Assembly (NCBI GenBank): GCA_964410915.1 | Contig: CAYPIU010000005.1 | Span: 10,834-74,833, forward strand | Source of the DNA: an uncultured Synergistales bacterium | Lineage (GTDB): Bacteria; Synergistota; Synergistia; Synergistales; JAFGMB01 | Direction of reading: 5' to 3' | Length of the DNA stretch: 64,000 nt | In this document: positions 1 through 64,000 of the stretch, piece by piece | Position numbering within the stretch: position 1 is the stretch's first letter | Layout of the letters: each line of letters begins with the position of its first letter | The notes under the pieces: model-generated | Databases searched by the model: none | Told to the model about the DNA's origin: nothing | Seen by the model: only the letters and a program-made list of their open reading frames with translations | Position numbers and translations under genes: made by a program

Positions 1-422
1 TATTTCCTGCCCTGGACTTCCATTACTTCTTTGCCTTTCTCATGGACTGTTCCCACACCCGTGGGAGTCAGGAATCCACCAAAGCCGAACCCTCCGGCCC
101 GTATTCTCTCTACGAAAGTTCCCTGGGGGACAAGCTCCAACTCAAGTTTCTCCTCGTTAAAAAGCCTCTGGGTCGCTTTGTTAAGACCTACATGTGATGC
201 TATTACCTTTTTCACCTGTTCTGTCTGGATAAGTTTCCCATGGCCTACCCCTTCGTAAAGAGTGTCGTTGGCTATAAGTTCAATATCTTTGACACCATAA
301 TCTACCAGTGCATCAACAAGGGTATAAGGAACACCACCGTAGTTAAAACCACCCACCATTACAGAAGAACCCTGAACAATATGTTTGACAGCTTCTTCTG
401 CTGACATTACTGGTTTAATCAT
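1..422 (-). CDS. Acyl-CoA:acetate/3-oxoacid CoA-transferase alpha subunit (AtoD/CtfA-like), 3' end runs off the window
   Basis: Not in the ORF track. Manual translation from ATG 422: MIKPVMSAEEAVKHIVQGSSVMVGGFNYGGVPYTLVDAL...IASHVGLNK...ELVPQGTFVERIRAGGFGFGGFLTPTGVGT, with hallmark MVGGF, PQGT..ERIRAGG and TPTGVGT motifs. Start overlaps the stop of the upstream permease. Confidence 0.9.
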   Translation of the reverse strand, partial: MIKPVMSAEEAVKHIVQGSSVMVGGFNYGGVPYTLVDALVDYGVKDIELIANDTLYEGVGHGKLIQTEQVKKVIASHVGLNKATQRLFNEEKLELELVPQGTFVERIRAGGFGFGGFLTPTGVGTVHEKGKEVMEVQGRK

Positions 423-2382
423 TTTTGACGGCATGTTCTGGATCACTCCTTTCTTCTTTATCTGTTTTTATTCTCATCTGGAAGAAATACATTCCAGAAA
501 GAAATACAACCCCGAATATATCTGTCTTTATTCCGGGTTTTATAAGAGAAATGGCAACTACTGCAAACATCAGCCTTTCTATCATATAAAGGTTTCTCCT
601 GAAAAACCCCTGTACTGCTGCTGCGAGAGCGATAACGCCTAACATTGCTGTAAATGTCGAGAGAGCTATTTTGACAAGAGGTCCCTGAAAAAGGAGAGCC
701 TGGTTATAGGCGAACATATACGGAACAATAAAACCTGCAATAGCCAGGCCAAGAGCTGCAAAACCCGTTTTCATTGCATTTGAACCGGCAATACCCGCTC
801 CTGCATAGGCAGCGAGGGCTACGGGAGGAGTAACATCTGCAATTACCCCAAAATACAGAATGAATAGATGAGCTGCCAGCATAGGGATACCCATCTGATG
901 TATGGCCGGAGCAGCAAGAGTTGACAGAATTATATATTTTGCAGTTGTAGGAAGTCCCATGCCCAGAATTATCGAGGCTACCATTGTTAAAGCAAGTGCA
1001 AGCCATAAAATCCCATGAGAAAGATCTATGATAAAGGAGGTAAAAGCCAGTCCAAGACCTGTTATTCCCACAACACCTATTATTAAACCTGCGCAGGCAC
1101 AGGCCGCAGCAACCTCCACCGCCATAACAGCACCCTGAATAAAAGCTTGTATTGTCCTGGAAGGTGTCATCCTGTTTTTCTTTTCCCCCATCCAGCTGGC
1201 CAGAAGAAGAAAAACTATAGACCAGAAAACAGCCTTGATCGCAGAATAGCCCAACGCCAGAAACACAATAAGAATTACCACGGGAAGAAGGAGATGCCAT
1301 CCTTTTTTAAGCACGACTCCGACCTTGGGAAGTTTCTCCTCCGGAATACCTTTGATACCTTCCCTCCCTGCCCTGAAATGAACCATTGTAAAAATTGAAA
1401 AGAAATATAAAAGTGCAGGAATGGCTGCCGATACCACTATGGTCCAATATGAAATACCCAGGAACTGAGCCATTACAAATGCAGCTGCACCCATAACAGG
1501 CGGCATGATCTGTCCACCTGTAGAAGATGCCGCCTCTACAGCACCTGCAAAATGAGCAGGATAGCCCACACTTTTCATAAGAGGAATAGTAAATGAGCCC
1601 GTCGTTACAGTATTCGCCACAGAACTCCCCGAAACACTTCCCATAAGGGCACTTGAAACAACTGCAGCCTTTGCTGGTCCACCGCGACTTTTTCCCGTAA
1701 GTGCCAGGGCAAGGTCAATGAAGAACTGGCCTGCCCCCGAGACATTAAGGATGGAACCAAAAAGGACAAAGAGAAATATAAAACTTGCAGAGACCCCGAG
1801 AGGTACCCCGAATATTCCATCAGTTCTCAGATATTCAAATGAAGCCAGGTCACTGAAGGGAAATCCTGCATGTGCGAACATTCCTGGCAGGTATGGACCG
1901 AACAAGGCATAACACAGTGACAGAATGGCTACAATAGGAAGGGGCCATCCGACTGTTCGCCTGGTGGCTTCTATAACGAGGAAAACCATGATCCCTCCCA
2001 TATATATATCGGAAGGGATGGGAGCTCCCGCCCGCATGGCAATTGCTTCCCAGTTCATAATTATATTAAGACATCCTGCTACAAGTAATCCGGCAAATAT
2101 CCAGTCCCAGAAGTCTATTTTTTTACGAGGTCTTTTTCCGGAAACAGGATAAAGAAGAAATATAATTGTACCCATGAACATCCAGTGGATCGCCCTCTGG
2201 TACATTGCTGGAAGTAAACCAAAATATGCAGTATAAAGATGAAACAGTGATGCCGAAAGAGCTATTCCGGAGACAAGATAATGCTGCCACCCTTCCAGAT
2301 CACGCTTGCCTCCCTCAATCTTATCCAGTAAATGATCTGAATTCTTATTTTCATGAACCTGATTTTCTCTGTTTTCACTCAT
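415..2382 (-). CDS. TRAP transporter fused 4TM/12TM permease (TAXI-associated)
   Basis: Polytopic hydrophobic protein with GGPAKAAVVSS, GSSVANTVTTG, GGQIMPPVMGAAAF and GMGLPTT motifs. Start moved to ATG 2382 (MSENRE), which follows GGGGAGG; the ORF track extends to 2463. Confidence 0.93.
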   Translation of the reverse strand: MSENRENQVHENKNSDHLLDKIEGGKRDLEGWQHYLVSGIALSASLFHLYTAYFGLLPAMYQRAIHWMFMGTIIFLLYPVSGKRPRKKIDFWDWIFAGLLVAGCLNIIMNWEAIAMRAGAPIPSDIYMGGIMVFLVIEATRRTVGWPLPIVAILSLCYALFGPYLPGMFAHAGFPFSDLASFEYLRTDGIFGVPLGVSASFIFLFVLFGSILNVSGAGQFFIDLALALTGKSRGGPAKAAVVSSALMGSVSGSSVANTVTTGSFTIPLMKSVGYPAHFAGAVEAASSTGGQIMPPVMGAAAFVMAQFLGISYWTIVVSAAIPALLYFFSIFTMVHFRAGREGIKGIPEEKLPKVGVVLKKGWHLLLPVVILIVFLALGYSAIKAVFWSIVFLLLASWMGEKKNRMTPSRTIQAFIQGAVMAVEVAAACACAGLIIGVVGITGLGLAFTSFIIDLSHGILWLALALTMVASIILGMGLPTTAKYIILSTLAAPAIHQMGIPMLAAHLFILYFGVIADVTPPVALAAYAGAGIAGSNAMKTGFAALGLAIAGFIVPYMFAYNQALLFQGPLVKIALSTFTAMLGVIALAAAVQGFFRRNLYMIERLMFAVVAISLIKPGIKTDIFGVVFLSGMYFFQMRIKTDKEERSDPEHAVKND

Positions 2383-2418
2383 GCAGTGTAATCCTCCCCG
2401 AGTTATGTGGATAAGAAC

Positions 2419-2460
2419 ATTAGAGATCCAGGGGCAGATATCTGCCCCTGGATCTCTAAT
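2419..2460. terminator. Perfect 42-bp palindrome (hairpin; intra-operon terminator or processing element)
   Basis: attagagatccaggggcagat|atctgcccctggatctctaat, between the TAXI solute-binding gene and the permease. Confidence 0.7.
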
Positions 2461-2466
2461 CATGAA

Positions 2467-3414
2467 TTACATGCCTATACCATTTTCCTCAAAGTATTTC
2501 ACCGCACCAGGGTGGAATGGAATGATCCCTACGCTCGCCTCTTCGGGAACAAAATGTGCCGCCTGGGGAGTAACATCCATGAATTTATTCTTGTTCTCAA
2601 GCATGGTTTTAACCAGGTCGTATGCAAGCCCCTCATCCATATCTTTGCGAACGACCATGTAGTTACCATCAGCAATAGTGGCAACATCATAATCTACATC
2701 ATCATAAGTTCCTGCCTTCATCGTATAGGCAAAAACCTCCGGATGCATTTCTGTTACTTTCTTAATTACATCTTCAGGAATAGAGATAAGTTTTACATCT
2801 CTTACAGCTCCAACTTCCATTACAGCTGCCCCAGGAGCGGAGAAATTCCAGAAAACGGCGTCCACGTTACCGTCCTTAAGAGCCATTGCAGCTTCCGGCT
2901 GTGTCAACTGCTGCATCTTATATTCCTTTTCCGGATCGATACCCGCTGCTTCAAGGATCATCTTTGTAAGAACCTGGTTCCCGCTGCCAGGTGCTCCTAT
3001 GGATACCTTTTTACCCTTGAGATCTTCAAATTTTTCGATCCCTGTTCTGGCTACAGTAACGAGATGCTGTGGTGCAGGATACATATTAAAAAGAATGGAG
3101 AGAGGAAGTTTGCCATCTTTTTCGAAAGCATCAGTACCATTGTAGGCCATAAAAAGGCTTGAACCCATGGCCATGCCAAGCTGAACTTTTTCAGCTGCAA
3201 GAAGGCGGCAGTTCTCCTTTGAAGCAGCTGTGGATCTTGAATTTGCCTTGACCCCGATATCAGCCTTTGAAAGGACTTCTGCCATTGAACCACCCAGAGG
3301 ATAATATGTACCTCCTACGCCGCCTGAACCTATAGTTACAAACGTAACTGCAAAGGCAGCAGCTGAAAAACAGATAACAACAGCAATAGCGAATGGAACA
3401 ATAAATCTCTTCAT
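2467..3414 (-). CDS. TAXI-family TRAP solute-binding protein
   Basis: Signal peptide, then IGSGGVGGTYYPLGG, STAASKEN, KGKKVSIGAPGSG and PFHPGAVKYF motifs. Confidence 0.93.
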   Translation of the reverse strand: MKRFIVPFAIAVVICFSAAAFAVTFVTIGSGGVGGTYYPLGGSMAEVLSKADIGVKANSRSTAASKENCRLLAAEKVQLGMAMGSSLFMAYNGTDAFEKDGKLPLSILFNMYPAPQHLVTVARTGIEKFEDLKGKKVSIGAPGSGNQVLTKMILEAAGIDPEKEYKMQQLTQPEAAMALKDGNVDAVFWNFSAPGAAVMEVGAVRDVKLISIPEDVIKKVTEMHPEVFAYTMKAGTYDDVDYDVATIADGNYMVVRKDMDEGLAYDLVKTMLENKNKFMDVTPQAAHFVPEEASVGIIPFHPGAVKYFEENGIGM

Positions 3415-3494
3415 AATTTTCCCTCCTTAAATTGTGATCCTTTTTCGTTGTTCCCCCCTTGAAACATTAAATCCAGAATTCTCTCCGAACTTCC

Positions 3495-4862
3495 TCACCC
3501 CCTGTTAATTTCGTTTTCCAGAAGAACGGAACTTTTTTCGAGTCCCCTTTCGAGTCGATCAAGTATTTCATCTACATCTTTGTTGTTTACGATCAGAGGC
3601 GGAGCCAACATAAACTGGTCTCCTTCCATGCCATCGACCATGCCCTTGCCTGGATAAACAACGAGTCCTTCTTTCATTAGTTCTTCAGTCACTATCGATG
3701 CAGCGTTCACTCTCGGCGGAAAACTTTTCTTTGATCCTTTATCCATAACGATCTCAATACCTCTCATGAGACCCAGGCCTCTTATATCTCCCACAAAGAA
3801 AAACCTGTCCATTTTCCTGAGCATTTCACCGAGATATTTCCCCTGTACTGCAGCATTTTCAAATATATTGTTTTTTTTCATGTAACGTATCGCGGCTGCA
3901 ACTGCCGCACCTGTTACAGGATTACCGTTGTAAGTATGTCCATGTTCAAAATGCCCGGAACCGTTTTTCAGAATATCCATGATCCTTTCTGAAACCATTA
4001 TGCCTCCTGCTGGTGAATAACCCCCGGACATGGCCTTTGCAGAAGCTATTATGTCTGGGACTACATCCCAGTGATCCAGACAGAAATACCTGCCAGTTCT
4101 TCCAAAACCCGTCATAACTTCATCAGCTACCAGAAGGACGTCGTACCTTGTGCATATATCACGTATAATGGGCCAGTATTCATCTGGCGGATTGAGAGCT
4201 CCAACTGTGGAACCTACCACTGGTTCCGCGAAAAACGCCGCAACGTACTGGGAACCAACCTGACGGATAGTACTCTCAAGCATATGAGCACATCTGATCC
4301 CACACGAGGGATATTCAAGACCATATGGACAGCGATAGCAATAATGAGAATTTATCTTGGGATATTCTTTGTACATTGGATAAAAAGTTTTTCTGCGGGC
4401 CATACTTCCCGCAAGTGCCATAGCCCCAAGAGTACTTCCGTGATAGGAATTCCATCTGCCTATGGTTATATATTTCGAAGAATCGACACCATCTCTTTCA
4501 ACATAATACTGCCTGGCCAGCTTCATGGCTGATTCAATGGCTTCACTTCCTCCGCTGACAAACCAGATATTGTTAAGATCCCCGGGAGTAATCGATGCCA
4601 CTTCCTTTGCCGCTTCTTCAATGGAATCATTGCGCCACCGTGAGGGATGTGCAAATTCGATTATCTGGAGCTGGTTATAAATTGCATCTGCTATATATTT
4701 ATTTCCATGACCGAGGCTGGAGATCAGGGCACCGCAGCAACCATCAATATAGGACTTGCCCTGTTCATCATAAATATAGATACCTTCAGCTTTGACAGCC
4801 CTTCGAAGTTTGCTTTTGTAATTTCGAGGAATGTAGTTTCCAAAATCAGCCAAGTTACTCAA
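3495..4862 (-). CDS. Class-III PLP aminotransferase (omega/beta-amino acid type)
   Basis: SGGSEAIESAMKLARQY, SYHGSTLGA, ADEVMTGFGRTG, PLP Lys in SAKAMSGGY, HGHTY motifs. Confidence 0.92.
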   Translation of the reverse strand: MSNLADFGNYIPRNYKSKLRRAVKAEGIYIYDEQGKSYIDGCCGALISSLGHGNKYIADAIYNQLQIIEFAHPSRWRNDSIEEAAKEVASITPGDLNNIWFVSGGSEAIESAMKLARQYYVERDGVDSSKYITIGRWNSYHGSTLGAMALAGSMARRKTFYPMYKEYPKINSHYCYRCPYGLEYPSCGIRCAHMLESTIRQVGSQYVAAFFAEPVVGSTVGALNPPDEYWPIIRDICTRYDVLLVADEVMTGFGRTGRYFCLDHWDVVPDIIASAKAMSGGYSPAGGIMVSERIMDILKNGSGHFEHGHTYNGNPVTGAAVAAAIRYMKKNNIFENAAVQGKYLGEMLRKMDRFFFVGDIRGLGLMRGIEIVMDKGSKKSFPPRVNAASIVTEELMKEGLVVYPGKGMVDGMEGDQFMLAPPLIVNNKDVDEILDRLERGLEKSSVLLENEINRG

Positions 4863-4905
4863 CTCCTTCTTTTATAATTGAAATATTGCTTGTTTTAAAT
4901 CAATA

Positions 4906-5760
4906 TCAATCCCCGGGAGTATATATCCCTTTCTCTTCCCATACTCTCTCAAGCTTTTCCAGTTGCAGATTGGTATGCTCACCCATTTCATGGGCGACTG
5001 TTAGAATTACTGCATTTATCACACAGAGAGGGGCCGTAAAAGAATCTATAAATGATATGGGGTTCCATGGAACAGAAACTACACAATCGGAGACTTCTGA
5101 AAGGGGACTGTTAAAATCACTTGTAATTGCTGCTGTATGAATTCCCTCTTCTTTCGCAAAATTCAGGAGATCATTGGTCCACCCCGAAAAACGCGGGAAA
5201 CTGATACCAATAGCAAGAGTATTCTTTCCTGTTCCAGCTATCTTTTCAAAAGCAAGGTGACTGTCAAGTAAATATGTATTCGGAAGGAACCAGGACAGAT
5301 AATAGGAAAGATAGAATGCCAGAGAGTAGGAACTTTTCTGCCCAAAAATAAAGATCGCAGGTGCGGTAATTATTCTTGACGAGAGATCGTTAATAGTCGC
5401 CCTGTCCACTTGCCATCTTGTAAGAGAAATGGTCTTCTGGGCTGATTCCGCGATTCTTTCAAGAAAGTCTTCTTCTGCTGCATTTTCGTAATCTCTGTAT
5501 CTTTCAAGAGTGGATAAATGTTCCATCAGATGCTTCTGGACAGCAGATTTAAGCTCGGGAAAACCTGAATAGCCAAGTGCACCCGCGAGCCTTATAACAG
5601 TAGACTCACTAACGCCTGCCCTGCTGCCTATCTGTGAAGCTGTAAGAAATGCTGCTTCACCTGGATTTTTCAGTATGAACCGGGCAGCATCAACCTGTCC
5701 TGAAGATAGTTTATCAAGTCTGTTTTCAATTCTCGTTTTCAGCATCTCTATCACACTCAC
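4906..5760 (-). CDS. MurR/RpiR-family transcriptional regulator (HTH + SIS)
   Basis: LTASQIGSRAGVSESTVIRLAGALGYSGFPELK HTH; SIS-like ISFPRFS and AITSDFNSPL. Confidence 0.93.
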   Translation of the reverse strand: MSVIEMLKTRIENRLDKLSSGQVDAARFILKNPGEAAFLTASQIGSRAGVSESTVIRLAGALGYSGFPELKSAVQKHLMEHLSTLERYRDYENAAEEDFLERIAESAQKTISLTRWQVDRATINDLSSRIITAPAIFIFGQKSSYSLAFYLSYYLSWFLPNTYLLDSHLAFEKIAGTGKNTLAIGISFPRFSGWTNDLLNFAKEEGIHTAAITSDFNSPLSEVSDCVVSVPWNPISFIDSFTAPLCVINAVILTVAHEMGEHTNLQLEKLERVWEEKGIYTPGD

Positions 5761-5782
5761 TCTCTACGTTTTTCCTGCAGAT

Positions 5783-5820
5783 TAATCTTTATATGCAGGA
5801 TTTCCTGCATATAAAGATTA
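5783..5820. terminator. 18-bp-stem hairpin upstream of rpiR
   Basis: taatctttatatgcagga-tt-tcctgcatataaagatta. Could be an operator rather than a terminator. Confidence 0.5.
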
Positions 5821-5860
5821 CCCAAATTAACTGTCTTTGTCAATGATCATTTCAAATATC

Positions 5861-5900
5861 AAAAAGGCAGGGGACCTGAACTCAGGCTCCCTGCCTTTTT
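5861..5900 (-). terminator. Rho-independent terminator of the dehydrogenase operon
   Basis: aaaaaggcagggga...tccctgccttttt stem with A/T tails, just downstream of the E3 stop. Confidence 0.75.
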
Positions 5901-5934
5901 GACAAGTACATTTTTTTATTTAACGGATAAGGTG

Positions 5935-7707
5935 TTACTTACGCGGAGGAATGTGTACTGCAATGTTATTTACATCCAGTGCAGCCTCTCCAAGCGCCTC
6001 TCCTATGGTTGGATGAGCATGAATTGTAGTGACTATCTCGTCGATGGTGGCTTCAAGACGGAGTGCAAGAGCTGCTTCAACGATCAGGTCTGTAGCTCTT
6101 GGCCCAATGATATGAACTCCCAGGATCTCATCATACTTCTCATCAACAACGAACTTGATGAATCCTTCGGTTTCATTCATGATTAGACTTTTGCCATTAG
6201 CTATAAGGGGGAATTTTCCGATCTTTACATTATGCCCCTTTTCAACTGCCTGTTCTTCTGTCAATCCAGCCCAGGCAATTTCAGGAGACGTATAAACTGC
6301 TCCAGGATTAGTCTTGTAATCCATTACGGTCTTATGCCCCATAATATTTTCAGCAGCAACCTCACCTTCTCTGGATGCTACATGAGCAAGCATTATAGGA
6401 CTGCAGCAATCTCCAATGGCATATATACTATCTACACTTGTTTTCATTTTCTTATCGATAATGATCTTTGCCCTGTCCATCTTAACCCCGGTGTTTTCAA
6501 GTCCAAGCGTGGATGTAGAGGGTTTCCTTCCAACAGAAACAAGCACCTTTTCGGTTATGATCTCCCTGTCTCCTTCGGACATCTTGACTTCTGATACCAG
6601 AGATCCATTTTCTTCTCTGAAACGGGTTACCTTCGAAGACGTAAGAATTTCAACACCCTTCGCAGCAAGTACACTTTTGAGTACTGCTACGATTTCTTTG
6701 TCAGTATTCGGAAGGATCTCAGGCAACATTTCAACAATTGTCACCCTGGTACCAAGGCTGGCAAAAATTGATGCAAATTCAACACCAATTACTCCGCCTC
6801 CAACGATAGTCATTGAATCAGGAACTTTATCAAGGCTCAGAGCTTCATTACTTGTAATGACACCCTTCGAGTCGATCCCCGGTACAGGCGGGACTACGGG
6901 CTCTGATCCGGCGGCTATAATACAGTAATCCGGAGAAAGGACCTGATCTTTTCCGGAACTGCTGACCCTGATCTCGGAATCAGAAATAAAAGAAGCATCT
7001 CCTTCAAGCATTTTTACTCCGTTTGAAGAAAGAAGAGATCTTACGCCTCCAACCAGCTGAGCAGTAACCTGTTCCTTTCGTTTCATCAGGGCAGACCAGT
7101 CAACTTCTACATTGTCTGCTTTTAAACCTATCATTTCGCCCTCTTTAACTGCGTTAAAAAGTTCAACTGTATGAAGAAGGACCTTTGTCGGAATACAACC
7201 GACGTTGAGACATGTGCCGCCATAGTATTTTCTGTCGACAATAGTTACGTCAGCACCAAGTTGTGCCGCCCTTATCGCTGAAACGTAACCACCGGGACCT
7301 GCACCTATTACCAGTACTGAAGTACCTTCTCCTATTCCAGCCTCTGACATTTCAGAACTTTCAACCGGTTTTTTCTCAGGTGAAGCTGAAGTCTCACTTT
7401 CAATCTTTACTGGCTTTTCCTCAGTCACAGGTTCTTCAGCGGCAGGAGATGAAGTTTCTACTTCTTCTCCTGGTGCTGCTATAATTCCTACTGCATCTGA
7501 AACAGCAGCCGAACTTCCAGCAGGGACCAGGATCTTCGCCAGGACTCCGCTTTGCTCTGCTTCAACTTCAAAGGTAAGTTTATCAGTTGCAACAACAAGA
7601 ATGATCTCACCCTTCTCAACGGGATCACCCTCCTGTTTTTTCCACTCGGAAACTGTACCCTCGGTCATTGTAAGACCAAGTTTAGGCATTGTAATTTCGT
7701 TAGCCAT
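5935..7707 (-). CDS. lpdA: Dihydrolipoamide dehydrogenase (E3) with N-terminal lipoyl domain
   Basis: Lipoyl motif VATDKL, FAD motif VIGAGPGGY, redox disulfide GGTCLNVGCIPTK, C-terminal HAHPTIGE. Start set at ATG 7707 (MANEITMPK). Confidence 0.95.
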   Translation of the reverse strand: MANEITMPKLGLTMTEGTVSEWKKQEGDPVEKGEIILVVATDKLTFEVEAEQSGVLAKILVPAGSSAAVSDAVGIIAAPGEEVETSSPAAEEPVTEEKPVKIESETSASPEKKPVESSEMSEAGIGEGTSVLVIGAGPGGYVSAIRAAQLGADVTIVDRKYYGGTCLNVGCIPTKVLLHTVELFNAVKEGEMIGLKADNVEVDWSALMKRKEQVTAQLVGGVRSLLSSNGVKMLEGDASFISDSEIRVSSSGKDQVLSPDYCIIAAGSEPVVPPVPGIDSKGVITSNEALSLDKVPDSMTIVGGGVIGVEFASIFASLGTRVTIVEMLPEILPNTDKEIVAVLKSVLAAKGVEILTSSKVTRFREENGSLVSEVKMSEGDREIITEKVLVSVGRKPSTSTLGLENTGVKMDRAKIIIDKKMKTSVDSIYAIGDCCSPIMLAHVASREGEVAAENIMGHKTVMDYKTNPGAVYTSPEIAWAGLTEEQAVEKGHNVKIGKFPLIANGKSLIMNETEGFIKFVVDEKYDEILGVHIIGPRATDLIVEAALALRLEATIDEIVTTIHAHPTIGEALGEAALDVNNIAVHIPPRK

Positions 7708-7808
7708 TACTAAAATATTCCTCCTCAAAAATAGGCTTGTTAATCCGGTTTTATGAATATCCGGGCGGGGTTCTTACAGGGGGTAAACGCACCGCCCGGA
7801 GAAAAGTT

Positions 7809-9305
7809 TTAGACCAGAAGCAGATAGGGATTTTCTATAATTTCACGTATCCTGGCCAGGAATTTAGCTGCATCTGCACCATCAAGGATTCTGTGATCTG
7901 CGGTCAAACCAATATTAGACATTGGTCTGATCACAATTTCCCCGTCTCTAACTACAGGCTTTTCAGTTATGGCGTTAACAGCAAAGATACATGCTTCAGG
8001 TGGGTTGATAATTGGAGTAAAGTCCTGCATTCCAAACATTCCAAGATTGGTTATAGTAAATGTGCCTCCCTGCATTTCGTCCATGGAAAGCTTTCCTGTT
8101 CTTGCTTTTTCCACTAATTCATCTGTAGCTGAAGCAATTTCCTGAAGATTTTTGCTCTGAACTGCCTTTACATTAGGTACAACGAGCCCGCCTTCAATAG
8201 CTACTGCAAGACCAATATTAACGTCTGAATGCAATATATACTCGTTTGATGCTTCATCGTAGCTTGCATTCGCCATCGGATAATCCTCCAGCGCTCTGCT
8301 GCAGACCTTCATTAGAATATCGTTAAAGGATAATTTTGCCCCTCCAGAAGATACCTGATCCTTTATTCGTTTACGGAAAGAAATGATCTCCGAAAAGTCC
8401 ACTTCCATATTGAAGACCACAGATGGAATTGTATTTGAACTCTGGGTCATTCTCTCTGCGATGACTTTCCTCATTGGTGAAAGAGGAACTCTCTTATCAC
8501 CTGTCACGGTCTTCTCAGAAAGAGCCTTTCCCTTAACTGTTTCCGGCTTTTCTGATACTTCTTCTGCACCAGCGGCTCTGAGTACATCCTCTTTCATTAT
8601 CCTGCCGCTGGTCTCAATGGAAGCAAGGTCCACACCAAGATCTTCGGCCATTTTTGATGCAACAGGAGAAGCTTTTATCCTGCCTTCAGAAAGATCTTCC
8701 AGATATCTTAAAACATCGGCTTTGACTGTACGTCCTTCGGGGCCTGTACCGGTTACAGCAGTAATATCAACATTATTATCTCTGGCTGTTTTTCTTGCTG
8801 AGGGTGAAGCCTTGAACATCACGGCTTCTTTCATTACATCTTCTTTTACGATCCTCTCACCTGGACCGGAACCTTTAATTTCAGAAAGAGAAAGCCCGAA
8901 TATTGAAGCCCATTTTCTCGCAAGAGGTGAGGCTTTTACCGGACCTTCCTGGTGCTTTACTTCGGGTTTCTCCGAGACCTCAGTTTTGACTTCCGCTACT
9001 TCCTCTTTTTCAGGAACTTCTTCCTCTGGCTTTGTGTCAGCCGGAGATGCTGTTTCGATCTTTTCCCCAGCCTGACCGATAACAGCAAGGTTCTCCCCTA
9101 CGGGAACCGACTGACCTTCTTCGACCAGCACCTGGAGCAAAGTTCCATCATCGGGAGCTTCTACATCATATGTAAGTTTATCTGTTGCAACTACAAGAAT
9201 TATGTCACCTTTTGTAACGGTATCGCCCTCACTGACATTCCAGCTTGAGATTAAACCTTCAGTCATGGTCAATCCCAGCTTAGGCATTGTAACGTAAGTT
9301 GCCAT
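7809..9305 (-). CDS. acoC: Dihydrolipoamide acyltransferase (E2) of an acetoin/2-oxoacid dehydrogenase complex
   Basis: Lipoyl VATDKL, three E3-binding (KASP..) repeats, GTFTITNLG, catalytic DHRILDG. Confidence 0.92.
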   Translation of the reverse strand: MATYVTMPKLGLTMTEGLISSWNVSEGDTVTKGDIILVVATDKLTYDVEAPDDGTLLQVLVEEGQSVPVGENLAVIGQAGEKIETASPADTKPEEEVPEKEEVAEVKTEVSEKPEVKHQEGPVKASPLARKWASIFGLSLSEIKGSGPGERIVKEDVMKEAVMFKASPSARKTARDNNVDITAVTGTGPEGRTVKADVLRYLEDLSEGRIKASPVASKMAEDLGVDLASIETSGRIMKEDVLRAAGAEEVSEKPETVKGKALSEKTVTGDKRVPLSPMRKVIAERMTQSSNTIPSVVFNMEVDFSEIISFRKRIKDQVSSGGAKLSFNDILMKVCSRALEDYPMANASYDEASNEYILHSDVNIGLAVAIEGGLVVPNVKAVQSKNLQEIASATDELVEKARTGKLSMDEMQGGTFTITNLGMFGMQDFTPIINPPEACIFAVNAITEKPVVRDGEIVIRPMSNIGLTADHRILDGADAAKFLARIREIIENPYLLLV

Positions 9306-9377
9306 GGGAAATCCTCCTCAACAAATCATTATCCGGAAAGGGGAATCCCTTCCAGCAGTCTGATCATTTATCTAAAA

Positions 9378-10433
9378 CTATTCTGAAGCCCAGGGATCAA
9401 GAATGATCTTGCATGCCCTGCCTTCCTTAAGCAATTCAAAACCCTTGTCAAATTTTGAAAGGGGCATTTTATGAGTAACTATCGGCGCAAGCTTTAACGA
9501 TCCTGAATCTATTAGATTCTCCATGACGGTCCATGTCTTGAACATTTTTCTTCCATGGATACCTTTTATCTTTGCTTCCTTGAAGATCACCTCTGGTCCA
9601 AGATCGATGGTGAACGGATCTGATGGAAGGCCGACAAGAGCAACATTTCCGCCTTTTCGCAGAATCTTGAATGCACCTGCAATGGCAGTGGTATTACCTG
9701 AAGCATCTATGAAGGCATCTACTCCAACATTTTCTGTCAGATCAAAAATCCGCTCGGAGAGATCCTCTTTCATGGGATTAATGCAGACATCTGCACCCAC
9801 ATCTCTGGCAACAGACAGTCGTTCTTCGGAAACATCGCTCGCAATTATCTTAGCTGCACCCAGTGCCCTGAGAGCTGTTATCGAACCCAGACCTATAGGA
9901 CCTGCTCCTATTACAGCAACAACAGATCCTGCGGGATCAACTTCCATTGCAGAACGCACACTTGTTCCAAGAGGTTCCATCATGGCTGCATATTCCCTTG
10001 GTATACTTTCAGGGATCTTTCTTGCACATATAGCAGGAAGAACCGTATATTGGGCAAAACAGCCATCACAGTGAACACCAAAAAGCATCATATTGGCACA
10101 TATGTGCTGCTGACCATTAAGACACTGGTAACATCTTCCGCAAGGACCATGGGTCTCTCCAGCTACATAATCACCCTCCGATAACCCCGTTACACCATCG
10201 CCCAGACTGACCACTTTGCCGCTGAACTCATGTCCCATGATCTGAGGTAATGACTTTACTGCACCCTGAGCCCATTTATTCCATTCATATATATGTACAT
10301 CTGTTCCGCAGATCGCAGTAGCAAGTACTTTTACAAGGACTTGCCCTGATCCTGGTGAAGGGATCGGGGCATCTTGAAAACTCCCCCCGAAAGAAGGACC
10401 AGTCTTGACTACAGCCTTCATCATTTCATCCAT
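9378..10433 (-). CDS. tdh: Zn-dependent dehydrogenase, L-threonine 3-dehydrogenase-like
   Basis: ICGTDVHIY, GHE, structural Zn CGRCYQC..C, GAGPIG, and Tdh-type GIHGRKMFKTW. Start set at ATG 10433 by RBS spacing. Confidence 0.8.
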   Translation of the reverse strand: MDEMMKAVVKTGPSFGGSFQDAPIPSPGSGQVLVKVLATAICGTDVHIYEWNKWAQGAVKSLPQIMGHEFSGKVVSLGDGVTGLSEGDYVAGETHGPCGRCYQCLNGQQHICANMMLFGVHCDGCFAQYTVLPAICARKIPESIPREYAAMMEPLGTSVRSAMEVDPAGSVVAVIGAGPIGLGSITALRALGAAKIIASDVSEERLSVARDVGADVCINPMKEDLSERIFDLTENVGVDAFIDASGNTTAIAGAFKILRKGGNVALVGLPSDPFTIDLGPEVIFKEAKIKGIHGRKMFKTWTVMENLIDSGSLKLAPIVTHKMPLSKFDKGFELLKEGRACKIILDPWASE

Positions 10434-10452
10434 TGAAAACACTCCTCCAGGA

Positions 10453-11211
10453 CTAATTGTCCCTCATTATTCCACCATCGACATCGGTTATCTCGCCTGT
10501 AACGTGACTTGCAAAATCAGAAGCAAGGAAGAGAACCATATTTGCAATATCCTGTGGTTGTCCAAATTTTTTAAGAGGAACTCCCTGTAAGATCCTTTCC
10601 CTGTTTTCTTTGGAACAACCTGATAACATATTTGTCTCTATCGGTCCCGGGCATATAGCATTGGCATTTATACCGTAAGGTCCGGCTTCCCTGGCAATTC
10701 CCTTGGTAAGCGCAATAACACCAGCTTTTGATGTACCATAAATCGTATTACCAAAGAATCCCCCGCCCTTCTTGCCGGCGATGGACGCGATATTTACTAT
10801 CTTGCCGTATTTTCGACCTATCATTCCGGGAAGAGCTGCAAAACAGGTGTTGTATACTCCCTTGAGATTAACTGCCATTATCTTGTCCCATTCTTCCTGG
10901 GTAGTCTCAAGGAATGGTTTTGGAGAAACTATGCCTGCATTGTTGACAAGTATATCTATACTTCCCCAACTTGCTTCGACCTCGGCGATAACTTCCTGAA
11001 CCATTTCCAGTTTTGATACATCTGCCTTGAAGACCATGGACTTTCCACCGCTCTTCTCGATCTCGGCTTTTGTCTCTCCTGCTCCCTCAACATTCATGTC
11101 TATTATGGCTATATTAGCACCGCAAGATGCTAAAGTAAGTGCTATAGAACGGCCTATGCCCTGTGCTGCTCCAGTAACAAGAACATTTTTACCATTGAAA
11201 TCAAACTTCAA
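10453..11211 (-). CDS. Short-chain dehydrogenase/reductase (FabG-like SDR)
   Basis: TGAAQGIG, NNAG, YGTSK catalytic motif. Confidence 0.92.
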   Translation of the reverse strand: MKFDFNGKNVLVTGAAQGIGRSIALTLASCGANIAIIDMNVEGAGETKAEIEKSGGKSMVFKADVSKLEMVQEVIAEVEASWGSIDILVNNAGIVSPKPFLETTQEEWDKIMAVNLKGVYNTCFAALPGMIGRKYGKIVNIASIAGKKGGGFFGNTIYGTSKAGVIALTKGIAREAGPYGINANAICPGPIETNMLSGCSKENRERILQGVPLKKFGQPQDIANMVLFLASDFASHVTGEITDVDGGIMRDN

Positions 11212-11246
11212 GACTATCCCACCTTTGCAAAAATGAACGAAAAAAA

Positions 11247-12014
11247 TCAGTCTCTGACTATTCCTCCGTCTACATCAAAGATCTCACCTGTTACATGACC
11301 TGCCATATCAGAAGCCAGGAAAACGACAACATCGGCAATTTCTCTGGGTTCTCCGTATCTTTTCAAAGGGGTACCCTCTATAATGAGTTTTTTCTGCTCT
11401 TCAGGGATGGAATTACCCATGACCGTGCTTATAACACCCGGGCAGACTGCATTCGCATTGATCCCACTGGGACCGCCTTCTCTTGCAAGACCTTTGGTGA
11501 GTCCTATAACACCTGCTTTTGATGCTGCATAAATAGCAGTTCCACGAAATCCGCCTCCAAGTTTTCCGGCGATAGAGGCTATATTAATAATTTTTCCTGA
11601 ACCATTCTTTATCATTTCCGGGAAAACTGCATTACATGTATTGAAACATCCCTTCAGGTTTATTCCTATAACACGCTCCCAGTCATTTTCATCACATTCA
11701 GCAAAGGGAGTGGGAAGAGTTACTCCAGCATCGTTGACCAGTACGTCCACCCTGCCATATTTTGAGAAAATCTCAGTGAATGCTTTCTTAACATCACTGT
11801 GATCAGAAACGTCCAGGGGAAGAAAGTCAACTTTCTTCCCCTGGGCATTAAGTTCCATGGCAGTCTGACGGCCGGCTTCTTCAAGAATATCAAGGATCAC
11901 ACATGTTGCTCCCGATTCACAAAAGGACTCGACTATAGCTCTGCCTATCCCCCTGCTTGCACCAGTTACAACGACTATTTTCCCTGAAAGATCTATTACT
12001 GCCGGTCCATTCAT
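11247..12014 (-). CDS. Short-chain dehydrogenase/reductase (FabG-like SDR), paralogue of the neighbouring gene
   Basis: TGASRGIG, NDAG, YAASK. Start set at ATG 12014 (MNGPAV). Confidence 0.92.
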   Translation of the reverse strand: MNGPAVIDLSGKIVVVTGASRGIGRAIVESFCESGATCVILDILEEAGRQTAMELNAQGKKVDFLPLDVSDHSDVKKAFTEIFSKYGRVDVLVNDAGVTLPTPFAECDENDWERVIGINLKGCFNTCNAVFPEMIKNGSGKIINIASIAGKLGGGFRGTAIYAASKAGVIGLTKGLAREGGPSGINANAVCPGVISTVMGNSIPEEQKKLIIEGTPLKRYGEPREIADVVVFLASDMAGHVTGEIFDVDGGIVRD

Positions 12015-12015
12015 T

Positions 12016-12504
12016 TTATTCACCCTTCTCGTAGATATTAAAAAGAGGGAATTCAGTTTCTTCGTCAAATGCTCTCAGAATATCAACATTATCAAAACCT
12101 TCTACAAGAACTTCCATTGTGCTCATCACCGGATTACCACCTTCTACAAAGTGAGCACCATGAAAGCCCTGTTCAGGATCAGAGATAACGCCATGAAGAT
12201 GAACAGCAGTCTCGCCTGTATCTGAGAACTGGCCTATCATTCCACTTCCGCATATAAACTCGAGAGGCCCGTCGATATCTACAGGATCCCCGTACTTGGC
12301 ATTCATTTTTGTACCCGGCGCAGGAAGGGCCCATACAAATCTGGCTTTAGAAAGACTGCCGTGCATGGCAGTTATACATCCTGCTGTAATATCATTATCT
12401 TTACAAACCTTAAGTACTCCGGCCAGAAGATCTGTACCAGGCATCAGGCGAGCAACAACTTTTTTTCCTGTTACCTGTACCGAAGAAGTTCTTACATCAG
12501 ACAT
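12016..12504 (-). CDS. DUF296 / PPC-domain protein
   Basis: ARLMPGTDL, GSL, LEF, VHLHG...GAHF and TMEV pattern typical of DUF296. Confidence 0.85.
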   Translation of the reverse strand: MSDVRTSSVQVTGKKVVARLMPGTDLLAGVLKVCKDNDITAGCITAMHGSLSKARFVWALPAPGTKMNAKYGDPVDIDGPLEFICGSGMIGQFSDTGETAVHLHGVISDPEQGFHGAHFVEGGNPVMSTMEVLVEGFDNVDILRAFDEETEFPLFNIYEKGE

Positions 12505-12519
12505 TTAATACCCTCCGTT

Positions 12520-13500
12520 CTAAAACATACCTTTTATTGCATTAGCAATTTTTTCGGGGGTTACCCTGTAAGCCTGTTCAAGAGGTTTGGCAAAAGGCAC
12601 CGGGGTAAATGGAGCTCCAACTCTTGTAATCGGAGCATCAAGGTAATCAATGCCTTCTTCAGCTACAATAGCGGAAATTTCAGCTCCTACTCCGCCCTGT
12701 TTTACAGCTTCATGTGCGATAGCAAGTCTGCTGGTTTTAGCTATTGATTCAAGGATCGTCTCTTTATCAATAGGTGAAATAGTTCTCAGATCGACACATT
12801 CTACACTGATGCCGTCTTTTTCAAGCATCTCTGCTGCCTGCAGGCAATGGTTGAAACAAAGTGAATAGGATACAAGGGTTACATCCTTACCCTCTTTAAC
12901 AACCTTCGCCTTTCCTATGGGAGTAAAGAATTCTTCTTCAGGAACCGGGCCTGACATTCTGAACAGAGACTTGTGCTCAAAATAGACTACAGGATTATCA
13001 TCTCTTATGGCTGACTTGAGCAAACCTTTGGCATCGGCAGGATTTGAAGGAATTACAACCTTGAGTCCGGGAACATGCATGAACCAGGATTCTATGCTCT
13101 GGGAGTGCTGGGCAGCTGCCTGGTTAATAAGTCCGTCAGGAGCCCTGAGTACCATTGGGACCGTCTTCTGACCACCGAACATGTAATGGATCTTGGCCAT
13201 CTGATTATAGATCTCATCCATACAGACACCCATAAAGTCCGCAAAATGCATATCGGCTATTGGACGCATACCGGCAAGGGCTGCACCTACGCATGCTCCC
13301 AATATGGCTGTTTCTGTTATAGGTGTATCCTTGACCCTGTCAGATCCGAACTGATCAGGAAGACCCTTAAACTGGCCGAATATTCCACCCTGTCTTGCGA
13401 TATCTTCCCCCATGATAAATACATTGCTGTCGCGGCTCATCTCCTCCTGCATTGCTTCAAGAGTAGCCTGGGAAAATGTAATTTCTCTCATATTATTCAC
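12520..13500 (-). CDS. acoB: TPP-dependent dehydrogenase E1 beta subunit (acetoin/pyruvate dehydrogenase type)
   Basis: MGEDI..GG, DTPITE, AQHSQS, DLRTISP motifs. Confidence 0.93.
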   Translation of the reverse strand: MNNMREITFSQATLEAMQEEMSRDSNVFIMGEDIARQGGIFGQFKGLPDQFGSDRVKDTPITETAILGACVGAALAGMRPIADMHFADFMGVCMDEIYNQMAKIHYMFGGQKTVPMVLRAPDGLINQAAAQHSQSIESWFMHVPGLKVVIPSNPADAKGLLKSAIRDDNPVVYFEHKSLFRMSGPVPEEEFFTPIGKAKVVKEGKDVTLVSYSLCFNHCLQAAEMLEKDGISVECVDLRTISPIDKETILESIAKTSRLAIAHEAVKQGGVGAEISAIVAEEGIDYLDAPITRVGAPFTPVPFAKPLEQAYRVTPEKIANAIKGMF

Positions 13501-13505
13501 CGCCC

Positions 13506-14510
13506 CTATACATAAAGGTCCTGATATAATTCGGAAGGATCAGGCTCTGGTGATTCTGTTGCAAATTTTATAGCCTCATCAACTTCTTTAACAACCCGGT
13601 CTTTGATCTCGTCAAGCTCTTTCCTGTCCATAACCTTTTCCTCAAGGACTCTCTGTTCGAAACGTACTATTGGATCATTTTCATCGGAGACCTTCTGTAC
13701 CTCTTCCTTGGTCCTGTATTTTTCAGGATCTCCTACGAAATGTCCTTTAATACGATAGGTCTTGCATTCAAGAAGGGCAGGACCCTCTCCATTGCGCATT
13801 TTTTCAACAAGCTGTTTTGTAGCTTCATATACTGCGAATACGTCATTGCCGTCCACTATTACGCCAGGCATATCATAACCCTGGGCCCTGTCTGCAATAT
13901 CTTCCACAGATGTAGTTGTCAGGTAAGGAGTGGTTGAAGCCCACTGGTTATTTTCACAGACAAAAAGAACTGGCAGATCCCATGCAGATGCCATGTTGGC
14001 CGCTTCATGGAAGGTTCCGCGGTTTGATGCTCCATCTCCAAAGAAAACTACTGAAATATCTTTTCTTCCAAGCATCTTGCACGCCAGACCTGCACCGGTT
14101 GCGAGAGTATAGCCACCGCCGACAATGCCGTTTGCTCCAAGCATACCCACGCTGAAATCCGCAATATGCATGGAACCGCCCTTACCTTTGCAGAAACCTG
14201 TTTTTTTCCCGAATATCTCTGCCATCATCTTTTTGAGATCCGCACCCTTAGCTATAGTATGGCCATGACCTCTGTGAGTGGTCTCGATATAGTCATTCTT
14301 CGTAAGGTTACTCATAATACCAGTACCTGTGGCTTCTTCACCTATATAAAGGTGAACAAATCCGGGTATCTCGCCTGCAAGGAACTTTTTCTCAATGTTG
14401 GTCTCAAAATACCTGATTTTCACCATTGTTTCGTAAAAATGTTCAAGAAGCTCCTTGTCATATTTTTTGATAGAGGAAGGCCCCTTTTTTCTTACGGGTT
14501 TAGCACACAT
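13506..14510 (-). CDS. acoA: TPP-dependent dehydrogenase E1 alpha subunit (acetoin dehydrogenase type)
   Basis: GFVHLYIGEEA, THRGHGH, GKGGSMH, TPP motif GDGASNRGTFHE...NN, TYRIKGH. Confidence 0.93.
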   Translation of the reverse strand: MCAKPVRKKGPSSIKKYDKELLEHFYETMVKIRYFETNIEKKFLAGEIPGFVHLYIGEEATGTGIMSNLTKNDYIETTHRGHGHTIAKGADLKKMMAEIFGKKTGFCKGKGGSMHIADFSVGMLGANGIVGGGYTLATGAGLACKMLGRKDISVVFFGDGASNRGTFHEAANMASAWDLPVLFVCENNQWASTTPYLTTTSVEDIADRAQGYDMPGVIVDGNDVFAVYEATKQLVEKMRNGEGPALLECKTYRIKGHFVGDPEKYRTKEEVQKVSDENDPIVRFEQRVLEEKVMDRKELDEIKDRVVKEVDEAIKFATESPEPDPSELYQDLYV

Positions 14511-14555
14511 TTAAATACCTCCTTGAATTTAGAGTTCCAGCTAATCTATATGCCA

Positions 14556-15875
14556 CTAGGTTACGATAGATGGAAGCCACGTAACTATCTGAGGCCAGAT
14601 AATGCAAAGTGTAAGCGCTATGGCCTGCAGAATTACGAAGGGCGCGACTCCCCAATAGATTTCTTTTGTTGTAACACTTGGTGGTGCAACACCCTTGACG
14701 AAGAATATCGCATAGGCAAATGGCGGCGTAAGGAAAGACATCTGCAGATTAATGCATATGAGGAGAACAAAGTAAAGTGGATCGATCCCGAGATGTATTG
14801 CAATGGGGAGGAAGATCGGGACTACTATGTAGACGATACCGATCCAGTCGAGGAACATGCCCATTATGAAAACAGTGAACATCATTACAAAGACAACTCC
14901 CCACTTTCCAAGCCCAAGCCCGAGGAGAGCAGATTCTATAAGAGCTCCTCCACGCATGAAAAGAAACACTGATGTAAACATGGATGCACCAACAATTACA
15001 AAGAACACCATGGATGTTACCTTAATTGTCTCGTAAACAGCATCTTTTACAGTTTTGAGATTAAGTTTCCTGTAGAGAAGGGCGATTATAACTGCTCCAA
15101 GTCCTCCAAGGGCGGATGCCTCTGTTGGAGAAGCTATGCCTAAAAGAATAGAACCAAGAACAGCAAAAAGCAGACCAAGAATGGGAAGCATATAAACTAA
15201 GGTCTGAACGAGAAGCTGCTTGTTTGTACTCTCGGCTCTTTCCTCATCGGAAATCGAAGGAGCGATCGATGGCTGTAACCAGCATCTGATAACAATATAA
15301 GCGATATACAGAGAGGCAAGCAGAAGACCAGGCATAAGTGCGCCTGAAAACAATTTGGCAACTGAAAGATTTGTCATGGGTCCAAGTACGACCAGCATGA
15401 CACTCGGGGGGATCAGTATACCAAGGGTCCCACCCGCACAGACAACACCTGTTGAGAGTCCATGATCATAATTCCTCTGCAACATAGCCGGGAGTGCCAT
15501 AAGGGTCATTGTAGTGACCGATGCAGCTATTACTCCTGTGCAGGCAGCAAAAAGGGTACTGATTATTATCGTTGTAAGAGCAAGACCGCCTTTAATAGGA
15601 CCAAGCAGCTTATACATTGTATTAAACAATTTTTCGGCTGCTCCGCTTTTCTCAAGGATACAGCCCATGAATACAAAAAGCGGAACGGCTATCAGAATCT
15701 CGTTCTGCATCGTCCCAAAAATATTCTGCATATACAGGGACAACATCGCGGGGCCCCTGTAATACACGCCAAAAGTAACCCCAAGGAACATCATGGCAAA
15801 TGCAAGGCGAATACCTGACATAACCATGATTATAAGGATAACTAACATTGAAACAGCAAGGACTTCAGGACTCAT
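14556..15875 (-). CDS. dctM: TRAP transporter large permease DctM
   Basis: AVPLFVFMG, GTLGILIPPS, SPTEA, SFLTPPF motifs. Confidence 0.93.
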   Translation of the reverse strand: MSPEVLAVSMLVILIIMVMSGIRLAFAMMFLGVTFGVYYRGPAMLSLYMQNIFGTMQNEILIAVPLFVFMGCILEKSGAAEKLFNTMYKLLGPIKGGLALTTIIISTLFAACTGVIAASVTTMTLMALPAMLQRNYDHGLSTGVVCAGGTLGILIPPSVMLVVLGPMTNLSVAKLFSGALMPGLLLASLYIAYIVIRCWLQPSIAPSISDEERAESTNKQLLVQTLVYMLPILGLLFAVLGSILLGIASPTEASALGGLGAVIIALLYRKLNLKTVKDAVYETIKVTSMVFFVIVGASMFTSVFLFMRGGALIESALLGLGLGKWGVVFVMMFTVFIMGMFLDWIGIVYIVVPIFLPIAIHLGIDPLYFVLLICINLQMSFLTPPFAYAIFFVKGVAPPSVTTKEIYWGVAPFVILQAIALTLCIIWPQIVTWLPSIVT

Positions 15876-16375
15876 TCCGATTCTCCTTTAATAGCTTTCT
15901 GCAGATTTCTGTAAAGTTCCACAAATCCCTGCATGAACATCATTCCAAAACCGATGGGAATAACTGTTTTAACAGGACCAGATGGGAATCTCCAGAGTGT
16001 GGTAGAGAGCCTCTCTCCATGTGACCAGGCAAATGCTGCAAAATCAACTGACTTCCAGGTCAGCAAACCCATAATGGGAAGAAACAGGATAGCGAAAAAG
16101 AAGACGTCAAACCATGCCTGGTATTTTGCGGGAAGAGAACTGAAAATAATGTCGATTCTGACGTGTCTCTTATGTACCATTGTATAGGCTCCTCCAAGAA
16201 GGAACATGGCACTGAATAACATCCAGGCTGTATCGTATACCCAGTCAGTAGGACTGTTCAAAACATATCTTATCAGGACTTCGTAAACCACAACGGCATT
16301 GAGGGGAATTACAAGCCATGCACCGAATATACCTACTTTTTCATTGAACTTTTCTATGATATCTAAAAGTCCCAT
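15872..16375 (-). CDS. dctQ: TRAP transporter small permease DctQ
   Basis: Four TM segments, YEVLIRY, HVRIDI. Confidence 0.92.
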   Translation of the reverse strand: MGLLDIIEKFNEKVGIFGAWLVIPLNAVVVYEVLIRYVLNSPTDWVYDTAWMLFSAMFLLGGAYTMVHKRHVRIDIIFSSLPAKYQAWFDVFFFAILFLPIMGLLTWKSVDFAAFAWSHGERLSTTLWRFPSGPVKTVIPIGFGMMFMQGFVELYRNLQKAIKGESE

Positions 16376-16401
16376 AGATTCAGATTACCTCCTATGCCAG
16401 A

Positions 16402-16427
16402 GGTTGGCCCGAACTTTCGGGCCAACC
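16402..16427. terminator. 11-bp-stem hairpin between dctP and dctQ
   Basis: ggttggcccga-actt-tcgggccaacc; the usual position for stabilising the solute-binding-protein mRNA or partial termination. Confidence 0.55.
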
Positions 16428-16466
16428 AGGCTTTTCAGTTAACATAGAATAATAATTTTGTAATTA

Positions 16467-17510
16467 TTATTTATCGAACTTAGTAAAGTTGTAGAAGTCC
16501 ACATAGGATTCGAGGAACTGCTTCTGTGATTCCCAAACCTTCTTGAACATTGGATCTTCCTCGGATTTCTCATCAAGGATCTCGTAGGAAAGCTTGAGAG
16601 CCTTCATCTGGTCTTCTTTGGAGAGCTTGTTGATCTCCACACCAGCTTCCTTGATCTGATCAAAGGCCGTACTACTATCAACATAGAACTGGGAATAACC
16701 CTCGAAAGAAGCGGCTATAGCTGCATTTTTGACAATTGCTTTCAGATCGTCAGGAAGAGCTTCCCATTTTGCCGGGTTGATGACGAGCTGAAAAATGTTG
16801 GAACCCATGTGGATCGGGGGACCCATAAGGTAATCGCAGACTTCATGAAGTCCAAGTCCTACGTCCATGCTCGGGAATGCAAATTCAGCTCCGTCGATAA
16901 CGCCTCTGCGGAGAGAAGGTACTACCTCGCCGCCGGGAAGAAGGACAACGGAAGCTCCAAGTTTCTGCCAGAGCTCCATGCTCAGACCAGCGGAACGGAC
17001 CTTAAGACCCTTGATATCATCCAGGGTCTTGACCGGCTTAGTGGTCCAGATACCTGATTCGGGGGGGGTAAGACCGAGGGGAAAGACCTTTATGGCATCG
17101 CCGTACATCTCATCGGCAAGGGCCTGGCCTTCTCCGCCATACATCCATACGAGAAGATCATTTGTCTCAGTAACACCTGCGGGGAGGGTATAGAAAAGAT
17201 CGCCGGCAGGATACTGCCCCTTCTGCCAGGCGGGAGTATTCTGTCCACAGTCAAGGACACCGTCACGGACTGAATCGAAAACTGCGGGTCCGGGGACGAT
17301 CTCGCCTGAACCGTGAACTTCTATTACAAGACGTCCACCACTCATGGCTTCGACTTTTTCAGCCCACATGGGGAAATATGCACCCACAGGGAGTTTTACA
17401 GGGAAGCAGCTCTGTCCAATCCATTTGTAGCTGTCTGCAGCGACAGCAGACATGGCCATTGTAAGTACCATGACTACAGCTATTGCGACCAATAAAGCTT
17501 TTTTCTTCAT
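16467..17510 (-). CDS. dctP: TRAP solute-binding protein DctP, TakP-like (monocarboxylate/2-oxoacid subfamily)
   Basis: Signal peptide; AEKVEAMSGGRLVIEVHGSGEIVP, DSVRDGVLD, KGLKVRSAG, LPGGEVVPSL. Confidence 0.9.
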   Translation of the reverse strand: MKKKALLVAIAVVMVLTMAMSAVAADSYKWIGQSCFPVKLPVGAYFPMWAEKVEAMSGGRLVIEVHGSGEIVPGPAVFDSVRDGVLDCGQNTPAWQKGQYPAGDLFYTLPAGVTETNDLLVWMYGGEGQALADEMYGDAIKVFPLGLTPPESGIWTTKPVKTLDDIKGLKVRSAGLSMELWQKLGASVVLLPGGEVVPSLRRGVIDGAEFAFPSMDVGLGLHEVCDYLMGPPIHMGSNIFQLVINPAKWEALPDDLKAIVKNAAIAASFEGYSQFYVDSSTAFDQIKEAGVEINKLSKEDQMKALKLSYEILDEKSEEDPMFKKVWESQKQFLESYVDFYNFTKFDK

Positions 17511-17640
17511 TACTGCGAACCTCCTTAAGTTCTTAATAGATAGATGTGAAAACTGTAAACCTTAAAACCAGCTTCCTTATACCCCAAAATCACCACCTCT
17601 CCTCAAAATCCACCTCTTCCGGGTAAACTTTTAAAAGGGA

Positions 17641-18270
17641 CTACATAAGCCTAGTTTTACCTCCTTTAAGGTGGATATCCATCACTCTAAGTGCATTAAC
17701 AACATCTTTCTCTTTAAGAGCCTTGACTATTTGTGTATGTTCTTCATGAAAAAGCCGCATATTTTCCCGGGACTGAAGCATCTTGATATTCAGGGAATAC
17801 AGGCGATCTCTCAGGTTTGACATATACTCGATTATCATTGGATTTTCGTAAAATCTGAAAAGAGCCTCATGAAATTCTCTGTCACAACTCAGATAACTCG
17901 CAGCATCTCCTTCCTGGATACATTGCCCCTGACGCTCAACAATATTTTCAAGTCCCTTTATCTGATCCGATGTTAAATTGCCAGCAAGTTCCCTGATCAC
18001 AAACTCCTCAATAGCGATCCTAAGGTCATAGATATATCTGAATTCATTAACGGAAGTCTCGTTAACAACTATCCCCTTGTTGGGTACTATCTTTAAAAAA
18101 CCCTCCATTTCCAACTGCTGGAGAGCTTCTCTGACTGGAGTCCTGCTCATTTTTAATCGATTTGAAAGGGAATTCTCTGAAATATGGTACATATCCAGAA
18201 AATGCTGATCAGCTATAAGAGCCTTGATTTTATAGTATGCCTGTTTCTTCTTGGTTTGTTTTTTAAGCAC
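17641..18270 (-). CDS. GntR-family regulator (HTH + FCD)
   Basis: ISENSLSNRLKMSRTPVREAL HTH, DREFH..L, EH..I. GTG start after AGGAGG. Confidence 0.92.
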   Translation of the reverse strand: MLKKQTKKKQAYYKIKALIADQHFLDMYHISENSLSNRLKMSRTPVREALQQLEMEGFLKIVPNKGIVVNETSVNEFRYIYDLRIAIEEFVIRELAGNLTSDQIKGLENIVERQGQCIQEGDAASYLSCDREFHEALFRFYENPMIIEYMSNLRDRLYSLNIKMLQSRENMRLFHEEHTQIVKALKEKDVVNALRVMDIHLKGGKTRLM

Positions 18271-18292
18271 AGGTAATCCTCCTGGAGGTAAC

Positions 18293-18335
18293 TTGCATAC
18301 AGGTTGAATACACTTCTTTGTATTGAAAGATACAT
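18293..18335. promoter_or_regulatory. Candidate GntR operator: TTG(C/A)ATACA repeats
   Basis: ttgcataca (18293) and ttgaataca (18304) as direct repeats, followed by tgtattgaaagataca, immediately upstream of gntR. Confidence 0.4.
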
Positions 18336-18459
18336 GTTACAAAAATATCTGTCAAGGGGCATTTGAATTGTCGGTAATGCAAGAAAATTATCTTGTTTTT
18401 AAGTAAATACTGACGTTAATAATTTCACTTGCCTTGCTCCCCGAAACTAAGAAATGGGT

Positions 18460-18488
18460 ACAGAGCAGGATATTTATTCCTGCTCTGT
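18460..18488. terminator. Hairpin downstream of the second DUF296 gene
   Basis: acagagcagga-tatttat-tcctgctctgt. Confidence 0.5.
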
Positions 18489-18713
18489 TGATCATTGAAA
18501 TTACAGACTGTCTGTCACAGGTAGTGGGATATGAGGTTTTAAGCTGTTTGACTGCCAATGCAACTTACAGCTTTCCGGTAAGATCTCATTATCTTTTCTG
18601 CTGTAATGCCGGGAAGGTCATGTATTGCTTACAGAGCATCTCCTTGCTCCACTTTCACTCGACTATTAACTGCAAACAATCTTCGGGTATCTTAGACTTT
18701 GAAAAGGATGTAT

Positions 18714-19193
18714 TTATTTCCCTGATATGTCAAATCTGATGAACTCGGTTTCTTCATCATATGATTTGTGCAGTTCAACAGAGCCAAACCCCTGGATAAC
18801 TATCTCCATTGTTGCCAAAACAAAAGTTTTACCATCATCCACTATATGACCTGCAATTGGCTCCATTTCATCAGTACCCACAGTACCATGCAGATGAAGG
18901 CTTATCTCTCCCTTTTCAAGTCCGATCATCCCCTGAGCTCCTATCAGTTCAAGCGGGCCCTGGATCATAATGGGCTCAAAATACCTTGCCCCTATTTCAC
19001 TTGTAGGATCCGGTGTAACACAGACAAGAGTTGCAGCTTTAAGGCTTCCAAGCATAGTAACGATCGTTCCTGAAAAGATATTTTTCTCTTTGCAAACCTG
19101 TCTTATACCTTCAAAAAGCTCTACGCCATGAGAAAAACGGGCGACAATGGTTTTGGAAATGTCAGTCTCAAATGCTTCAATTTTAGGATCCAA
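18714..19193 (-). CDS. DUF296 / PPC-domain protein (second copy)
   Basis: ARFSHGVEL, GSL, LELIG, LHLHG...AGHI, TMEI. TTG start at 19193 after GGGAGG; the ORF track starts at 19265. Confidence 0.85.
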   Translation of the reverse strand: MDPKIEAFETDISKTIVARFSHGVELFEGIRQVCKEKNIFSGTIVTMLGSLKAATLVCVTPDPTSEIGARYFEPIMIQGPLELIGAQGMIGLEKGEISLHLHGTVGTDEMEPIAGHIVDDGKTFVLATMEIVIQGFGSVELHKSYDEETEFIRFDISGK

Positions 19194-19293
19194 TACCTTA
19201 CCTCCCAATACGTATAAGGATAATTCCCTGGGATATAGATTATAGAGAAACCGGGAATTTATCAATCCCGAAACTAAGTATCAAGGAACACAG

Positions 19294-19761
19294 CTACTTT
19301 TTGTTTTCTCCCAGGTTTAATTCTCTGTATATCTGATTAAGTTTTCTTCCTATATCAAAATACTCCTTCTCCGTTTTCCTCAGGGATACAGCATCCTGCC
19401 TGTAATCCTTTTTTGCATACTTATCTCCATTGCTTCGCTGCTTTAATTTAATTGAAATATCCTCAAGCTGAGCAACTGCCCTCATAAAAACGCTTATATA
19501 GGCTCTTAGAGTTATCAGAAACTGGCCTTCCCTTTCTTTTCCATCAGGTTTAATAGACCTGATACTATCCTTGGCCTGTCCAAGTTCATCCTCCATTTCC
19601 TGCAGCCTTTCAAAATGCGCCTGGTAATTTACAGGCCTGAAAATCCCGGGAATGGGAATTATCTTTCTGAAGGAAGGCTTGAAAATATCTTCTTCTATAT
19701 TCACATATTCTTTAACAAGACCATTAACCTTCATTGCCACAGAAGAAACTTTCTGATCCAT
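19294..19761 (-). CDS. Hypothetical helical protein (155 aa)
   Basis: Long ORF with GGGGT RBS and coiled-coil-like composition; no family recognised. Confidence 0.7.
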   Translation of the reverse strand: MDQKVSSVAMKVNGLVKEYVNIEEDIFKPSFRKIIPIPGIFRPVNYQAHFERLQEMEDELGQAKDSIRSIKPDGKEREGQFLITLRAYISVFMRAVAQLEDISIKLKQRSNGDKYAKKDYRQDAVSLRKTEKEYFDIGRKLNQIYRELNLGENKK

Positions 19762-19988
19762 GGTTTACCCCCATTTTTGAAAAATATTAGAATAAGACCT
19801 TCATATAAAATATATCACTAAAAACTGGATATTGTATTTTTTAAATAGACACACAAGTTTCTATAATGATATTCCCATATTTAAACATTTCAGAAAACGA
19901 TATTTTTTTGACATGGTATTATTTGTAAAAAGTATTTGGAACATTCAAGCGAATAGTCTGGATTTAATACTCAGGAGGGATGTAATCA

Positions 19989-20984
19989 ATGGATCATCTT
20001 GAAAAACGTATCGCTCTCGGCAACCTGCCTACTCCGATACAAAAAATGAATAACATAAGCAGATTTCTCGAAGGACCAGACATTTACATTAAGCGGGACG
20101 ATCTCACTGGAGTCGCCTTTTCCGGAAACAAGGTCAGAAAACTCGAATTTTGCGGAGCCTTTGCTCTGGAAAAAGGATATGATGTTCTGATCTCCTGCGG
20201 AGGTATCCAGTCAAACCACGCAAGGGCGACTGCCGCTGCAGCTTCAAAACTTGGGCTTGGATGTCACCTGGTTTTAGGTGGGAAAAAACCTGTGGATACA
20301 GAGGGAAATCTTTTCCTGGATCAGATACTTGGAGCTTCGATCACTTTTGCCGATGGATATGGTCTTAACGAGATGGAAGATCTGATGGAAGAAATTGCTG
20401 AAGATTACAGAACAAAGGACTTCAAACCATATATCATTCCCCTGGGAGCATCCGATGCAAGGGGATCTCTTGGATATATAAAAGCATCTATGGAAATGAA
20501 AGAACAGTTTGATAACCAGGGATTCGAACCGGATCATATTATATGCCCCACGGGTTCGGGTGGAACTCTTTCAGGACTCCTGGCAGGCAAAGATCTTTGT
20601 GGAATATCATCAAGAATAACGGGTTTCAGCGTAGCCTTTGATTCCATGTCAGTAAAGTCAAAAGTCATGAGTGTCCTTGAAGAGATCAAGGGAAGTTATT
20701 TCCCCGAATTGAACATTGAAGAAATTAATATTAACGTCAATGACAGCTATATCGGGGAGGGATATACGAAAACCACCATGGAACAGCTGAAAATGATCAA
20801 AGAAGTTGCAAGCAGGGAAGCTCTCCTTTTTGATCCGACTTATACCGGCAAAGCTTTCTATGGAGTTACCGAAGAAATTCGCAATGGGAAATATCGAAAA
20901 GGTGAAAAAATCCTCTTCATTCATACTGGGGGAGTTTTTGGACTATTTCCTTATAAAGAAAGATTTAGAGAAGATATTTTCTGA
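19989..20984 (+). CDS. dcyD: D-cysteine desulfhydrase family PLP enzyme
   Basis: IKRDDLTG..FSGNKVRKLEF, QSNHARATA, GSGGT, DPTYTGK (Thr, not the Glu of ACC deaminase), HTGG. Confidence 0.88.
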   Translation: MDHLEKRIALGNLPTPIQKMNNISRFLEGPDIYIKRDDLTGVAFSGNKVRKLEFCGAFALEKGYDVLISCGGIQSNHARATAAAASKLGLGCHLVLGGKKPVDTEGNLFLDQILGASITFADGYGLNEMEDLMEEIAEDYRTKDFKPYIIPLGASDARGSLGYIKASMEMKEQFDNQGFEPDHIICPTGSGGTLSGLLAGKDLCGISSRITGFSVAFDSMSVKSKVMSVLEEIKGSYFPELNIEEININVNDSYIGEGYTKTTMEQLKMIKEVASREALLFDPTYTGKAFYGVTEEIRNGKYRKGEKILFIHTGGVFGLFPYKERFREDIF

Positions 20985-21025
20985 TTTAACAGATGTTGTA
21001 AAGGTTCAGACAAGGAGGTAGTATC

Positions 21026-22135
21026 ATGCTTCGCCAGACCTGGATGGAAATATACACGGATAATCTTCGCTCCAATTACAGGGAAGTAAGAAGGCTCATC
21101 CCTGAGGATTGCAAAATAATCGCAGTAGTAAAAGGTAACGCCTATTCCCATGGAGCAGTAGAAACAGCAAAGGTTTTCAGATCTGAAGGATGCCAGTGGT
21201 TCGCAGTAGCAACCCCTGAAGAAGCCCTTGAACTGAGATGCAACGGAATAAAAGAAAAAATACTTGTAATGGCAGCATCTACTGCTGAAGCCGCAGAAGC
21301 ATATATAACTAATGACATCTCTGCAGCATGCGGAGATTTCAGATTTTTAGACATTATGAACAGAGCAGCCCTGAAGACAGGGAAAAAAGCCAGGGTACAC
21401 ATAAAGTTTGATACAGGACTGAGCAGAACGGGATTCTTTGAAACAGATATCCCGAAACTCACACAAAAACTCAGATATTCCGAAGGAATTGTAATGGAAG
21501 GCACCTTCACCCATTTTGCAACTGCTGACGAGACAAATCCGGATTACACAAAATGGCAGTACTCGAGGTTTAAAAATGCAATGTCAGATATGGCCGCAAA
21601 AGGTTTCCCATCAGATTTTCAACACGTCTGCAACAGCCCTGCCACAGTCAACTTCCCGGAATACAGCCTTGATGCGGTCCGGCCTGGAAACCTTCTTTAC
21701 GGACTACCCAGCGGAAGATGTTCAAGAACAGTCGCTCTTAAACCCGCATGCGCATTTAAGACCCGAATTGCAGTTATTCGTGAACTTGAAGCAAGAACAG
21801 GCGTAGGTTATGGCCTGAAATATATGACAAGAGGCAGGCAGAGAACAGGTATTCTCCCTGTAGGGTTTTATGACGGAATGACGAGGCTGCTGTCTGGGAA
21901 AGCAGAGGTACTTGTAAGGGGACGCAGGGTCCCGGTGATAGGAAATATATGCCTTGACCAGACTATAATTGACCTGACGGAAGTTCCCGAAGCAAGAGAG
22001 GGTGACGAAGTTGTGCTTATAGGAAGACAGGGCGAAGAAGAAATATCAGTAAAGGATGTAGCCGATAAGCTGGGGTCTATAGTCACTCAGGTACTAAGTT
22101 TCATAACAGCGAGGGTACCCCGAGTCTATATATAA
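21026..22135 (+). CDS. alr: Alanine racemase family (fold type III)
   Basis: AVVKGNAYSHG (PLP Lys), HIKFDTGLSRTG, FTHFATAD, VRPG, GVGYG (catalytic Tyr), GNICLDQ. Confidence 0.92.
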   Translation: MLRQTWMEIYTDNLRSNYREVRRLIPEDCKIIAVVKGNAYSHGAVETAKVFRSEGCQWFAVATPEEALELRCNGIKEKILVMAASTAEAAEAYITNDISAACGDFRFLDIMNRAALKTGKKARVHIKFDTGLSRTGFFETDIPKLTQKLRYSEGIVMEGTFTHFATADETNPDYTKWQYSRFKNAMSDMAAKGFPSDFQHVCNSPATVNFPEYSLDAVRPGNLLYGLPSGRCSRTVALKPACAFKTRIAVIRELEARTGVGYGLKYMTRGRQRTGILPVGFYDGMTRLLSGKAEVLVRGRRVPVIGNICLDQTIIDLTEVPEAREGDEVVLIGRQGEEEISVKDVADKLGSIVTQVLSFITARVPRVYI

Positions 22136-22514
22136 ATGCCCTGCTGATAGAATCAGACTTAAAGTAAATTCTTTAAAATATTTCTTAAAATAAGTATATT
22201 TAAGATACATAAGCCATTGTATCCGCTAAAATACATAATACATTCGATCCAGCTAAAATTAGAAACGATATTTTTTAAAATTCTTCGTTGGCTTAACTTC
22301 TTCAATTAACCCCAAGAACCCTATCGAATCAGTGTTAGCAGGTATTTAGCAGATAACATGCAATCGATAAAAAAATTATAAGTAGCATTTTGTGAATTTG
22401 CGGATTATTTTGACACTTACTATACTCTCAGGTAATATATTTTTTGCATACAGACAATTCCGTATTACGGAATTGTCTGTATAAATCCAGTAGAGTCGGA
22501 GAATTTGTAGAGCT

Positions 22515-23294
22515 ATGGTTAAAAATACCAGACACAGCGAACTTGTTCAGTCCGTTATCCGTTCTTTTTCCATTGTTGAACTTCTTTCTTCCTTCGGCGA
22601 ACTGGGGATCAGTGAAATCAGTATTCATACCCAACTCGAGAAGAGTACGGTGGCACGATTGCTCAAAACTCTTCAACACCTTGGTTATGTCGTACAAAAC
22701 TCTTCCAATCATAAATATAAGATAGGCTTAAAGCTTTTTGAGATGGGTATAACGGAACTTGAGAGAAACACTGTTAAATTGCTTGCACATCCACATCTCG
22801 AAAATCTTTCCTGTGAAACCGGAGAATTTGCCTCTATCGGGATTATCGCAGGAAATGAAGTTCTTGTACTGGATAGTGTGAAACCCGATGATACAGGATC
22901 AGGGCACCCGGTATTCGGCAACAGATTGCCTGTATATGCAACCTCCACGGGCAAAGTTCTTCTCGCATTTCAACCAGAATCCAGGCAAAAGATCATACTT
23001 GAGAATATCAATTTCAATATTTTCACAAAGAACACGCTCAAAGACCATGATCAAGTTGCTGAAGAACTTGTCAAGATCCGCGGGAAAGGGTACGCAACGG
23101 ATAAAGAAGAGTTAAGCTATGGATTTTTTTCATGTGCCGTACCCATAATGAATAGAAAGGGATATGCACTGGCTGGACTTTGTATAACATTTCCCCACAG
23201 GGAAAAAACTGATCTAATGGATTATGGGTCCTTCATAATATCAAAACTTCGTGAGGTTTCCATAAAACTGAGTCTGAAACTCGGTTTTGAATAG
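22515..23294 (+). CDS. IclR-family transcriptional regulator
   Basis: QSVIRSFSIVELL, LEKSTVARLLKTL, YATSTGKVLLA, GYATDKEE. Confidence 0.93.
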   Translation: MVKNTRHSELVQSVIRSFSIVELLSSFGELGISEISIHTQLEKSTVARLLKTLQHLGYVVQNSSNHKYKIGLKLFEMGITELERNTVKLLAHPHLENLSCETGEFASIGIIAGNEVLVLDSVKPDDTGSGHPVFGNRLPVYATSTGKVLLAFQPESRQKIILENINFNIFTKNTLKDHDQVAEELVKIRGKGYATDKEELSYGFFSCAVPIMNRKGYALAGLCITFPHREKTDLMDYGSFIISKLREVSIKLSLKLGFE

Positions 23295-23407
23295 AAATTT
23301 AATGGCAGGGGGGGAGATATGAATATTAAAAATTCTTTTAAAGTTACAAACTATTCAGGATACGGTCAATTAAACAGAACGAAAGGTTAAAGGGGTGGTT
23401 AACACAA

Positions 23408-24031
23408 ATGATGAAGATCATGACAAGCGGATTATGGAAATTACTGGAATACCCTCAAAAAGCAATAATGATAATTTCTTCTTTATCAATTCTTACACTT
23501 GTTGTTGTTCAGGTTATTTTGCGGTACGTATTTGTAATGCCTCTTATGGGTATAGAGGAAATTGCAACCATGGTAGGCTTCTGGCTTTATTTCATGGGGG
23601 CCTCATGGGGAACTGCAGACAGAAGTCATATCAAAGCTGACCTTGTAAATGCTTTTGTAAAAAATCCAAAGATCCTTGTCTGGATCAAATCTCTTACTGC
23701 ATTCCTTTCTGTATGCCTAAGCCTCTTCATGACATATTGGGGCTGGAAGTATGTCGTCTGGGGATTCCAGAAGGGACAGGCATCTTTCACACTAATGATA
23801 CCTATGATCTATTCCCAGGTAAGCATATTCATCTGCGCACTTCTGATGGATTTCTATTTTGCAGTTGAATTCATGGATTACTTCTCCCAGGCTACAGGAA
23901 AGGCCCCACTGACAATAGGAATGGAAGAAGAAGAAAAGATCGAGGAAGTCCTTGAAGAAACAGGGTTAAAGGATCTTTCCAGTAACATCGGGAAAGATGA
24001 AAAATCCAGCGATAGAGTAACGGAGGAATAG
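23408..24031 (+). CDS. dctQ: TRAP small permease DctQ with acidic C-terminal extension
   Basis: VQVILRY, EEIA, HIKAD, four TM segments. Confidence 0.9.
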   Translation: MMKIMTSGLWKLLEYPQKAIMIISSLSILTLVVVQVILRYVFVMPLMGIEEIATMVGFWLYFMGASWGTADRSHIKADLVNAFVKNPKILVWIKSLTAFLSVCLSLFMTYWGWKYVVWGFQKGQASFTLMIPMIYSQVSIFICALLMDFYFAVEFMDYFSQATGKAPLTIGMEEEEKIEEVLEETGLKDLSSNIGKDEKSSDRVTEE

Positions 24032-24033
24032 AT

Positions 24034-25335
24034 ATGGTTATTGCGATTAATCTTCTTATCCTGATAGGTCTGATAGTCCTCGGCTTACCAGTAGCATTAT
24101 GTTTCATGTCTGCAGCTATCTACATGGGAATGGTTTACGGTTTCAGTTTTGGTTTCCTTCTTCCTGCAGGCTACTACGCTCTTAATTCGCTGACCCTGCT
24201 TTCCATGCCTTTCTTCATTATGGCAGGAGCACTTATGTCATCATCAGGAATTGCACAGAGACTTACAATCTTCGCGCAGGCATTCCTCGGAAGAATGCGT
24301 GGTGGTATGGGAGCAGCAACAATAGTCGCATGTGCAATATTTGGTTCAATAGCAGGAACATGTACAGCTGCCGTGGCATGCATCGGAGGCATCATGATAC
24401 CCCGCCTTGAAAGCTTTGGTTACCCAAGACCCTACTCAGTGGCGATAGTAAGCTGTGCATCCGTTCTTGGACAGCTCATCCCGCCAAGTGTCCCAATGAT
24501 ACTCTACGCATGGGTAACCCAGCAGTCAGTTGCAGCATGCTTCCTGGCCACTGTCCTTCCAGGTATACTGATGACCTTCCTTATGTGTGTACTTAATTAC
24601 TTTGAAGTCAAAAAAATACCAACTATCACCGTAGAACCCAAGATATCTTTTGATGACAAGCTCAAATTGATCGGAAATGCTACAAAAACCGGTATATGGA
24701 GTTTGTTAATGCCTGTAATAATTCTCGGAGGTATTTACGGAGGGATCACTACTCCAACGGAATCTGCTGCTATAGCCATGTTCTACGCGATACTTGTAGG
24801 TTTTCTGATTCACAGGGAGCTCAACCTTAAGAAACTTGGCCATTCACTGGTGAGTTCAGCAACAACAAGCGGCGTCTGCGCATTAATGCTCTTTTTCGTT
24901 TCTATTCTGGCTAAGATCTATACCATGCAGCAGATACCACAGCAGCTTGCAGATTTTCTACTGACACTTTCCGACAACAAGTATGTTCTTCTTTTACTGG
25001 TTAACCTATTCCTGATCATGATCGGCATGATGATGGACGACTTCAGCGGAACAATGCTTGCTGCTCCGCTCCTTCTGCCACTGATGTTAAAGATCGGAGT
25101 CCATCCAGTACATTTCGCCGCCATAGTGGGGACAAACCTGGGACTCGGAAATGTTACTCCTCCGTGTGCACCAATACTTTACCTTGGGGGAAGAATTGGC
25201 GGAGCCTCGTTTGATGAATATGTCAAACCGGCAGCCAAAATAATGCTCATGGTGCAGCTACCGGTCGTTTTAATAACAACATATTTCCCGCAGCTATCAC
25301 TGTTCCTGCCAAAACTCATCATGAACATTAAATAA
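24034..25335 (+). CDS. dctM: TRAP large permease DctM
   Basis: MPFFIMAG, LGQLIPPSVPMILY, TPTESA, GNVTPP. Confidence 0.93.
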   Translation: MVIAINLLILIGLIVLGLPVALCFMSAAIYMGMVYGFSFGFLLPAGYYALNSLTLLSMPFFIMAGALMSSSGIAQRLTIFAQAFLGRMRGGMGAATIVACAIFGSIAGTCTAAVACIGGIMIPRLESFGYPRPYSVAIVSCASVLGQLIPPSVPMILYAWVTQQSVAACFLATVLPGILMTFLMCVLNYFEVKKIPTITVEPKISFDDKLKLIGNATKTGIWSLLMPVIILGGIYGGITTPTESAAIAMFYAILVGFLIHRELNLKKLGHSLVSSATTSGVCALMLFFVSILAKIYTMQQIPQQLADFLLTLSDNKYVLLLLVNLFLIMIGMMMDDFSGTMLAAPLLLPLMLKIGVHPVHFAAIVGTNLGLGNVTPPCAPILYLGGRIGGASFDEYVKPAAKIMLMVQLPVVLITTYFPQLSLFLPKLIMNIK

Positions 25336-25469
25336 CAGCAACAATGGAGTTTTTAGATTCATATATGGATAAATGAAGGAGTGATGCCAGGGAAAAGATC
25401 TTTGAGGTTAAAGGAGAAGTAGAGTTAAAGTAAAATTGGCTCCAAAAATTTCAGGAGGTGTCTAAAATA

Positions 25470-26480
25470 ATGAAAAAGTTCCTGGTAGTATTTTTGGTAG
25501 TAGCTCTGGTAGTAAGCCTTGCTTCAGTAGCCGTTGCAGCACCAAAATGGAAATTCAAAATGGGTCACGCTAATCCTATAGAAACTCCCTATGATCAGAC
25601 GACCAAGCAATTCGCCGAATTTGCCAAAGAGATGACTGACGGACAGGTTGAGGTAAGCATTTTCCCGAATAACCAGCTGGGTGACTGGACTGAAACTTTT
25701 GAGCTTATTATGCGCGGAGACGTCGAAATGGGCTTCCAGATCGCAAATGCTGCCTATGACCCCAGACTGAACTTCGCCTATTATATGCCTTACGTTGTTA
25801 CCAATGTTGAGGAAGCCAAAGAAGCATACGGTCCTGGTGGCTGGGCTCTTGGAATAGCCGAGCAGCTTTGGGCTGATCATGGTATCAAGGCTCTTGCCGT
25901 ATTCCCCGTAGGAGTAGCAGGCGTATCTCTCAGCGAAGTACCTGAGGGCCCGGGGGATCCTGATGTTGCAAAAGGCATGAAGATCCGTGTAATGCCCCTT
26001 AAAGCATGCGAACTTACATACAAAAGACTTGGATATATACCCACCCCTATCCCCTATGCTGAAACCTACAGCGCAATCCAGACCGGTATAGCAGACGGCC
26101 AGATGGGCGGAGGTTCTTTCCAGGCATGGTCCTTCAGAGATGTCAACAGTGTATGGGTAAGATACAATGACTACTTTGAGAACCATTTCATTGTAATAAA
26201 CCAGGATATTTGGGACGATCTTCCTGAAGATGTACAGGAAGGACTCCAGGAAGCAGCAAATAAAGCTTCTGAGATCCGCTGGGAGCAGGTCAAGACTGAA
26301 GACCAGCACTACGTGGATATTCTGAAAAATGATTTTGACTGGACAATCGTCAACCTTTCCAAGGCAGAACTCGATGCATGTGCCAAGGCAGTCCGTGAGG
26401 ATGTATGGCCGGAACTGAAAGAAATGCTCGGAGAAAAACTCTTCAACCAGGCCATGGAAGGCATAGGTATGAGCAATTAG
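25470..26480 (+). CDS. dctP: TRAP solute-binding protein DctP
   Basis: Signal peptide, FPNNQLG, GMKIRVM, YSAIQTGIADGQ. ATG 25470 chosen from the AGGAGG spacing. Confidence 0.92.
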   Translation: MKKFLVVFLVVALVVSLASVAVAAPKWKFKMGHANPIETPYDQTTKQFAEFAKEMTDGQVEVSIFPNNQLGDWTETFELIMRGDVEMGFQIANAAYDPRLNFAYYMPYVVTNVEEAKEAYGPGGWALGIAEQLWADHGIKALAVFPVGVAGVSLSEVPEGPGDPDVAKGMKIRVMPLKACELTYKRLGYIPTPIPYAETYSAIQTGIADGQMGGGSFQAWSFRDVNSVWVRYNDYFENHFIVINQDIWDDLPEDVQEGLQEAANKASEIRWEQVKTEDQHYVDILKNDFDWTIVNLSKAELDACAKAVREDVWPELKEMLGEKLFNQAMEGIGMSN

Positions 26481-26532
26481 TAAGACTCTTTCCAGAAATG
26501 TTTTATAACGGGATAGAGTAAGCTGTTTTTTG

Positions 26533-26566
26533 AAAGGGCGGGTTTATGCCCGCCCTTTTCTTTTCT
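26533..26566 (+). terminator. Rho-independent terminator after dctP
   Basis: aaagggcggg-tttatg-cccgcccttt followed by a T-rich tail. Confidence 0.75.
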
Positions 26567-26662
26567 ACTGGGGGAAGATCCTGAAATACCTGTTATAACC
26601 TGGATTTTCATGTACAATATTGGAAAATTCAGATTGAAGTACTTTAAAAGGAGCTGAAGCAA

Positions 26663-28021
26663 GTGACTTCCAGAAAACTTGACAAATGCATGAAACTGGT
26701 CGAGGAAGATAAGGCTATTACCTCACCTGCAGCAAAAGTACCTTACTACCCACTCGTTGTAAAAAGTGCAAAGGGCTCAATTGTCGAAGATGTGGATGGC
26801 AATAAATATATCGACCTTCTTTCAAGTGCAGGCGCAATAAATACCGGTCACTGCCATCCTGACGTGGTAAAAGCCATAAAAGAACAATCAGAAAAACTTA
26901 TACTCTACACCCATGTTTATATGTATCATGAACCTATCATCGATCTTACCAGGGAACTGATAAATATATCTCCAGGCAACTACAGAAAAAGAGTATTTTA
27001 CGGGCTTTGCGGCTCGGATTCTAATGACGGTGCCATAAAACTTGCCCGAACTTCTACCGGCAGAACCAAGATAATCTCTTTCATTCGGGGATACCACGGA
27101 AGCACATATGGAGCTTTATCGCTTAGCGCTGTAAGCCTCCCGATGAGACGGAATCTTGGCCCCCTTCTCCCTGAGATCTACCATGTCCCTTTCCCAGATA
27201 CTTACAGGACACCCTTTCCTGGAATGTCCGGGGATGAAGTCGCGGATTACACTATAAAACAGATCGAGAATGCTTTCGAGACATATATTCCTGCGGATGA
27301 GGTAGCTGCCTTTATTATGGAACCCATCCAGGGCGATGCGGGACTGGTTGTACCACCCATAAAGTTTGTCAAAGATCTGAAAAAACTTTGCGAAAAACAT
27401 GGAATTCTTTTCTTTTCAGAAGAAGTTCAACAGGGTTTTGGCAGAACAGGAAAATGGTTTGGCATAGAAAATTTTGATGTCATACCTGACGGGATAATAA
27501 TGGGCAAGGCTATGGCATCAGGACTTCCGCTCGGGGGAATGGTCGCAAGAGCAGAACTAATGGAAAACTGGGAAGCACCAGCTCATCTTTTTACTGCTGC
27601 GGGAAACCCTGTATGTTGTGCCGCCTCTCTTGCAACCATAAACGTAATAAGAAATGAAAACCTTCTGGACCATGTAAGCACAATTGGGACCTATGCAAAA
27701 GATCGTTTCACCAGAATGCAGGAGAAATATGAGATCATCGGAGATGTACGTGGAATTGGCCTGTCTATCGCTGTGGACCTTGTAAAGGACAGACTTTCCA
27801 AAGACAGGAACAGGGAAGCAGCTGCCAAGATATGTTATAGATGCTGGGAAAAGGGGCTTTTACTATCCTTCTTCAGCGGATCAGTTCTGAGATTCCAGCC
27901 TCCCCTGGTCATTACAAAAGCACAAATAGACGAATCCATGGATAAAATAGATGCAAGTATTGGAGAATACCTGAAAGGTGATATCCCCGATTCAGTCCTT
28001 GAAACTGTCAAGGGCTGGTAA
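26663..28021 (+). CDS. GABA-aminotransferase-like fold-type-I PLP enzyme, probably an amino-acid racemase/epimerase (isoleucine 2-epimerase / BAR-like)
   Basis: DVDGNKYIDL, YHGSTYG, EPIQGDAG (Asp), GKAMASGLP, APAHLFT.AGNPV, LRFQPPL, terminal GW. This matches my recollection of Lactobacillus Ile 2-epimerase. Confidence 0.8.
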   Translation: MTSRKLDKCMKLVEEDKAITSPAAKVPYYPLVVKSAKGSIVEDVDGNKYIDLLSSAGAINTGHCHPDVVKAIKEQSEKLILYTHVYMYHEPIIDLTRELINISPGNYRKRVFYGLCGSDSNDGAIKLARTSTGRTKIISFIRGYHGSTYGALSLSAVSLPMRRNLGPLLPEIYHVPFPDTYRTPFPGMSGDEVADYTIKQIENAFETYIPADEVAAFIMEPIQGDAGLVVPPIKFVKDLKKLCEKHGILFFSEEVQQGFGRTGKWFGIENFDVIPDGIIMGKAMASGLPLGGMVARAELMENWEAPAHLFTAAGNPVCCAASLATINVIRNENLLDHVSTIGTYAKDRFTRMQEKYEIIGDVRGIGLSIAVDLVKDRLSKDRNREAAAKICYRCWEKGLLLSFFSGSVLRFQPPLVITKAQIDESMDKIDASIGEYLKGDIPDSVLETVKGW

Positions 28022-28066
28022 ATACAGAATTAGACTGATAAATATCTATAATAAGGAGGAATTAAG

Positions 28067-28381
28067 TTGGCTGCCAAAAAGATCCCTGCAGGAACCTGGG
28101 TACAGATCGAGACCGTTGTTCTTGAAGCAGGAAACAGGGCTGAGCATCTCCCGGAAGATACTAAAAGCCATCCTTTACAAATGTGGGTTAAGGGTTACCT
28201 TGGAGAAGAAGCACAAATTGGAGATATCGTAACAATAGAAACAATAATAGGACGGCACCTCCAGGGTAAACTTATTGCTGAAAACCCTCCATATAAACAT
28301 AATTTTGGTCGTGCGATTCCCGAACTCCTCTCTGTAGGAGCTGAACTTCGTAACCTTATCAGAATGGGGGAAGAAAAATGA
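28067..28381 (+). CDS. ortA: 2-amino-4-ketopentanoate thiolase alpha subunit
   Basis: GTWVQI..VVL..G.RA.HLPEDTK..PL.MWVKG, ENPPYKHNFG..IPELL pattern. Confidence 0.92.
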   Translation: MAAKKIPAGTWVQIETVVLEAGNRAEHLPEDTKSHPLQMWVKGYLGEEAQIGDIVTIETIIGRHLQGKLIAENPPYKHNFGRAIPELLSVGAELRNLIRMGEEK

Positions 28382-29787
28382 CCGGTAAAAGCTATAGTGA
28401 AGTAATGGCAAGAAAAAACTCTATAATGAAAAAAGCTCTTGGACTCGACTATGAAGAATTTGAGGGTAAGGGGCTGCGTTTTGACTACGAAGGCATGATG
28501 GAAAAAGCCGGTTACTCCATCGAAGAGGTACGAAAGATACAACAGGAAACAAACGTCGGGAACACCCCTCTGATCGAGCTCAGAAATTTAACCGCTGCAG
28601 CAAGGGCCCTTGCTGCACCCGGGAAAGGCGCAAGGATCTTTGTCAAGGATGAAGCAAGCAATCCTTCCGGGAGTTTTAAGGCCAGGCGAGCTTCCGTTTC
28701 ATGCTATTATGCCGCAGAAAAAGGATACAAGGGCGTTATAGCTGCAACAAGCGGTAATTATGGAGCCGCAGTGGCATCACAGGCAAATATGAGAAATCTT
28801 AAGACCATAATAGTACAGGAACTCTTTGACAGCAGGGGTATAGGTCAACCCGAGATACTTGAAAAGGGTAGAAAATGTGAAGCTTATGGATCGGAAGTTT
28901 TACAGTTAACAGTAGGGCCTGAACTTTTTTATACTTTTCTTCTGACCCTCGAAGAAACAGGATATTTTAATGCATCGCTCTATACTCCCTTTGGAATAGC
29001 AGGAATTGAAACTCTTGGTTACGAATTGACAGAACAGGTCAGGGCAAGATGCGGAAAAGACCCTGATGCTGTTCTGGTAACACATGCTGGAGGGGGGAAT
29101 CTTACCGGAACTGCAAGAGGGCTTGCTAAAGCCGGAGCAACCGATACAAAACTTATAGGTGCCTCTGTTGATCTTACGGGACTCCATATGGCAAGTGATA
29201 ATGACTTTAACAGAAAATCATTTACCACTGGACACACGGGCTTTGGAGTTCCATTTGCTACCTGGCCTGACAGGGCTGATGTACCAAGAAATGCCGCAAG
29301 GCCACTGAGATATATGGACCGATACGTTACGATCTCCCAGGGAGAGGTCTTTTATATTACTGAAGCTCTTGCTCAACTCGAAGGTATGGAAAGAGGACCT
29401 GCCGGAAATACATCCCTGACAGCTGCTTTTGCAATTGCCCAGGAGATGGATGAAGATGAAGTTCTTGTAGTTCAGGAAACTGAATATACTGGCGCTGGTA
29501 AACATTTGACTGCTCAACTTACTTTTGCACGGGAAAACGGAATAGATATAAGACGGGGAGATCCTTCAGATCAGGTCCCCGGTAAAAACATCATAATCCC
29601 GGAAAAAGCATCCATGATAAGTGTAAAAGAAATTGAACTTGACAAATTACGTAAATCCTATATCCGTAATTCTCTAAAACACAACGATATTGAACCGGGA
29701 ACACTTGAAGATGAAGATATTGAATTCCTCGCAGAAGAAGTAAGTAAGGATATTTCCTTTATAAACAAGACACTTAAGGAAATGTAA
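28378..29787 (+). CDS. ortB: 2-amino-4-ketopentanoate thiolase beta subunit (PLP)
   Basis: SYSEVMARKNSIMK, KDEASNPSGSFKARRA, ATSGNYGAA, ERGPAGNTS, QETEYTGAGKH; overlaps the ortA stop. Confidence 0.94.
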   Translation: MTGKSYSEVMARKNSIMKKALGLDYEEFEGKGLRFDYEGMMEKAGYSIEEVRKIQQETNVGNTPLIELRNLTAAARALAAPGKGARIFVKDEASNPSGSFKARRASVSCYYAAEKGYKGVIAATSGNYGAAVASQANMRNLKTIIVQELFDSRGIGQPEILEKGRKCEAYGSEVLQLTVGPELFYTFLLTLEETGYFNASLYTPFGIAGIETLGYELTEQVRARCGKDPDAVLVTHAGGGNLTGTARGLAKAGATDTKLIGASVDLTGLHMASDNDFNRKSFTTGHTGFGVPFATWPDRADVPRNAARPLRYMDRYVTISQGEVFYITEALAQLEGMERGPAGNTSLTAAFAIAQEMDEDEVLVVQETEYTGAGKHLTAQLTFARENGIDIRRGDPSDQVPGKNIIIPEKASMISVKEIELDKLRKSYIRNSLKHNDIEPGTLEDEDIEFLAEEVSKDISFINKTLKEM

Positions 29788-29831
29788 ATTAAACAGGCAG
29801 GGGACATTCCCTGTCCCCTGCCTGTTTAATT
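29787..29831. terminator. Bidirectional terminator between convergent ortB and xth
   Basis: 20-bp stem aattaaacaggcaggggaca-ttccc-tgtcccctgcctgtttaatt. Confidence 0.8.
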
Positions 29832-29844
29832 GTAAAAAAATGGA

Positions 29845-30639
29845 CTAAACTCCAGGAATGTCAAAAACCGAAACGACCGGAGTATGATCAGATGGTTTCT
29901 CCCATGACCTGGGATCCCTGTCAACATAGCAGTCAAGACACATCCCGCTTAAAGGCTCAGTGGCAAGAACGTGGTCTATTCTCCATCCTATATTTCGCTT
30001 CAATGAATCTTTTACCCTGTAATCCCAGAAAGAAAACTCTCCTTCACCTGGCCTGAATTTTCTAAAAACATCTGTGAATCTTGTACCCCTTACACTTTCA
30101 AAAACAGACTTGACATCTTCATGAAAACAGACATGGTTTTTTTTCGTCTCGGGTTTTGTTACGTCAAGATCACTTGGAGCCACATTCAGATCTCCAACCC
30201 ACAAAATATTTTCTTCCGTTGAATAATTTGTGTTTACAACGTCACCTATCCTCTTGAGAAATGATAGTTTGTATTTGTAATTCTCATGTTCTATTGATTT
30301 ACCCTGTGGGACATATGCATTGATAAGGGATATTGAAGCTATCTTCGCCTGGATCAGTCTTGTTTCACCTGAAGGAATGCTTCCGTCCCCAAAACCGTAA
30401 ACAACATTTTCAAGTGGATATCTACTTGCTATAGCAACCCCGTTATATCCCTTTTCTCCTCTGAAGGCCACTTTATATCCCTTTTCTTCAAAAAAGTCTG
30501 TCGGGAATGTCTGATCCTGTGTTTTTGTCTCCTGAAGGCACAGAATATCAATATCTTTCTGAGAAAGCCACTTATCGAGAATATGGAGTCTGCTCCTTAC
30601 CGAATTAACATTGAAAGTTGCCACATTGATAACTCCCAT
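29845..30639 (-). CDS. xth: Exodeoxyribonuclease III
   Basis: ATFNVNSVR, LQETK, GYNGVAI, GDLNVA, GWRIDH, SDHTPV. Confidence 0.95.
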   Translation of the reverse strand: MGVINVATFNVNSVRSRLHILDKWLSQKDIDILCLQETKTQDQTFPTDFFEEKGYKVAFRGEKGYNGVAIASRYPLENVVYGFGDGSIPSGETRLIQAKIASISLINAYVPQGKSIEHENYKYKLSFLKRIGDVVNTNYSTEENILWVGDLNVAPSDLDVTKPETKKNHVCFHEDVKSVFESVRGTRFTDVFRKFRPGEGEFSFWDYRVKDSLKRNIGWRIDHVLATEPLSGMCLDCYVDRDPRSWEKPSDHTPVVSVFDIPGV

Positions 30640-30736
30640 TATCTAAAAACCCCCTTTATCCTTAAAAACGTGTAAAATCAATTGTAAGATATAATGTGAA
30701 AATAATAAATCGTGCCGGTAGAAAGGATCCTGTCTG

Positions 30737-31771
30737 ATGGAGAGAAAAACTAAAATACTTCTGTTGATCCTGGCAGGAGTTCTTGCCGGATCTTTCACTG
30801 GGATGCATCTGATAGTCGGCCTATCCTGGACTGACTCTGTTTATTATACAGTTATCACCCTGTCCACTGTGGGTTTTGAAGCACCAGAAGGCCTCACACC
30901 AACGGGGAAATTGTTTATTGCGTTCATAATAATAACCGGCATCGGTTTTGCAGGTTACATACTGGGTAACCTGACACAGATCTTGATCGAAGAGAAACTT
31001 ATCCTCTCAATGGGGAAAGGCGGGGACAAAAGGATGAAAGAATTGAAGAACCACTGGATCATATGCGGGCTTGGGAGATACGGATACAGGGTTACATCCC
31101 TGCTTTCAGATGAAAATATTCCATTTGTAGCTATAGAGATCGATGAAGACCGGGTATCGGATGCAAGAGAGAAAAATATGCTTGTCCTTCAGGGAGATGC
31201 CACTGAAGAGGAGATCCTCCAGGAAGCTGGAATAGAAAAAGCGGAAGGAATGATAATCGCACTTGAAGATGAAGCAGATATCGTTTATACAACTCTTACT
31301 TCCAGAGCAATAAAAAAAGAACTTCGAATAATTGCCAGAGCAAGCGACACACAGGGAGTGGAAATGCTTTACAGGGCCGGGGCGGACAAAGTCATTAACC
31401 CTGTAATGGCAGGAGCTGCTTCAATGGTAAGAGCCTCACTTCAACCTTCTGTTGCAGATTTTCTCGAGCTTGTGAACATTTCAAGAAAACTTGACCTTGA
31501 TTTTGGAACTTTAACAATACACAAGGACAGTTATATGGTCGGTCAGACTCTCTCAAAAGCACCTATCCGATCAGAATACCGGACTACCGTAATTGCAATA
31601 ATGAAACCAGGAGGAGATGTTATATATAATCCTGAAGGAAGTTACATGATCGAAGAAAATGACAGATTGATAATCTTTGGGGAAAGACATCAGATGTCCA
31701 GATTAAGGGAAGATGTTGCCTGTGTAACATGCTCCGAAACTATCGAAACAAAGGAAAAGACGGGAGAATAA
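30737..31771 (+). CDS. Potassium channel family protein (ion-transport pore + TrkA-N/TrkA-C)
   Basis: TLSTVGF filter-like motif, CGLGRYG Rossmann motif, GDAT, C-terminal RCK_C. Confidence 0.9.
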   Translation: MERKTKILLLILAGVLAGSFTGMHLIVGLSWTDSVYYTVITLSTVGFEAPEGLTPTGKLFIAFIIITGIGFAGYILGNLTQILIEEKLILSMGKGGDKRMKELKNHWIICGLGRYGYRVTSLLSDENIPFVAIEIDEDRVSDAREKNMLVLQGDATEEEILQEAGIEKAEGMIIALEDEADIVYTTLTSRAIKKELRIIARASDTQGVEMLYRAGADKVINPVMAGAASMVRASLQPSVADFLELVNISRKLDLDFGTLTIHKDSYMVGQTLSKAPIRSEYRTTVIAIMKPGGDVIYNPEGSYMIEENDRLIIFGERHQMSRLREDVACVTCSETIETKEKTGE

Positions 31772-31817
31772 ATGGGATAGAACAATTTCATCTATTCTCC
31801 CGAACATTATAATATGG

Positions 31818-32807
31818 TCAGTCCAGAATATAATCCTCTCGGTTAACTTTGCCCGCGATCCTGTCTCCTTTGAGAAATACTGCTACATTTTTACCCGCCA
31901 TTTCAACAGCTTTTTCAACTGCACCCTCAACATTATTGGAATTGTGTGGAGAACCTATAAAGTTATCAAGGTCAAAAAATGGATAGTTTATATTGAAATC
32001 AGAATTACTCCAGGATGGTTCCTCCCACCACACATCGAGCCCCGCCATAAATTCAGGATTTTCAGCAAGATGCTCATAAAGCGCCTGTTCATCGATCAGT
32101 GGAGCCCTTGCCACATTAATAATAACTGCATCTTTCTTCATCATCTGTAACTCTTTCCTGCCGATCAGGCCTCTGGTATATTTAGTAAGAGGAAGTGAAA
32201 GAAGCACAACATCCGAACTGGATAGAAGATCTTCCAGATCTGACATCCTACCTATTTTATCAATGTTCTCATTGCTTTCCCCAGTGGTATTAAGGGCATA
32301 AACATTCATTCCAATACTTTTCATGAGTCTTGCTGTATGTTTTCCTATTCCACCGAAACCTATGACACCAAAAGTTTTCCCGGCGAGATTCCTCAAAATA
32401 AAAGCATCCCTGTTAAAATCTCCCCTGGCAAGTCGTTGATGCTGAGGTATAAGTCTTTTATACAAAGCCATAGCCATGGCAACTGAATGTTCAGCTATCT
32501 GGTAGGCCCATCCTCCTGCATTCGAGGCGATCTCTATATGGGAGGGTATTTCTGTAAACGGAAGATAATCGACCCCTGCTGAAATAGTCTGAAGAAGACG
32601 TAAGTTTTTTAGTAGTTCATATTCCTCTTGTTGAATTTCTCTGTTAAAAAAGAAAGAAACAAGGACATCTGCATTTTCAAGGACTTTTTCTCTTGAGTTG
32701 ACATCATCCAGAAAGATAATTTCAGCTGATGAACCTGCTGATCCTTCGAATATCTTTTTAGCCTCATCTTTCATTCTGGCACTTACAACAACCTTAGCTC
32801 CAGTCAT
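31818..32807 (-). CDS. D-isomer-specific 2-hydroxyacid dehydrogenase
   Basis: SAGVD, IAEH, GFGGIG, LPLTKYTRGLI, INVARAPLIDE, GLDVWW.EP, SPH. Confidence 0.92.
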   Translation of the reverse strand: MTGAKVVVSARMKDEAKKIFEGSAGSSAEIIFLDDVNSREKVLENADVLVSFFFNREIQQEEYELLKNLRLLQTISAGVDYLPFTEIPSHIEIASNAGGWAYQIAEHSVAMAMALYKRLIPQHQRLARGDFNRDAFILRNLAGKTFGVIGFGGIGKHTARLMKSIGMNVYALNTTGESNENIDKIGRMSDLEDLLSSSDVVLLSLPLTKYTRGLIGRKELQMMKKDAVIINVARAPLIDEQALYEHLAENPEFMAGLDVWWEEPSWSNSDFNINYPFFDLDNFIGSPHNSNNVEGAVEKAVEMAGKNVAVFLKGDRIAGKVNREDYILD

Positions 32808-33066
32808 TGGACCTTCACTCTCCTTTCATGAGTAACCTGTGCTGGACTACGAATAATACATCCAATAATAACGTAATTCAAGTATTCAGGATCTCGCTCA
32901 TTCTGTCCATTGCTAAATGGTCAAGATTAGAAGACAGAGATCAAAAGATAATCATACAATGTTATGACATTTCATCCCGGTAGAGTTTTACTGCTTGCTA
33001 TAGATAAAAGTTATTATTATAATAAATATCAAACGAGTTTAATTCAATTATAAGGAGTGGTCCTCT

Positions 33067-33537
33067 ATGGCAGAATGCTTTGAAATGAAAAAAGCACTGA
33101 TCTATGGTATTAAGGCAGAGATAGAAGCTAAGGAATTTTACAGTAAGTGGTCTGAGAATGTTTCCGAGGAACATTACAAGAAGGAGCTTAGTGAACTATC
33201 TGACTGGGAAGGAGAACACGAAGAAAGCCTCAAAAACTACTACAAGGTAATGTACGACGAAGAACCCCAGATAGATCCGAATATGATAGTAGCGCCTGAA
33301 CTGAAAGTACAGACCAGGGATTTCCAGGATACAACTTCACTTCTGAGAATAGCTTCAGCAGCTTATCTTTCAGAATTGAGAGCAAATGAATTTTACACAA
33401 GGCTTGCAAAAGAATCAGAGGGAGAAACGAAGGTCATGTTTGAAAAACTGGCAGAAATGGAAAAAGGTCATATGGAAACCACCAAGGCAAGATACATGAA
33501 GATTCGTGAAGATGTCGTAGGTTTTCACGCATTCTGA
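33067..33537 (+). CDS. Rubrerythrin/ferritin-like di-iron protein
   Basis: Two E..A..FY and E..H repeats (EIEAKEFY/EGEH, ELRANEFY/EKGH). Confidence 0.85.
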   Translation: MAECFEMKKALIYGIKAEIEAKEFYSKWSENVSEEHYKKELSELSDWEGEHEESLKNYYKVMYDEEPQIDPNMIVAPELKVQTRDFQDTTSLLRIASAAYLSELRANEFYTRLAKESEGETKVMFEKLAEMEKGHMETTKARYMKIREDVVGFHAF

Positions 33538-33564
33538 TAATACCGGTATAGATCTGAAAAAAAC

Positions 33565-33599
33565 AAAAAAGGGGCGGGGAAACCCGCCCTATATTTTTT
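33565..33599. terminator. Bidirectional terminator between convergent genes
   Basis: gggcggg-gaaa-cccgccc flanked by A- and T-runs. Confidence 0.7.
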
Positions 33600-35070
33600 C
33601 CCGAAGTTTTCTCCTGAGAATTTTCCCTGTAGCAGAAAGGGGGAAACTGTCAAGAAATTCTACCTTCCTTGGTACTTTAAAATGAGCAAGCTCATTCTTG
33701 CAATATGAGATAATATCCCTTTCTTTTATCGAAGAACCTTCTTCTCTCATTATAAAAGCCTTTACCACTTCTCCATTTACAGGGTGCGGCATTCCTATGG
33801 CAACTGCTGCAGATACACCGTCTATACCATTGAGCACAGCTTCAACTTCCTGGGGATACACGTTAAATCCACCGACTATAATGATATCCGTAGCCCTATC
33901 AAGAATCGTCACATACCCTTCATCATCAAAGTTTACAACATCTCCTGTATTGAACCACCCATCCTGAAATCTCTCATCGGTAAGCTCCGGAGCTCGAAAA
34001 TATTCTCCACCCACTGATGGCCCCTTAACCCACATAACTCCATCCTGTCCATCAGGCAGCAATTTGCCGGACAGATCACGGATCTCTTTGCTGTAACCGG
34101 ATATTAGTGGACCCACAGTACCCAGTTTCCTGCTGGCATAGGACCTGTTAACGCAGACAACGGGAGAACATTCTGTAAGTCCATATCCTTCGAGGACTCC
34201 CACTCCCATATTTTCTCTGACCTTATCATCAAGCTGAACATTCAGGCGGTCTCCTCCGGTGACTATAAGCTTTAATGGTTTTTCAAGACATACACCGGTA
34301 TTTTTTATCGTACCAAGCATAAAAGAAAGCATCGCAGGAACGACAATGAGACTGGTAACACCAGCTTTATTGATCACCTCGATAGTTTTGCTTGGCGGCA
34401 TAAAGGAAGGAAGAAGGACCTGGTGCATTCCACAAATTAAAGGTAGTATCCCCGAAACTGTATAACCGAAGGAATGAAAATTGGGAAGTACGTTCAACAG
34501 GATATCTCCCTCTTCCATTTCTTCAACAGAATTAAAAACCGTTACAGCATTATCAGCTAAATTGGAATGATATAGAGGAACTGCTTTGGGGAGTCCGGTA
34601 GTACCCGAGGTTGCAAATATTATGGCAAGAGAAGGATCCGATTTATGTTCCCCCTGACCACCTTCATATGTGGGAAAGGGCTTATCCCAGGATGAAAAAA
34701 CCACCATAAAACCACTTGAAGCAAGGCTTTCACCTAATTCGGTCATATCTTCACTTATTATTACACCATGTGGATCTATCAGCTCAAGGGTCTTTGCAAG
34801 TGAAGCTGAACCAGCCCTGGCATTCAGAGTTGAAACTGTTCCGCCTTTTCCCCATACAGCCAGTGAAATCGCAAGGACCATGGGAGAATTGGGCAGCAGA
34901 ACAGCAAGCCTGTCTCCAGAGGAAAACCCCGATGCCGAAAGTCTTTCGCTGCAGGCTTGTACAAGATCAATAAAATCCTGATTTACCCACCATTTATCTC
35001 TCCACCAGAATATCTTTTCCTCAGGATCCTTTTCCAAACGTTTAAAAATTGTCTTTTCAAGTCTTTCCAA
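33589..35070 (-). CDS. AMP-binding enzyme (long-chain acyl-CoA synthetase-like)
   Basis: ATSGTTGLPKAV, EGYGLTECSP, GWFNTGD, DRATDII..GGFNVYPQEVE, SATGKI. TTG start at 35070 after GAGGAGG. Confidence 0.92.
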   Translation of the reverse strand: MERLEKTIFKRLEKDPEEKIFWWRDKWWVNQDFIDLVQACSERLSASGFSSGDRLAVLLPNSPMVLAISLAVWGKGGTVSTLNARAGSASLAKTLELIDPHGVIISEDMTELGESLASSGFMVVFSSWDKPFPTYEGGQGEHKSDPSLAIIFATSGTTGLPKAVPLYHSNLADNAVTVFNSVEEMEEGDILLNVLPNFHSFGYTVSGILPLICGMHQVLLPSFMPPSKTIEVINKAGVTSLIVVPAMLSFMLGTIKNTGVCLEKPLKLIVTGGDRLNVQLDDKVRENMGVGVLEGYGLTECSPVVCVNRSYASRKLGTVGPLISGYSKEIRDLSGKLLPDGQDGVMWVKGPSVGGEYFRAPELTDERFQDGWFNTGDVVNFDDEGYVTILDRATDIIIVGGFNVYPQEVEAVLNGIDGVSAAVAIGMPHPVNGEVVKAFIMREEGSSIKERDIISYCKNELAHFKVPRKVEFLDSFPLSATGKILRRKLREKI

Positions 35071-35108
35071 AACTTTTCCCCTCCTCAAATGATTGTTTTA
35101 CCATCCCT

Positions 35109-35540
35109 TTATTGAATTTCCGATTCTCTGACAAGATACCCTGAAATATCAAAAGGAAGTAATGCAAAATCAGTGTCCATTGAAAGGGATCCCGGATCTT
35201 TAACGATATCCTGAAGTCCCCTGCATCTGAAAGGAACAATATTCTGCATATCTCCATCCATACATGTTAGAGGGGCAGAATATCCTTTCTGACAAATGGA
35301 TATACCCGGAACATTTTCTATATATTTCCTGAACATATTTAACTCGGAGAGCGTAAAAAACTCATCTACATATCCCTTGGCGATCGAAGCCTGATATGAG
35401 TTCATATCATCTAAACCGCTTATAAGATCATTATAGGGAGCAAGTCTTATCCTTTCCGCTCTTAAGGGGATCCATAAGATTTTACTCTGTCCATTTCCAA
35501 TCTCTGTAACATTACTCCACGCACGATAAAGTTCTACCAT
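35109..35540 (-). CDS. Hypothetical protein (143 aa)
   Basis: ORF with AGGAGG RBS, co-oriented with its neighbours; no family recognised. Confidence 0.7.
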   Translation of the reverse strand: MVELYRAWSNVTEIGNGQSKILWIPLRAERIRLAPYNDLISGLDDMNSYQASIAKGYVDEFFTLSELNMFRKYIENVPGISICQKGYSAPLTCMDGDMQNIVPFRCRGLQDIVKDPGSLSMDTDFALLPFDISGYLVRESEIQ

Positions 35541-35572
35541 ACCTACAAATTCCTCCTGTTAAGGAAAGTTTC

Positions 35573-36766
35573 CTATCCACCCGGGGATTTGTCCCTTAAG
35601 TAGTTAAAACATAATTGAGCAAGCATCCCTGAAGCATCTGGTATAACTTTTTCTTCTATATCAAAGCGGGAATGATGAAGGGGGAAATTCTTTTTATCAT
35701 TAAATCCCGTACCAAGCATAAAGTAACATCCGGGTCTTTTCTGAAGGAAATACGAAAAGTCATCAACTCCCATTGAGGGGGAATCAAGCTGAACAACACT
35801 TGAGACTCCAAGATATTCCGCTGCTGAAGAACTGACTAGAAGAGTCATTTCAGGATCATTAAAAAGTGCCGGATAACCTTCTGTAAACTCGACTTCGCCT
35901 GTCCCTCCCATGGACTCTGCCGTAAGAGAAACAATTTTCTCAAGCTCGGCCCTCAGGAAAGGACGGTTCAATGGTTCGAGAGTCCTTATTATGCCGGAAA
36001 ATGAGACCTCGTCAGCAATGATATTCCTTGCCGAACCTCCCGATATAGTTCCTATAGTTATTACCGCTGATTCAAGAGGAGATACTCTCCTGCTCACAAG
36101 CTGCTGGATTATACTTATTATCCTGTTTGAGATAACTATGGCATCAGTACCCTTTTCAGGTTCAGCTCCGTGAGACGAAAAACCCTTCACATTTACATCG
36201 AACATATCCGCAGCTGCTCTCATCCTGCCAGCTTTGCAACCAACCATACCTGCATGAATATCAGGAGTAACGTGAAGCGAGAAAACAGAATCAACATATG
36301 GATCTTCAAGTACTCCTTCATTTATCATTATTTCCGCTCCGCCAGTCGTTTCCTCAGCAGGCTGAAAAATGAACTTTACATTTCCCCTCAATTGCTCTCT
36401 CATGGAAGAGAGAATGCCAGCAAGTCCAAGTATAATGGCCATATGTGCATCATGACCGCAGGCATGCATTTTCCCAATATTTCTGGATATATATGGAACA
36501 TTGCTCTTTTCTGTAACTGGAAGAGCATCCATATCTGCCCTTAGTGCAACGGTAGGACCTTCAGAATTACCCTTCAAAAGCGCAGTGACTCCATTACATG
36601 GAGTGATTTCACCCTTTATGCCTGACTTTTCAAGAATAGTACATATCTGGAGGGCTGTCTCCTTAACATCAAAATCCGTTTCAGGATACATGTGAAACCA
36701 TCTTCTGATATCTATCAGGTCATTAGTCTTCTGCCGGGCCAATTCTCTTATTCTTTCAGTATACAA
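35573..36766 (-). CDS. M20D-family amidohydrolase
   Basis: LRADMDALP, MHACGHDAH, FQPAEE, HGAEPEKG, GVDDFS, HHSRF. Confidence 0.92.
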   Translation of the reverse strand: MYTERIRELARQKTNDLIDIRRWFHMYPETDFDVKETALQICTILEKSGIKGEITPCNGVTALLKGNSEGPTVALRADMDALPVTEKSNVPYISRNIGKMHACGHDAHMAIILGLAGILSSMREQLRGNVKFIFQPAEETTGGAEIMINEGVLEDPYVDSVFSLHVTPDIHAGMVGCKAGRMRAAADMFDVNVKGFSSHGAEPEKGTDAIVISNRIISIIQQLVSRRVSPLESAVITIGTISGGSARNIIADEVSFSGIIRTLEPLNRPFLRAELEKIVSLTAESMGGTGEVEFTEGYPALFNDPEMTLLVSSSAAEYLGVSSVVQLDSPSMGVDDFSYFLQKRPGCYFMLGTGFNDKKNFPLHHSRFDIEEKVIPDASGMLAQLCFNYLRDKSPGG

Positions 36767-36840
36767 AACGCCTTCCTCCCGGGATATACACTATAAAAAC
36801 TTCATGGGGGTTGAACCACATGGTTTAAACATGTATAGTA

Positions 36841-36856
36841 AACCCCTATAGGGTAT
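36841..36856. promoter_or_regulatory. Candidate CsoR/RcnR-type operator
   Basis: Minus strand reads ATACCCTATAGGGGTT, directly after a TTGAAC-17-TATAGT promoter-like pair, upstream of trx-ccdA. Confidence 0.35.
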
Positions 36857-36983
36857 AGTTTTTTCAAAACAAGATCTTGTTAACAGGCTTCTATTATTAC
36901 ATACAGTTGGTATAATGTTAAAGTGAGTTGTCTTGCTTTGGTAGAAAGATAACATCTTAATCTATAGAACTGGAGGTTGTGGA

Positions 36984-37394
36984 ATGGATAAAAAGACAAG
37001 GATCATAATTCTTGCTATAGTAGCTCTGGCTGTAATTGCCACTTTCATGCTCAAAGAAAAAGACACCGGCGAAAATATTATCAGTGAACAAAAGGAATTA
37101 CCTGTACTTCTTGATCTCAGCATGAAGACCTGACCTGCATGTAAAGAAATGAAAGGAATTCTGGCAGAATTCCAGAAAGATCATGAAGACAAAATCGAGA
37201 TAAGGCTCATTGATGTATGGAAAAACCCTGATGCTGGAGAAAAGTATAAGATCAGAGTCGTTCCCACACTTATCTTCCTTGACCCCTCCGGTAAAGAACT
37301 GTACAGACAGGAAGGGATCATGACTTCCGAAGATTTATTAAAAAAATGGGAAGAACTTGGTTATAACATAACATCTACGGAAGACGGGATCTGA
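36984..37394 (+). CDS. Membrane-anchored selenocysteine thioredoxin (UPAC motif), 136 aa
   Basis: ATG 36984 after GGAGG. In-frame TGA at 37131-37133 reads ...SMKT-U-PAC-KEM and is in frame with ORF 37149..37394 (cis-Pro VVPTLIF). SECIS-like hairpin at 37155-37173. Confidence 0.9.
37155..37173 (+). promoter_or_regulatory. Bacterial SECIS-like hairpin
   Basis: ggaattct-ggc-agaattcc; the apical loop starts with GG, 29 nt after the UGA. Confidence 0.7.
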
Positions 37395-37396
37395 TC

Positions 37397-38098
37397 ATGG
37401 GTGAAATACTGAATACTGTTTATTCAGCTCTACAGGGTGGTGGGACATTAGTTCTTGGAGCATCTTTTCTCTGGGGTATAATAGGTATGCTCTTCAGTCC
37501 ATGCAGCCTCATAGCAATTCCCCTGGTAATTGGCTATATAGAATCCCAGGAAGAAAAGACAACCTCCAGCGCAGCCCTGATATCTTTAGCTTTCTCCCTG
37601 GGAATATTTATAAATATCGCGATCGTGGGCACTGTTATCGCTTCCGCAGGAACCTTAATGGCAGATCTTTCAAGAATTACAAATTATATTGTGGCTGTCA
37701 TTTTTATTCTTTTCGGGCTTCACCTTATGGAAGTGATCAGGATACCCTGGATAAACCTCAAAGGAATGAGTATAAAAAGATCAAGGGGACTCTTCGGTGC
37801 ATGGCTTCTCGGCACCTTCTCCGGAATGGCTATAGGTCCCTGTTCCTTTGCATATCTTGCCCCAATGCTTGTTCTGGCAATGAAAGCAGCAACAGGTAAT
37901 TTTTTATTTGCCTTTCTTATGGTATTAATGTATGCACTGGGCAATTGTCTGATAATTATTATTGCGGGAACATCAGCAGGTTTCGTAACGAGGTATATGA
38001 ACTTTGGTGAAAATTCCAATTTTACCCTGATAATGAACCGTATTTTTGGCGTTATTCTTATACTGGTTTCTCTATATTTTATTTACAGTGCTCCTTAA
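37397..38098 (+). CDS. ccdA: Cytochrome c biogenesis / DsbD-type transmembrane electron carrier CcdA
   Basis: FSPCSLIAIP and IGPCSFAY redox Cys pair, six TM segments; starts 2 bp after the thioredoxin stop. Confidence 0.9.
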   Translation: MGEILNTVYSALQGGGTLVLGASFLWGIIGMLFSPCSLIAIPLVIGYIESQEEKTTSSAALISLAFSLGIFINIAIVGTVIASAGTLMADLSRITNYIVAVIFILFGLHLMEVIRIPWINLKGMSIKRSRGLFGAWLLGTFSGMAIGPCSFAYLAPMLVLAMKAATGNFLFAFLMVLMYALGNCLIIIIAGTSAGFVTRYMNFGENSNFTLIMNRIFGVILILVSLYFIYSAP

Positions 38099-38143
38099 TA
38101 AAAGATATTCCAAAATTCTTGAAAGGATCAGGGAAAGACAATA

Positions 38144-38677
38144 ATGTTCATGGATATTGTTAGAAATAGATACAGCGTGAGAAAATATTCATCAAAACAG
38201 GTGGACAGAAAAGATATTGATAAATGTGTCGAAGCTGCAAGGCTTGCCCCTTCCGCCTGCAATTCCCAACCATGGTCATTTCTTATATGCGATGACATGG
38301 ACAGGAATAAATGGATATGTTCGAGGATATTTTCAGGGCCATATGCCATGAACTCTTTCGCGGGAGAGGCACCAGTAATGATATTTGTCAAAACCGAAAG
38401 ATCCATTTACACGGCGAGAATGGGCGGTTTTTTCAGGGGAGTGCAATTCAGCCTTGTTGATATAGGAATAGCGTGTGAACATTTTGCCCTTCAGGCAACT
38501 GAACTTGGTATGGGTACATGCTGGATAGGGTGGTTCAATGAAAAAGCTCTGAAAAGAGAGATCTCATTGCCTCCAAAGGAAAAGATCGACATTATATTAT
38601 CCATGGGCTATCCTTTGGAAAATGATATTCCTTTAAAAAACCGTAAAAATATTGCTTCTATACACCAATACATATAG
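38144..38677 (+). CDS. Nitroreductase family protein
   Basis: RYSVRKY, ARLAPSACNSQPWSF, LGMGTCWIG. Confidence 0.92.
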   Translation: MFMDIVRNRYSVRKYSSKQVDRKDIDKCVEAARLAPSACNSQPWSFLICDDMDRNKWICSRIFSGPYAMNSFAGEAPVMIFVKTERSIYTARMGGFFRGVQFSLVDIGIACEHFALQATELGMGTCWIGWFNEKALKREISLPPKEKIDIILSMGYPLENDIPLKNRKNIASIHQYI

Positions 38678-38711
38678 GGAAATTAAAATCCACAGAAAAA
38701 GCAAAACAATC

Positions 38712-38739
38712 TTGACAAAAAATATTCCTACTTTATAAT
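38712..38739 (+). promoter_or_regulatory. Sigma70 promoter of the T-box leader
   Basis: TTGACA-16 bp-TATAAT. Confidence 0.8.
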
Positions 38740-38779
38740 TATCTGAAATCAACCAATGGTAATATTCAGTTTTAAATTG

Positions 38780-39031
38780 GCAAAAGCGATGAACCTGGGC
38801 GCTGACCAGCATAATATCCGACAGAGAAGGGCATTCACCGGCTGAAAGGTGCCCGCGGAATAGGTGGTTTGCTCAAAACCAGGTGAGCAGGATCTGAAAG
38901 GGAAACCGGAGTAAGATCCCGGATTGGAACTCCGTAAAAAGTTTCGAGCGGGACATTTTTTAAAATGTCCAAGCAGGGTGGTATCGCGAGTATAACAGGC
39001 TCGTCCCTTCATGGGACGGGCCTGTTTTTTT
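38780..39031 (+). promoter_or_regulatory. T-box riboswitch (tRNA-Lys specifier AAA) with terminator
   Basis: Stem I with GA motif (gcgatga/tgagc), AG bulge gacagaga, loop ggctgaaa and AAA-A at 38875-38878. T-box AAGCAGGGTGGTATCGCG at 38971-38988, antiterminator partner TCGTCCCT, terminator 38994-39031. Confidence 0.9.
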
Positions 39032-39049
39032 ATAAGGAGATGAGACTTT

Positions 39050-40024
39050 ATGAAAATTGCAGTGGCAGGAGCAACAGGTGAAGTCGGCAGGATGATGACA
39101 AGGGTACTTCAGGAACATTGCGTCGAACCGGAAGATATAACTTTTTTTGCGTCAGAACGTTCACAGGGGAAAGAAGTCACATTTTACAATTATCCCTACA
39201 AGGTAGAGACCCTGACAAAAGAAGCTATGGCGAGAGGGTTTGATTATATACTGTTCTCTGCGGGTTCAGGTGTTTCAAAGGAATTCGCACCAGTAGCTGC
39301 CAGATCCGGTTCTGTGGTGATCGATAATTCATCCGGTTTTCGGATGGATCCCAATATACCGCTTGTGGTACCGGAGATCAATGGATCGCTTCTCAAAGAT
39401 TACAGAGGGATAATAGCAAACCCCAACTGCTCCACTATTCAGATGGTTCTTTCACTATATAAGGTACACCATGCTTTTGGAATAAAAAAGATAGTGGTAA
39501 GTACTTATCAGGCAGTTTCAGGTGCAGGGCACAAGGGAGTTGCCGGTCTTGAAAGGGAAGAGGAAGGCAAAATTGAACCATCTGCTTTTTCAAGACAGAT
39601 ACACAGAAACCTGATACCCCAGATCGGGAATTTTCTTGATGACGGTTTCAGTGAAGAAGAGATGAAGATGGTGAACGAGACAAGAAAAATACTTGACGAT
39701 AAAGAGATATCAATATGGCCTACAACAGTAAGAGTCCCTGTTGAATACTCACACTCCGAGGCCATATACGCGGAAACCACCCATCCGTTTACCAGTGCAG
39801 AACTTACAGAGGCAGTCAGGTCAAGTGAAAATGTAACTCTGACAGATGACTTTACAACCCCTCTTGATGCAGCAGGAACGGACGAAACATTTGTTTCCAG
39901 ACTGAGATCTTTCGACTCTACTTCATTTCTCATGTGGAACGTAGCTGACAATATAAGAGTTGGAGCGGCAACGAATGCCGTCCGTATTCTTAAAAAACAC
40001 ATGTCCATCAATCAGGTAAAATAA
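39050..40024 (+). CDS. asd: Aspartate-semialdehyde dehydrogenase
   Basis: GATGEVG, IDNSSGFRMD, ANPNCSTIQ, YQAVSGAG, VRVPVEYSHSE, DNIRVGAA. Confidence 0.96.
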   Translation: MKIAVAGATGEVGRMMTRVLQEHCVEPEDITFFASERSQGKEVTFYNYPYKVETLTKEAMARGFDYILFSAGSGVSKEFAPVAARSGSVVIDNSSGFRMDPNIPLVVPEINGSLLKDYRGIIANPNCSTIQMVLSLYKVHHAFGIKKIVVSTYQAVSGAGHKGVAGLEREEEGKIEPSAFSRQIHRNLIPQIGNFLDDGFSEEEMKMVNETRKILDDKEISIWPTTVRVPVEYSHSEAIYAETTHPFTSAELTEAVRSSENVTLTDDFTTPLDAAGTDETFVSRLRSFDSTSFLMWNVADNIRVGAATNAVRILKKHMSINQVK

Positions 40025-40079
40025 GGTCTAGAGCTGAAAGAAACCAGATTTTAAGTAACTAAAAAGGGAGGAATAGCTA

Positions 40080-40970
40080 ATGTTCACAAAAGGAACTGGA
40101 ACAGCTGTTGTAACACCTTTTACCGAAAATAATGAGATCGATTACGGGAGTTTTGGTAGTTTCCTCAACTTCCAGATCGAAAGTGGCGTCGACGCTCTTA
40201 TCGTCCTCGGGACAACCGGTGAAGCTCCCTCTGTAAGTTCAGAGGAAAGGGAAAATATCATAAGTTTTGCCGTGGAATTGAGCAATGGCAGAGTACCGAT
40301 CGTAATAGGAACCGGAAGCAATTCTACGGATCATACGATCGAGACTTCCCAACAGGCCATGTCTCTCGGAGCAGATGGAGTACTTGTAGTTACACCTTAC
40401 TATAACAAACCAACACAGGAAGGGCTTTATCAACACTACTCACAAATAGCGAAAAATGTTGATGGCCCGATCATAATCTACAACGTCCCCGGGAGAACGG
40501 GAGGAAATATTCTTCCGGCAACAGTCCTGAGATGTGCAGAATTTGAGAATATAACAGGTATAAAGGAAGCATCAGGAGACATGAAGCAGATAGACACACT
40601 GATAAGGCAGATAAAAAAGATCCGTCCTGATTTTTCCGTTTTTTCCGGAAATGATGATCAGGCTTTCCACCTTGTTTGCAGCGGAGGAGATGGTGTCATT
40701 TCGGTCCTGTCCAACGCTATGCCCTCCGAAACTGTTGAGATGATCAATGCCACCCTCGAGGGAGACCTGCAGAAAGCAAGGGGACTGCACTTGAGGATGC
40801 TTCCAATGATGAAGAACCTCTTCGCTGAAACTAACCCCATACCCGTTAAATATGCCGTAAGCAGATTGGGGTATTGCAGAAATTCACTCAGACTGCCGCT
40901 TGTCCAGGCAACCGGAAATGCAGAACGTTTGGTTGATGAAGCTATGAAAGAAAGCGGAACAAAGGTATGA
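40080..40970 (+). CDS. dapA: 4-hydroxy-tetrahydrodipicolinate synthase
   Basis: GTTGEA, VTPYYNKP, YNVPGRTG, IKEASG, ETNPIPVK. Confidence 0.96.
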   Translation: MFTKGTGTAVVTPFTENNEIDYGSFGSFLNFQIESGVDALIVLGTTGEAPSVSSEERENIISFAVELSNGRVPIVIGTGSNSTDHTIETSQQAMSLGADGVLVVTPYYNKPTQEGLYQHYSQIAKNVDGPIIIYNVPGRTGGNILPATVLRCAEFENITGIKEASGDMKQIDTLIRQIKKIRPDFSVFSGNDDQAFHLVCSGGDGVISVLSNAMPSETVEMINATLEGDLQKARGLHLRMLPMMKNLFAETNPIPVKYAVSRLGYCRNSLRLPLVQATGNAERLVDEAMKESGTKV

Positions 40971-41617
40971 AATACGGAGTGATCGGCCATTCCGGAAGGA
41001 TGGGACAGGAAATAATCAAGAATTTCAAGGGCCACGAACTGACCCTCTCCGTTGAACTTGGCAATGAGTGGATTGACAGATCACCAGACGTAATTATCGA
41101 TTTTTCGTCGGCAAGGGCCACTGCAAGGACAATAGATCTCTGCCGCGAAAACAGCAGCGCTCTGGTAATAGGGACCACTGCCCTGTCTTCAGGACAGATC
41201 GATGATCTCAAGGAACTTGGCAGGAACGTACCTGTTGTCCAGAGTTTTAATTTCTCAACCGGGATAAACATCCTGAAGATAATACTGAGGGAATTCGGGT
41301 ATATGTTCTCGGACTGGGATATGGCAATGAGTGAAACCCACCACTCCAGAAAAAAGGATGCCCCCTCCGGGACAGCGATCCTCCTGCAGGAAGCTTCCGG
41401 TAGACAATGCGATATAGCATCTCTCAGAATGGGCGGTGTCCCGGGAGATCATGAGGTTAACTTTTCCAACGAGGGAGAAATTGTGAGCCTGTCCCACCGG
41501 GCAATATCCCGAAGTGTTTTCGCATTGGGAGCTCTAAAAGCGGCAGAGTTCGCCATCTCCAGAAAGACAGGTTTTTACACATTTGAGGAGGTCATACAAT
41601 GCGGGCAGAAGAAATAA
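40967..41617 (+). CDS. dapB: 4-hydroxy-tetrahydrodipicolinate reductase
   Basis: GHSGRMG, IGTT, NFSTG, ETHHSRKKDAPSGTA, R.GGVPGDH. Confidence 0.95.
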   Translation: MKYGVIGHSGRMGQEIIKNFKGHELTLSVELGNEWIDRSPDVIIDFSSARATARTIDLCRENSSALVIGTTALSSGQIDDLKELGRNVPVVQSFNFSTGINILKIILREFGYMFSDWDMAMSETHHSRKKDAPSGTAILLQEASGRQCDIASLRMGGVPGDHEVNFSNEGEIVSLSHRAISRSVFALGALKAAEFAISRKTGFYTFEEVIQCGQKK

Positions 41618-42297
41618 TTCGCATGATAAGCGAAGCGGAAAAGAAAACCCCTGCCAAAGCCTTTGTTATGGGTGATCTGAAGGATCTGGACTGGGGTCCG
41701 CTTAAATTTATCGGCTCAAGCAGTTTTGGCGTGGTTTCAGGGGACGAGGGGTTACTGACCGAAATGATCAATAAACACAGGGACAATATCCATGAATACG
41801 ATCTCGAGGTGTATGCAAGAAACTCAGCACTGCCCTTAGCTGACCTGACCAGATATGAGGCGAGGATAGAACCGGGCGCTATCATACGTGACATGGTTGA
41901 GATAGGTAGAGGTGCTGTAATAATGATGGGGGCAGTACTCAACATAGGATGCGTAGTGGGAGAAGGTACCATGATAGACATGAACGCAGTCCTTGGAGGA
42001 AGAGCTACGATAGGTACAAACTGCCATATAGGAGCAGGGAGCGTTATAGCAGGTGTTATTGAGCCGCCAAGTGCAACACCTGTGATCGTGGAAGACGATG
42101 TTCTTGTAGGTGCAAATGCCGTGATCCTCGAAGGCGTAAGACTGGGTAAAGGTTCTGTCATAGCAGCAGGTTCGATCGTAACAAAGGATGTTGAGCCTTT
42201 TTCAGTAGTTGCAGGTGCACCTGCAAAACTTGTTAAAAAAGTTGATAGCGGAACAAGAGATAAAACAAAGATATTGAAAGAATTAAGAAACCTGTAG
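41599..42297 (+). CDS. dapH: Tetrahydrodipicolinate N-acetyltransferase
   Basis: AEEIIRMISEAEKKTP N-terminus, ARIEPGAIIRD, hexapeptide repeats, GVIEPPSA. Confidence 0.94.
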   Translation: MRAEEIIRMISEAEKKTPAKAFVMGDLKDLDWGPLKFIGSSSFGVVSGDEGLLTEMINKHRDNIHEYDLEVYARNSALPLADLTRYEARIEPGAIIRDMVEIGRGAVIMMGAVLNIGCVVGEGTMIDMNAVLGGRATIGTNCHIGAGSVIAGVIEPPSATPVIVEDDVLVGANAVILEGVRLGKGSVIAAGSIVTKDVEPFSVVAGAPAKLVKKVDSGTRDKTKILKELRNL

Positions 42298-42342
42298 ATT
42301 TTTAATATACAGAAGGTAACAGGTGAGTAATATTTCCAAGAG

Positions 42343-43563
42343 GTGATATTCTTGATCGTTCAGAAATATGGCGGATCATCGGTAGCTACTCCTGAAAAGG
42401 TACAAAAAGTCGCAGAAAAGATAAGGGAAAGGGTCAACACCGGGGAAAAGCTGGTAGTTGTAGTCTCGGCTATGGGAGAGTCTACAAATCAGCTTATAGA
42501 ACTTGCCCACCAGGTCTCGGGTAGCCCACACAAAAGAGAAATGGATATGCTCCTGGCAACGGGAGAACAGGTTTCTGCAGCGCTTCTTTCCATGGCTCTT
42601 AATGACCTTGGAGTCCCCGCTGTCTCGTTCAATGCTTTCCAGCTGGAAATGGTAACTACTAACTCTCATAACAATGCAAGAATAAAGGATCTCAAACTTT
42701 CTAAACTCTTCAGAGAACTTGAAAAACATGAGGTTGTTGTAGTTACCGGTTTCCAGGGAGTTACTGAAGAGGGAAATATCACGACTCTCGGAAGGGGCGG
42801 ATCAGATACTTCCGCCGTAGCAATAGCAACGGAAGCAGGAGGTAAATGCGAGATTTACAGCGACGTAGCAGGAGTATATACAGCTGATCCGAGAATTCTT
42901 CAAAATGCAAAAAAACTAAAATATATTACATGTGACGAGATGCTTGAACTGGCCTCCCTCGGAGCAAAGGTTCTTCACTCAAGAGCAGTTGAAATTGCAA
43001 GAAAATACGATGTATCCATTTACTGTGCTTCAACATTTTCTGATGAAGGAGGAACTTTCGTGGTACACAAGCTTCCCGAATGGCTTGAACAGCCAGTTGT
43101 TACCGGAGTTACTGCAAATAGTGACCAGACAAAAGTAACAATAAGCAATCTTCCAAATGATATAAATCTAATAAGCAGTCTTTTTGTGAACATGGCTGAA
43201 CGTGATATCAACGTAGATATGATCTCGACCGTTAACGACAACGGGCATTCTTATCTTACATTTACATTCGTCAGTGGAGAATTTGACCTTGTAAAAAGAA
43301 CTGTTGAAAAAACTCTTAAAAATGTGAAAGGCTGGAAATTAAGCCGCGATAATGAAGTTGAAAAAGTTTCGGTCGTGGGTGTAGGAATGCAGTCTGCTTC
43401 AGGAGTAGCTGGCAGATTTTTCAGCGCACTCAGCAGAGGCGGGATCAAACTTCTTGGGACAACAACTTCAGAGATAAAGATCTCAGTGCTCGTGCACTCC
43501 TCTGAATCCAGAAAAGCAATAGAGGCCCTGGCCGAGGAATTTGAACTCCTGGAGAAAGAGTAA
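42343..43563 (+). CDS. lysC: Aspartate kinase
   Basis: VQKYGGSSV, VVSAMG, TLGRGGSDTSA, two ACT domains, TSEIKIS. Confidence 0.96.
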   Translation: MIFLIVQKYGGSSVATPEKVQKVAEKIRERVNTGEKLVVVVSAMGESTNQLIELAHQVSGSPHKREMDMLLATGEQVSAALLSMALNDLGVPAVSFNAFQLEMVTTNSHNNARIKDLKLSKLFRELEKHEVVVVTGFQGVTEEGNITTLGRGGSDTSAVAIATEAGGKCEIYSDVAGVYTADPRILQNAKKLKYITCDEMLELASLGAKVLHSRAVEIARKYDVSIYCASTFSDEGGTFVVHKLPEWLEQPVVTGVTANSDQTKVTISNLPNDINLISSLFVNMAERDINVDMISTVNDNGHSYLTFTFVSGEFDLVKRTVEKTLKNVKGWKLSRDNEVEKVSVVGVGMQSASGVAGRFFSALSRGGIKLLGTTTSEIKISVLVHSSESRKAIEALAEEFELLEKE

Positions 43564-44068
43564 TGCTCTCTGGAGTACATTACCCCTATGGCCTGAATTT
43601 AAAAAATATCTCGCGTATAAAACTGATTACTTACAGAGACAGCAGAAACAACTCTAAAAGAAGTAAGAAAACATGGAGAAAGGCATCATAGTGTCTCTAT
43701 TTTGAGAATATCTCCACTATAGAACCTCTGGTGCCCTTTCCCTGATCTTTAAACCGAAAAATACTATAACCCTTAAGCTCTTCCTGATGACATTGTCTTT
43801 CTTCCAATGAAAATTGCCTTTTCAGATATTCTGTTGGAAATTGACAGATCTCCCGGAATTTCCTGAATGTATCCAGGATAATTCAGATTTATATCCACCT
43901 TCTGGAGGATTTACGAATATTGTATCTGAACTATCAACTCCAATTCAGGAGGATATGTTTTCTTACCCTCTGAAAATTCCGGGAGCAAAATTGGCGAAAG
44001 CTTTACCCTCCATGATATCTAATCCTTAAAGAGAACTGATTCTTATTTTGGGGACAGAGATCTAAGGC

Positions 44069-44096
44069 TTGACAAGACAGTTAGTAGTTGTAAAAT
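44069..44096 (+). promoter_or_regulatory. Sigma70-like promoter of umuDC
   Basis: TTGACA-16 bp-TAAAAT; no recognisable SOS box. Confidence 0.55.
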
Positions 44097-44141
44097 ATTT
44101 TGTGTTTACTATTAGTATGTATATATGGAGGGCTTTATTAT

Positions 44142-44486
44142 ATGTACACTACGGGATTTCCTTCTCCTGCCAATGATTTTGAGGAAAATACCCTTGATAT
44201 CAATTCTTTAGTTGTAAAAAACCCTTCCGCTACATTCTTCATGATAGCAGAAGGTGAAACCATATTCGAAGACATTGTTGAACCAGGAGATATCCTTGTG
44301 ATCGACAGAAGTATAAAACCATCACCTGAAAATATTATCGTTTCCTGTGAAGATGGGAAATTCATTCTAAGATCTTGCCGTTATAAAAGAAAGAGCCCAA
44401 GCAGTGAAGGGTATAAAAATATAACCTGGGGAGTAGTTACCTGGATAATACATCGATCCGGAATTAAAAAGAACAATGTCAGATGA
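44142..44486 (+). CDS. umuD: UmuD-like subunit, N-terminally truncated with a degenerate catalytic dyad
   Basis: [29 protein letters not shown] 44142 lies 10 nt after GGAGG. Confidence 0.88.
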
Positions 44487-45777
44487 GATCTTCGGCCTTG
44501 CTGACTGCAATAATTTTTATGTTTCCTGTGAAAGGGTCTTCGATCCTTCACTTGAAGAAAGACCCGTAGTAGTTCTTTCGAACAATGACGGGTGTGTAAT
44601 AGCAAGATCCAATGAAGCAAAAGCTATGGGTATACCGATGGGAGCACCTGCCTTCAAATACAGGGAATATTTTCAAAAATACGGTATAACTGTCTTTTCA
44701 TCAAACTACACTCTTTATGACAACATGTCCGAAAGAGTTATGAGTATCCTTGCTGATTCTGCCCCGTTCATAGAAGTATATTCCATTGATGAAGCTTTCC
44801 TGGATTTTTCCTCCCTTAAAAGATTTCACATGCCATCATTCTGCAGGGACATCAGAGAGAAGATCAGGTCATGGACCGGAATACCTGTATCAATAGGCAC
44901 AGGAAGAACAAAGACACTGGCCAAGATCGCCAACAGAATAGCCAAAAAGGACAAGAGCACCGGAGGGATCTTCAATATGGAAAGATACTGCGAAAATGAT
45001 CTTGACATGATCCTTGCCGTAATAGACGTAGGAGATATATGGGGCATTGGGAAAAAATATGCGCAGTTCCTGAGAAAAAGTAATATAAATACAGCAAAAG
45101 ACCTTAAATACACTCCCGATGAATGGATCTTAAAGTATCTTACCGTCGAGGGGCTGAGGACAACCACGGAATTGAGAGGCAGGATATGTATACCCTTCAG
45201 GGAAAAGAGACCTGCCCGAAAACAACTGGTAGTATCACGATCCTTTGGTAAAGATGTCACAGATCTTGAGGAGATCAGTGAATCCGTATCAGAATTTGCA
45301 TCAAGAGCTGCTGAAAAACTCCGGAAAGAAGGACTCACAGCTTCCTCCATTGCAGTTTTTATACAGACAAATCCCTTCAGAAATGATCCCCAGTATCATA
45401 ATATTTCTTCTATTAAACTTCCTGCCGGCACATCATACACCCCGGAGATAGTCCAAACTGCCATTTTATTACTTAAAAAAATATTTCGATCGGGCTACTC
45501 ATATAAAAAATCAGGTGTGATCTTTTCCGAGATCGGAAAAACAGATACCAGACAAATGGGACTCTTCGAAAAAAACAAGAATATAGACCGTCATCAAGAT
45601 CTTATGAGAACTATTGATACTATAAATACTGAAATGGGTAAAAACTATATCAGACCAGCAATTACCCTGAACAGACATAGATGGGAGATGAAAAGTTCCT
45701 TCAGATCCTCGAGATACACCACGAACTGGGATGAACTTCCATCCGTAAGAATATGTCATGATGAAAATGAAAAGTAG
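44476..45777 (+). CDS. umuC: Y-family DNA polymerase V catalytic subunit
   Basis: [39 protein letters not shown]-terminal WEMK...S.RYTT.W.ELP. Confidence 0.95.
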
Positions 45778-45844
45778 ATATAGCCGGTTTTTTCAATGAA
45801 AGGTCTACAATGACCGGGCCTGATATATATTTAGCAGAGCAGTA

Positions 45845-45881
45845 TTTTAGAAGGCATCCATTATGAGGATGCCTTCTAAAA
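45845..45881. terminator. Bidirectional terminator
   Basis: 15-bp stem ttttagaaggcatcc-attatga-ggatgccttctaaaa between convergent umuC and the surface-protein gene. Confidence 0.8.
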
Positions 45882-45924
45882 TTTACTTACACGTTATTTA
45901 AAACTTTTCTGAATAACTGGTGGA

Positions 45925-48114
45925 TCATAATTTTCGGAACATGATAAACATTAGAGGCATCATCAGCAGAATAAGAGCTCCTGAAGGTCCCACGTTACAA
46001 CCGCTGGAACCTCCTCCATGGCCATCTTCTATTTCACCGGGTTCGGGGACCTCGGAACCTGCAAGGATGGAATCATCCAGAAGTGCACCAAAGACCTCTC
46101 CCCAGCTTTCAGAAGGAAGATCTGCGCATGCTTTCCACTGCCCCTCGCCAAGATCGGTCCAGTTAACCTGGATCTCTGTCCAGCCTGAACCAGAGTACCA
46201 CCACAGATTAGGTTTATTATCGGGAAGCCATTCATAATCAGCCTCATCCAGATACCCGCATATCTCTACCGCACAGATATCATCAGAATTTACCAGATCA
46301 AGCTGGAAGAAAAGGCTTTCACCATCTTCTGGAACTTCACTCAGAAGGGGTTCTATATTCATTGAAGGTTCCCGAATATCTCCACTCACTTCTCCGTTGT
46401 TCTCCTCACTACATGGAGTTACTTTGACCTCATAGAATATCCCGTCAGGTGCAGGATATACTCCCTCGGTGGACGTGGGGAAAGGTTCCTCTTCGTAACG
46501 CCAGACCTGACAACCGTTCCCGGGATTTGACGTACCAAGCCAGAGTATGTCTTCGCCATCCTCCCGGGTTGTCACCATAGTTCTTCCGCCGTACTGGAGG
46601 GGATCTCCAAAGCCATCCTGCATAACCACTTCGAAGTTTAATCCATCTTCAGACTTGTAAAGATCAAACCCGACAGGTGAACCATGATTCAGGAAAACAT
46701 CTACGATCTCTGAAAGACTCGGGGATACGGGAAGTGTAAGACCAGCCATTTCACAAAGTGCCCTTACGTGAACCGTAACAAGGTTTTTCAGGACATCCAC
46801 AGCCACATTCTGGTTTTCCGGCATCAGTTCAATGCTGTCCCAGTCTATGGAATGAAGGAAGGACCGCCAGTCGAAGGTGGATATGTAAAGATCTCCGTCA
46901 TGGATACCCCATGTCCACAGGTAAACGTTGGTCGGTACACCAAAACCTGGAGCTTTTAGACCAGTCCCGCTACCCATGACCGTTTCCCAGCTATCTCCGT
47001 CAAAACGATAAAGATAGGAGGGAACTATACACTTTAACATCCTTGTAAGCAGCTCTTCCTCTCCCGCATTTAGAATATCAAGATCATAAAGCGGGAAACC
47101 GCCGTTCAACGTGGCGATGTAAAGATGATCGCCATAGACAAAACCGTTTGCTCCCACGTGAATGGACTGCTTGAGGCCCGGAGTCTCATCCACCCAGGAA
47201 CCTTGAATAAATGATTCGCCCTCCGAATTAACACAGGGCCCAAGATCTTCTTCCTCACATACAGGCTCCGGAACCCACCTTAAAAGACGCCAGCCATTCT
47301 CTCCATCCCCGGTAACTGCCCACAGGCTTCCCTGGTAAGAGACCAGGTCCGTTACATAGCCTTTTCCTTCAAAACCATCATTGGAAAAACGTTCCCAGCC
47401 GGATAAAGGATCAGAAGTAGAATACACCCCATACTCATAGGCCACAACAAATTGTCCGTCGTATTCCACCATACCCCTGTATGAGTAAGCTTTGTTCTCC
47501 TCCAGGTCTCCGGAGACCACTTCAGGACTTACATCAACAGGAGCGCTATCACAATCTGATATGGCAATTATCTTGGGGACACCGTCCCAATCTTGTGAAG
47601 ACATTTTCAGGTTCATAGTACCCGCGTAAAGTACTCCTTCGTAATTGTACATTTTGCGGAATCCCTGATTTCCCGAGAAATCCCCCACTCCGGTGAAAGG
47701 TGTAAGAGGAACAACTTCCCATTCCCCATTCTGGGTTATATTCTTCCGCATTATCTCCACTGTTCCCGGATCCCATGTTTCGGAAGGAGGAAGGCTGTCG
47801 CCAAAAATAGAAGGATCCATTGCCGTTCCCAGAGGAGACATAGGACCCAGAAATGCCCCATGAGGGAAATTTCGGTAGGCGCCTACGTACAGATATTCAT
47901 CCCCATCACACTGCAGAGTGCCCATTGACCATGCGTAGGAATTATTACGAGAGGGTTTTTCAGAATAAGGGGACCCTGGTACCACTGTTCCATCAACAAG
48001 ACCATCCTTTCCAACCTGGGTCCATCCCGGAGGGATCTCAGCCCAGGCACTGGAGGAAAGGACCATGCCCAAGAGAAAAATCACTATCAGTACAAAACGC
48101 ATAGATCTGTTCAT
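45925..48114 (-). CDS. Secreted surface protein with SYNERG-CTERM-like sorting tail (729 aa)
   Basis: Signal peptide ending AWA, acidic Trp/Gly-rich beta-propeller-like body, C-terminal GGGSSGCNVG + hydrophobic helix + RK. Confidence 0.88.
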   Translation of the reverse strand: MNRSMRFVLIVIFLLGMVLSSSAWAEIPPGWTQVGKDGLVDGTVVPGSPYSEKPSRNNSYAWSMGTLQCDGDEYLYVGAYRNFPHGAFLGPMSPLGTAMDPSIFGDSLPPSETWDPGTVEIMRKNITQNGEWEVVPLTPFTGVGDFSGNQGFRKMYNYEGVLYAGTMNLKMSSQDWDGVPKIIAISDCDSAPVDVSPEVVSGDLEENKAYSYRGMVEYDGQFVVAYEYGVYSTSDPLSGWERFSNDGFEGKGYVTDLVSYQGSLWAVTGDGENGWRLLRWVPEPVCEEEDLGPCVNSEGESFIQGSWVDETPGLKQSIHVGANGFVYGDHLYIATLNGGFPLYDLDILNAGEEELLTRMLKCIVPSYLYRFDGDSWETVMGSGTGLKAPGFGVPTNVYLWTWGIHDGDLYISTFDWRSFLHSIDWDSIELMPENQNVAVDVLKNLVTVHVRALCEMAGLTLPVSPSLSEIVDVFLNHGSPVGFDLYKSEDGLNFEVVMQDGFGDPLQYGGRTMVTTREDGEDILWLGTSNPGNGCQVWRYEEEPFPTSTEGVYPAPDGIFYEVKVTPCSEENNGEVSGDIREPSMNIEPLLSEVPEDGESLFFQLDLVNSDDICAVEICGYLDEADYEWLPDNKPNLWWYSGSGWTEIQVNWTDLGEGQWKACADLPSESWGEVFGALLDDSILAGSEVPEPGEIEDGHGGGSSGCNVGPSGALILLMMPLMFIMFRKL

Positions 48115-48139
48115 TTCTTCATACCTCCCATGATGACAT

Positions 48140-48225
48140 GCACTAAGGCAGCCCGGCGGTCATGGGTTGTACCTTTAGACCCGTAGCTTTGCGTCACTGT
48201 CTTTTGACAGTTTTGCCATTATCTC
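48140..48225 (-). ncRNA. c-di-GMP-I (GEMM) riboswitch
   Basis: Minus strand: GGCAAA-ACUGUC-AAAA-GACAGU-GACGCAAAGCUACGGGUCUAAAGG...CCCAUGACCGCCGGGCUGCC, about 30 nt upstream of the start codon. Confidence 0.9.
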
Positions 48226-48827
48226 TCAAATCTACATTCTTCAGAACAAAAAAGGAGCAATGAAAAATCTTAAGAAACCTTGCACCCCCCCTTTGAGAGC
48301 GGGACAAACGAATAAGATCTTAAAAAAACTTTATCCAAATCTTTTAGATATGCATTATAGGAATGAATGATCTATAGGAAAAGTATGTAAAAAGGAATGT
48401 AAAAATATGGCGATCGAAAAGAGATTAACGCTATAATCATAAAATTTAGTGAGTAATTATTTAATTTATACTATTAGATGTTTAATATTATTACATAGTG
48501 CTTAAACACATGGATGGGACTTTTAGCCATATTTTAATGGGTATTTAGACTCATTTATGATAAAAGTCGAAGGTTAAAAATATTATTCTTGATCTTTTAA
48601 TTGCAAAAAGGGGGAATAAGTGTGATTTTTTCTCTCTTAGAGATAGTAATTGATCAGCCTGACGGATTAATAAACACGTTCCTGCCGCCATTTTCCGCTG
48701 CATCCCTCTGATAAAAGATTTTTGCAGAGAAAATTGTTTCAGACCCAGTCCGGCTATTAAAATCTCTGCCTTCAGACTCGATGTTCTTCCTGTCAGATCT
48801 GTGGGATCTTTCAGGTAAAAGGGGGAA

Positions 48828-48861
48828 AAAGAGGGCCGGGAAATAATTCCCGGCCCTCTTT
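48828..48861 (-). terminator. Terminator after ilvD
   Basis: 15-bp stem aaagagggccgggaa-ataa-ttcccggccctcttt. Confidence 0.8.
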
Positions 48862-48875
48862 CATATAAGAAAAGA

Positions 48876-50537
48876 CTATTTCTCGAACACGGCTCCTTTA
48901 TTTCCTGAAGTAACAAAATCCCTGTACCTGTTGAGAAAAGAACTATCGATCTTCTGTTCCTGTGGTTTCCAGTTCGATCTTCGTCTTTCTATCTCATTAT
49001 CATCAACAAGAAGATCGATCTTCCTGGAATCAACATCTATTTCTATCATGTCTCCTTCTTCAACGAGAGCAATAGGACCACCGGCAGCAGCTTCCGGGGA
49101 GACATGGCCTATTGATGCGCCTCTTGTAGCACCGGAGAAACGCCCATCTGTTATCAGGGCCACCGAGGTATCAAGTCCCATTCCTGCGATACTGGCCGTG
49201 GGGCCGAGCATTTCCCTCATTCCGGGACCTCCCTTGGGCCCCTCGTATCTTATGATTATTACATCCCCTTCGTTGATCTTTCCATCCCTTATGGCCTGGG
49301 ATGCATCTTCCTCACAGTTGAATACTCTTGCAGGCCCCTTATGCTGCATCATTTCTGGCAGAACTGCGGCCTGTTTTACTACACATCCAAGGGGAGCAAG
49401 AGTACCTTTCAGAACAGCTATACCACCTTGTGCATGATATGGGTCTTCAACGGGACGTATGACGTTATTATCCTTGACAGACGCTGTTGTAAGGTTTTCT
49501 CCAACAGTCATAGTGGTAACAGTTGGAAGATCCCTGTTTATCTTTCCAGCTTCAGCAAGTCTGCTCATTACAGCCTGAACTCCTCCAGCCTTCCAGAGAT
49601 CCTGAATATGATGTTTACCAGCCGGACTCATACTGCATAGATGGGGAGTTTTCTTACCGATATCATCCATATGATCCAGAGTAAGCTCTATCCCGGCTGC
49701 ATGAGCGATAGCCGGTAGATGAAGAGCGGTATTGGTGGAACCGCCAAGTGCCATATCAACAGCTACAGCATTTTCAAAAGCTTCAGCCGTGAGAATATCA
49801 CGAGGTTTAATATCTTTTTCAACCAGGGAAAGGATAATCCTGCCTGCATCCTTTGCTAAACGTTCACGTCCCGCGAACACGGCGGGAATAGTGCCATTTC
49901 CCGGCAAAGCAAGACCGAGGGCTTCCATCATGCAGTTCATTGTATTTGCAGTGAACATGCCTGAACAGGAACCGCATGTGGGGCAGGCAAGATCCTCAAG
50001 CCGCTTAAGCTCGTTATTGTCAATTTTGCCTGTATTGTATTTCCCGACTGCTTCAAACAGTGAACTGAGATCAATATCAGCAGCTTCATCCGGTCCAGCA
50101 AGCATAGGACCGCCGCTTATCACTATAGACGGGATATTGAGATTAGCTGCAGCCATTGCCATTCCCGGAATGATCTTGTCACAATTTGTTACAAGAACAA
50201 GACCATCGATTGCATGAGCCCTTGACATAACCTCTATTGAATCCATTATCAACTCCCTGCTCGGAAGAGAAAATTTCATTCCTTCGTGGTTCATGGCAAT
50301 TCCGTCACAAACTCCGATAACAGGGAATTCCAACGGTAGTCCGCCTCCGGCATAAACACCAGATTTAACAGCCTGGGATATCCTGTTGAGGTGAGTATGT
50401 CCTGGAACAATGGAGTTATAGGCGTTAACAACACCTATCCAGGGTCTCTCGATCTCCCAGTCAGTAAACCCATCTGCCTTAAGCAGAGAACGGTGGGGCG
50501 CTCTTTCAGGACCTTTTTTCGCCCTGTCACTGATCAT
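48876..50537 (-). CDS. ilvD: Dihydroxy-acid dehydratase (IlvD/Edd family)
   Basis: [60 protein letters not shown]. Confidence 0.95.
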
Positions 50538-50584
50538 TTAATATTCCTCCTTCATTCTTTATAAATGTTTTCCCTTTTACATAA

Positions 50585-51871
50585 CTACATTATGCCTCCC
50601 CAGAAGATCTGAGGAAGTATCAATGTAATGGAAGGCAAATAAGTCACTATTAGAAGTACAAATATCAGTACAAGTACCATTGGTATTATAGGTTTACTGA
50701 TCTCCTCTATACTTAGGCCCGTTATTGCACTGGCAACATAAATATCGATTGCAACGGGAGGAGTCGCCATTCCTATGGCCAATCCTATGGATATCAGAAC
50801 CCCGAAATGGATAAGGTTACCTCCGAGCTGTGCAATAGTCGGAAGAAAAATAGGTGTAAGTATTATAAGAGCAGATGCCGTCTCCATGAACATTCCAGAG
50901 ATCAGTACTATCACCATTATCATAAAGTAGATCATTATGCTGTTACCACCTGCCAGGCCTATAAGAGTACTGGCAACTGCCTCAGGTACCTGGTAAAAAG
51001 CAAGACCCCATCCAAAGAGTTTTGAAGTAGCTATAATGAACATTATCAGGGAAGAGGTTATTCCTGCTCCCACAACTATTTTATAAAACTTTTTAAAATC
51101 AAGGTTTTTATATACAAAGAACGCTACAAAGAAGGAATAGTCCACCGCAATTGCAGCTGCTTCTGAAGGTGTGAACCAACCCGAAAAAATACCTCCAAGA
51201 ATAATTACCGGCGTCATAAGACCCCATAATGACCTTTTAAACCTTGCCATTTTCTCACTGAAAGAAACTGGATCACTTGCCGGATAGTTTCGTTTTCTGG
51301 CTACATAGAGCGCAAGAGTGATGAGTCCGATCCCCATAAGAGCTCCAGGTATAAAGCCGGCCATAAATAGTTTCGCCACAGATTCTCCTGAAATAACCGC
51401 ATAAAGAACCATGGGGACACTTGGCGGAATAACCACACCAATGGTCCCCGATGCAGCTATAAGGGCAGCTGAAAAATCGACATCATATCCCTTTTCCTCA
51501 AGATCAGGCAGCAGTGCAGAGCCTACTGCAGCTGTCGTTGCTGCACCCGAACCTGAAATAGCAGCTATAAACATGGAAGCTACTGTCGATACTATGGATA
51601 AACCGCCCTTTATTCTACCCAGAGTAGCCTCTGCAAAGGAAATTATCTTTTCCGATATACCTCCCTTGGCCAGAATATCACCAGCGAGTATGAAGAATGG
51701 AACGGCTACGAGAGCAAAAGAGTTGTTGCCCATAAACATCATTTGAGGAACCATCTGAAAGGGCAGATCATTAATTACAAGCACTGAAAAAGCAGAAATA
51801 CCTATAGCAAGACCTATGGGCATCCCCAACAGCATTAAGAGAAAAAAGATACCTCCAAGAAATGCACCCAT
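50585..51871 (-). CDS. dctM: TRAP large permease DctM
   Basis: AVPFFILAG, SGSGAA, IPPSVPMVLY, FTPSEAA, MATPPV. Confidence 0.94.
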   Translation of the reverse strand: MGAFLGGIFFLLMLLGMPIGLAIGISAFSVLVINDLPFQMVPQMMFMGNNSFALVAVPFFILAGDILAKGGISEKIISFAEATLGRIKGGLSIVSTVASMFIAAISGSGAATTAAVGSALLPDLEEKGYDVDFSAALIAASGTIGVVIPPSVPMVLYAVISGESVAKLFMAGFIPGALMGIGLITLALYVARKRNYPASDPVSFSEKMARFKRSLWGLMTPVIILGGIFSGWFTPSEAAAIAVDYSFFVAFFVYKNLDFKKFYKIVVGAGITSSLIMFIIATSKLFGWGLAFYQVPEAVASTLIGLAGGNSIMIYFMIMVIVLISGMFMETASALIILTPIFLPTIAQLGGNLIHFGVLISIGLAIGMATPPVAIDIYVASAITGLSIEEISKPIIPMVLVLIFVLLIVTYLPSITLILPQIFWGGIM

Positions 51872-51873
51872 TA

Positions 51874-52389
51874 TCAGCGCCTCCTGACTACGTCATAAAG
51901 ACCATCTAAAAGATGAATAAGTATCACAATGCCCATACCGGGATACATTAGATATATCCAGAACATTGAAAGTCCCATGGCGGGAGTTGTCTGTGAACCT
52001 TCACTGATCATCATAACCACTCCGTACCATGCCATAACCGCAAAAAAGATTATTCCCAGGATCTGCACAAAAAGGGCGATAAGCTTGTTAAGAACACGAG
52101 GCAGTTTATTGACAAAAAAAGTGATCGCTATATGGCTGCCTCTTTTAAAAGCTATTGAAGCACCTACAAGTGAGGAAAAAACAAGCATAAAACGCGTAAG
52201 CTCCTCAGACCAGATCAGAGCCTCAAAAAAGAATCTGCATATTATCTGCAGCGTTGTAAGAAGTATCATCCCTACTATGAGAATGAAGAGCAAAACTTCA
52301 CTGTACTTGTTGATCCTGTCGCTTAAACCCCGCAGGGGCGATCCAGAAGGACCGCTCCCTGCTGATCTGGTTCCTGTCATAGTTATCAC
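51874..52389 (-). CDS. dctQ: TRAP small permease DctQ
   Basis: WSEELTRF, GSHIAI, four TM segments. Confidence 0.92.
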   Translation of the reverse strand: MITMTGTRSAGSGPSGSPLRGLSDRINKYSEVLLFILIVGMILLTTLQIICRFFFEALIWSEELTRFMLVFSSLVGASIAFKRGSHIAITFFVNKLPRVLNKLIALFVQILGIIFFAVMAWYGVVMMISEGSQTTPAMGLSMFWIYLMYPGMGIVILIHLLDGLYDVVRRR

Positions 52390-52391
52390 TT

Positions 52392-53396
52392 TTATTCAGC
52401 TTTTGTTTCTGCTATGGCCTCAAGAAGATCTTCGCCGAACTGTGAACCGTATTCGTCATAAACCGGCTGTACAGCCTCTCTGAAAGCAGCGAGGTCTGGA
52501 TCTTCTACTACATTCATACCCTGGTCCTTAAGGAATGCAAGCCATTCTTCAGCTTTGTCGTTATCATATTTTCTATTTGCTTCGGCCGCAAGCTGAGCAG
52601 CTTCCTGAACCACTTCCTGCTGTTCGGGAGTAAGTTTATCCCATGAGCGCATACTCATCATGACAACATTGGGAGCATAAGCATGTCTTGTCAGGGAAAG
52701 ATATTCCTGGCTCTCGTAGAGTTTGAAGGCAACGATAACGTTAAGAGGGTTTTCCTGACCATCAATTGTCTTCTGCTGAAGTGCAGTAAGAGCCTCAGTC
52801 CAGGCCATTGGAACCGCATTAGCACCTAGGGTCTTGAAAGTTTTAACATAGATCGGATTCTGCATGAGGCGGACTTTCAGCCCCTCAACATCTGCCGGAG
52901 TTTTCACAGCACGTTTACTGTTGGTAAGATTACGGAAACCTCTTTCACCGTAGGCCAGACCTTTCCATCCCTGATCTTCCAATTTTCCGAGAAGTGTTTT
53001 TCCCACAGGTCCATCAAGAACAGCATAAGCATGGGAAGGACTTCTGAAAAGGAATGGGAGATCAAAAACTCCAAATTCCGGGATGAAGTTTATGATAGGT
53101 CCACTCGTTATGATACCTGCATCCACGACACCCATTTTCATGCCTTCAAGGAGAGCTCTTTCATCTCCAAGTTTTGCATTCGGGAAAATAGTTACGGTAA
53201 CATCTCCATCAGTCTTTTCTTCAACGATTTCCTTGAATTTCAGTGCGCAAACGTGAAAGGCATCTTTTTCATTGACAACATGTGCGATCTTGATATTCGT
53301 GCCTTTCGCCATCGCAACAGGCGCAACAAGGGCAACTGACAGACATACTGCTAATAAAACGATAAGTGCTTTTTTCATAAAAAAACCTCCCTGCAA
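52392..53396 (-). CDS. dctP: TRAP solute-binding protein DctP
   Basis: FPNAKLGDER, GERGFRN, GLKVRLM, ALQQKTIDGQENP. The true start may be a few codons downstream (MKKALIV). Confidence 0.94.
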   Translation of the reverse strand: MQGGFFMKKALIVLLAVCLSVALVAPVAMAKGTNIKIAHVVNEKDAFHVCALKFKEIVEEKTDGDVTVTIFPNAKLGDERALLEGMKMGVVDAGIITSGPIINFIPEFGVFDLPFLFRSPSHAYAVLDGPVGKTLLGKLEDQGWKGLAYGERGFRNLTNSKRAVKTPADVEGLKVRLMQNPIYVKTFKTLGANAVPMAWTEALTALQQKTIDGQENPLNVIVAFKLYESQEYLSLTRHAYAPNVVMMSMRSWDKLTPEQQEVVQEAAQLAAEANRKYDNDKAEEWLAFLKDQGMNVVEDPDLAAFREAVQPVYDEYGSQFGEDLLEAIAETKAE

Positions 53397-53400
53397 TATT

Positions 53401-53424
53401 TTGGTACTACCTTGGTACTACCAA
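53401..53424. promoter_or_regulatory. Tandem FadR-type operator
   Basis: ttggtactacc twice in tandem; the second copy forms the perfect palindrome TTGGT-ACT-ACCAA (TGGT-N3-ACCA consensus) between the divergent dctP and fadR genes. Confidence 0.75.
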
Positions 53425-53515
53425 AGTCTATAGAATTATAGTATTATAACAACAGAATTACAAGAGTCCTTTACATTTATCTCCGATCATAGTTGAGGGA
53501 AAGGTTGGATACTTT

Positions 53516-54205
53516 TTGAAAAACCGAAGACAGAAATTGTCAGAGGAAATAGTCGAACGGATCCGAAAAGGGCAAATCGTACAGGACGGGAAGATGCTTC
53601 CTGAAAGAGAACTTGCGCAGCATCTTGATGTTAGCAGGAATCTTCTTAGAGAGGCACTGGTCATGCTTGAATGTATGAACCTCATAGAGGTAAGGGGAAG
53701 GGAAGGAATATTCGTAAAAGACGGAGATATCCCGAATTTCCATTCCAACCTTGAATCCATAACCCTGTGGCCCGAAAATATGTTGAGAGATCTGATGGAA
53801 ATGAGAGAGATAGTTGAGATCCCGGCTGCAGGGATCGCATCACAGCGAAGAGATAAAACAGATCTCGCAAGAATGAAACAATGTGTGGAAGAACTTGGAA
53901 AGATCTATGAGCATGGCGAAATTGCCTATGGTGATGGAGCAAGATGGGATTCCCTTCTTCACACCGTTATTGTTGAATCTACAAAAAACCCCCTTTTAAT
54001 AAGGGTTTCGGAAGATCTTGCCCAGGTACTGGAAAAATATATTGGACAAAGCAGAGCACTTGTCTTTTCAAGTGGGAGCTGGCCCAAAATAATCCTTGAA
54101 CAGCATAGAAGACTTTATGAGGCGATCAAGAATGGCAACAGGTCAGAAGCAGAAGAGATAGCTTCCAGACATATTAATCTTGCAAAGGAAAAATTTGCAG
54201 GATAA
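53516..54205 (+). CDS. FadR/GntR-family regulator
   Basis: LPERELAQHLDVSRNLLREAL, FCD domain D..LH. Confidence 0.93.
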   Translation: MKNRRQKLSEEIVERIRKGQIVQDGKMLPERELAQHLDVSRNLLREALVMLECMNLIEVRGREGIFVKDGDIPNFHSNLESITLWPENMLRDLMEMREIVEIPAAGIASQRRDKTDLARMKQCVEELGKIYEHGEIAYGDGARWDSLLHTVIVESTKNPLLIRVSEDLAQVLEKYIGQSRALVFSSGSWPKIILEQHRRLYEAIKNGNRSEAEEIASRHINLAKEKFAG

Positions 54206-54287
54206 TGCTCGAGAAATGAAGCCGGAATATCATTCCGGCTTCAAAAAGGACAAATTTAAAACCTACAGCTTTAAAATCCTACCTGAC

Positions 54288-54776
54288 CTACGAAAAAAGG
54301 CCGTTTTTGTCCATTATCTCAACCATCCAGGAGTAAATAGGTATCATTGCATAGGGATTGAGCGAAAATGTGCAGAACATTCCCATGGCTGCAACAGAAT
54401 GAAGGATAGAAAGAATACCTCTGTACTCCTCCCTGTGAGCTATCACCCCAAGGGAAACCTCACAAAGGATAAGCGCGGTCACATGGTATATCCAGACATG
54501 TTCTATACCGGGCAGATGCGTGTAATGGATCGTCCTCAGAACACAATACACGGACCATATGCCAAGCAAATACATCTGGGAAATAGCGATTACGGCCTGA
54601 ACTGAAACTGATGCGATCTTTATATGGGTCCTGTTGAGGCTGTCCTGTTCCTGTGATTCATTCTCCCTGAAGGAATCAATTATAGTTCCCACAAAAGGCG
54701 TTACGTATCTCGAATATGTACTCGAAACTATCCAGGCCCATACCAACATTGGTAAAACAAACTTCAAATAAATCAA
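54288..54776 (-). CDS. Hypothetical membrane protein
   Basis: Four hydrophobic segments; no family recognised. Confidence 0.65.
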   Translation of the reverse strand: MIYLKFVLPMLVWAWIVSSTYSRYVTPFVGTIIDSFRENESQEQDSLNRTHIKIASVSVQAVIAISQMYLLGIWSVYCVLRTIHYTHLPGIEHVWIYHVTALILCEVSLGVIAHREEYRGILSILHSVAAMGMFCTFSLNPYAMIPIYSWMVEIMDKNGLFS

Positions 54777-55008
54777 GAAAGATTTCCCCCCCTGTAAAAT
54801 AAAGACATATTCCCTATTTTATTCTAACAAAAGATCTGAAAAATATTTCATATACTCTGAAGATTCATTTCTGAAAAAGAACAAAGTTCGAACCAGAACA
54901 TATATACGATAAACGATCTCTCAAATTGCACAGGATTAGAACTCATTAAAAAAAGGAAGATCAATTGATCCTCCTTCTTTCAGACCTTTATATTTTATGA
55001 TCATGTGT

Positions 55009-55377
55009 TCAAGATATGGGAAGTTCCTTTGTATGTCCTTCTTCGTCAGTAAAACGTGCTATCAGCATATTTTCTTTTCCTGTGACCAGTTCTCTGAAAT
55101 GAGAGCACTTGCCCTCTATTTTGTACTCTCTTGCATCCCCTCTTGTACAGGCATCAAGTTTTTCTCTGCACATCGGGCAATTAAAGGAAATGCATCTGTC
55201 TCCAACAGCAGATAGATCCACAGGTACTTCTTCTCCGAAATCATTTGCGAATATAACAATGTTCTCTAATTCGTCGACCCTTTCAAAATGATCGCACCCC
55301 TGCTTAACATTACCTGGACCACTTCCCTGACTGATATTCCCACATATGGGGCATTCAACTTTAAGATACCTTCTCAT
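55009..55377 (-). CDS. Small Cys-rich protein with an internally duplicated CPxC...CxH unit
   Basis: CPIC..CDHF and CPMC..CSHF; GGGGG RBS. Confidence 0.75.
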   Translation of the reverse strand: MRRYLKVECPICGNISQGSGPGNVKQGCDHFERVDELENIVIFANDFGEEVPVDLSAVGDRCISFNCPMCREKLDACTRGDAREYKIEGKCSHFRELVTGKENMLIARFTDEEGHTKELPIS

Positions 55378-55506
55378 ATCTGATCCCCCCTATCAAAAAA
55401 GCTTACCCCCGGATTGTTTTTCCCTTACCTTTGGATTTAGTATATCACGCTGCTAAATCACCGCAAGAGAGACCGACGCTAAAGGCTGAAATTAGAGAGA
55501 AATTAT

Positions 55507-56463
55507 TCATATGATCTTACCAGTATCAGATCTATCCTTAAGAGAAAGATCTATTATGTGATCAAGAAAAGATGAAAAAGAATATCCTGCAGCTTTTGCT
55601 GCTTTTGGTACCAGGCTGGTACCTGTCATTCCAGGAACTGTATTAACTTCGAGTATGAAAGGATTACCATGAGCATCAAGACGAATATCCACTCTGGCAT
55701 ATACACTGCAGCCAAGTGCCGAGAATGCAGCATTCGAAGCATTTTCAACAACCCTGAGAATATCCGGGGAAAGATCAGCTGGAGCGTTATATCTGCTTTT
55801 TCCCGATGTATACTTTGCTTCATAGGAATAAAAGCCACCTGCCGGTATGATCTCAACCACGGGCAGACTTCTATTTTCTAAACCATCACCTACAACAGTC
55901 ACTGTCAATTCCCTGCCTGGAATATATTTTTCCACCAGAACAGAATCATCATAATAGAATGCCTTTGAAAGTGCATTCCGGAAAGATTTCTCGTCATTAG
56001 CGTCTATGATCGATATCCCTATGGTACTTCCGCAGGAATTGGGTTTAACTACTATCTTTGCTTCTCCATCAAATCCAAGGCCTGAAAGGTCAGGAATGCC
56101 TTCTCGTTTTCTCAAAAGAATGGCAGGAGGAACCGGAACATTATATGCCTGAAAAAGAATTTTACTTCTCCATTTGTCCATTGCCATGCTGCAGGCAGAG
56201 CATGGAGAACCCGAGAAAGGAATATCCGCGCCCTCAAGTACAGCCTGGATCCTTCCATCTTCGCCCCAGTCACCGTGAAGTGCTATAAAAAAGATATCTG
56301 CCTCATAGTTATGAAGGTTTTTTATGAGTTCACTCATACTTGGAACTTCCCAGAGGATCACACTGTGTCCGCCCTCCCGTAATGCTTCTCCAACCTCTCT
56401 TCCACTCCTGATGGAAACATCTCTTTCACAACCATCTCCACCATATACAACTACAATCTTCAT
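55507..56463 (-). CDS. ddl: D-alanine--D-alanine ligase
   Basis: GGDGCERDVSIRSG, ALHGDWGEDG, KPNSCGST, FYSYEAKY, ARVD, EVNTVPGMT. Start set at ATG 56463. Confidence 0.93.
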   Translation of the reverse strand: MKIVVVYGGDGCERDVSIRSGREVGEALREGGHSVILWEVPSMSELIKNLHNYEADIFFIALHGDWGEDGRIQAVLEGADIPFSGSPCSACSMAMDKWRSKILFQAYNVPVPPAILLRKREGIPDLSGLGFDGEAKIVVKPNSCGSTIGISIIDANDEKSFRNALSKAFYYDDSVLVEKYIPGRELTVTVVGDGLENRSLPVVEIIPAGGFYSYEAKYTSGKSRYNAPADLSPDILRVVENASNAAFSALGCSVYARVDIRLDAHGNPFILEVNTVPGMTGTSLVPKAAKAAGYSFSSFLDHIIDLSLKDRSDTGKII

Positions 56464-56530
56464 TAGCGAATATCCGCACCATTCATGATAGTTTTCCCGG
56501 AGAATCGAATATCTACCGGGATGAAAAATA

Positions 56531-56558
56531 AAGCCAGTGGCAATTATACCACTGGCTT
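56531..56558 (-). terminator. Hairpin/terminator between ddpX and ddl
   Basis: aagccagtgg-caattata-ccactggctt with a U-rich tail on the minus strand; the loop overlaps a TGGTATAAT extended -10 facing ddl. Confidence 0.55.
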
Positions 56559-56592
56559 GCAAGAGAATATTTAAAAAATTACATAGTTTAAA

Positions 56593-57360
56593 CTAAAAAT
56601 TCTTTTTCCACCTTAAGAACGGATGGATAACTCCGTAAAAAGCAGTTACATCCTGAGACTTACTCAGATAGGCCCAATTCTGATTACCATAATCGAAATG
56701 CCACCACTCTTCAGGATAATTTGTAAATCCTGCATTGATCATAGTGTGATAGAGAATCCGCCTGTTTTCAAGGGCTGAACTTTCTCTTTCATTCAGGTCT
56801 ATGCCTTCTGCAAGTTTTTTTTCGTAATAACACGTTTGGGACGTCTCTGAAGTTTGATCAAATATTGTCCCCATTTCGAGAAACAATCCTCTCTGGTCAA
56901 CCATGGATATATCAACCGCACCACCAGTAATGTGAGGAGATGGACAGGAGGATACACTCGACGGATGCGCCACGAATCTTGCTGTCAAGTCCTCGAGTTC
57001 CTTAGCTTTAACACCTGGACACTTACTTTTCAATTCTTCCCTGTAAGATACAAACAGAGACTCCTGAACTTTTTCCGGCCTCCAGGCATCCATAATAACA
57101 ATTTTAAAAATATCCGGCAGATCTTCCGCTGCTTCATGGAGCCGAACAAACGCGCCCTTCCTTAGGAAACATTCGGGTAAAGCCCCATCGATCCCCTGAA
57201 GAAAATACTGGGGACTTACTGTCAACTTCCCTCCAGTCAAGCTTGTCTGGACTAAGGGTTCCCCTGATTCCTCGATCCTTAAAGACCTGACCTGCTCCCA
57301 GTTCCATGAATTACACTCAGGTATCGGTTTATTTCTGAAACTTTCCATCTTATTCTTCAA
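56593..57360 (-). CDS. ddpX: D-Ala-D-Ala dipeptidase (M15D, VanX/DdpX family)
   Basis: DAWRP, SPHITGGAVD (SxHxxGxAxD), EEWWHFDYG; no signal peptide. Confidence 0.9.
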   Translation of the reverse strand: MKNKMESFRNKPIPECNSWNWEQVRSLRIEESGEPLVQTSLTGGKLTVSPQYFLQGIDGALPECFLRKGAFVRLHEAAEDLPDIFKIVIMDAWRPEKVQESLFVSYREELKSKCPGVKAKELEDLTARFVAHPSSVSSCPSPHITGGAVDISMVDQRGLFLEMGTIFDQTSETSQTCYYEKKLAEGIDLNERESSALENRRILYHTMINAGFTNYPEEWWHFDYGNQNWAYLSKSQDVTAFYGVIHPFLRWKKNF

Positions 57361-57378
57361 CCAGGAAAACCTCCTGTG

Positions 57379-58668
57379 TTACAGATTAAGAAGTCCGGGT
57401 ATAAAAGTACATATTACGGGAAAGGTTATAAGTATGAGAAGAACGATCATAGCTACACCTATGAACGGCCATATTACCCTGAATACATCTCCTAGTTTTA
57501 CTTTGCCGACAGCAGCCACAATGTAGTTACACGCACCCATGGGTGGAGTTATTAGCGCAATAGTAACGTTAAGGGTCATTACAATACCGAAATGGAAAGG
57601 ATTAATTCCTGCCTTAATGGCTAAAGGCGCAAAGATCGGAGTAAGAAGTGTCAGGGTTGAAACCTCTTCCATGAACATACCCACCGGAAAGATTATCGCA
57701 CTCAGGACAACCATGAGAAGCCATGGTGTCTCGATAAGACCTGATTGAATTATAATTGCCGCAAATTTCTGGGGGATCTGCTCCCATTTGAGAAGCCACC
57801 CTATTACTGTAGCTGCACCCATGATAAGAAATATCGAGCTGGTAAGTCTTACTGTCTCATATATGGATTCGGCGAGAGATCTGAGACTAAGCTGTCTTGT
57901 ATATAAGAAACCTGCCACAAGACAGTAAGCTGAACCTAAAGCGCCTGACTCTGTAGGAGTTACTACCCCGGTTACTATTCCTCCAATTATTATTACTGGT
58001 GCAACAAGAGCAACTCCGGATCTCAGAAGGATTTTTCCTGCCTGTTGTCTTGCTTCCCTGAAATCTGAAACTGGGACATCATATTTTCTGGAAAAATACC
58101 AGTTCATGATCATGAAGGCCAGCCCAAGGACAAGTCCAGGTAACAATCCTGCTGCAAAAAGCCCTCCAATGGAAGTATTTGTCATGGTGGCATAAATGAT
58201 CATAAAGATACTTGGAGGTATTATGGGACCGATCAGCGAACTACTGGCAGTAAGACCTGCAGAATATGAAGGAGGAAACCCTTCCTTTACCATAGCGGGA
58301 ATAAGAATGGAGCCCAGTGCAGATGCATCAGCCGCAGCAGATCCATTCACCCCTGCAAGGATAATTCCTCCCACTACATTCACATAACCGAGACCCCCCC
58401 TTACCGACCCAACTATCAACCTGCTGAAATCAAGCATACGGTCAGTAAGACCGGATCTGTTCATAAGGATCCCTGCAAAAATGAAAAAAGGGATCGCCAT
58501 AAGGGAGAAAATATCCATACCACCATAAAACTGCTGAGCCATAACACCAAGGATGGACCAGTCCCCAAGGATCGCTATTCCAATAAAAGAGCTTGTAAGA
58601 AGAGAAAGATAAAGAGGAACACCAAGGATCATCAGGGTAAAGAAAGAAAGCAGCATTGTTATGCCCAT
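57379..58668 (-). CDS. dctM: TRAP large permease DctM
   Basis: AIPFFIFAG, GSAAADA, IIPPS, TPTES, ITPPMG. Start set at ATG 58668. Confidence 0.93.
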   Translation of the reverse strand: MGITMLLSFFTLMILGVPLYLSLLTSSFIGIAILGDWSILGVMAQQFYGGMDIFSLMAIPFFIFAGILMNRSGLTDRMLDFSRLIVGSVRGGLGYVNVVGGIILAGVNGSAAADASALGSILIPAMVKEGFPPSYSAGLTASSSLIGPIIPPSIFMIIYATMTNTSIGGLFAAGLLPGLVLGLAFMIMNWYFSRKYDVPVSDFREARQQAGKILLRSGVALVAPVIIIGGIVTGVVTPTESGALGSAYCLVAGFLYTRQLSLRSLAESIYETVRLTSSIFLIMGAATVIGWLLKWEQIPQKFAAIIIQSGLIETPWLLMVVLSAIIFPVGMFMEEVSTLTLLTPIFAPLAIKAGINPFHFGIVMTLNVTIALITPPMGACNYIVAAVGKVKLGDVFRVIWPFIGVAMIVLLILITFPVICTFIPGLLNL

Positions 58669-58670
58669 AT

Positions 58671-59162
58671 CTATTTCCAGCCCCCTTTCCCTTCCAGTAG
58701 ATTCTTCAGAATATATATTGCCAGAAGAAGTCCGAAACCCAGAGGAACAGCTAAAAGCGGTATCGTTTTCGGAACATGGAGTGCCATGGTATGCATTTCC
58801 CAAACACTGATCGCGTTGACAGTTCCAAGATATATCATTAAAGAAAGGATAGACACTGTGAGAAGCAGTCTGAAAACATAGACCACCTTTCGCAAAGCCG
58901 GAGGAAACCTGTGTACTACAAAATCGATGACCATATGGTCACCATGATAGTAGGCTCCTCCAGCAGCCATAAGCACGAGCCAGACAAGTGAAAAGCGGGC
59001 AAGCTCTTCAGTCCATATTATTGAGTTTTTGAGAACATACCTGCAGAAAATACCCAATAAAACATCTGCAATATTAATAACAAGAAGCGCCCCGGCGGTC
59101 CATGCGCTGAGGCGCTCAAGAAATCTCAGGGTATGTTCAGTCCTGCCCTGAAGATTGTTCAA
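58671..59162 (-). CDS. dctQ: TRAP small permease DctQ
   Basis: WTEELARF, GDHMVID. TTG start at 59162 after GGAGG. Confidence 0.9.
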   Translation of the reverse strand: MNNLQGRTEHTLRFLERLSAWTAGALLVINIADVLLGIFCRYVLKNSIIWTEELARFSLVWLVLMAAGGAYYHGDHMVIDFVVHRFPPALRKVVYVFRLLLTVSILSLMIYLGTVNAISVWEMHTMALHVPKTIPLLAVPLGFGLLLAIYILKNLLEGKGGWK

Positions 59163-59164
59163 TT

Positions 59165-60229
59165 TTACTTTCCTCCTGCTTCCCTGTTCGCTTTCGAGGC
59201 ACATTCAAGGGCAAGTTCTACCCATTCGCCGCCAATCTTCTCCTGAAGCCAGTCTATATATGCAGGCTGACCTTTTGACCTGAACTTCTCCATTTCACTC
59301 TCATTGGGAGAATAGGCCTCCATACCATTATCTACAAGAAACTTAATATCCTCCTTATCCTGTTTTTCCATTACCTGCCTGTTAATACCGTTAGCCTCTG
59401 CAGATGCCTCGAATATGGCATTTCTGTTGTCTTCAGACATTTCGTCCATTACATCTCCATTGATAACAAGGAACTGGTCCGAATACTGGATGTTGGCAAG
59501 AGTAAGATATTTCTGAACTTCGTAAAGGCTTCCCATTTTGATATACATGGCAGGATTCATCTGACCATCAACAACTCCTGTTTTCAGGGCCATGTAAAGC
59601 TCAGTCCAGGGGATAGGAGTACCACTTGCTCCAAAAGATTTGTACAGTGCTATCTGATCCTCAGCCATACCACGGAATTTTAAACCTTCAAAATCCGAAG
59701 GAACACGGATCTCCTTTTTAGAGTTAGTAAAAGCAAGGAAACCCCCTTCTTCAACTACCTCGACCAGATAAGCGCCAGTCCTTTCCTTGAATTCATCCCT
59801 GGCCTTACTGATAAAAGCACTGGAATCGAAAAATATGTGAGCTGCTTTATAGCTGTCAAAAAGAAAGGGTATGTTACTTGCATACATTTCGGGGAAGAGA
59901 GGAGCAATACCAGCATATGATGCAACATTTATTATTGGCTGATTCATTCCTGATTTCATAAGAAGCTGCATTCTTTCCTCTTCGTTGCCCAACTGACTGT
60001 CAGGGAACAGCCTTACCAGGACCTCGCCATCTGTTTTTGCTTCAACTGCTTTTTTGAAATTACTTGCAAAAAGATGAACAGCATTGTTGTCTGGATCAGC
60101 TGGACCATTATATGACATTTTAAGCTCAAGAGCCGCCTCTGAAACTGAAAAACACGAAAAAAGCAGTATCAGAACAATCGCAGGAACTCCCAAAAACCAA
60201 CCTGACTTAAACATCTTCACATTTATCAC
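59165..60229 (-). CDS. dctP: TRAP solute-binding protein DctP
   Basis: Signal peptide, FPDSQLG, GLKFRGM, YMALKTGVVDGQMNP; start uncertain by a few codons. Confidence 0.92.
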   Translation of the reverse strand: MINVKMFKSGWFLGVPAIVLILLFSCFSVSEAALELKMSYNGPADPDNNAVHLFASNFKKAVEAKTDGEVLVRLFPDSQLGNEEERMQLLMKSGMNQPIINVASYAGIAPLFPEMYASNIPFLFDSYKAAHIFFDSSAFISKARDEFKERTGAYLVEVVEEGGFLAFTNSKKEIRVPSDFEGLKFRGMAEDQIALYKSFGASGTPIPWTELYMALKTGVVDGQMNPAMYIKMGSLYEVQKYLTLANIQYSDQFLVINGDVMDEMSEDNRNAIFEASAEANGINRQVMEKQDKEDIKFLVDNGMEAYSPNESEMEKFRSKGQPAYIDWLQEKIGGEWVELALECASKANREAGGK

Positions 60230-60583
60230 TCCCCGTTTTAATTATGGATCAAACCTGGACTTATATGAAATGTTTAACAGTTTAACCCCTTACAGAAATA
60301 GTAAGTAACCCTCCCATTATTGTCAAACAGGGATCCATATTAAAAAACGTCCAATTATCTTAAAAGATCCCGCTTAAAAAACAGATCATTAAAGACCCAT
60401 TCACCGTAAAGGTTTTCGCTAAGAAGTTTTTATATATCGGAAAAATGATCAGCCATTGGTAAAAAATAGTTATATTCACTACTTTGATTTACCTGTTCTT
60501 GATCAAACAACGCTCCGTTGTAATAATGTAGTAAAATGTTATCAGGCTCGAAATATAACAGATACCTGAAAGGATATGACTTT

Positions 60584-60808
60584 ATGTATCACCCCATAAG
60601 TGATTACGGGATCATAGGAGATCTATATACGGTCGCCCTGATAAACAGGACAGGCTCTATGGAGTGGTTATGCCTTCCCTTTCTGGATTCCCCAGGCGTT
60701 TTTGGACCTCTCCTCAATTATGAGAGGATTTTCATCATGGAATCCGTTAAGACACTTAAAATATCTTATAGTGATTATGACTGGAGGTTGAACAGGTATG
60801 AAGAATAA
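60584..60808 (+). pseudogene. N-terminal remnant of a GH15 (glucoamylase/trehalase-like) gene
   Basis: [44 protein letters not shown] matches the GH15 N-terminus (I.DY..IGD..T.AL....GS..WLC.P.FDSP..F..LL). Similarity stops after about 45 aa, whereas full-length proteins are about 600 aa. Confidence 0.75.
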
Positions 60809-61175
60809 TGATCCTGATAAGATCATTGAAAGAACTTCCTTCGGTGAAATAGTCGTAAACGGGGAAAAATATGAAAAGGACATTTACATCAATATTTCCG
60901 GGAAGATCAGGAAAAGAAAGAAAAAACTTTCCAAAAAGAGATGCGGTACTTCCCATATTATTTCACTGGAAGAGGCAGAATATGTCTATGAAAAGGGATT
61001 GGAAGAACTGATAATTGGAACAGGCCAGGAAGGGCTGGTAACACTTTCACCGGAAGCCAGAAGTTTTTTCAGTGATATGGGCTGCAATGTAATGATGTCA
61101 CCGACATGAAAGGCCATAGAGACATATAATAATTCCAAAAAAGTTAAAGCAGGACTCTTCCATATTACATGTTGA
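60798..61175 (+). pseudogene. Mth938-like (DUF498) protein interrupted by an in-frame TGA at 61107-61109
   Basis: FGEIVVNGEKYEKDI, LIIGTGQEG, then PT*KAIETYN...AGLFHITC*. The family C-terminal motif continues in frame after the TGA. Confidence 0.75.
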
Positions 61176-61213
61176 AAAAGGGTGCGGTATATATACCGCA
61201 CCCTTTTTCAACA
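61170..61213. terminator. Perfect 44-bp palindrome, bidirectional terminator
   Basis: tgttgaaaaagggtgcggtata|tataccgcaccctttttcaaca. Confidence 0.8.
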
Positions 61214-61235
61214 ATCTGGCTATTTTGAGAAAAGA

Positions 61236-61397
61236 TCATAAAGAACTAAAAGACCTTTTATGTTTTTTTTCTTCAGCGTTAAGTTCCTGCAAAACCTGCA
61301 CATAACGGCTTTCCCACTCCCCATTTTGCATCAAAAGCGCCTCTTCATGGGTCTCGAGGAACTTTTTTTCTTCAAGAAGATATCGTATTCTATCCAA
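61236..61397 (-). CDS. Unannotated small protein (53 aa)
   Basis: GGGGAGTGAGGA RBS then TTG: MDRIRYLLEEKKFLETHEEALLMQNGEWESRYVQVLQELNAEEKKHKRSFSSL; ends just before the palindromic terminator. Confidence 0.5.
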   Translation of the reverse strand: MDRIRYLLEEKKFLETHEEALLMQNGEWESRYVQVLQELNAEEKKHKRSFSSL

Positions 61398-61718
61398 AAT
61401 TCCTCACTCCCCTGCCTTAAAAATATTTGAAACGCTATATGAAAAAGGGATATATCTTACACAGGAGTATATCGATCCTTCCTGAATTACACTTTCAGGA
61501 ACTTGATTATAATACTTCACGAGCATAAAACTCAATACTAAAATCAATTGGAAGCCTGATTATAATGTATAATCACTCATCATCTTTAAGATATCTGTTT
61601 ATGATCCATGTCCCACCATAATCCCGGGCTGACAAGGGCAACACAACAAACTTAAGGCCCTGGTAATTCCGGGTTAACAGTCAGTTCGATCCGTCCTGAA
61701 ATACTGGTTGTTATATTA

Positions 61719-62483
61719 TCAGCGAATCTGCACCGCTTTTTTGACTTTTTCCAGACTTTCCTCTGTCAGACCAAGTAGGGGACCGATCTCTTCCAGCTGA
61801 GGAAATGCTCCCCAACCTGCCAGAAAACCGTTGACCCTTGCAACTGCAGTTGAATTTATTAGATCATTATCATCAGGATAGTATTTTTTGAATTCTTCCA
61901 GTATGGCAGAATGCATTTTTAAACTGTATTTCTGATGATAATTTTCCGCCATATAGAATACTTTAAATGGGGTTACAAGAGTCTGTATCTTTTTTGAGTT
62001 TTCTTTTTCCCATTTCTCTATTGATCTCAATATTTCTGATTCTTGCAGATCATCGTGGGAAAATATGATGGACATATATTGTTTTGACCAGGTTTTTCTT
62101 GAAGGGTCATGACTTTTCCAGAAAATATCAAGAAGCTCACTGTAAGATATTTTCTTTGGGTCAAAATCTATCTGTATGGTCTCCGTATGATCTCCAAGTT
62201 CATAATAAGTAGGATTCTCTTTCGATCCTCCCGAATAACCAACTCTTGTTCTTATAACACCCGGGATGATACCAAACCTGGCATCAGGACCCCAGAATCA
62301 GCCAAGGGCAAAAGTAGCGGTTTCGTAATTATCGGGGATATTTTTGTCAATAGGCGGAACCAGTTGTGTCTTAACATCTGAATACTCCACAGAACATGCC
62401 TCCCTTTGCGGAAATATATGGAATACCAAAAAGAGAATAACTAAAACGACAGTTAGGTTTGTGAATATTTTATCGATACTCAT
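61719..62483 (-). CDS. msrA: Selenocysteine-containing methionine sulfoxide reductase A with N-terminal TM/signal segment (254 aa)
   Basis: ORFs 62298..62483 and 61719..62075 are one frame joined by TGA 62298-62300: ETATFALG-U-FWG, then RTRVGYSGG, NPTY, DHTE, FW..HDP and AENYHQKY. Confidence 0.92.
62262..62294 (-). promoter_or_regulatory. Bacterial SECIS-like hairpin of msrA
   Basis: mRNA: lower stem UGGGGU/AUCCCG, upper stem GAUGCCA/UGGUAUC, loop GGUU starting 19 nt after the UGA. Confidence 0.75.
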
Positions 62484-62631
62484 AATATTTTACACCTCAC
62501 AGGAAAATTATGAAAATCCTGTTGAACTAATAGACCTTTTTCTGTTTACTTTATCATTATATATCATCTCTCATAGTGGATATATATCAAATAAAAGGTT
62601 AAGATTACCCGGAAAACAGGGAGGAGATAAA

Positions 62632-63033
62632 ATGCCTGTAAGTGACAATGTAATTTCGGATCAGATAAAGGAACTGAAAGATTTCCGCAACTGGCAGAAC
62701 AGACCTGAAATATCCTTTCTGCCAAAGATAGTGGATGAAGGTGAAAAGATCTCAGCTATCACTGTAGGACTGTATATTGAATCAAAATGGCTCCTGACTC
62801 TCACTGACAGAAGGATCATCCTCATTCACAGGAAATTTTTAGAAGCATTGAGCGATGAAATATTATTAAAAGATATCTGTTCATTAACTTTAAAAAAAGG
62901 CCTTTTATTCTCTAGGATGGACATTTTAGCTAAAGATGACAGAGAATTAACTATCGAATCAATTATGAAAAAAGATGCAGACAAGATAATGGAGATCATT
63001 ATATCAGAATGGCCAGACATCAAGATATCCTGA
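62632..63033 (+). CDS. Bacterial PH-domain protein (bPH_3-like), 133 aa
   Basis: ATG 62632 after GGAGGAG; GEKI.....G......WLLTLTDRRIILI and I.S....KGLLFS.M.I pattern. Confidence 0.78.
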   Translation: MPVSDNVISDQIKELKDFRNWQNRPEISFLPKIVDEGEKISAITVGLYIESKWLLTLTDRRIILIHRKFLEALSDEILLKDICSLTLKKGLLFSRMDILAKDDRELTIESIMKKDADKIMEIIISEWPDIKIS

Positions 63034-63069
63034 ATCCCTGTATTTTATCCGCAACTTGAAATACATGGA

Positions 63070-63999
63070 TCAAACACTTATACCAAGAAGGTCACCTATC
63101 TGCAGAAAAATATCGTAAATTTTACTGTCTACCCTGATATCAGTTTCACGGCTTTTACCCAGGATAATGTGCTTTATCTCGAAATAGAGATTTTGTGAAT
63201 ACCAGAGGTCAGGCTGGATAGAAGTATCTCTTAAAAATAGAAGAAAATCCCTCAAGGTCATCATTTTAACTATATCCTCCGAATTTTCCTTGAGTTCTTC
63301 CATTTTTTTATCAAGCCATTTAAGGGCCTCTGATGAAAATGCGGCTTTATCGAGGTCTATATCCCAACTCTCAGCTTTGACAATATCTGACCTGATCTTT
63401 TCAATATCAGGCAGTTCTTTTGCTAATTCCTTCTGTAGATCAGAATTTATAACTATCTCCGCTGATTTGAGAAATTCCGTCGGTACCGGCATGCCTTCAG
63501 CTGAGATAAAATTCATGAACATGTGATCATTTTCGAGAACATCTCCCAGAAAAGCATCGATCTTTTCAAGATCACCCCTGAGAAGAGTCTTGACTATCTC
63601 TTTCTGTTCATGTCTGAAAACATGACTGAGATTATAAAAATGATCCCCGAAATAACTTTCCGCAATATTTATCATTGAACTCATATCTCCATGTTCAAAA
63701 GTTCTTGTCATACTGTTAAACATAGATTCAGAGTCATTATCGGAGAGTGTATCAGAAACGGAACATAATACGTTGTGCCCTCCTAATCTCAGAGAGCAAA
63801 AGGAAAATTTACGTTCCTCAAGGGTTATACTGGAAATAACACTGAACTTTCCTATTCGTGCGATTCTGCCATCTTTACCAAGATCGACCATTTTAAGTAT
63901 TTTAATTTCGTAGCAGTAAGATGGAATTGTATGTATATCCTTCGTAAAAAGGAATAAAACAGCGGTATGAGCAGCCACTCTGTAAAAATCATAGGAAAA
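63070..63999 (-). CDS. C-terminal part of a DUF3536-domain (GH57-associated) protein; 5' end beyond the window
   Basis: The frame is open to the window edge; CSLRLGGHNVLC, YNLSHVFRHEQKEIV and PDLWYSQNLYF resemble DUF3536. Confidence 0.7.
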   Translation of the reverse strand, partial: FSYDFYRVAAHTAVLFLFTKDIHTIPSYCYEIKILKMVDLGKDGRIARIGKFSVISSITLEERKFSFCSLRLGGHNVLCSVSDTLSDNDSESMFNSMTRTFEHGDMSSMINIAESYFGDHFYNLSHVFRHEQKEIVKTLLRGDLEKIDAFLGDVLENDHMFMNFISAEGMPVPTEFLKSAEIVINSDLQKELAKELPDIEKIRSDIVKAESWDIDLDKAAFSSEALKWLDKKMEELKENSEDIVKMMTLRDFLLFLRDTSIQPDLWYSQNLYFEIKHIILGKSRETDIRVDSKIYDIFLQIGDLLGISV

Positions 64000-64000
64000 A

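Follow-up and report, generated by a model that had tools for sequence, protein, structure and literature searches.

A predicted membrane-anchored UxxC selenoprotein thioredoxin paired with CcdA in an uncultured Synergistales bacterium

The thioredoxin gene at 36984..37394 (+) of the window (the whole stretch of 64,000 nucleotides analysed here) is a genuine but mis-annotated selenoprotein gene of an already known kind. Judging from sequence comparison, the attacking Cys of its membrane-anchored product is almost certainly a selenocysteine (Sec) encoded by UGA. The reading that we favor, with a probability of roughly 0.8, is that of one gene in which Sec is inserted by means of a SECIS element and whose product has its thioredoxin domain outside the membrane and is re-reduced by CcdA. 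Compared with the known kind, the twist is a modest one, namely that this protein would be exported and fed by CcdA.

One frame across an in-frame TGA

The frame that opens at ATG 36984 has 136 codons, including the UGA, and ends at the TGA stop at 37392-37394; its sole interruption is the TGA at 37131-37133 (+), which is codon 50. The mechanical ORF list splits the gene into 36984-37133 (49 aa) and 37149-37394 (81 aa). The preliminary description had taken the real gene to be larger than the 81-aa ORF and to have a ribosome-binding site and an N-terminal transmembrane helix, all of which holds. A Shine-Dalgarno sequence, GGAGG, can be read at 36972..36976 (+), 7 nt before ATG 36984, and residues 7-22 (IIILAIVALAVIATFM; 37002..37049, +) form a hydrophobic signal-anchor helix. 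No comparable Shine-Dalgarno site was seen in the inspected sequence before the internal ATG 37149. A consensus scan gives one weak sigma-70-like promoter candidate, TTAACA-16-TACAGT (9/12 matches), at 36880..36907 (+), within the 217-bp divergent intergenic region. Translated through the UGA, the product reads MDKKTR-IIILAIVALAVIATFM-LKEKD...LPVLLDLSMKT-U-PAC-KEMKGILAEF....

Region 36900-37500 is letter-identical across four independent metagenome assemblies; hence, the TGA at 37131-37133 is not a sequencing error, and the TGT or TGC that had been suggested as a possible refutation appears in none of them. Elsewhere TGA is an ordinary stop, as it terminates 13 of the 47 long ORFs in the window (the thioredoxin gene included). 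This rules out a global reassignment of UGA, and any decoding at codon 50 must therefore be local.

When U is written as C, the product matches the Pfam Thioredoxin family (PF00085) with E = 4.9e-13 and 49.4 bits (cut-off 23.5) in a stretch, residues 31-121, that includes the TGA; it also matches PF13098 (9.2e-12, 45.7 bits for a cut-off of 27). The active site U-P-A-C, equivalent to CxxC, occupies 37131..37142 (+) and is placed at the N-terminus of helix alpha-1 by the alignments and by the AlphaFold (AF2) secondary structure of a Cys homologue. The conserved cis-Pro loop V93-P94-T95 is at 37260..37268 (+), with P94 and T95 invariant in the alignment. A domain score above gathering, a CxxC equivalent at the start of alpha-1, and a cis-Pro loop are the marks of the thioredoxin fold. 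The AF2 model obtained for P0010, a Cys homologue (pLDDT >92 in the domain), shows helix 3-22, a linker, strand beta-1, and then the CxxC where helix alpha-1 begins; missing from the 81-aa fragment are therefore beta-1, the active site, and the first part of alpha-1. The top fold matches in the PDB are classical thioredoxins (TM about 0.75), including the periplasmic TrxP, and the TlpA type is less close.

The protein search returned two types of relatives. The first consists of proteins, 127-169 aa long, in which a hydrophobic N-terminal segment is followed by ...LPRLVDLGADKCIPCKMMAP..., and the second of fragments of 77-82 aa, all of which start at a Met just past the active site (MKGILEEF...), some being named 'thioredoxin family protein [Synergistales bacterium]'. 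In the relatives' DNA, codon 50 is TGA in each of the 14 distinct Synergistales-type orthologues, whose identity goes as low as ~49%, and the frame upstream of it is conserved as well (anchor helix, LP[VI]LLD[LM]..., U-P-A-C). The search for Cys orthologues proposed in the preliminary description yields 78 homologues with TGC or TGT at this position: 77 PVC-type relatives (Verrucomicrobiota, Planctomycetota, Omnitrophota, and others) and the fully syntenic orthologue L112 (L112:3001-3471). In the aligned homologues, codon 50 corresponds to the first Cys of CxxC, so that the TGA does fall exactly on the nucleophilic Cys, as had been stated. A UGA aligned with Cys and conservation on both sides of it are among the marks of a bacterial selenoprotein gene.

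L112 is the only Cys (TGC) orthologue found inside the syntenic Synergistales clade. It is called as a single 156-aa protein (...LLDMYVDS-C-PAC-KMMKGILDEF...), and its neighbours are those of the window (AMP-ligase, M20 peptidase, trx, ccdA, asd). On this comparison, L112 settles the question of whether there is one gene. If the TGA were instead a true stop, the locus would produce a membrane peptide of 49 aa, and re-initiation at ATG 37149 would add a thioredoxin-like fragment of 81 aa. Gene callers do give such a pair of genes (47-56 aa and 77-82 aa) in every relative, and ATG 37149 is conserved (M56 is invariant). Yet the fragment would have neither beta-1 nor CxxC, its ATG is preceded by no Shine-Dalgarno sequence, and the stretch between the TGA and ATG 37149 (P-A-C-K/V-E/Q/K/V) is conserved in frame, in addition to the Cys orthologue being one ORF. 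Termination would also leave unexplained the TGA-specific conservation and the frozen synonymous sites described below, and we regard it as highly unlikely.

By Nei-Gojobori estimates, pN is much lower than pS on either side of the TGA (dN/dS ~0.2-0.35 where calculable); both halves of the gene are thus under purifying selection. This bears on the suspicion, which an in-frame stop and an annotation that splits the gene might raise, that a nonsense mutation has turned the gene into a decaying pseudogene. A decaying gene is hard to reconcile with a TGA shared by 14 orthologues of such divergence, with constraint on both sides of it, with the absence of frameshifts, and with four identical assemblies. 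The probability of this reading is negligible, and the comparative data effectively refute it.

The family is large (1667 clusters at 50% identity, E <= 0.001), and in the sample examined TGA forms occur only in Synergistales-type loci. Among the other truncated relatives, P0063 (locus L113) is the only further Sec form; P0053 and P0156, which were considered as such, are actually Cys forms with mis-called starts or contig ends. The top match of the 81-aa fragment is P0025, a protein of 3267 aa (E = 3.3e-53) that matches in 17 separate stretches, of which the best-scoring aligns with the VVPTLIFLD region (residues 40-63 of the query); P0025 is possibly a repeat protein, possibly an artefact.

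The hairpin downstream of the TGA

A SECIS-like hairpin with a 7-bp stem (GGAAUUC/GAAUUCC) and the loop UGGCA is found at 37155..37173 (+), where folding, frozen synonymous sites, pairing, and decay in L112 all point to it. In the window sequence it can be written as GGAAUUCU-GGC-AGAAUUCC, i.e., 8 bp with a GGC loop whose first G (37163) is 29 nt past the UGA. The family-conserved form has a stem of 6-7 bp and a 5-nt UGGNN loop, and the closing U-A pair is not conserved. Hence, the 8-bp hairpin with a GG loop at 29 nt of the preliminary description is right for the window sequence but not family-wide, whereas its more general statement, that the geometry is the one expected of a bacterial SECIS, is borne out by the following comparison. 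The published bSECIS model (PMC13188914, Fig. 2 legend) has a loop of 3-9 nt, an upper stem of 4-16 bp, a spacing of 16-37 nt, the loop pattern N1-G[G/U]-N-N2 with G in the first two loop positions, and a minimum free energy (MFE) of at most -7.5 kcal/mol (PMC13188914). The hairpin has a loop of 3-5 nt, a stem of 7-8 bp, U-GG-C-A in the loop, a spacing of 28-29 nt, and an MFE of -9.2 kcal/mol when the UGA to +46 is folded, or -7.2 kcal/mol for the hairpin alone.

The isolated hairpin is more stable than shuffled sequences (z = -3.5, 0/200 shuffles as good), and a perfect stem of at least 7 bp so placed follows only 0.6-1.2% of the TGA triplets in the window. The fold of the 70-nt context does not differ significantly from shuffles (z = -0.59), and only the isolated fold and the comparative data are informative on the hairpin. 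Rfam gives nothing SECIS-like over the window at the gathering threshold, or over 37080-37260 at the E-value threshold.

The comparative data are the following. The hairpin occurs at the same place in every TGA orthologue. Among well-conserved degenerate codons, synonymous pairwise differences amount to 0.04 in the hairpin (codons 58-63) versus 0.57 elsewhere (Mann-Whitney p = 2e-4), with I59 = ATT, L60 = CTG, E62 = GAA, and F63 = TTC always, except for ATT>ATC in L113. The equivalent 36 nt have an MFE of -8.1 kcal/mol in Sec forms versus -4.5 kcal/mol in Cys forms, despite the lower GC of the former (p = 6e-5). In the 7-bp stem, 98% of the cells of the alignment are paired, against at most 69% in slid controls, and none of 500 shuffles equals the observed score; compensatory changes affect two pairs (G-C to C-G in two sequences, U-A to C-G in L113), and one pair varies with G-U. 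In L113, the synonymous ATT>ATC is matched by GAA>GGA, which gives the stem GAAUCC/GGAUUC. This covariation is thin, since 4 of the 7 stem pairs are invariant, and the hairpin is short and AU-rich, its outer pair being mismatched in two orthologues. Only the Cys orthologue L112 departs from an otherwise frozen synonymous site, by GGA>GGC, and this disrupts the stem (-2.2 versus -7.4 kcal/mol). The L112 hairpin thus looks like a SECIS decaying after the loss of Sec, and remnant SECIS-like structures are known downstream of Cys codons in Cys forms derived from selenoproteins (PMC1794560).

These data also bear on whether the palindrome has some other function. A terminator scan flags the minus strand, and the sequence can be seen as two overlapping EcoRI-type sites. 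A minus-strand terminator is rejected, as no minus-strand gene ends at the hairpin. Both non-SECIS readings conflict with a conservation that goes with the TGA and has disappeared from the Cys orthologue, and with compensatory changes that keep the pairing but not GAATTC (GAAUCC/GGAUUC in L113). An origin of this kind is most improbable.

If the hairpin is a SECIS, we infer that a ribosome arriving at UGA50 would meet it 21-40 nt downstream, with UGGCA as its apical loop, and that it would recruit the complex of SelB, GTP, and Sec-tRNA(Sec), so that Sec would be inserted instead of termination taking place. None of selA, selB, selC, and selD was found in the window or in the fetched loci, and a tRNA-Sec is absent both from the window and from 33 related loci. 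Among labelled relatives, those closest to the window are Synergistales; of 14 genomes of this phylum (Synergistetes), 13 are reported to use Sec, and most are rich in selenoproteins (PMC5029168). One could suppose that UGA50 is read through without selenium, by a near-cognate Trp or Cys tRNA or thanks to a local recoding signal, giving a protein with W or C at the first position of CxxC. Sec machinery is indeed not seen in the window, and a hairpin could in principle stimulate read-through. Such decoding would not account for a UGA exactly at the redox Cys, for a hairpin that matches the bSECIS loop pattern and spacing (PMC13188914), or for a second gene with the same arrangement at its catalytic Cys (see following), all this in a Sec-rich phylum. 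Selenium-free read-through is thus very unlikely, and the insertion of Sec remains the preferred reading.

Pairing with ccdA and relation to known systems

The gene that follows, at 37397..38098 (+), codes for a CcdA of the DsbD_TM family (Pfam DsbD_TM, 2.1e-15) with the P-C motifs FSPCS and GPCSF. It starts at 37397, 2 nt past the thioredoxin stop, and is translationally coupled to it. A CcdA homologue is found downstream of the thioredoxin gene in 96 of the 111 fetched loci and in 3 of 5 loci fetched later, and immediately downstream in every Sec-form locus with a contig long enough. The pair is thus ancient and tight, which agrees with the tight coupling previously described. In Synergistales loci only (19 loci), a nitroreductase-family gene, in the window at 38144..38677 (+) (Pfam 3.8e-30), is conserved in third position; an M20 peptidase, the nitroreductase, and rubrerythrin are found near the gene in these loci.

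The thioredoxin domain probably lies outside the cytoplasmic membrane. We infer an N-in topology because the positive residues of MDKKTR precede the helix, a net acidic stretch follows it, and homologues have cleavable signal peptides (that of P0020 is read as of lipoprotein type). An anchor or signal peptide together with genetic pairing with ccdA is the arrangement of ResA and StoA. Most likely, by analogy, the product is an extracytoplasmic Sec-thioredoxin that CcdA keeps reduced; for both the outside-facing topology and the electron transfer, it is the gene pairing and the positive-inside rule that suggest them. The N-terminal helix would anchor the product, and the U-P-A-C centre would reduce disulfides (or selenenylsulfides and sulfenic acids) of exported proteins by nucleophilic attack of its selenolate. 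The co-translated CcdA would then re-reduce the oxidised Se-S form with electrons from cytoplasmic thioredoxin, as in pathways of the CcdA/ResA/Etrx type.

In known pathways, ResA, CcmG/TlpA, StoA, and Etrx are the acceptors of CcdA electrons, and the CcdA-dependent extracytoplasmic reductases include Streptococcus pneumoniae Etrx1/2, which feed MsrAB2. Bacteroides TrxP, which is among the fold-search matches, can be grouped with them. The window protein resembles all of these in having an anchored or exported thioredoxin fold next to a shuttle of the CcdA/DsbD type by which it is presumably reduced. It differs in that they all have Cys where it has Sec, and in that its fold is nearest to classical thioredoxins; its scores for ResA (NF002854, 17.9 for a cut-off of 170) and StoA (NF041202, 17.4 for 210) are far below threshold. 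A literature search combining selenoprotein and CcdA found no relevant paper.

Among bacterial selenoproteins, UxxC proteins of thioredoxin fold are the commonest kind. The Sec-containing Trx family (PF00085, UxxC; Treponema denticola type) is catalogued (PMC9312934, PMC13188914), and the word 'hidden' used in the preliminary description is therefore apt for the database annotation but not for the biology. The window protein has in common with this family the thioredoxin fold, a Sec as the N-terminal residue of CxxC, and a SECIS within the coding region just after the UGA. Unlike it, a soluble cytoplasmic equivalent of TrxA, the window protein has a membrane anchor and is paired with ccdA, and its motif is U-P-A-C and not of the WCGPC type. 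The TrxA equivalog models are not reached (TIGR01068, 49.1 for a cut-off of 96.8; NF006898, 29.4 for 138), nor are the NCBIfam selenoprotein models SaoT (NF040730, 21.7 for 65) and PDO_seleno_TRX (TIGR02187, 24 for 185) or TsoB (NF045694, 24.5 for 805), and HUIPC (NF047660) has no match at E <= 0.01. Since no cut-off of an NCBIfam selenoprotein or TrxA equivalog model is reached, databases hold only the fragments. Predicted exported UxxC selenoproteins have also been described, as 'thiol:disulfide interchange protein' (PF13098), DsbA-like, and DsbG-like proteins (PMC9312934, PMC1794560). Compared by description, these resemble the window protein in belonging to the thioredoxin superfamily and having UxxC, and PF13098 is matched; they are described in Deltaproteobacteria, and the texts searched do not mention a pairing with ccdA.

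A further comparison is with the Cys-form sister family (L003-L080; Verrucomicrobiota, Planctomycetota, Omnitrophota, and others), which is ~40-50% identical and of equal length, likewise has the anchor or signal, and also pairs trx with ccdA. It differs by having CIPC where the window protein has UPAC and by lacking a conserved hairpin. Its genes are mostly in clusters with ArsR, ACR3, and DGC-domain proteins, whereas the window gene is beside the dap operon. Over these 78 loci, an ArsR HTH protein is found in 42, a DGC-domain protein in 22, and an ACR3/SBF carrier in 18. Another Cys-form locus, L114, has ArsP_1 and Thioredoxin_3 nearby, and some PVC loci add a paralogue of ~310 aa that combines a signal peptide and a long N-terminal domain with the same Trx domain.

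The window has other features as well. The asd-dapA-dapB-dapH-lysC operon is preceded by a T-box leader at 38780-39011 (+) (RF00230, 70.5 bits for a gathering threshold of 93, E = 1.8e-15, full model length), which is flanked (38712-39049) by a perfect TTGACA-16-TATAAT promoter at 38712-38739 and a terminator hairpin at 38994-39026. A c-di-GMP-I-GGC riboswitch at 48143-48226 (-), which scores 67.6 bits and thereby exceeds the gathering threshold, immediately precedes a 729-aa ORF at 45925-48114 (-) that has no Pfam match. An ornithine-fermentation set at 26663-29787 (+), syntenic with L098 (class-III aminotransferase, OrtA, OrtB/PALP), is accompanied by several TRAP DctM transporters and 2-oxoacid dehydrogenase E2/E3 genes; these fermentation and transporter genes are ordinary and fit an amino-acid-fermenting Synergistales lifestyle.

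A second candidate and a possible place of selenium in the envelope

A scan for TGA-interrupted frames in the window gives a second selenoprotein candidate, an N-terminally anchored MsrA at 61719..62483 (-), whose TGA (62298-62300) is at the catalytic Cys of GCFWG. The frame matches Pfam PMSR (6.3e-42) and is split into 61 aa and 118 aa in the ORF list. A strong, SECIS-like hairpin with a GGUU loop directly follows the TGA (-19 kcal/mol, z = -2.8, 1/200 shuffles as good), and the protein has its own N-terminal signal-anchor. More than 2000 homologues match it, with a query coverage of 75-97% for the best. In the PDB, the best match is the MsrA of Clostridium oremlandii (4u66/4lwj, E = 2.5e-57), the natural selenoprotein form. 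Going by its sequence, the MsrA speaks for the Sec trait and is a candidate client of the thioredoxin.

By analogy, a Sec-MsrA is an attractive candidate client for a Sec-thioredoxin. The gene lies 25 kb from the thioredoxin gene; no MsrA is found within 3 kb of it in the 111 fetched loci, and no client gene adjoins it. It is a speculative and rather doubtful proposal that the anchored Sec-thioredoxin serves specifically to reduce the anchored Sec-MsrA. Electrons would pass from cytoplasmic Trx to CcdA, to Sec-Trx, and to Sec-MsrA, in an all-selenium chain for extracytoplasmic methionine sulfoxide repair. If true, it would be the extracytoplasmic counterpart of the Sec-glutaredoxin and Sec-MsrA of Clostridium oremlandii, a pair cited for its 'tandem use of selenocysteine' as reference 60 of PMC9312934, and efficient resolution of the Sec-MsrA selenenylsulfide would call for a selenolate as reductant.

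The thioredoxin gene does not overturn current understanding. Its Synergistales orthologue group is deposited as 'hypothetical' proteins of 47-56 aa and 'thioredoxin family' proteins of 77-82 aa. As the deposits are split and no NCBIfam model rescues them, selenoproteome counts for a Sec-rich phylum are too low. The window and L112 also provide a clean natural Sec/Cys pair with what appears to be a decaying SECIS, useful for studies of Sec-to-Cys conversion. For the biology of the organism, the gene would place selenium chemistry, fed by CcdA, in the cell envelope of an anaerobe, and it raises the questions of whether a selenenylsulfide can be reduced by the dithiol of CcdA and of which clients need such chemistry.

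Follow-up and report, generated by a model that had tools for sequence, protein, structure and literature searches.

The Sec-MsrA of Clostridium oremlandii is reducible by glutaredoxin (Grx) only and is reported not to be reduced by thioredoxin (PMC4479559), and a 'tandem use of selenocysteine', in which a cytoplasmic Sec-glutaredoxin reduces this Sec-MsrA, was described by Kim et al. (2011), as cited in the same paper (its reference 14). In the envelope, the pneumococcal Etrx2-CcdA2 pair is encoded at a locus separate from msrAB2 yet reduces MsrAB2 (PMC3914529), and Neisseria PilB (Trx-MsrA-MsrB) is reduced by DsbD (Brot et al. 2006, as cited in PMC3526765). A selenoprotein thioredoxin (PF00085, UxxC) is among the prokaryotic selenoprotein families listed as having experimental support (PMC13188914); no paper connecting a selenoprotein with CcdA turned up in our literature search.

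The window, by which we mean the whole 64-kb stretch of DNA analysed here, encodes CcdA, a Sec-thioredoxin (Trx) and a Sec-MsrA (Table 1). An earlier note, whose finding extended from the thioredoxin ATG (36984) to the msrA ATG (62483, minus strand), had named these parts, likened them to known CcdA-fed Msr systems, joined them into an envelope relay and stated that both Sec genes are invisible to standard ORF calling. Pfam matches, translations and the 2-nt operon gap confirm CcdA and the membrane-anchored Sec-thioredoxin; the parts are of the same kinds as in pneumococcal CcdA-Etrx-MsrAB2 and fusobacterial Trx-CcdA-MsrAB (PMC3914529, PMC9239216), and public gene calls hold fragments of both Sec genes (47-56 plus 78-82 aa for thioredoxin and 118 aa for MsrA). 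The TM-bearing Sec-MsrA lacks a resolving Cys in its catalytic domain, as claimed, although the wording of that claim left aside a Cys in the linker (C30).

The Trx-ccdA operon and the msrA gene

The thioredoxin gene is preceded by a Shine-Dalgarno (SD)-type GGAGG (36972-36976, 7 nt 5' of the ATG), and its product, MDKKTRIIILAIVALAVIATFML...DLSMKT-TGA-PACKEM..., matched Pfam Thioredoxin PF00085 (E 4.9e-13). The 86-residue Trx domain resembles both the C-terminal domain of DsbD (NCBIfam) and classical thioredoxins, and reached none of the curated NCBIfam selenoprotein models. Conservation extends over six Synergistales lineages, and full-length homologues carry Cys opposite the TGA, in a CIPC motif (LVDLGADKCIPCK). 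The N-terminal anchor, also kept in relatives, is flanked by D2, K3, K4 and R6 on its N-side (+2) and by KEKDTGE on its C-side (-1); given the positive charges on the N-side and the positive-inside rule, the protein is expected to lie N-in/C-out, so that the catalytic domain should face outward. For both anchored proteins, topology was predicted from hydropathy and charge counts only.

The stop codon of the thioredoxin gene is separated by 2 nt from the start of ccdA, to which the gene is translationally coupled. CcdA matched Pfam DsbD_TM PF02683 (E 2.1e-15) and NCBIfam DsbD (region 175-382 matched), and its hydrophobic segments number about six; Cys36 and Cys149 lie in SPC/GPC motifs. In the six Synergistales lineages ccdA is invariably 3' of the Trx gene, and the pair is also retained in Cys-form relatives; this operon structure, with its conservation in the six lineages, makes electron transfer from CcdA to Sec-thioredoxin a well-founded step. 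A nitroreductase-family gene lies 3' of ccdA in five of the six lineages, the called gene overlapping ccdA in L085 and L087, and is absent in L095.

The msrA gene has its own SD-type signal, GAGGTG (62498-62493), upstream of the ATG. Its product matched Pfam PMSR (E 6.3e-42) and, over residues 54-251 with the helical domain included, the C. oremlandii MsrA structures PDB 4U66/4LWJ (E 2.5e-57); judged by its sequence, it is an MsrA of the C. oremlandii 1-Cys type. The N-terminus contains LTVVLVILFLVFHIF, and no signal-peptidase or lipobox site was seen in the anchor. The closest full-length homologues (P0001, P0002 and P0006) have a TM of equal length and position, and a relative of 89% identity retains the ATG, the anchor, C30 and the TGA, its extension being open, indel-free and hydrophobic, with an indel just 5' of the ATG. 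The N-region has a net charge of 0 in the window protein and +1 in this relative. C30 is the sole Cys of the window MsrA, the catalytic and helical domains having none, and is a possible resolving residue.

Table 1. Features of the Trx-ccdA and msrA loci in the window
Feature	Coordinates	Strand	Details and basis
Sec-thioredoxin gene	36984..37394	+	136 codons; active site T-U-P-A-C; translation, Pfam, Cys/Sec alignment
Thioredoxin N-terminal membrane anchor	37002..37052	+	Residues 7-23, IIILAIVALAVIATFML; read from translation
In-frame TGA of thioredoxin, read as selenocysteine	37131..37133	+	Codon 50; TGA in 6/6 lineages
Trx SECIS-like hairpin	37155..37173	+	GGAAUUC-UGGCA-GAAUUCC; 21 nt 3' of UGA; centroid fold
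CcdA, DsbD transmembrane-domain family	37397..38098	+	233 aa; Cys36 and Cys149; Pfam, NCBIfam, hydropathy
Nitroreductase-family gene, possible third operon member (uncertain)	38144..38677	+	Pfam PF00881, E 3.8e-30
Sec-MsrA gene	61719..62483	-	254 codons; G-U-F-W-G; C-terminal helical domain; translation, Pfam, PDB match
MsrA SECIS-like hairpin	62267..62286	-	UGAUGCCA-GGUU-UGGUAUCA; 11 nt 3' of UGA; weaker lower stem to ~62255
In-frame TGA of msrA, read as selenocysteine	62298..62300	-	Codon 62; context FALG-TGA-FWGPD
Possible second, internal start of msrA (signal-less isoform)	62388..62405	-	AGGGAGG (62405-62399), 8-nt spacer, in-frame GTG (62390-62388), codon 32
MsrA long-form N-terminal hydrophobic anchor	62412..62468	-	Residues 6-24, IFTNLTVVLVILFLVFHIF

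Selenocysteine codons and their hairpins

Both TGAs align with the catalytic Cys of homologues and are genuine Sec codons, not chance occurrences. The arms of the Trx hairpin are kept in the six lineages, in which a single A-to-G change retains a G-U pair, and the third positions of its Ile AUU, Leu CUG, Glu GAA and Phe UUC codons show no variation, unlike those of other conserved codons, which vary freely; the folding energy by itself is non-significant (z -1.0). The MsrA hairpin folds at -19.6 kcal/mol. Among 80 genome loci of the MsrA family, the codon at the Sec position is TGA in 66 and TGC/TGT in 14 (one TGA locus was omitted from later counts), and in the 66 TGA-form members the hairpin is 84.8% paired, with 55 double-sided changes against 27.9 +/- 3.9 in shuffled data, a number reached by none of 500 shuffles. 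In the 14 Cys forms, stem pairs 18-32, 19-31, 20-30, 21-29 and 23-27 are only 7-57% paired, pair 22-28 being 93% paired even there.

Relatives retain the reading frame and third-position-biased substitutions on either side of each TGA, and purifying selection acts on both sides. Rfam reported no SECIS family at these loci. No selA, selB, selC, selD or tRNA gene was found within the 64-kb window, and the Sec machinery is therefore assumed from the conserved TGAs of relatives.

Genomic context and possible reductants of MsrA

The Trx-ccdA locus and msrA lie about 25 kb apart. A tblastn search with the window Trx and CcdA against the 80 genome loci holding MsrA relatives revealed no Trx and one distant CcdA, neither was found near MsrA in 83 further loci (tblastn), and no MsrA was found within 10 kb of 19 Trx-CcdA loci, so that, over about 165 MsrA loci and the 19 Trx-CcdA loci, the neighbourhood link is absent both ways in every lineage sampled. 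A Pfam scan of 148 ORFs adjoining 28 long-form MsrAs showed no enrichment of thioredoxin, DsbD_TM or SelR, and the window contains no MsrB. The step from Sec-thioredoxin to Sec-MsrA has no genomic support and, since gene order across many genomes does not join the two, the Sec-to-Sec repair chain stays a plausible idea only. Of the relay put forward in the earlier note, the CcdA-Trx half is well founded, but the functional link to MsrA is not supported. Co-occurrence of the Sec forms in Synergistota, which the note had called for, was seen in the closest relative only (both loci on one 65,372-nt contig), as a consequence of synteny. The note's remark that it was not aware of a described Sec-Sec relay has to be narrowed to the envelope, where our literature search likewise found none, a cytoplasmic relay from Sec-Grx to Sec-MsrA being already published.

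On balance we lean towards Trx-CcdA and MsrA being two separately inherited modules with no dedicated co-inherited chain, the pair being a general envelope reducing module and MsrA a possible client. The first module would be an operon in which the gene of a membrane-anchored thioredoxin that faces outward, and whose attacking residue is Sec (U-P-A-C), precedes ccdA; from the operon structure and the known roles of CcdA/DsbD elsewhere, we infer that CcdA would pass electrons from cytoplasmic thioredoxin to the selenenylsulfide of Sec-thioredoxin, which, once reduced, would reduce envelope clients. The second would be a monocistronic 1-Cys MsrA of the C. oremlandii type, its long form tethered through an anchor that is not cleaved to the outer face of the inner membrane, where reduction of Met-S-sulfoxide in envelope proteins would leave a selenenic acid to be recycled by an outside reductant. 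The window covers 64 kb, and other CcdA/DsbD modules may therefore exist elsewhere in the genome.

That CcdA, Sec-thioredoxin and Sec-MsrA act in this organism as its physiological, selenium-based chain for envelope repair is possible, but we regard it as doubtful. All three proteins are present and predicted to face one compartment, 1-Cys chemistry requires an external nucleophile (PMC4479559) and, because glutathione and glutaredoxin should not occur beyond the cytoplasm, to judge from what is established about DsbD/CcdA systems (PMC3914529), a CcdA-fed protein would be the obvious source of reductant for MsrA. Sec-thioredoxin would be a chemically sensible candidate: its selenolate could attack Se-OH to give Se-Se, a bond that Cys53 would resolve before CcdA resets the thioredoxin. 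The cytoplasmic Sec-on-Sec precedent, as cited, the single contig of the nearest relative and the unlinked pneumococcal Etrx2-CcdA2 pair all make such a chain plausible. Against it stand the missing neighbourhood link, the association of Cys homologues of Trx with ArsR, ArsP_1 permease and Thioredoxin_3 operons, and the failure of thioredoxin to reduce the C. oremlandii enzyme. In addition, more distant Synergistales retaining Trx-CcdA yielded no close MsrA orthologue in a protein search, a result of little weight given the fast divergence of the helical domain.

Tentatively, exported MsrA might instead be recycled by another DsbD/CcdA-fed thiol protein encoded beyond the window, by linker Cys30 and then such a protein, or by small reductants, such as sulfide or cysteine, that abound in anoxic habitats, with Sec-thioredoxin serving other clients. 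The exported long MsrAs stand alone in 28/28 genome contexts, so that none of them points to a dedicated partner; 1-Cys enzymes work in vitro with small thiols, DTT among them (PMC4479559), the selenenic acid of mammalian MsrB1 is resolved by an N-terminal Cys (PMC6316033), and C30 is retained in the 89% relative. However, no alternative partner was identified, C30 is not family-wide (the lipobox Cys is the sole N-terminal one in most long forms), and the small-thiol route is speculation.

We think it unlikely that MsrA is mainly or only cytoplasmic, either through a start at the internal GTG or with the long-form domain facing inward, and is recycled by cytoplasmic reductants such as glutaredoxin-like selenoproteins. 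The internal GTG, 30 codons 5' of Sec, corresponds exactly to the start point of a signal-less Synergistales relative (L005), and the weak N-region charge is also consistent with this reading. Most long Sec-MsrAs, the window one included, have an internal SD and start codon where cytoplasmic forms begin (internal SD plus ATG in 17/28 loci versus 7.5 expected, p 1.8e-4; SD-like motif in 16/25 versus 22.6%, p 1.1e-5), an enrichment replicated in 16 of 17 metagenome contigs. On the other hand, the upstream ATG is itself preceded by GAGGTG, the TM recurs in the closest full-length homologues, and the relative's extension is intact, its indel lying outside it. Long Sec-MsrAs bearing a signal peptide or a lipobox are widespread (27 of 53 parsed Sec forms), many of these elements being textbook examples in frame and several members lacking an internal ATG. 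The retention of the internal SD and start in most long forms suggests two isoforms, one anchored and one signal-less, and production of both would leave the envelope form in place.

The reading of the TGAs as true stops in pseudogenes or split genes, for which the fragmented gene calls, the invisible Sec machinery and the Rfam result could speak, is close to refuted by the conserved catalytic-position TGAs, the covarying hairpins and the two-sided purifying selection.

Comparison with known systems

The window MsrA and that of C. (Alkaliphilus) oremlandii (4LWJ, 4U66) belong to the same subfamily, sharing GUFWG, the lack of a resolving Cys, the extra C-terminal helical domain and about 50% identity over residues 54-251. 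The C. oremlandii enzyme, however, is cytoplasmic, 209 residues long and without an N-terminal extension, whereas the window MsrA is extended by 53 residues that include a membrane anchor and an IPPID motif. Recycling of a Sec enzyme by a Sec reductant is the shared idea (PMC4479559), but the reductant there is a glutathione-using glutaredoxin and the candidate here a CcdA-fed thioredoxin-fold protein.

As in CcdA1/2-Etrx1/2-MsrAB2 of Streptococcus pneumoniae (PMC3914529) and Trx-CcdA-MsrAB of Streptococcus gordonii and Fusobacterium nucleatum (PMC7034828, PMC9239216), ccdA adjoins the gene of a predicted extracytoplasmic thioredoxin-fold protein and an extracytoplasmic Msr is the putative client; the Etrx2-CcdA2 pair is also unlinked to its msr gene. 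Those systems use Cys throughout. Their Etrx proteins are lipoproteins of about 185 residues, whereas the window Trx is a TM-anchored classical Trx domain of 86 residues; their Msr is a 2-Cys-type MsrA-MsrB fusion in place of a 1-Cys MsrA, and their msr genes are in or beside a ccdA/trx operon, unlike the window msrA. Neisseria PilB likewise combines an envelope Msr with a Trx domain that recycles it and is itself supplied by a membrane protein of the DsbD family, but it is a single fused, Cys-based polypeptide and its DsbD a full three-domain protein. PilB is reportedly produced in a secreted and a truncated cytoplasmic form, an observation said to be that of Skaar et al. in 2002, and this would parallel the internal start of the window msrA.

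The listed selenoprotein thioredoxin (PMC13188914) has the same fold, with Sec first in the active-site motif, but is treated as soluble, whereas the window Trx has a membrane anchor and shares an operon with CcdA. Compared with Escherichia coli DsbD, the window pair lacks the N-terminal immunoglobulin-like domain and has Sec in place of the attacking Cys; CcdA matches the transmembrane core of DsbD and Trx its C-terminal domain, and the pair therefore looks like, and may in effect be, a DsbD split into two genes.

Selenocysteine recoding of the thioredoxin and msrA genes

We conclude with high confidence that the in-frame TGAs of a thioredoxin-like gene and of msrA are both selenocysteine (Sec) codons, as the earlier note had proposed; the conclusion rests on the alignment of both TGAs with Cys codons, on comparative evidence for the hairpins and on coding conservation that flanks UGA on both sides in each gene. 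The thioredoxin gene translates as MDKKTRIIILAIVALAVIATFMLKEKDTGENIISEQKELPVLLDLSMKT-TGA-PACKEMKGILAEF..., has the SD motif GGAGG 7 nt 5' of its ATG and, with the TGA taken as Cys, matches Pfam Thioredoxin (E 4.9e-13). Among solved structures its product is closest to 2L57, an uncharacterised TCPYC protein, with classical thioredoxins next, and it reached no curated selenoprotein model in NCBIfam. The msrA gene translates as MSIDKIFTNLTVVLVILFLVFHIFPQREACSVEYSDVKTQLVPPIDKNIPDNYETATFALG-TGA-FWGPDARFG..., with the SD motif GAGGTG 9 nt 5' of its ATG, and its product matches Pfam PMSR (E 6.3e-42). Residues 54-251 match the structures 4U66/4LWJ of the Clostridium oremlandii selenoprotein MsrA (E 2.5e-57), a match that extends over the C-terminal helical domain, which is peculiar to that enzyme. 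The protein is thus of the C. oremlandii type, with a PMSR domain, G-U/C-F-W-G and the C-terminal helical domain, and PF20939 (MsrA_helical) is found in homologues. Compared with homologues, U50 of the thioredoxin aligns with C of KCIPCK, and U62 of MsrA with C of GCFWG.

Coordinates of the features discussed (positions within the window)
Feature	Position	Strand	Remark
Rubrerythrin gene	33067-33537	+	3.5 kb 5' of the Trx-CcdA operon
Thioredoxin-like gene with in-frame TGA	36984-37394	+	36984 is its ATG
ccdA	37397-38098	+	DsbD_TM, E 2.1e-15
Nitroreductase-family gene	38144-38677	+	3' of ccdA
729-aa ORF	45925-48114	-	no Pfam match
c-di-GMP-I-GGC riboswitch	48143-48226	-	67.6 bits, E 7.9e-14; just 5' of the 729-aa ORF
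msrA with in-frame TGA	62483-61719	-	62483 is its ATG
Internal GTG of msrA (codon 32) with AGGGAGG	62388-62405	-	8-nt spacing
P-P-I-D motif of MsrA (residues 43-46)	62345-62356	-	16-19 residues ahead of Sec
Five TRAP/TAXI-type transporter systems	415-3414, 14556-17510, 24034-26480, 50585-53396, 57379-60229

For the msrA hairpin we sampled 80 genome loci of family members from many phyla; the catalytic codon was TGA in 66 and TGC or TGT in 14, proportions that are not unbiased because the loci were those with the highest similarity to the query. One TGA locus (L061) was excluded from later counts. TGA forms share a six-pair stem with a GUU/GGUU loop, 14-17 nt 3' of UGA. When 66 sequences (the window and 65 loci) were aligned without gaps, 84.8% of the stem cells were paired, compared with 22-62% in slid registers. 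Double-sided changes numbered 55, where shuffles gave 27.9 +/- 3.9 and 0 of 500 reached the observed number. Among Cys forms, five of the six pairs were paired in just 7-57%, the sixth (22-28) in 93%. The window hairpin, UGAUGCCA-GGUU-UGGUAUCA, lies at the same site as the family stem, one register off. SD, ATG, anchor, C30 and TGA are all kept in L098, a locus with an 89%-identical msrA, and the substitutions between the two genes are third-position biased on both sides of TGA.

For the thioredoxin, six distinct Synergistales lineages keep the TGA within T/A-U-P-A-C, the in-frame N-terminal anchor and the hairpin GGAAUUC-UGGNN-GAAUUCC, 21 nt 3' of UGA. Across these lineages, the Ile, Leu, Glu and Phe codons of the hairpin arms do not vary at their third positions; at equally conserved Val, Pro, Arg and Thr residues of the protein, all four third bases are used. 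Since folding energy alone is weak for the thioredoxin hairpin (z -1.0) and modest for that of msrA (z -1.7 to -2.0), we relied on comparative evidence for the hairpins instead.

Public gene calls hold both genes as fragments, so the earlier remark that they are invisible to standard ORF calling holds. Within unannotated space of the window, just these two stand out as genes with in-frame TGA. The genome scope of the analysis was the 64-kb window, in which a tRNA scan and Pfam searches of about 45 ORFs detected no tRNA, selA, selB, selC or selD (ORFs from about 26.6 to 33 kb, outside the Pfam scan, were named by synteny with L001, a locus carrying relatives), and an Rfam gathering scan gave no SECIS family, its sole match being the c-di-GMP riboswitch. 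The window also carries 2-oxoacid dehydrogenase complex, ornithine-degradation and lysine-biosynthesis genes, a content typical of an amino-acid-fermenting Synergistota genome. Some database MsrA entries (P0011, P0047, P0048, P0056, P0069 and others) read G-W-F-W-G; the genome locus matching P0048 (L009) has TGA there, so these entries represent Sec genes with TGA translated as Trp. In addition, MsrA residues 51-190 match part of NCBIfam NF041383 (VPGUxxT family thioredoxin-like (seleno)protein, type 2; E 4.9e-10), so a fusion of a Trx-like seleno-domain with an MsrA-like domain occurs elsewhere.

Predicted membrane anchors and a possible internal start of msrA

The thioredoxin stop and the ccdA start are separated by 2 nt. 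About six hydrophobic segments are seen in CcdA, whose Cys36 and Cys149 lie within SPC/GPC motifs; the protein gave no match to PDB sequences. The thioredoxin carries a 17-residue hydrophobic helix with a net charge of +2 on its N-side and -1 on its C-side, from which an N-in/C-out orientation would be expected; a CcdA with two membrane-embedded Cys thus adjoins a Trx-fold protein of probable outward topology. Operon structure and family precedent lend good support to the CcdA to Sec-thioredoxin step. The setting in Synergistales is fixed: M20 peptidase, Trx-CcdA, nitroreductase, lysine genes and umuDC. The nitroreductase-family gene follows ccdA in five of the six lineages, being absent from L095, and as called it overlaps ccdA in L085 and L087 (L085 8893-9528). 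One or two rubrerythrin genes occupy the same position relative to Trx-CcdA in all Synergistales relatives. The nearest Cys-form (CIPC) thioredoxin homologues, 43-50% identical, lie in ArsR/ArsP_1 permease/Thioredoxin_3/Trx/CcdA operons in three independent contexts; the recurrent cluster, in L088, L177, L178 and L179, may include DGC after the permease and, in one case, rhodanese.

The hydrophobic segment of MsrA has 19 residues, no signal-peptidase or lipobox site, and a net charge of 0 on its N-side (+1 in L098) and -2 on its C-side; most likely, the segment is an anchor that stays uncleaved, and the domain lies outside. A TM segment of equal length and position is present in the closest full-length homologues (P0001, P0002, P0006 and others); two other Synergistota MsrAs (L014 and L019) have classical signal peptides. 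The earlier description of a TM- or signal-bearing Sec-MsrA without a resolving Cys in its catalytic domain stands (no Cys in residues 54-254), but the linker of the long form, that is, the form with the hydrophobic N-terminal extension, holds one Cys, C30, the sole one of the protein, which could act as its resolving Cys. The P-P-I-D motif is at least 90% conserved in long and short (signal-less) family members and may serve in docking or in the structure; it is missing from the crystallised enzyme of C. oremlandii, whose chain begins 8 residues before Sec.

Using hydropathy thresholds and 'farthest ATG' starts, we scored the N-terminus in 60 MsrA loci (7 Cys forms and 53 Sec forms whose N-terminus had sufficient length). 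A hydrophobic extension was found in 27 of the 53 Sec forms, and a lipobox-like motif in no fewer than 16 of the 28 long forms (27 Sec and 1 Cys); exported Sec-MsrA therefore looks widespread. Across L005-L084 and L099-L125, about half of the Sec-MsrA genes of the subfamily have an in-frame signal peptide, lipobox or TM anchor. Our literature search found no description of an exported Sec-MsrA.

Besides the SD and ATG of its anchor, the long-form msrA has a candidate internal start, an in-frame GTG lying 30 codons before Sec, exactly where the gene of a signal-less Synergistales relative (L005) begins. Among long-form genome loci, 17 of 28 have an in-frame ATG 18-41 codons before Sec, compared with 7.5 expected (p 1.8e-4). 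SD-like motifs precede 16 of 25 such ATGs; the background rate is 22.6% for linker positions (p 1.1e-5) and 12.7% for ATGs in the domain. The distances of these 16 from Sec span 18-39 codons, with 14 falling at 26-35, the short-form start site. The combination recurs in 16 of 17 long forms of an independent metagenome contig set, in which the codons of a recurrent K/Q-G-G-E/T-x-M peptide, directly after the TM segment, supply the SD. An internal SD and start at this site were seen in long-form Sec-MsrA of many phyla (L009-L084 and L099-L125). The simplest reading is that these starts suggest two isoforms per gene, one exported and one cytoplasmic; Neisseria PilB is reportedly also made in two forms from one gene. 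Possibly, just one of the two msrA starts is in use. The internal start weakens any argument for MsrA as a purely envelope enzyme.

The proposed relay and the link between the two loci

In the proposed mechanism, CcdA would reset the membrane-anchored Sec-thioredoxin, whose selenolate would directly recycle the selenenic acid of the membrane-anchored 1-Cys Sec-MsrA. The second step is a chemically reasonable candidate, but neither search direction provided comparative evidence or gene linkage for it, and the functional link proposed earlier gained no support from them. The two loci lie on opposite strands and are separated by 25 kb of sequence that carries housekeeping genes (asd-dapA-dapB-dapD-lysC, umuDC, the 729-aa ORF, ilvD, two TRAP systems, a GntR regulator, ddl and an M15 dipeptidase). 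A tblastn search of 80 MsrA genome loci with the window Trx and CcdA revealed no Trx and one distant CcdA match, 10 kb from a signal-less MsrA (L077), and 83 further MsrA loci gave no match; in the opposite direction, MsrA was found within 10 kb of Trx-CcdA in 0 of 19 loci. Linkage was seen in none of about 165 MsrA loci and none of 19 Trx-CcdA loci. Among 148 ORFs lying no more than 2.5 kb from 28 long-form MsrAs, a Pfam scan found each family in at most four members; Thioredoxin, DsbD_TM, Redoxin and SelR were absent from the listed 25 most frequent neighbour families, and the exported Sec-MsrA genes had no conserved thiol-reductase neighbour in the loci sampled. Two TM-anchored MsrA-MsrB fusions (P0001, P0040) had no CcdA or Trx nearby either. 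Co-occurrence could be demonstrated for a single lineage, the nearest relative, which has MsrA and Trx fragments on one 65,372-nt contig, as synteny explains; the protein P0168, a candidate for a second case, belongs to an unrelated genome.

The sole biochemical precedent for this MsrA type also opposes thioredoxin as the reductant: as summarised in PMC4479559 (its references 12-14), the C. oremlandii Sec-MsrA is reportedly not reduced by thioredoxin and is reduced by glutaredoxin. We offer tentatively, and as doubtful, an all-selenium envelope relay together with export of about half of anaerobe Sec-MsrA genes, often as lipoproteins and mostly with a cytoplasmic isoform as well. The reading that we favour is that the two loci are independent modules, with MsrA a possible, though doubtful, client.

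Comparison with known systems

Envelope repair of methionine sulfoxide has been described for a small number of Cys-based systems in pathogens, and to our knowledge little has been established about how strict anaerobes protect envelope proteins under oxygen exposure. If true, the relay would provide the first extracytoplasmic Sec-to-Sec pair, would place selenium chemistry on the outer side of the membrane, where over-oxidation is a risk and glutathione is absent, and would identify a reductant for exported 1-Cys Sec-MsrAs, a large group so far undescribed. Because annotation splits both genes, envelope redox capacity is under-counted in Synergistota and many other anaerobes.

In the Cys-based models, pneumococcal CcdA-Etrx-MsrAB2 (PMC3914529) and Fusobacterium trx-ccdA-msrAB (PMC9239216), msr lies in or beside the ccdA/trx operon, whereas the window msrA is 25 kb away. 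Such linkage is usual and not obligatory, since pneumococcal Etrx2-CcdA2, unlinked to msrAB2, still reduces MsrAB2 (PMC3914529). A selenoprotein glutaredoxin also reduces the C. oremlandii Sec-MsrA, described in that account as 'tandem use of selenocysteine' (PMC4479559). A Sec-to-Sec relay as such is therefore known already, and only an envelope version would be new. The novelty suggested in the earlier note narrows accordingly: we found no description of an envelope relay, but a cytoplasmic one has been published. Our literature search found no paper joining a selenoprotein with CcdA. Trx (UxxC) and MsrA (GUFWG) are known selenoprotein families in a recent inventory (PMC13188914); here they occur in a probable envelope setting, and the breadth of exported Sec-MsrA and its internal start are apparently undescribed. 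Even without the link between the loci, the conserved internal start suggests a bacterial MsrA in which one gene may serve two compartments, comparable to mammalian MsrA, whose two isoforms arise by alternative initiation (PMC6316033).
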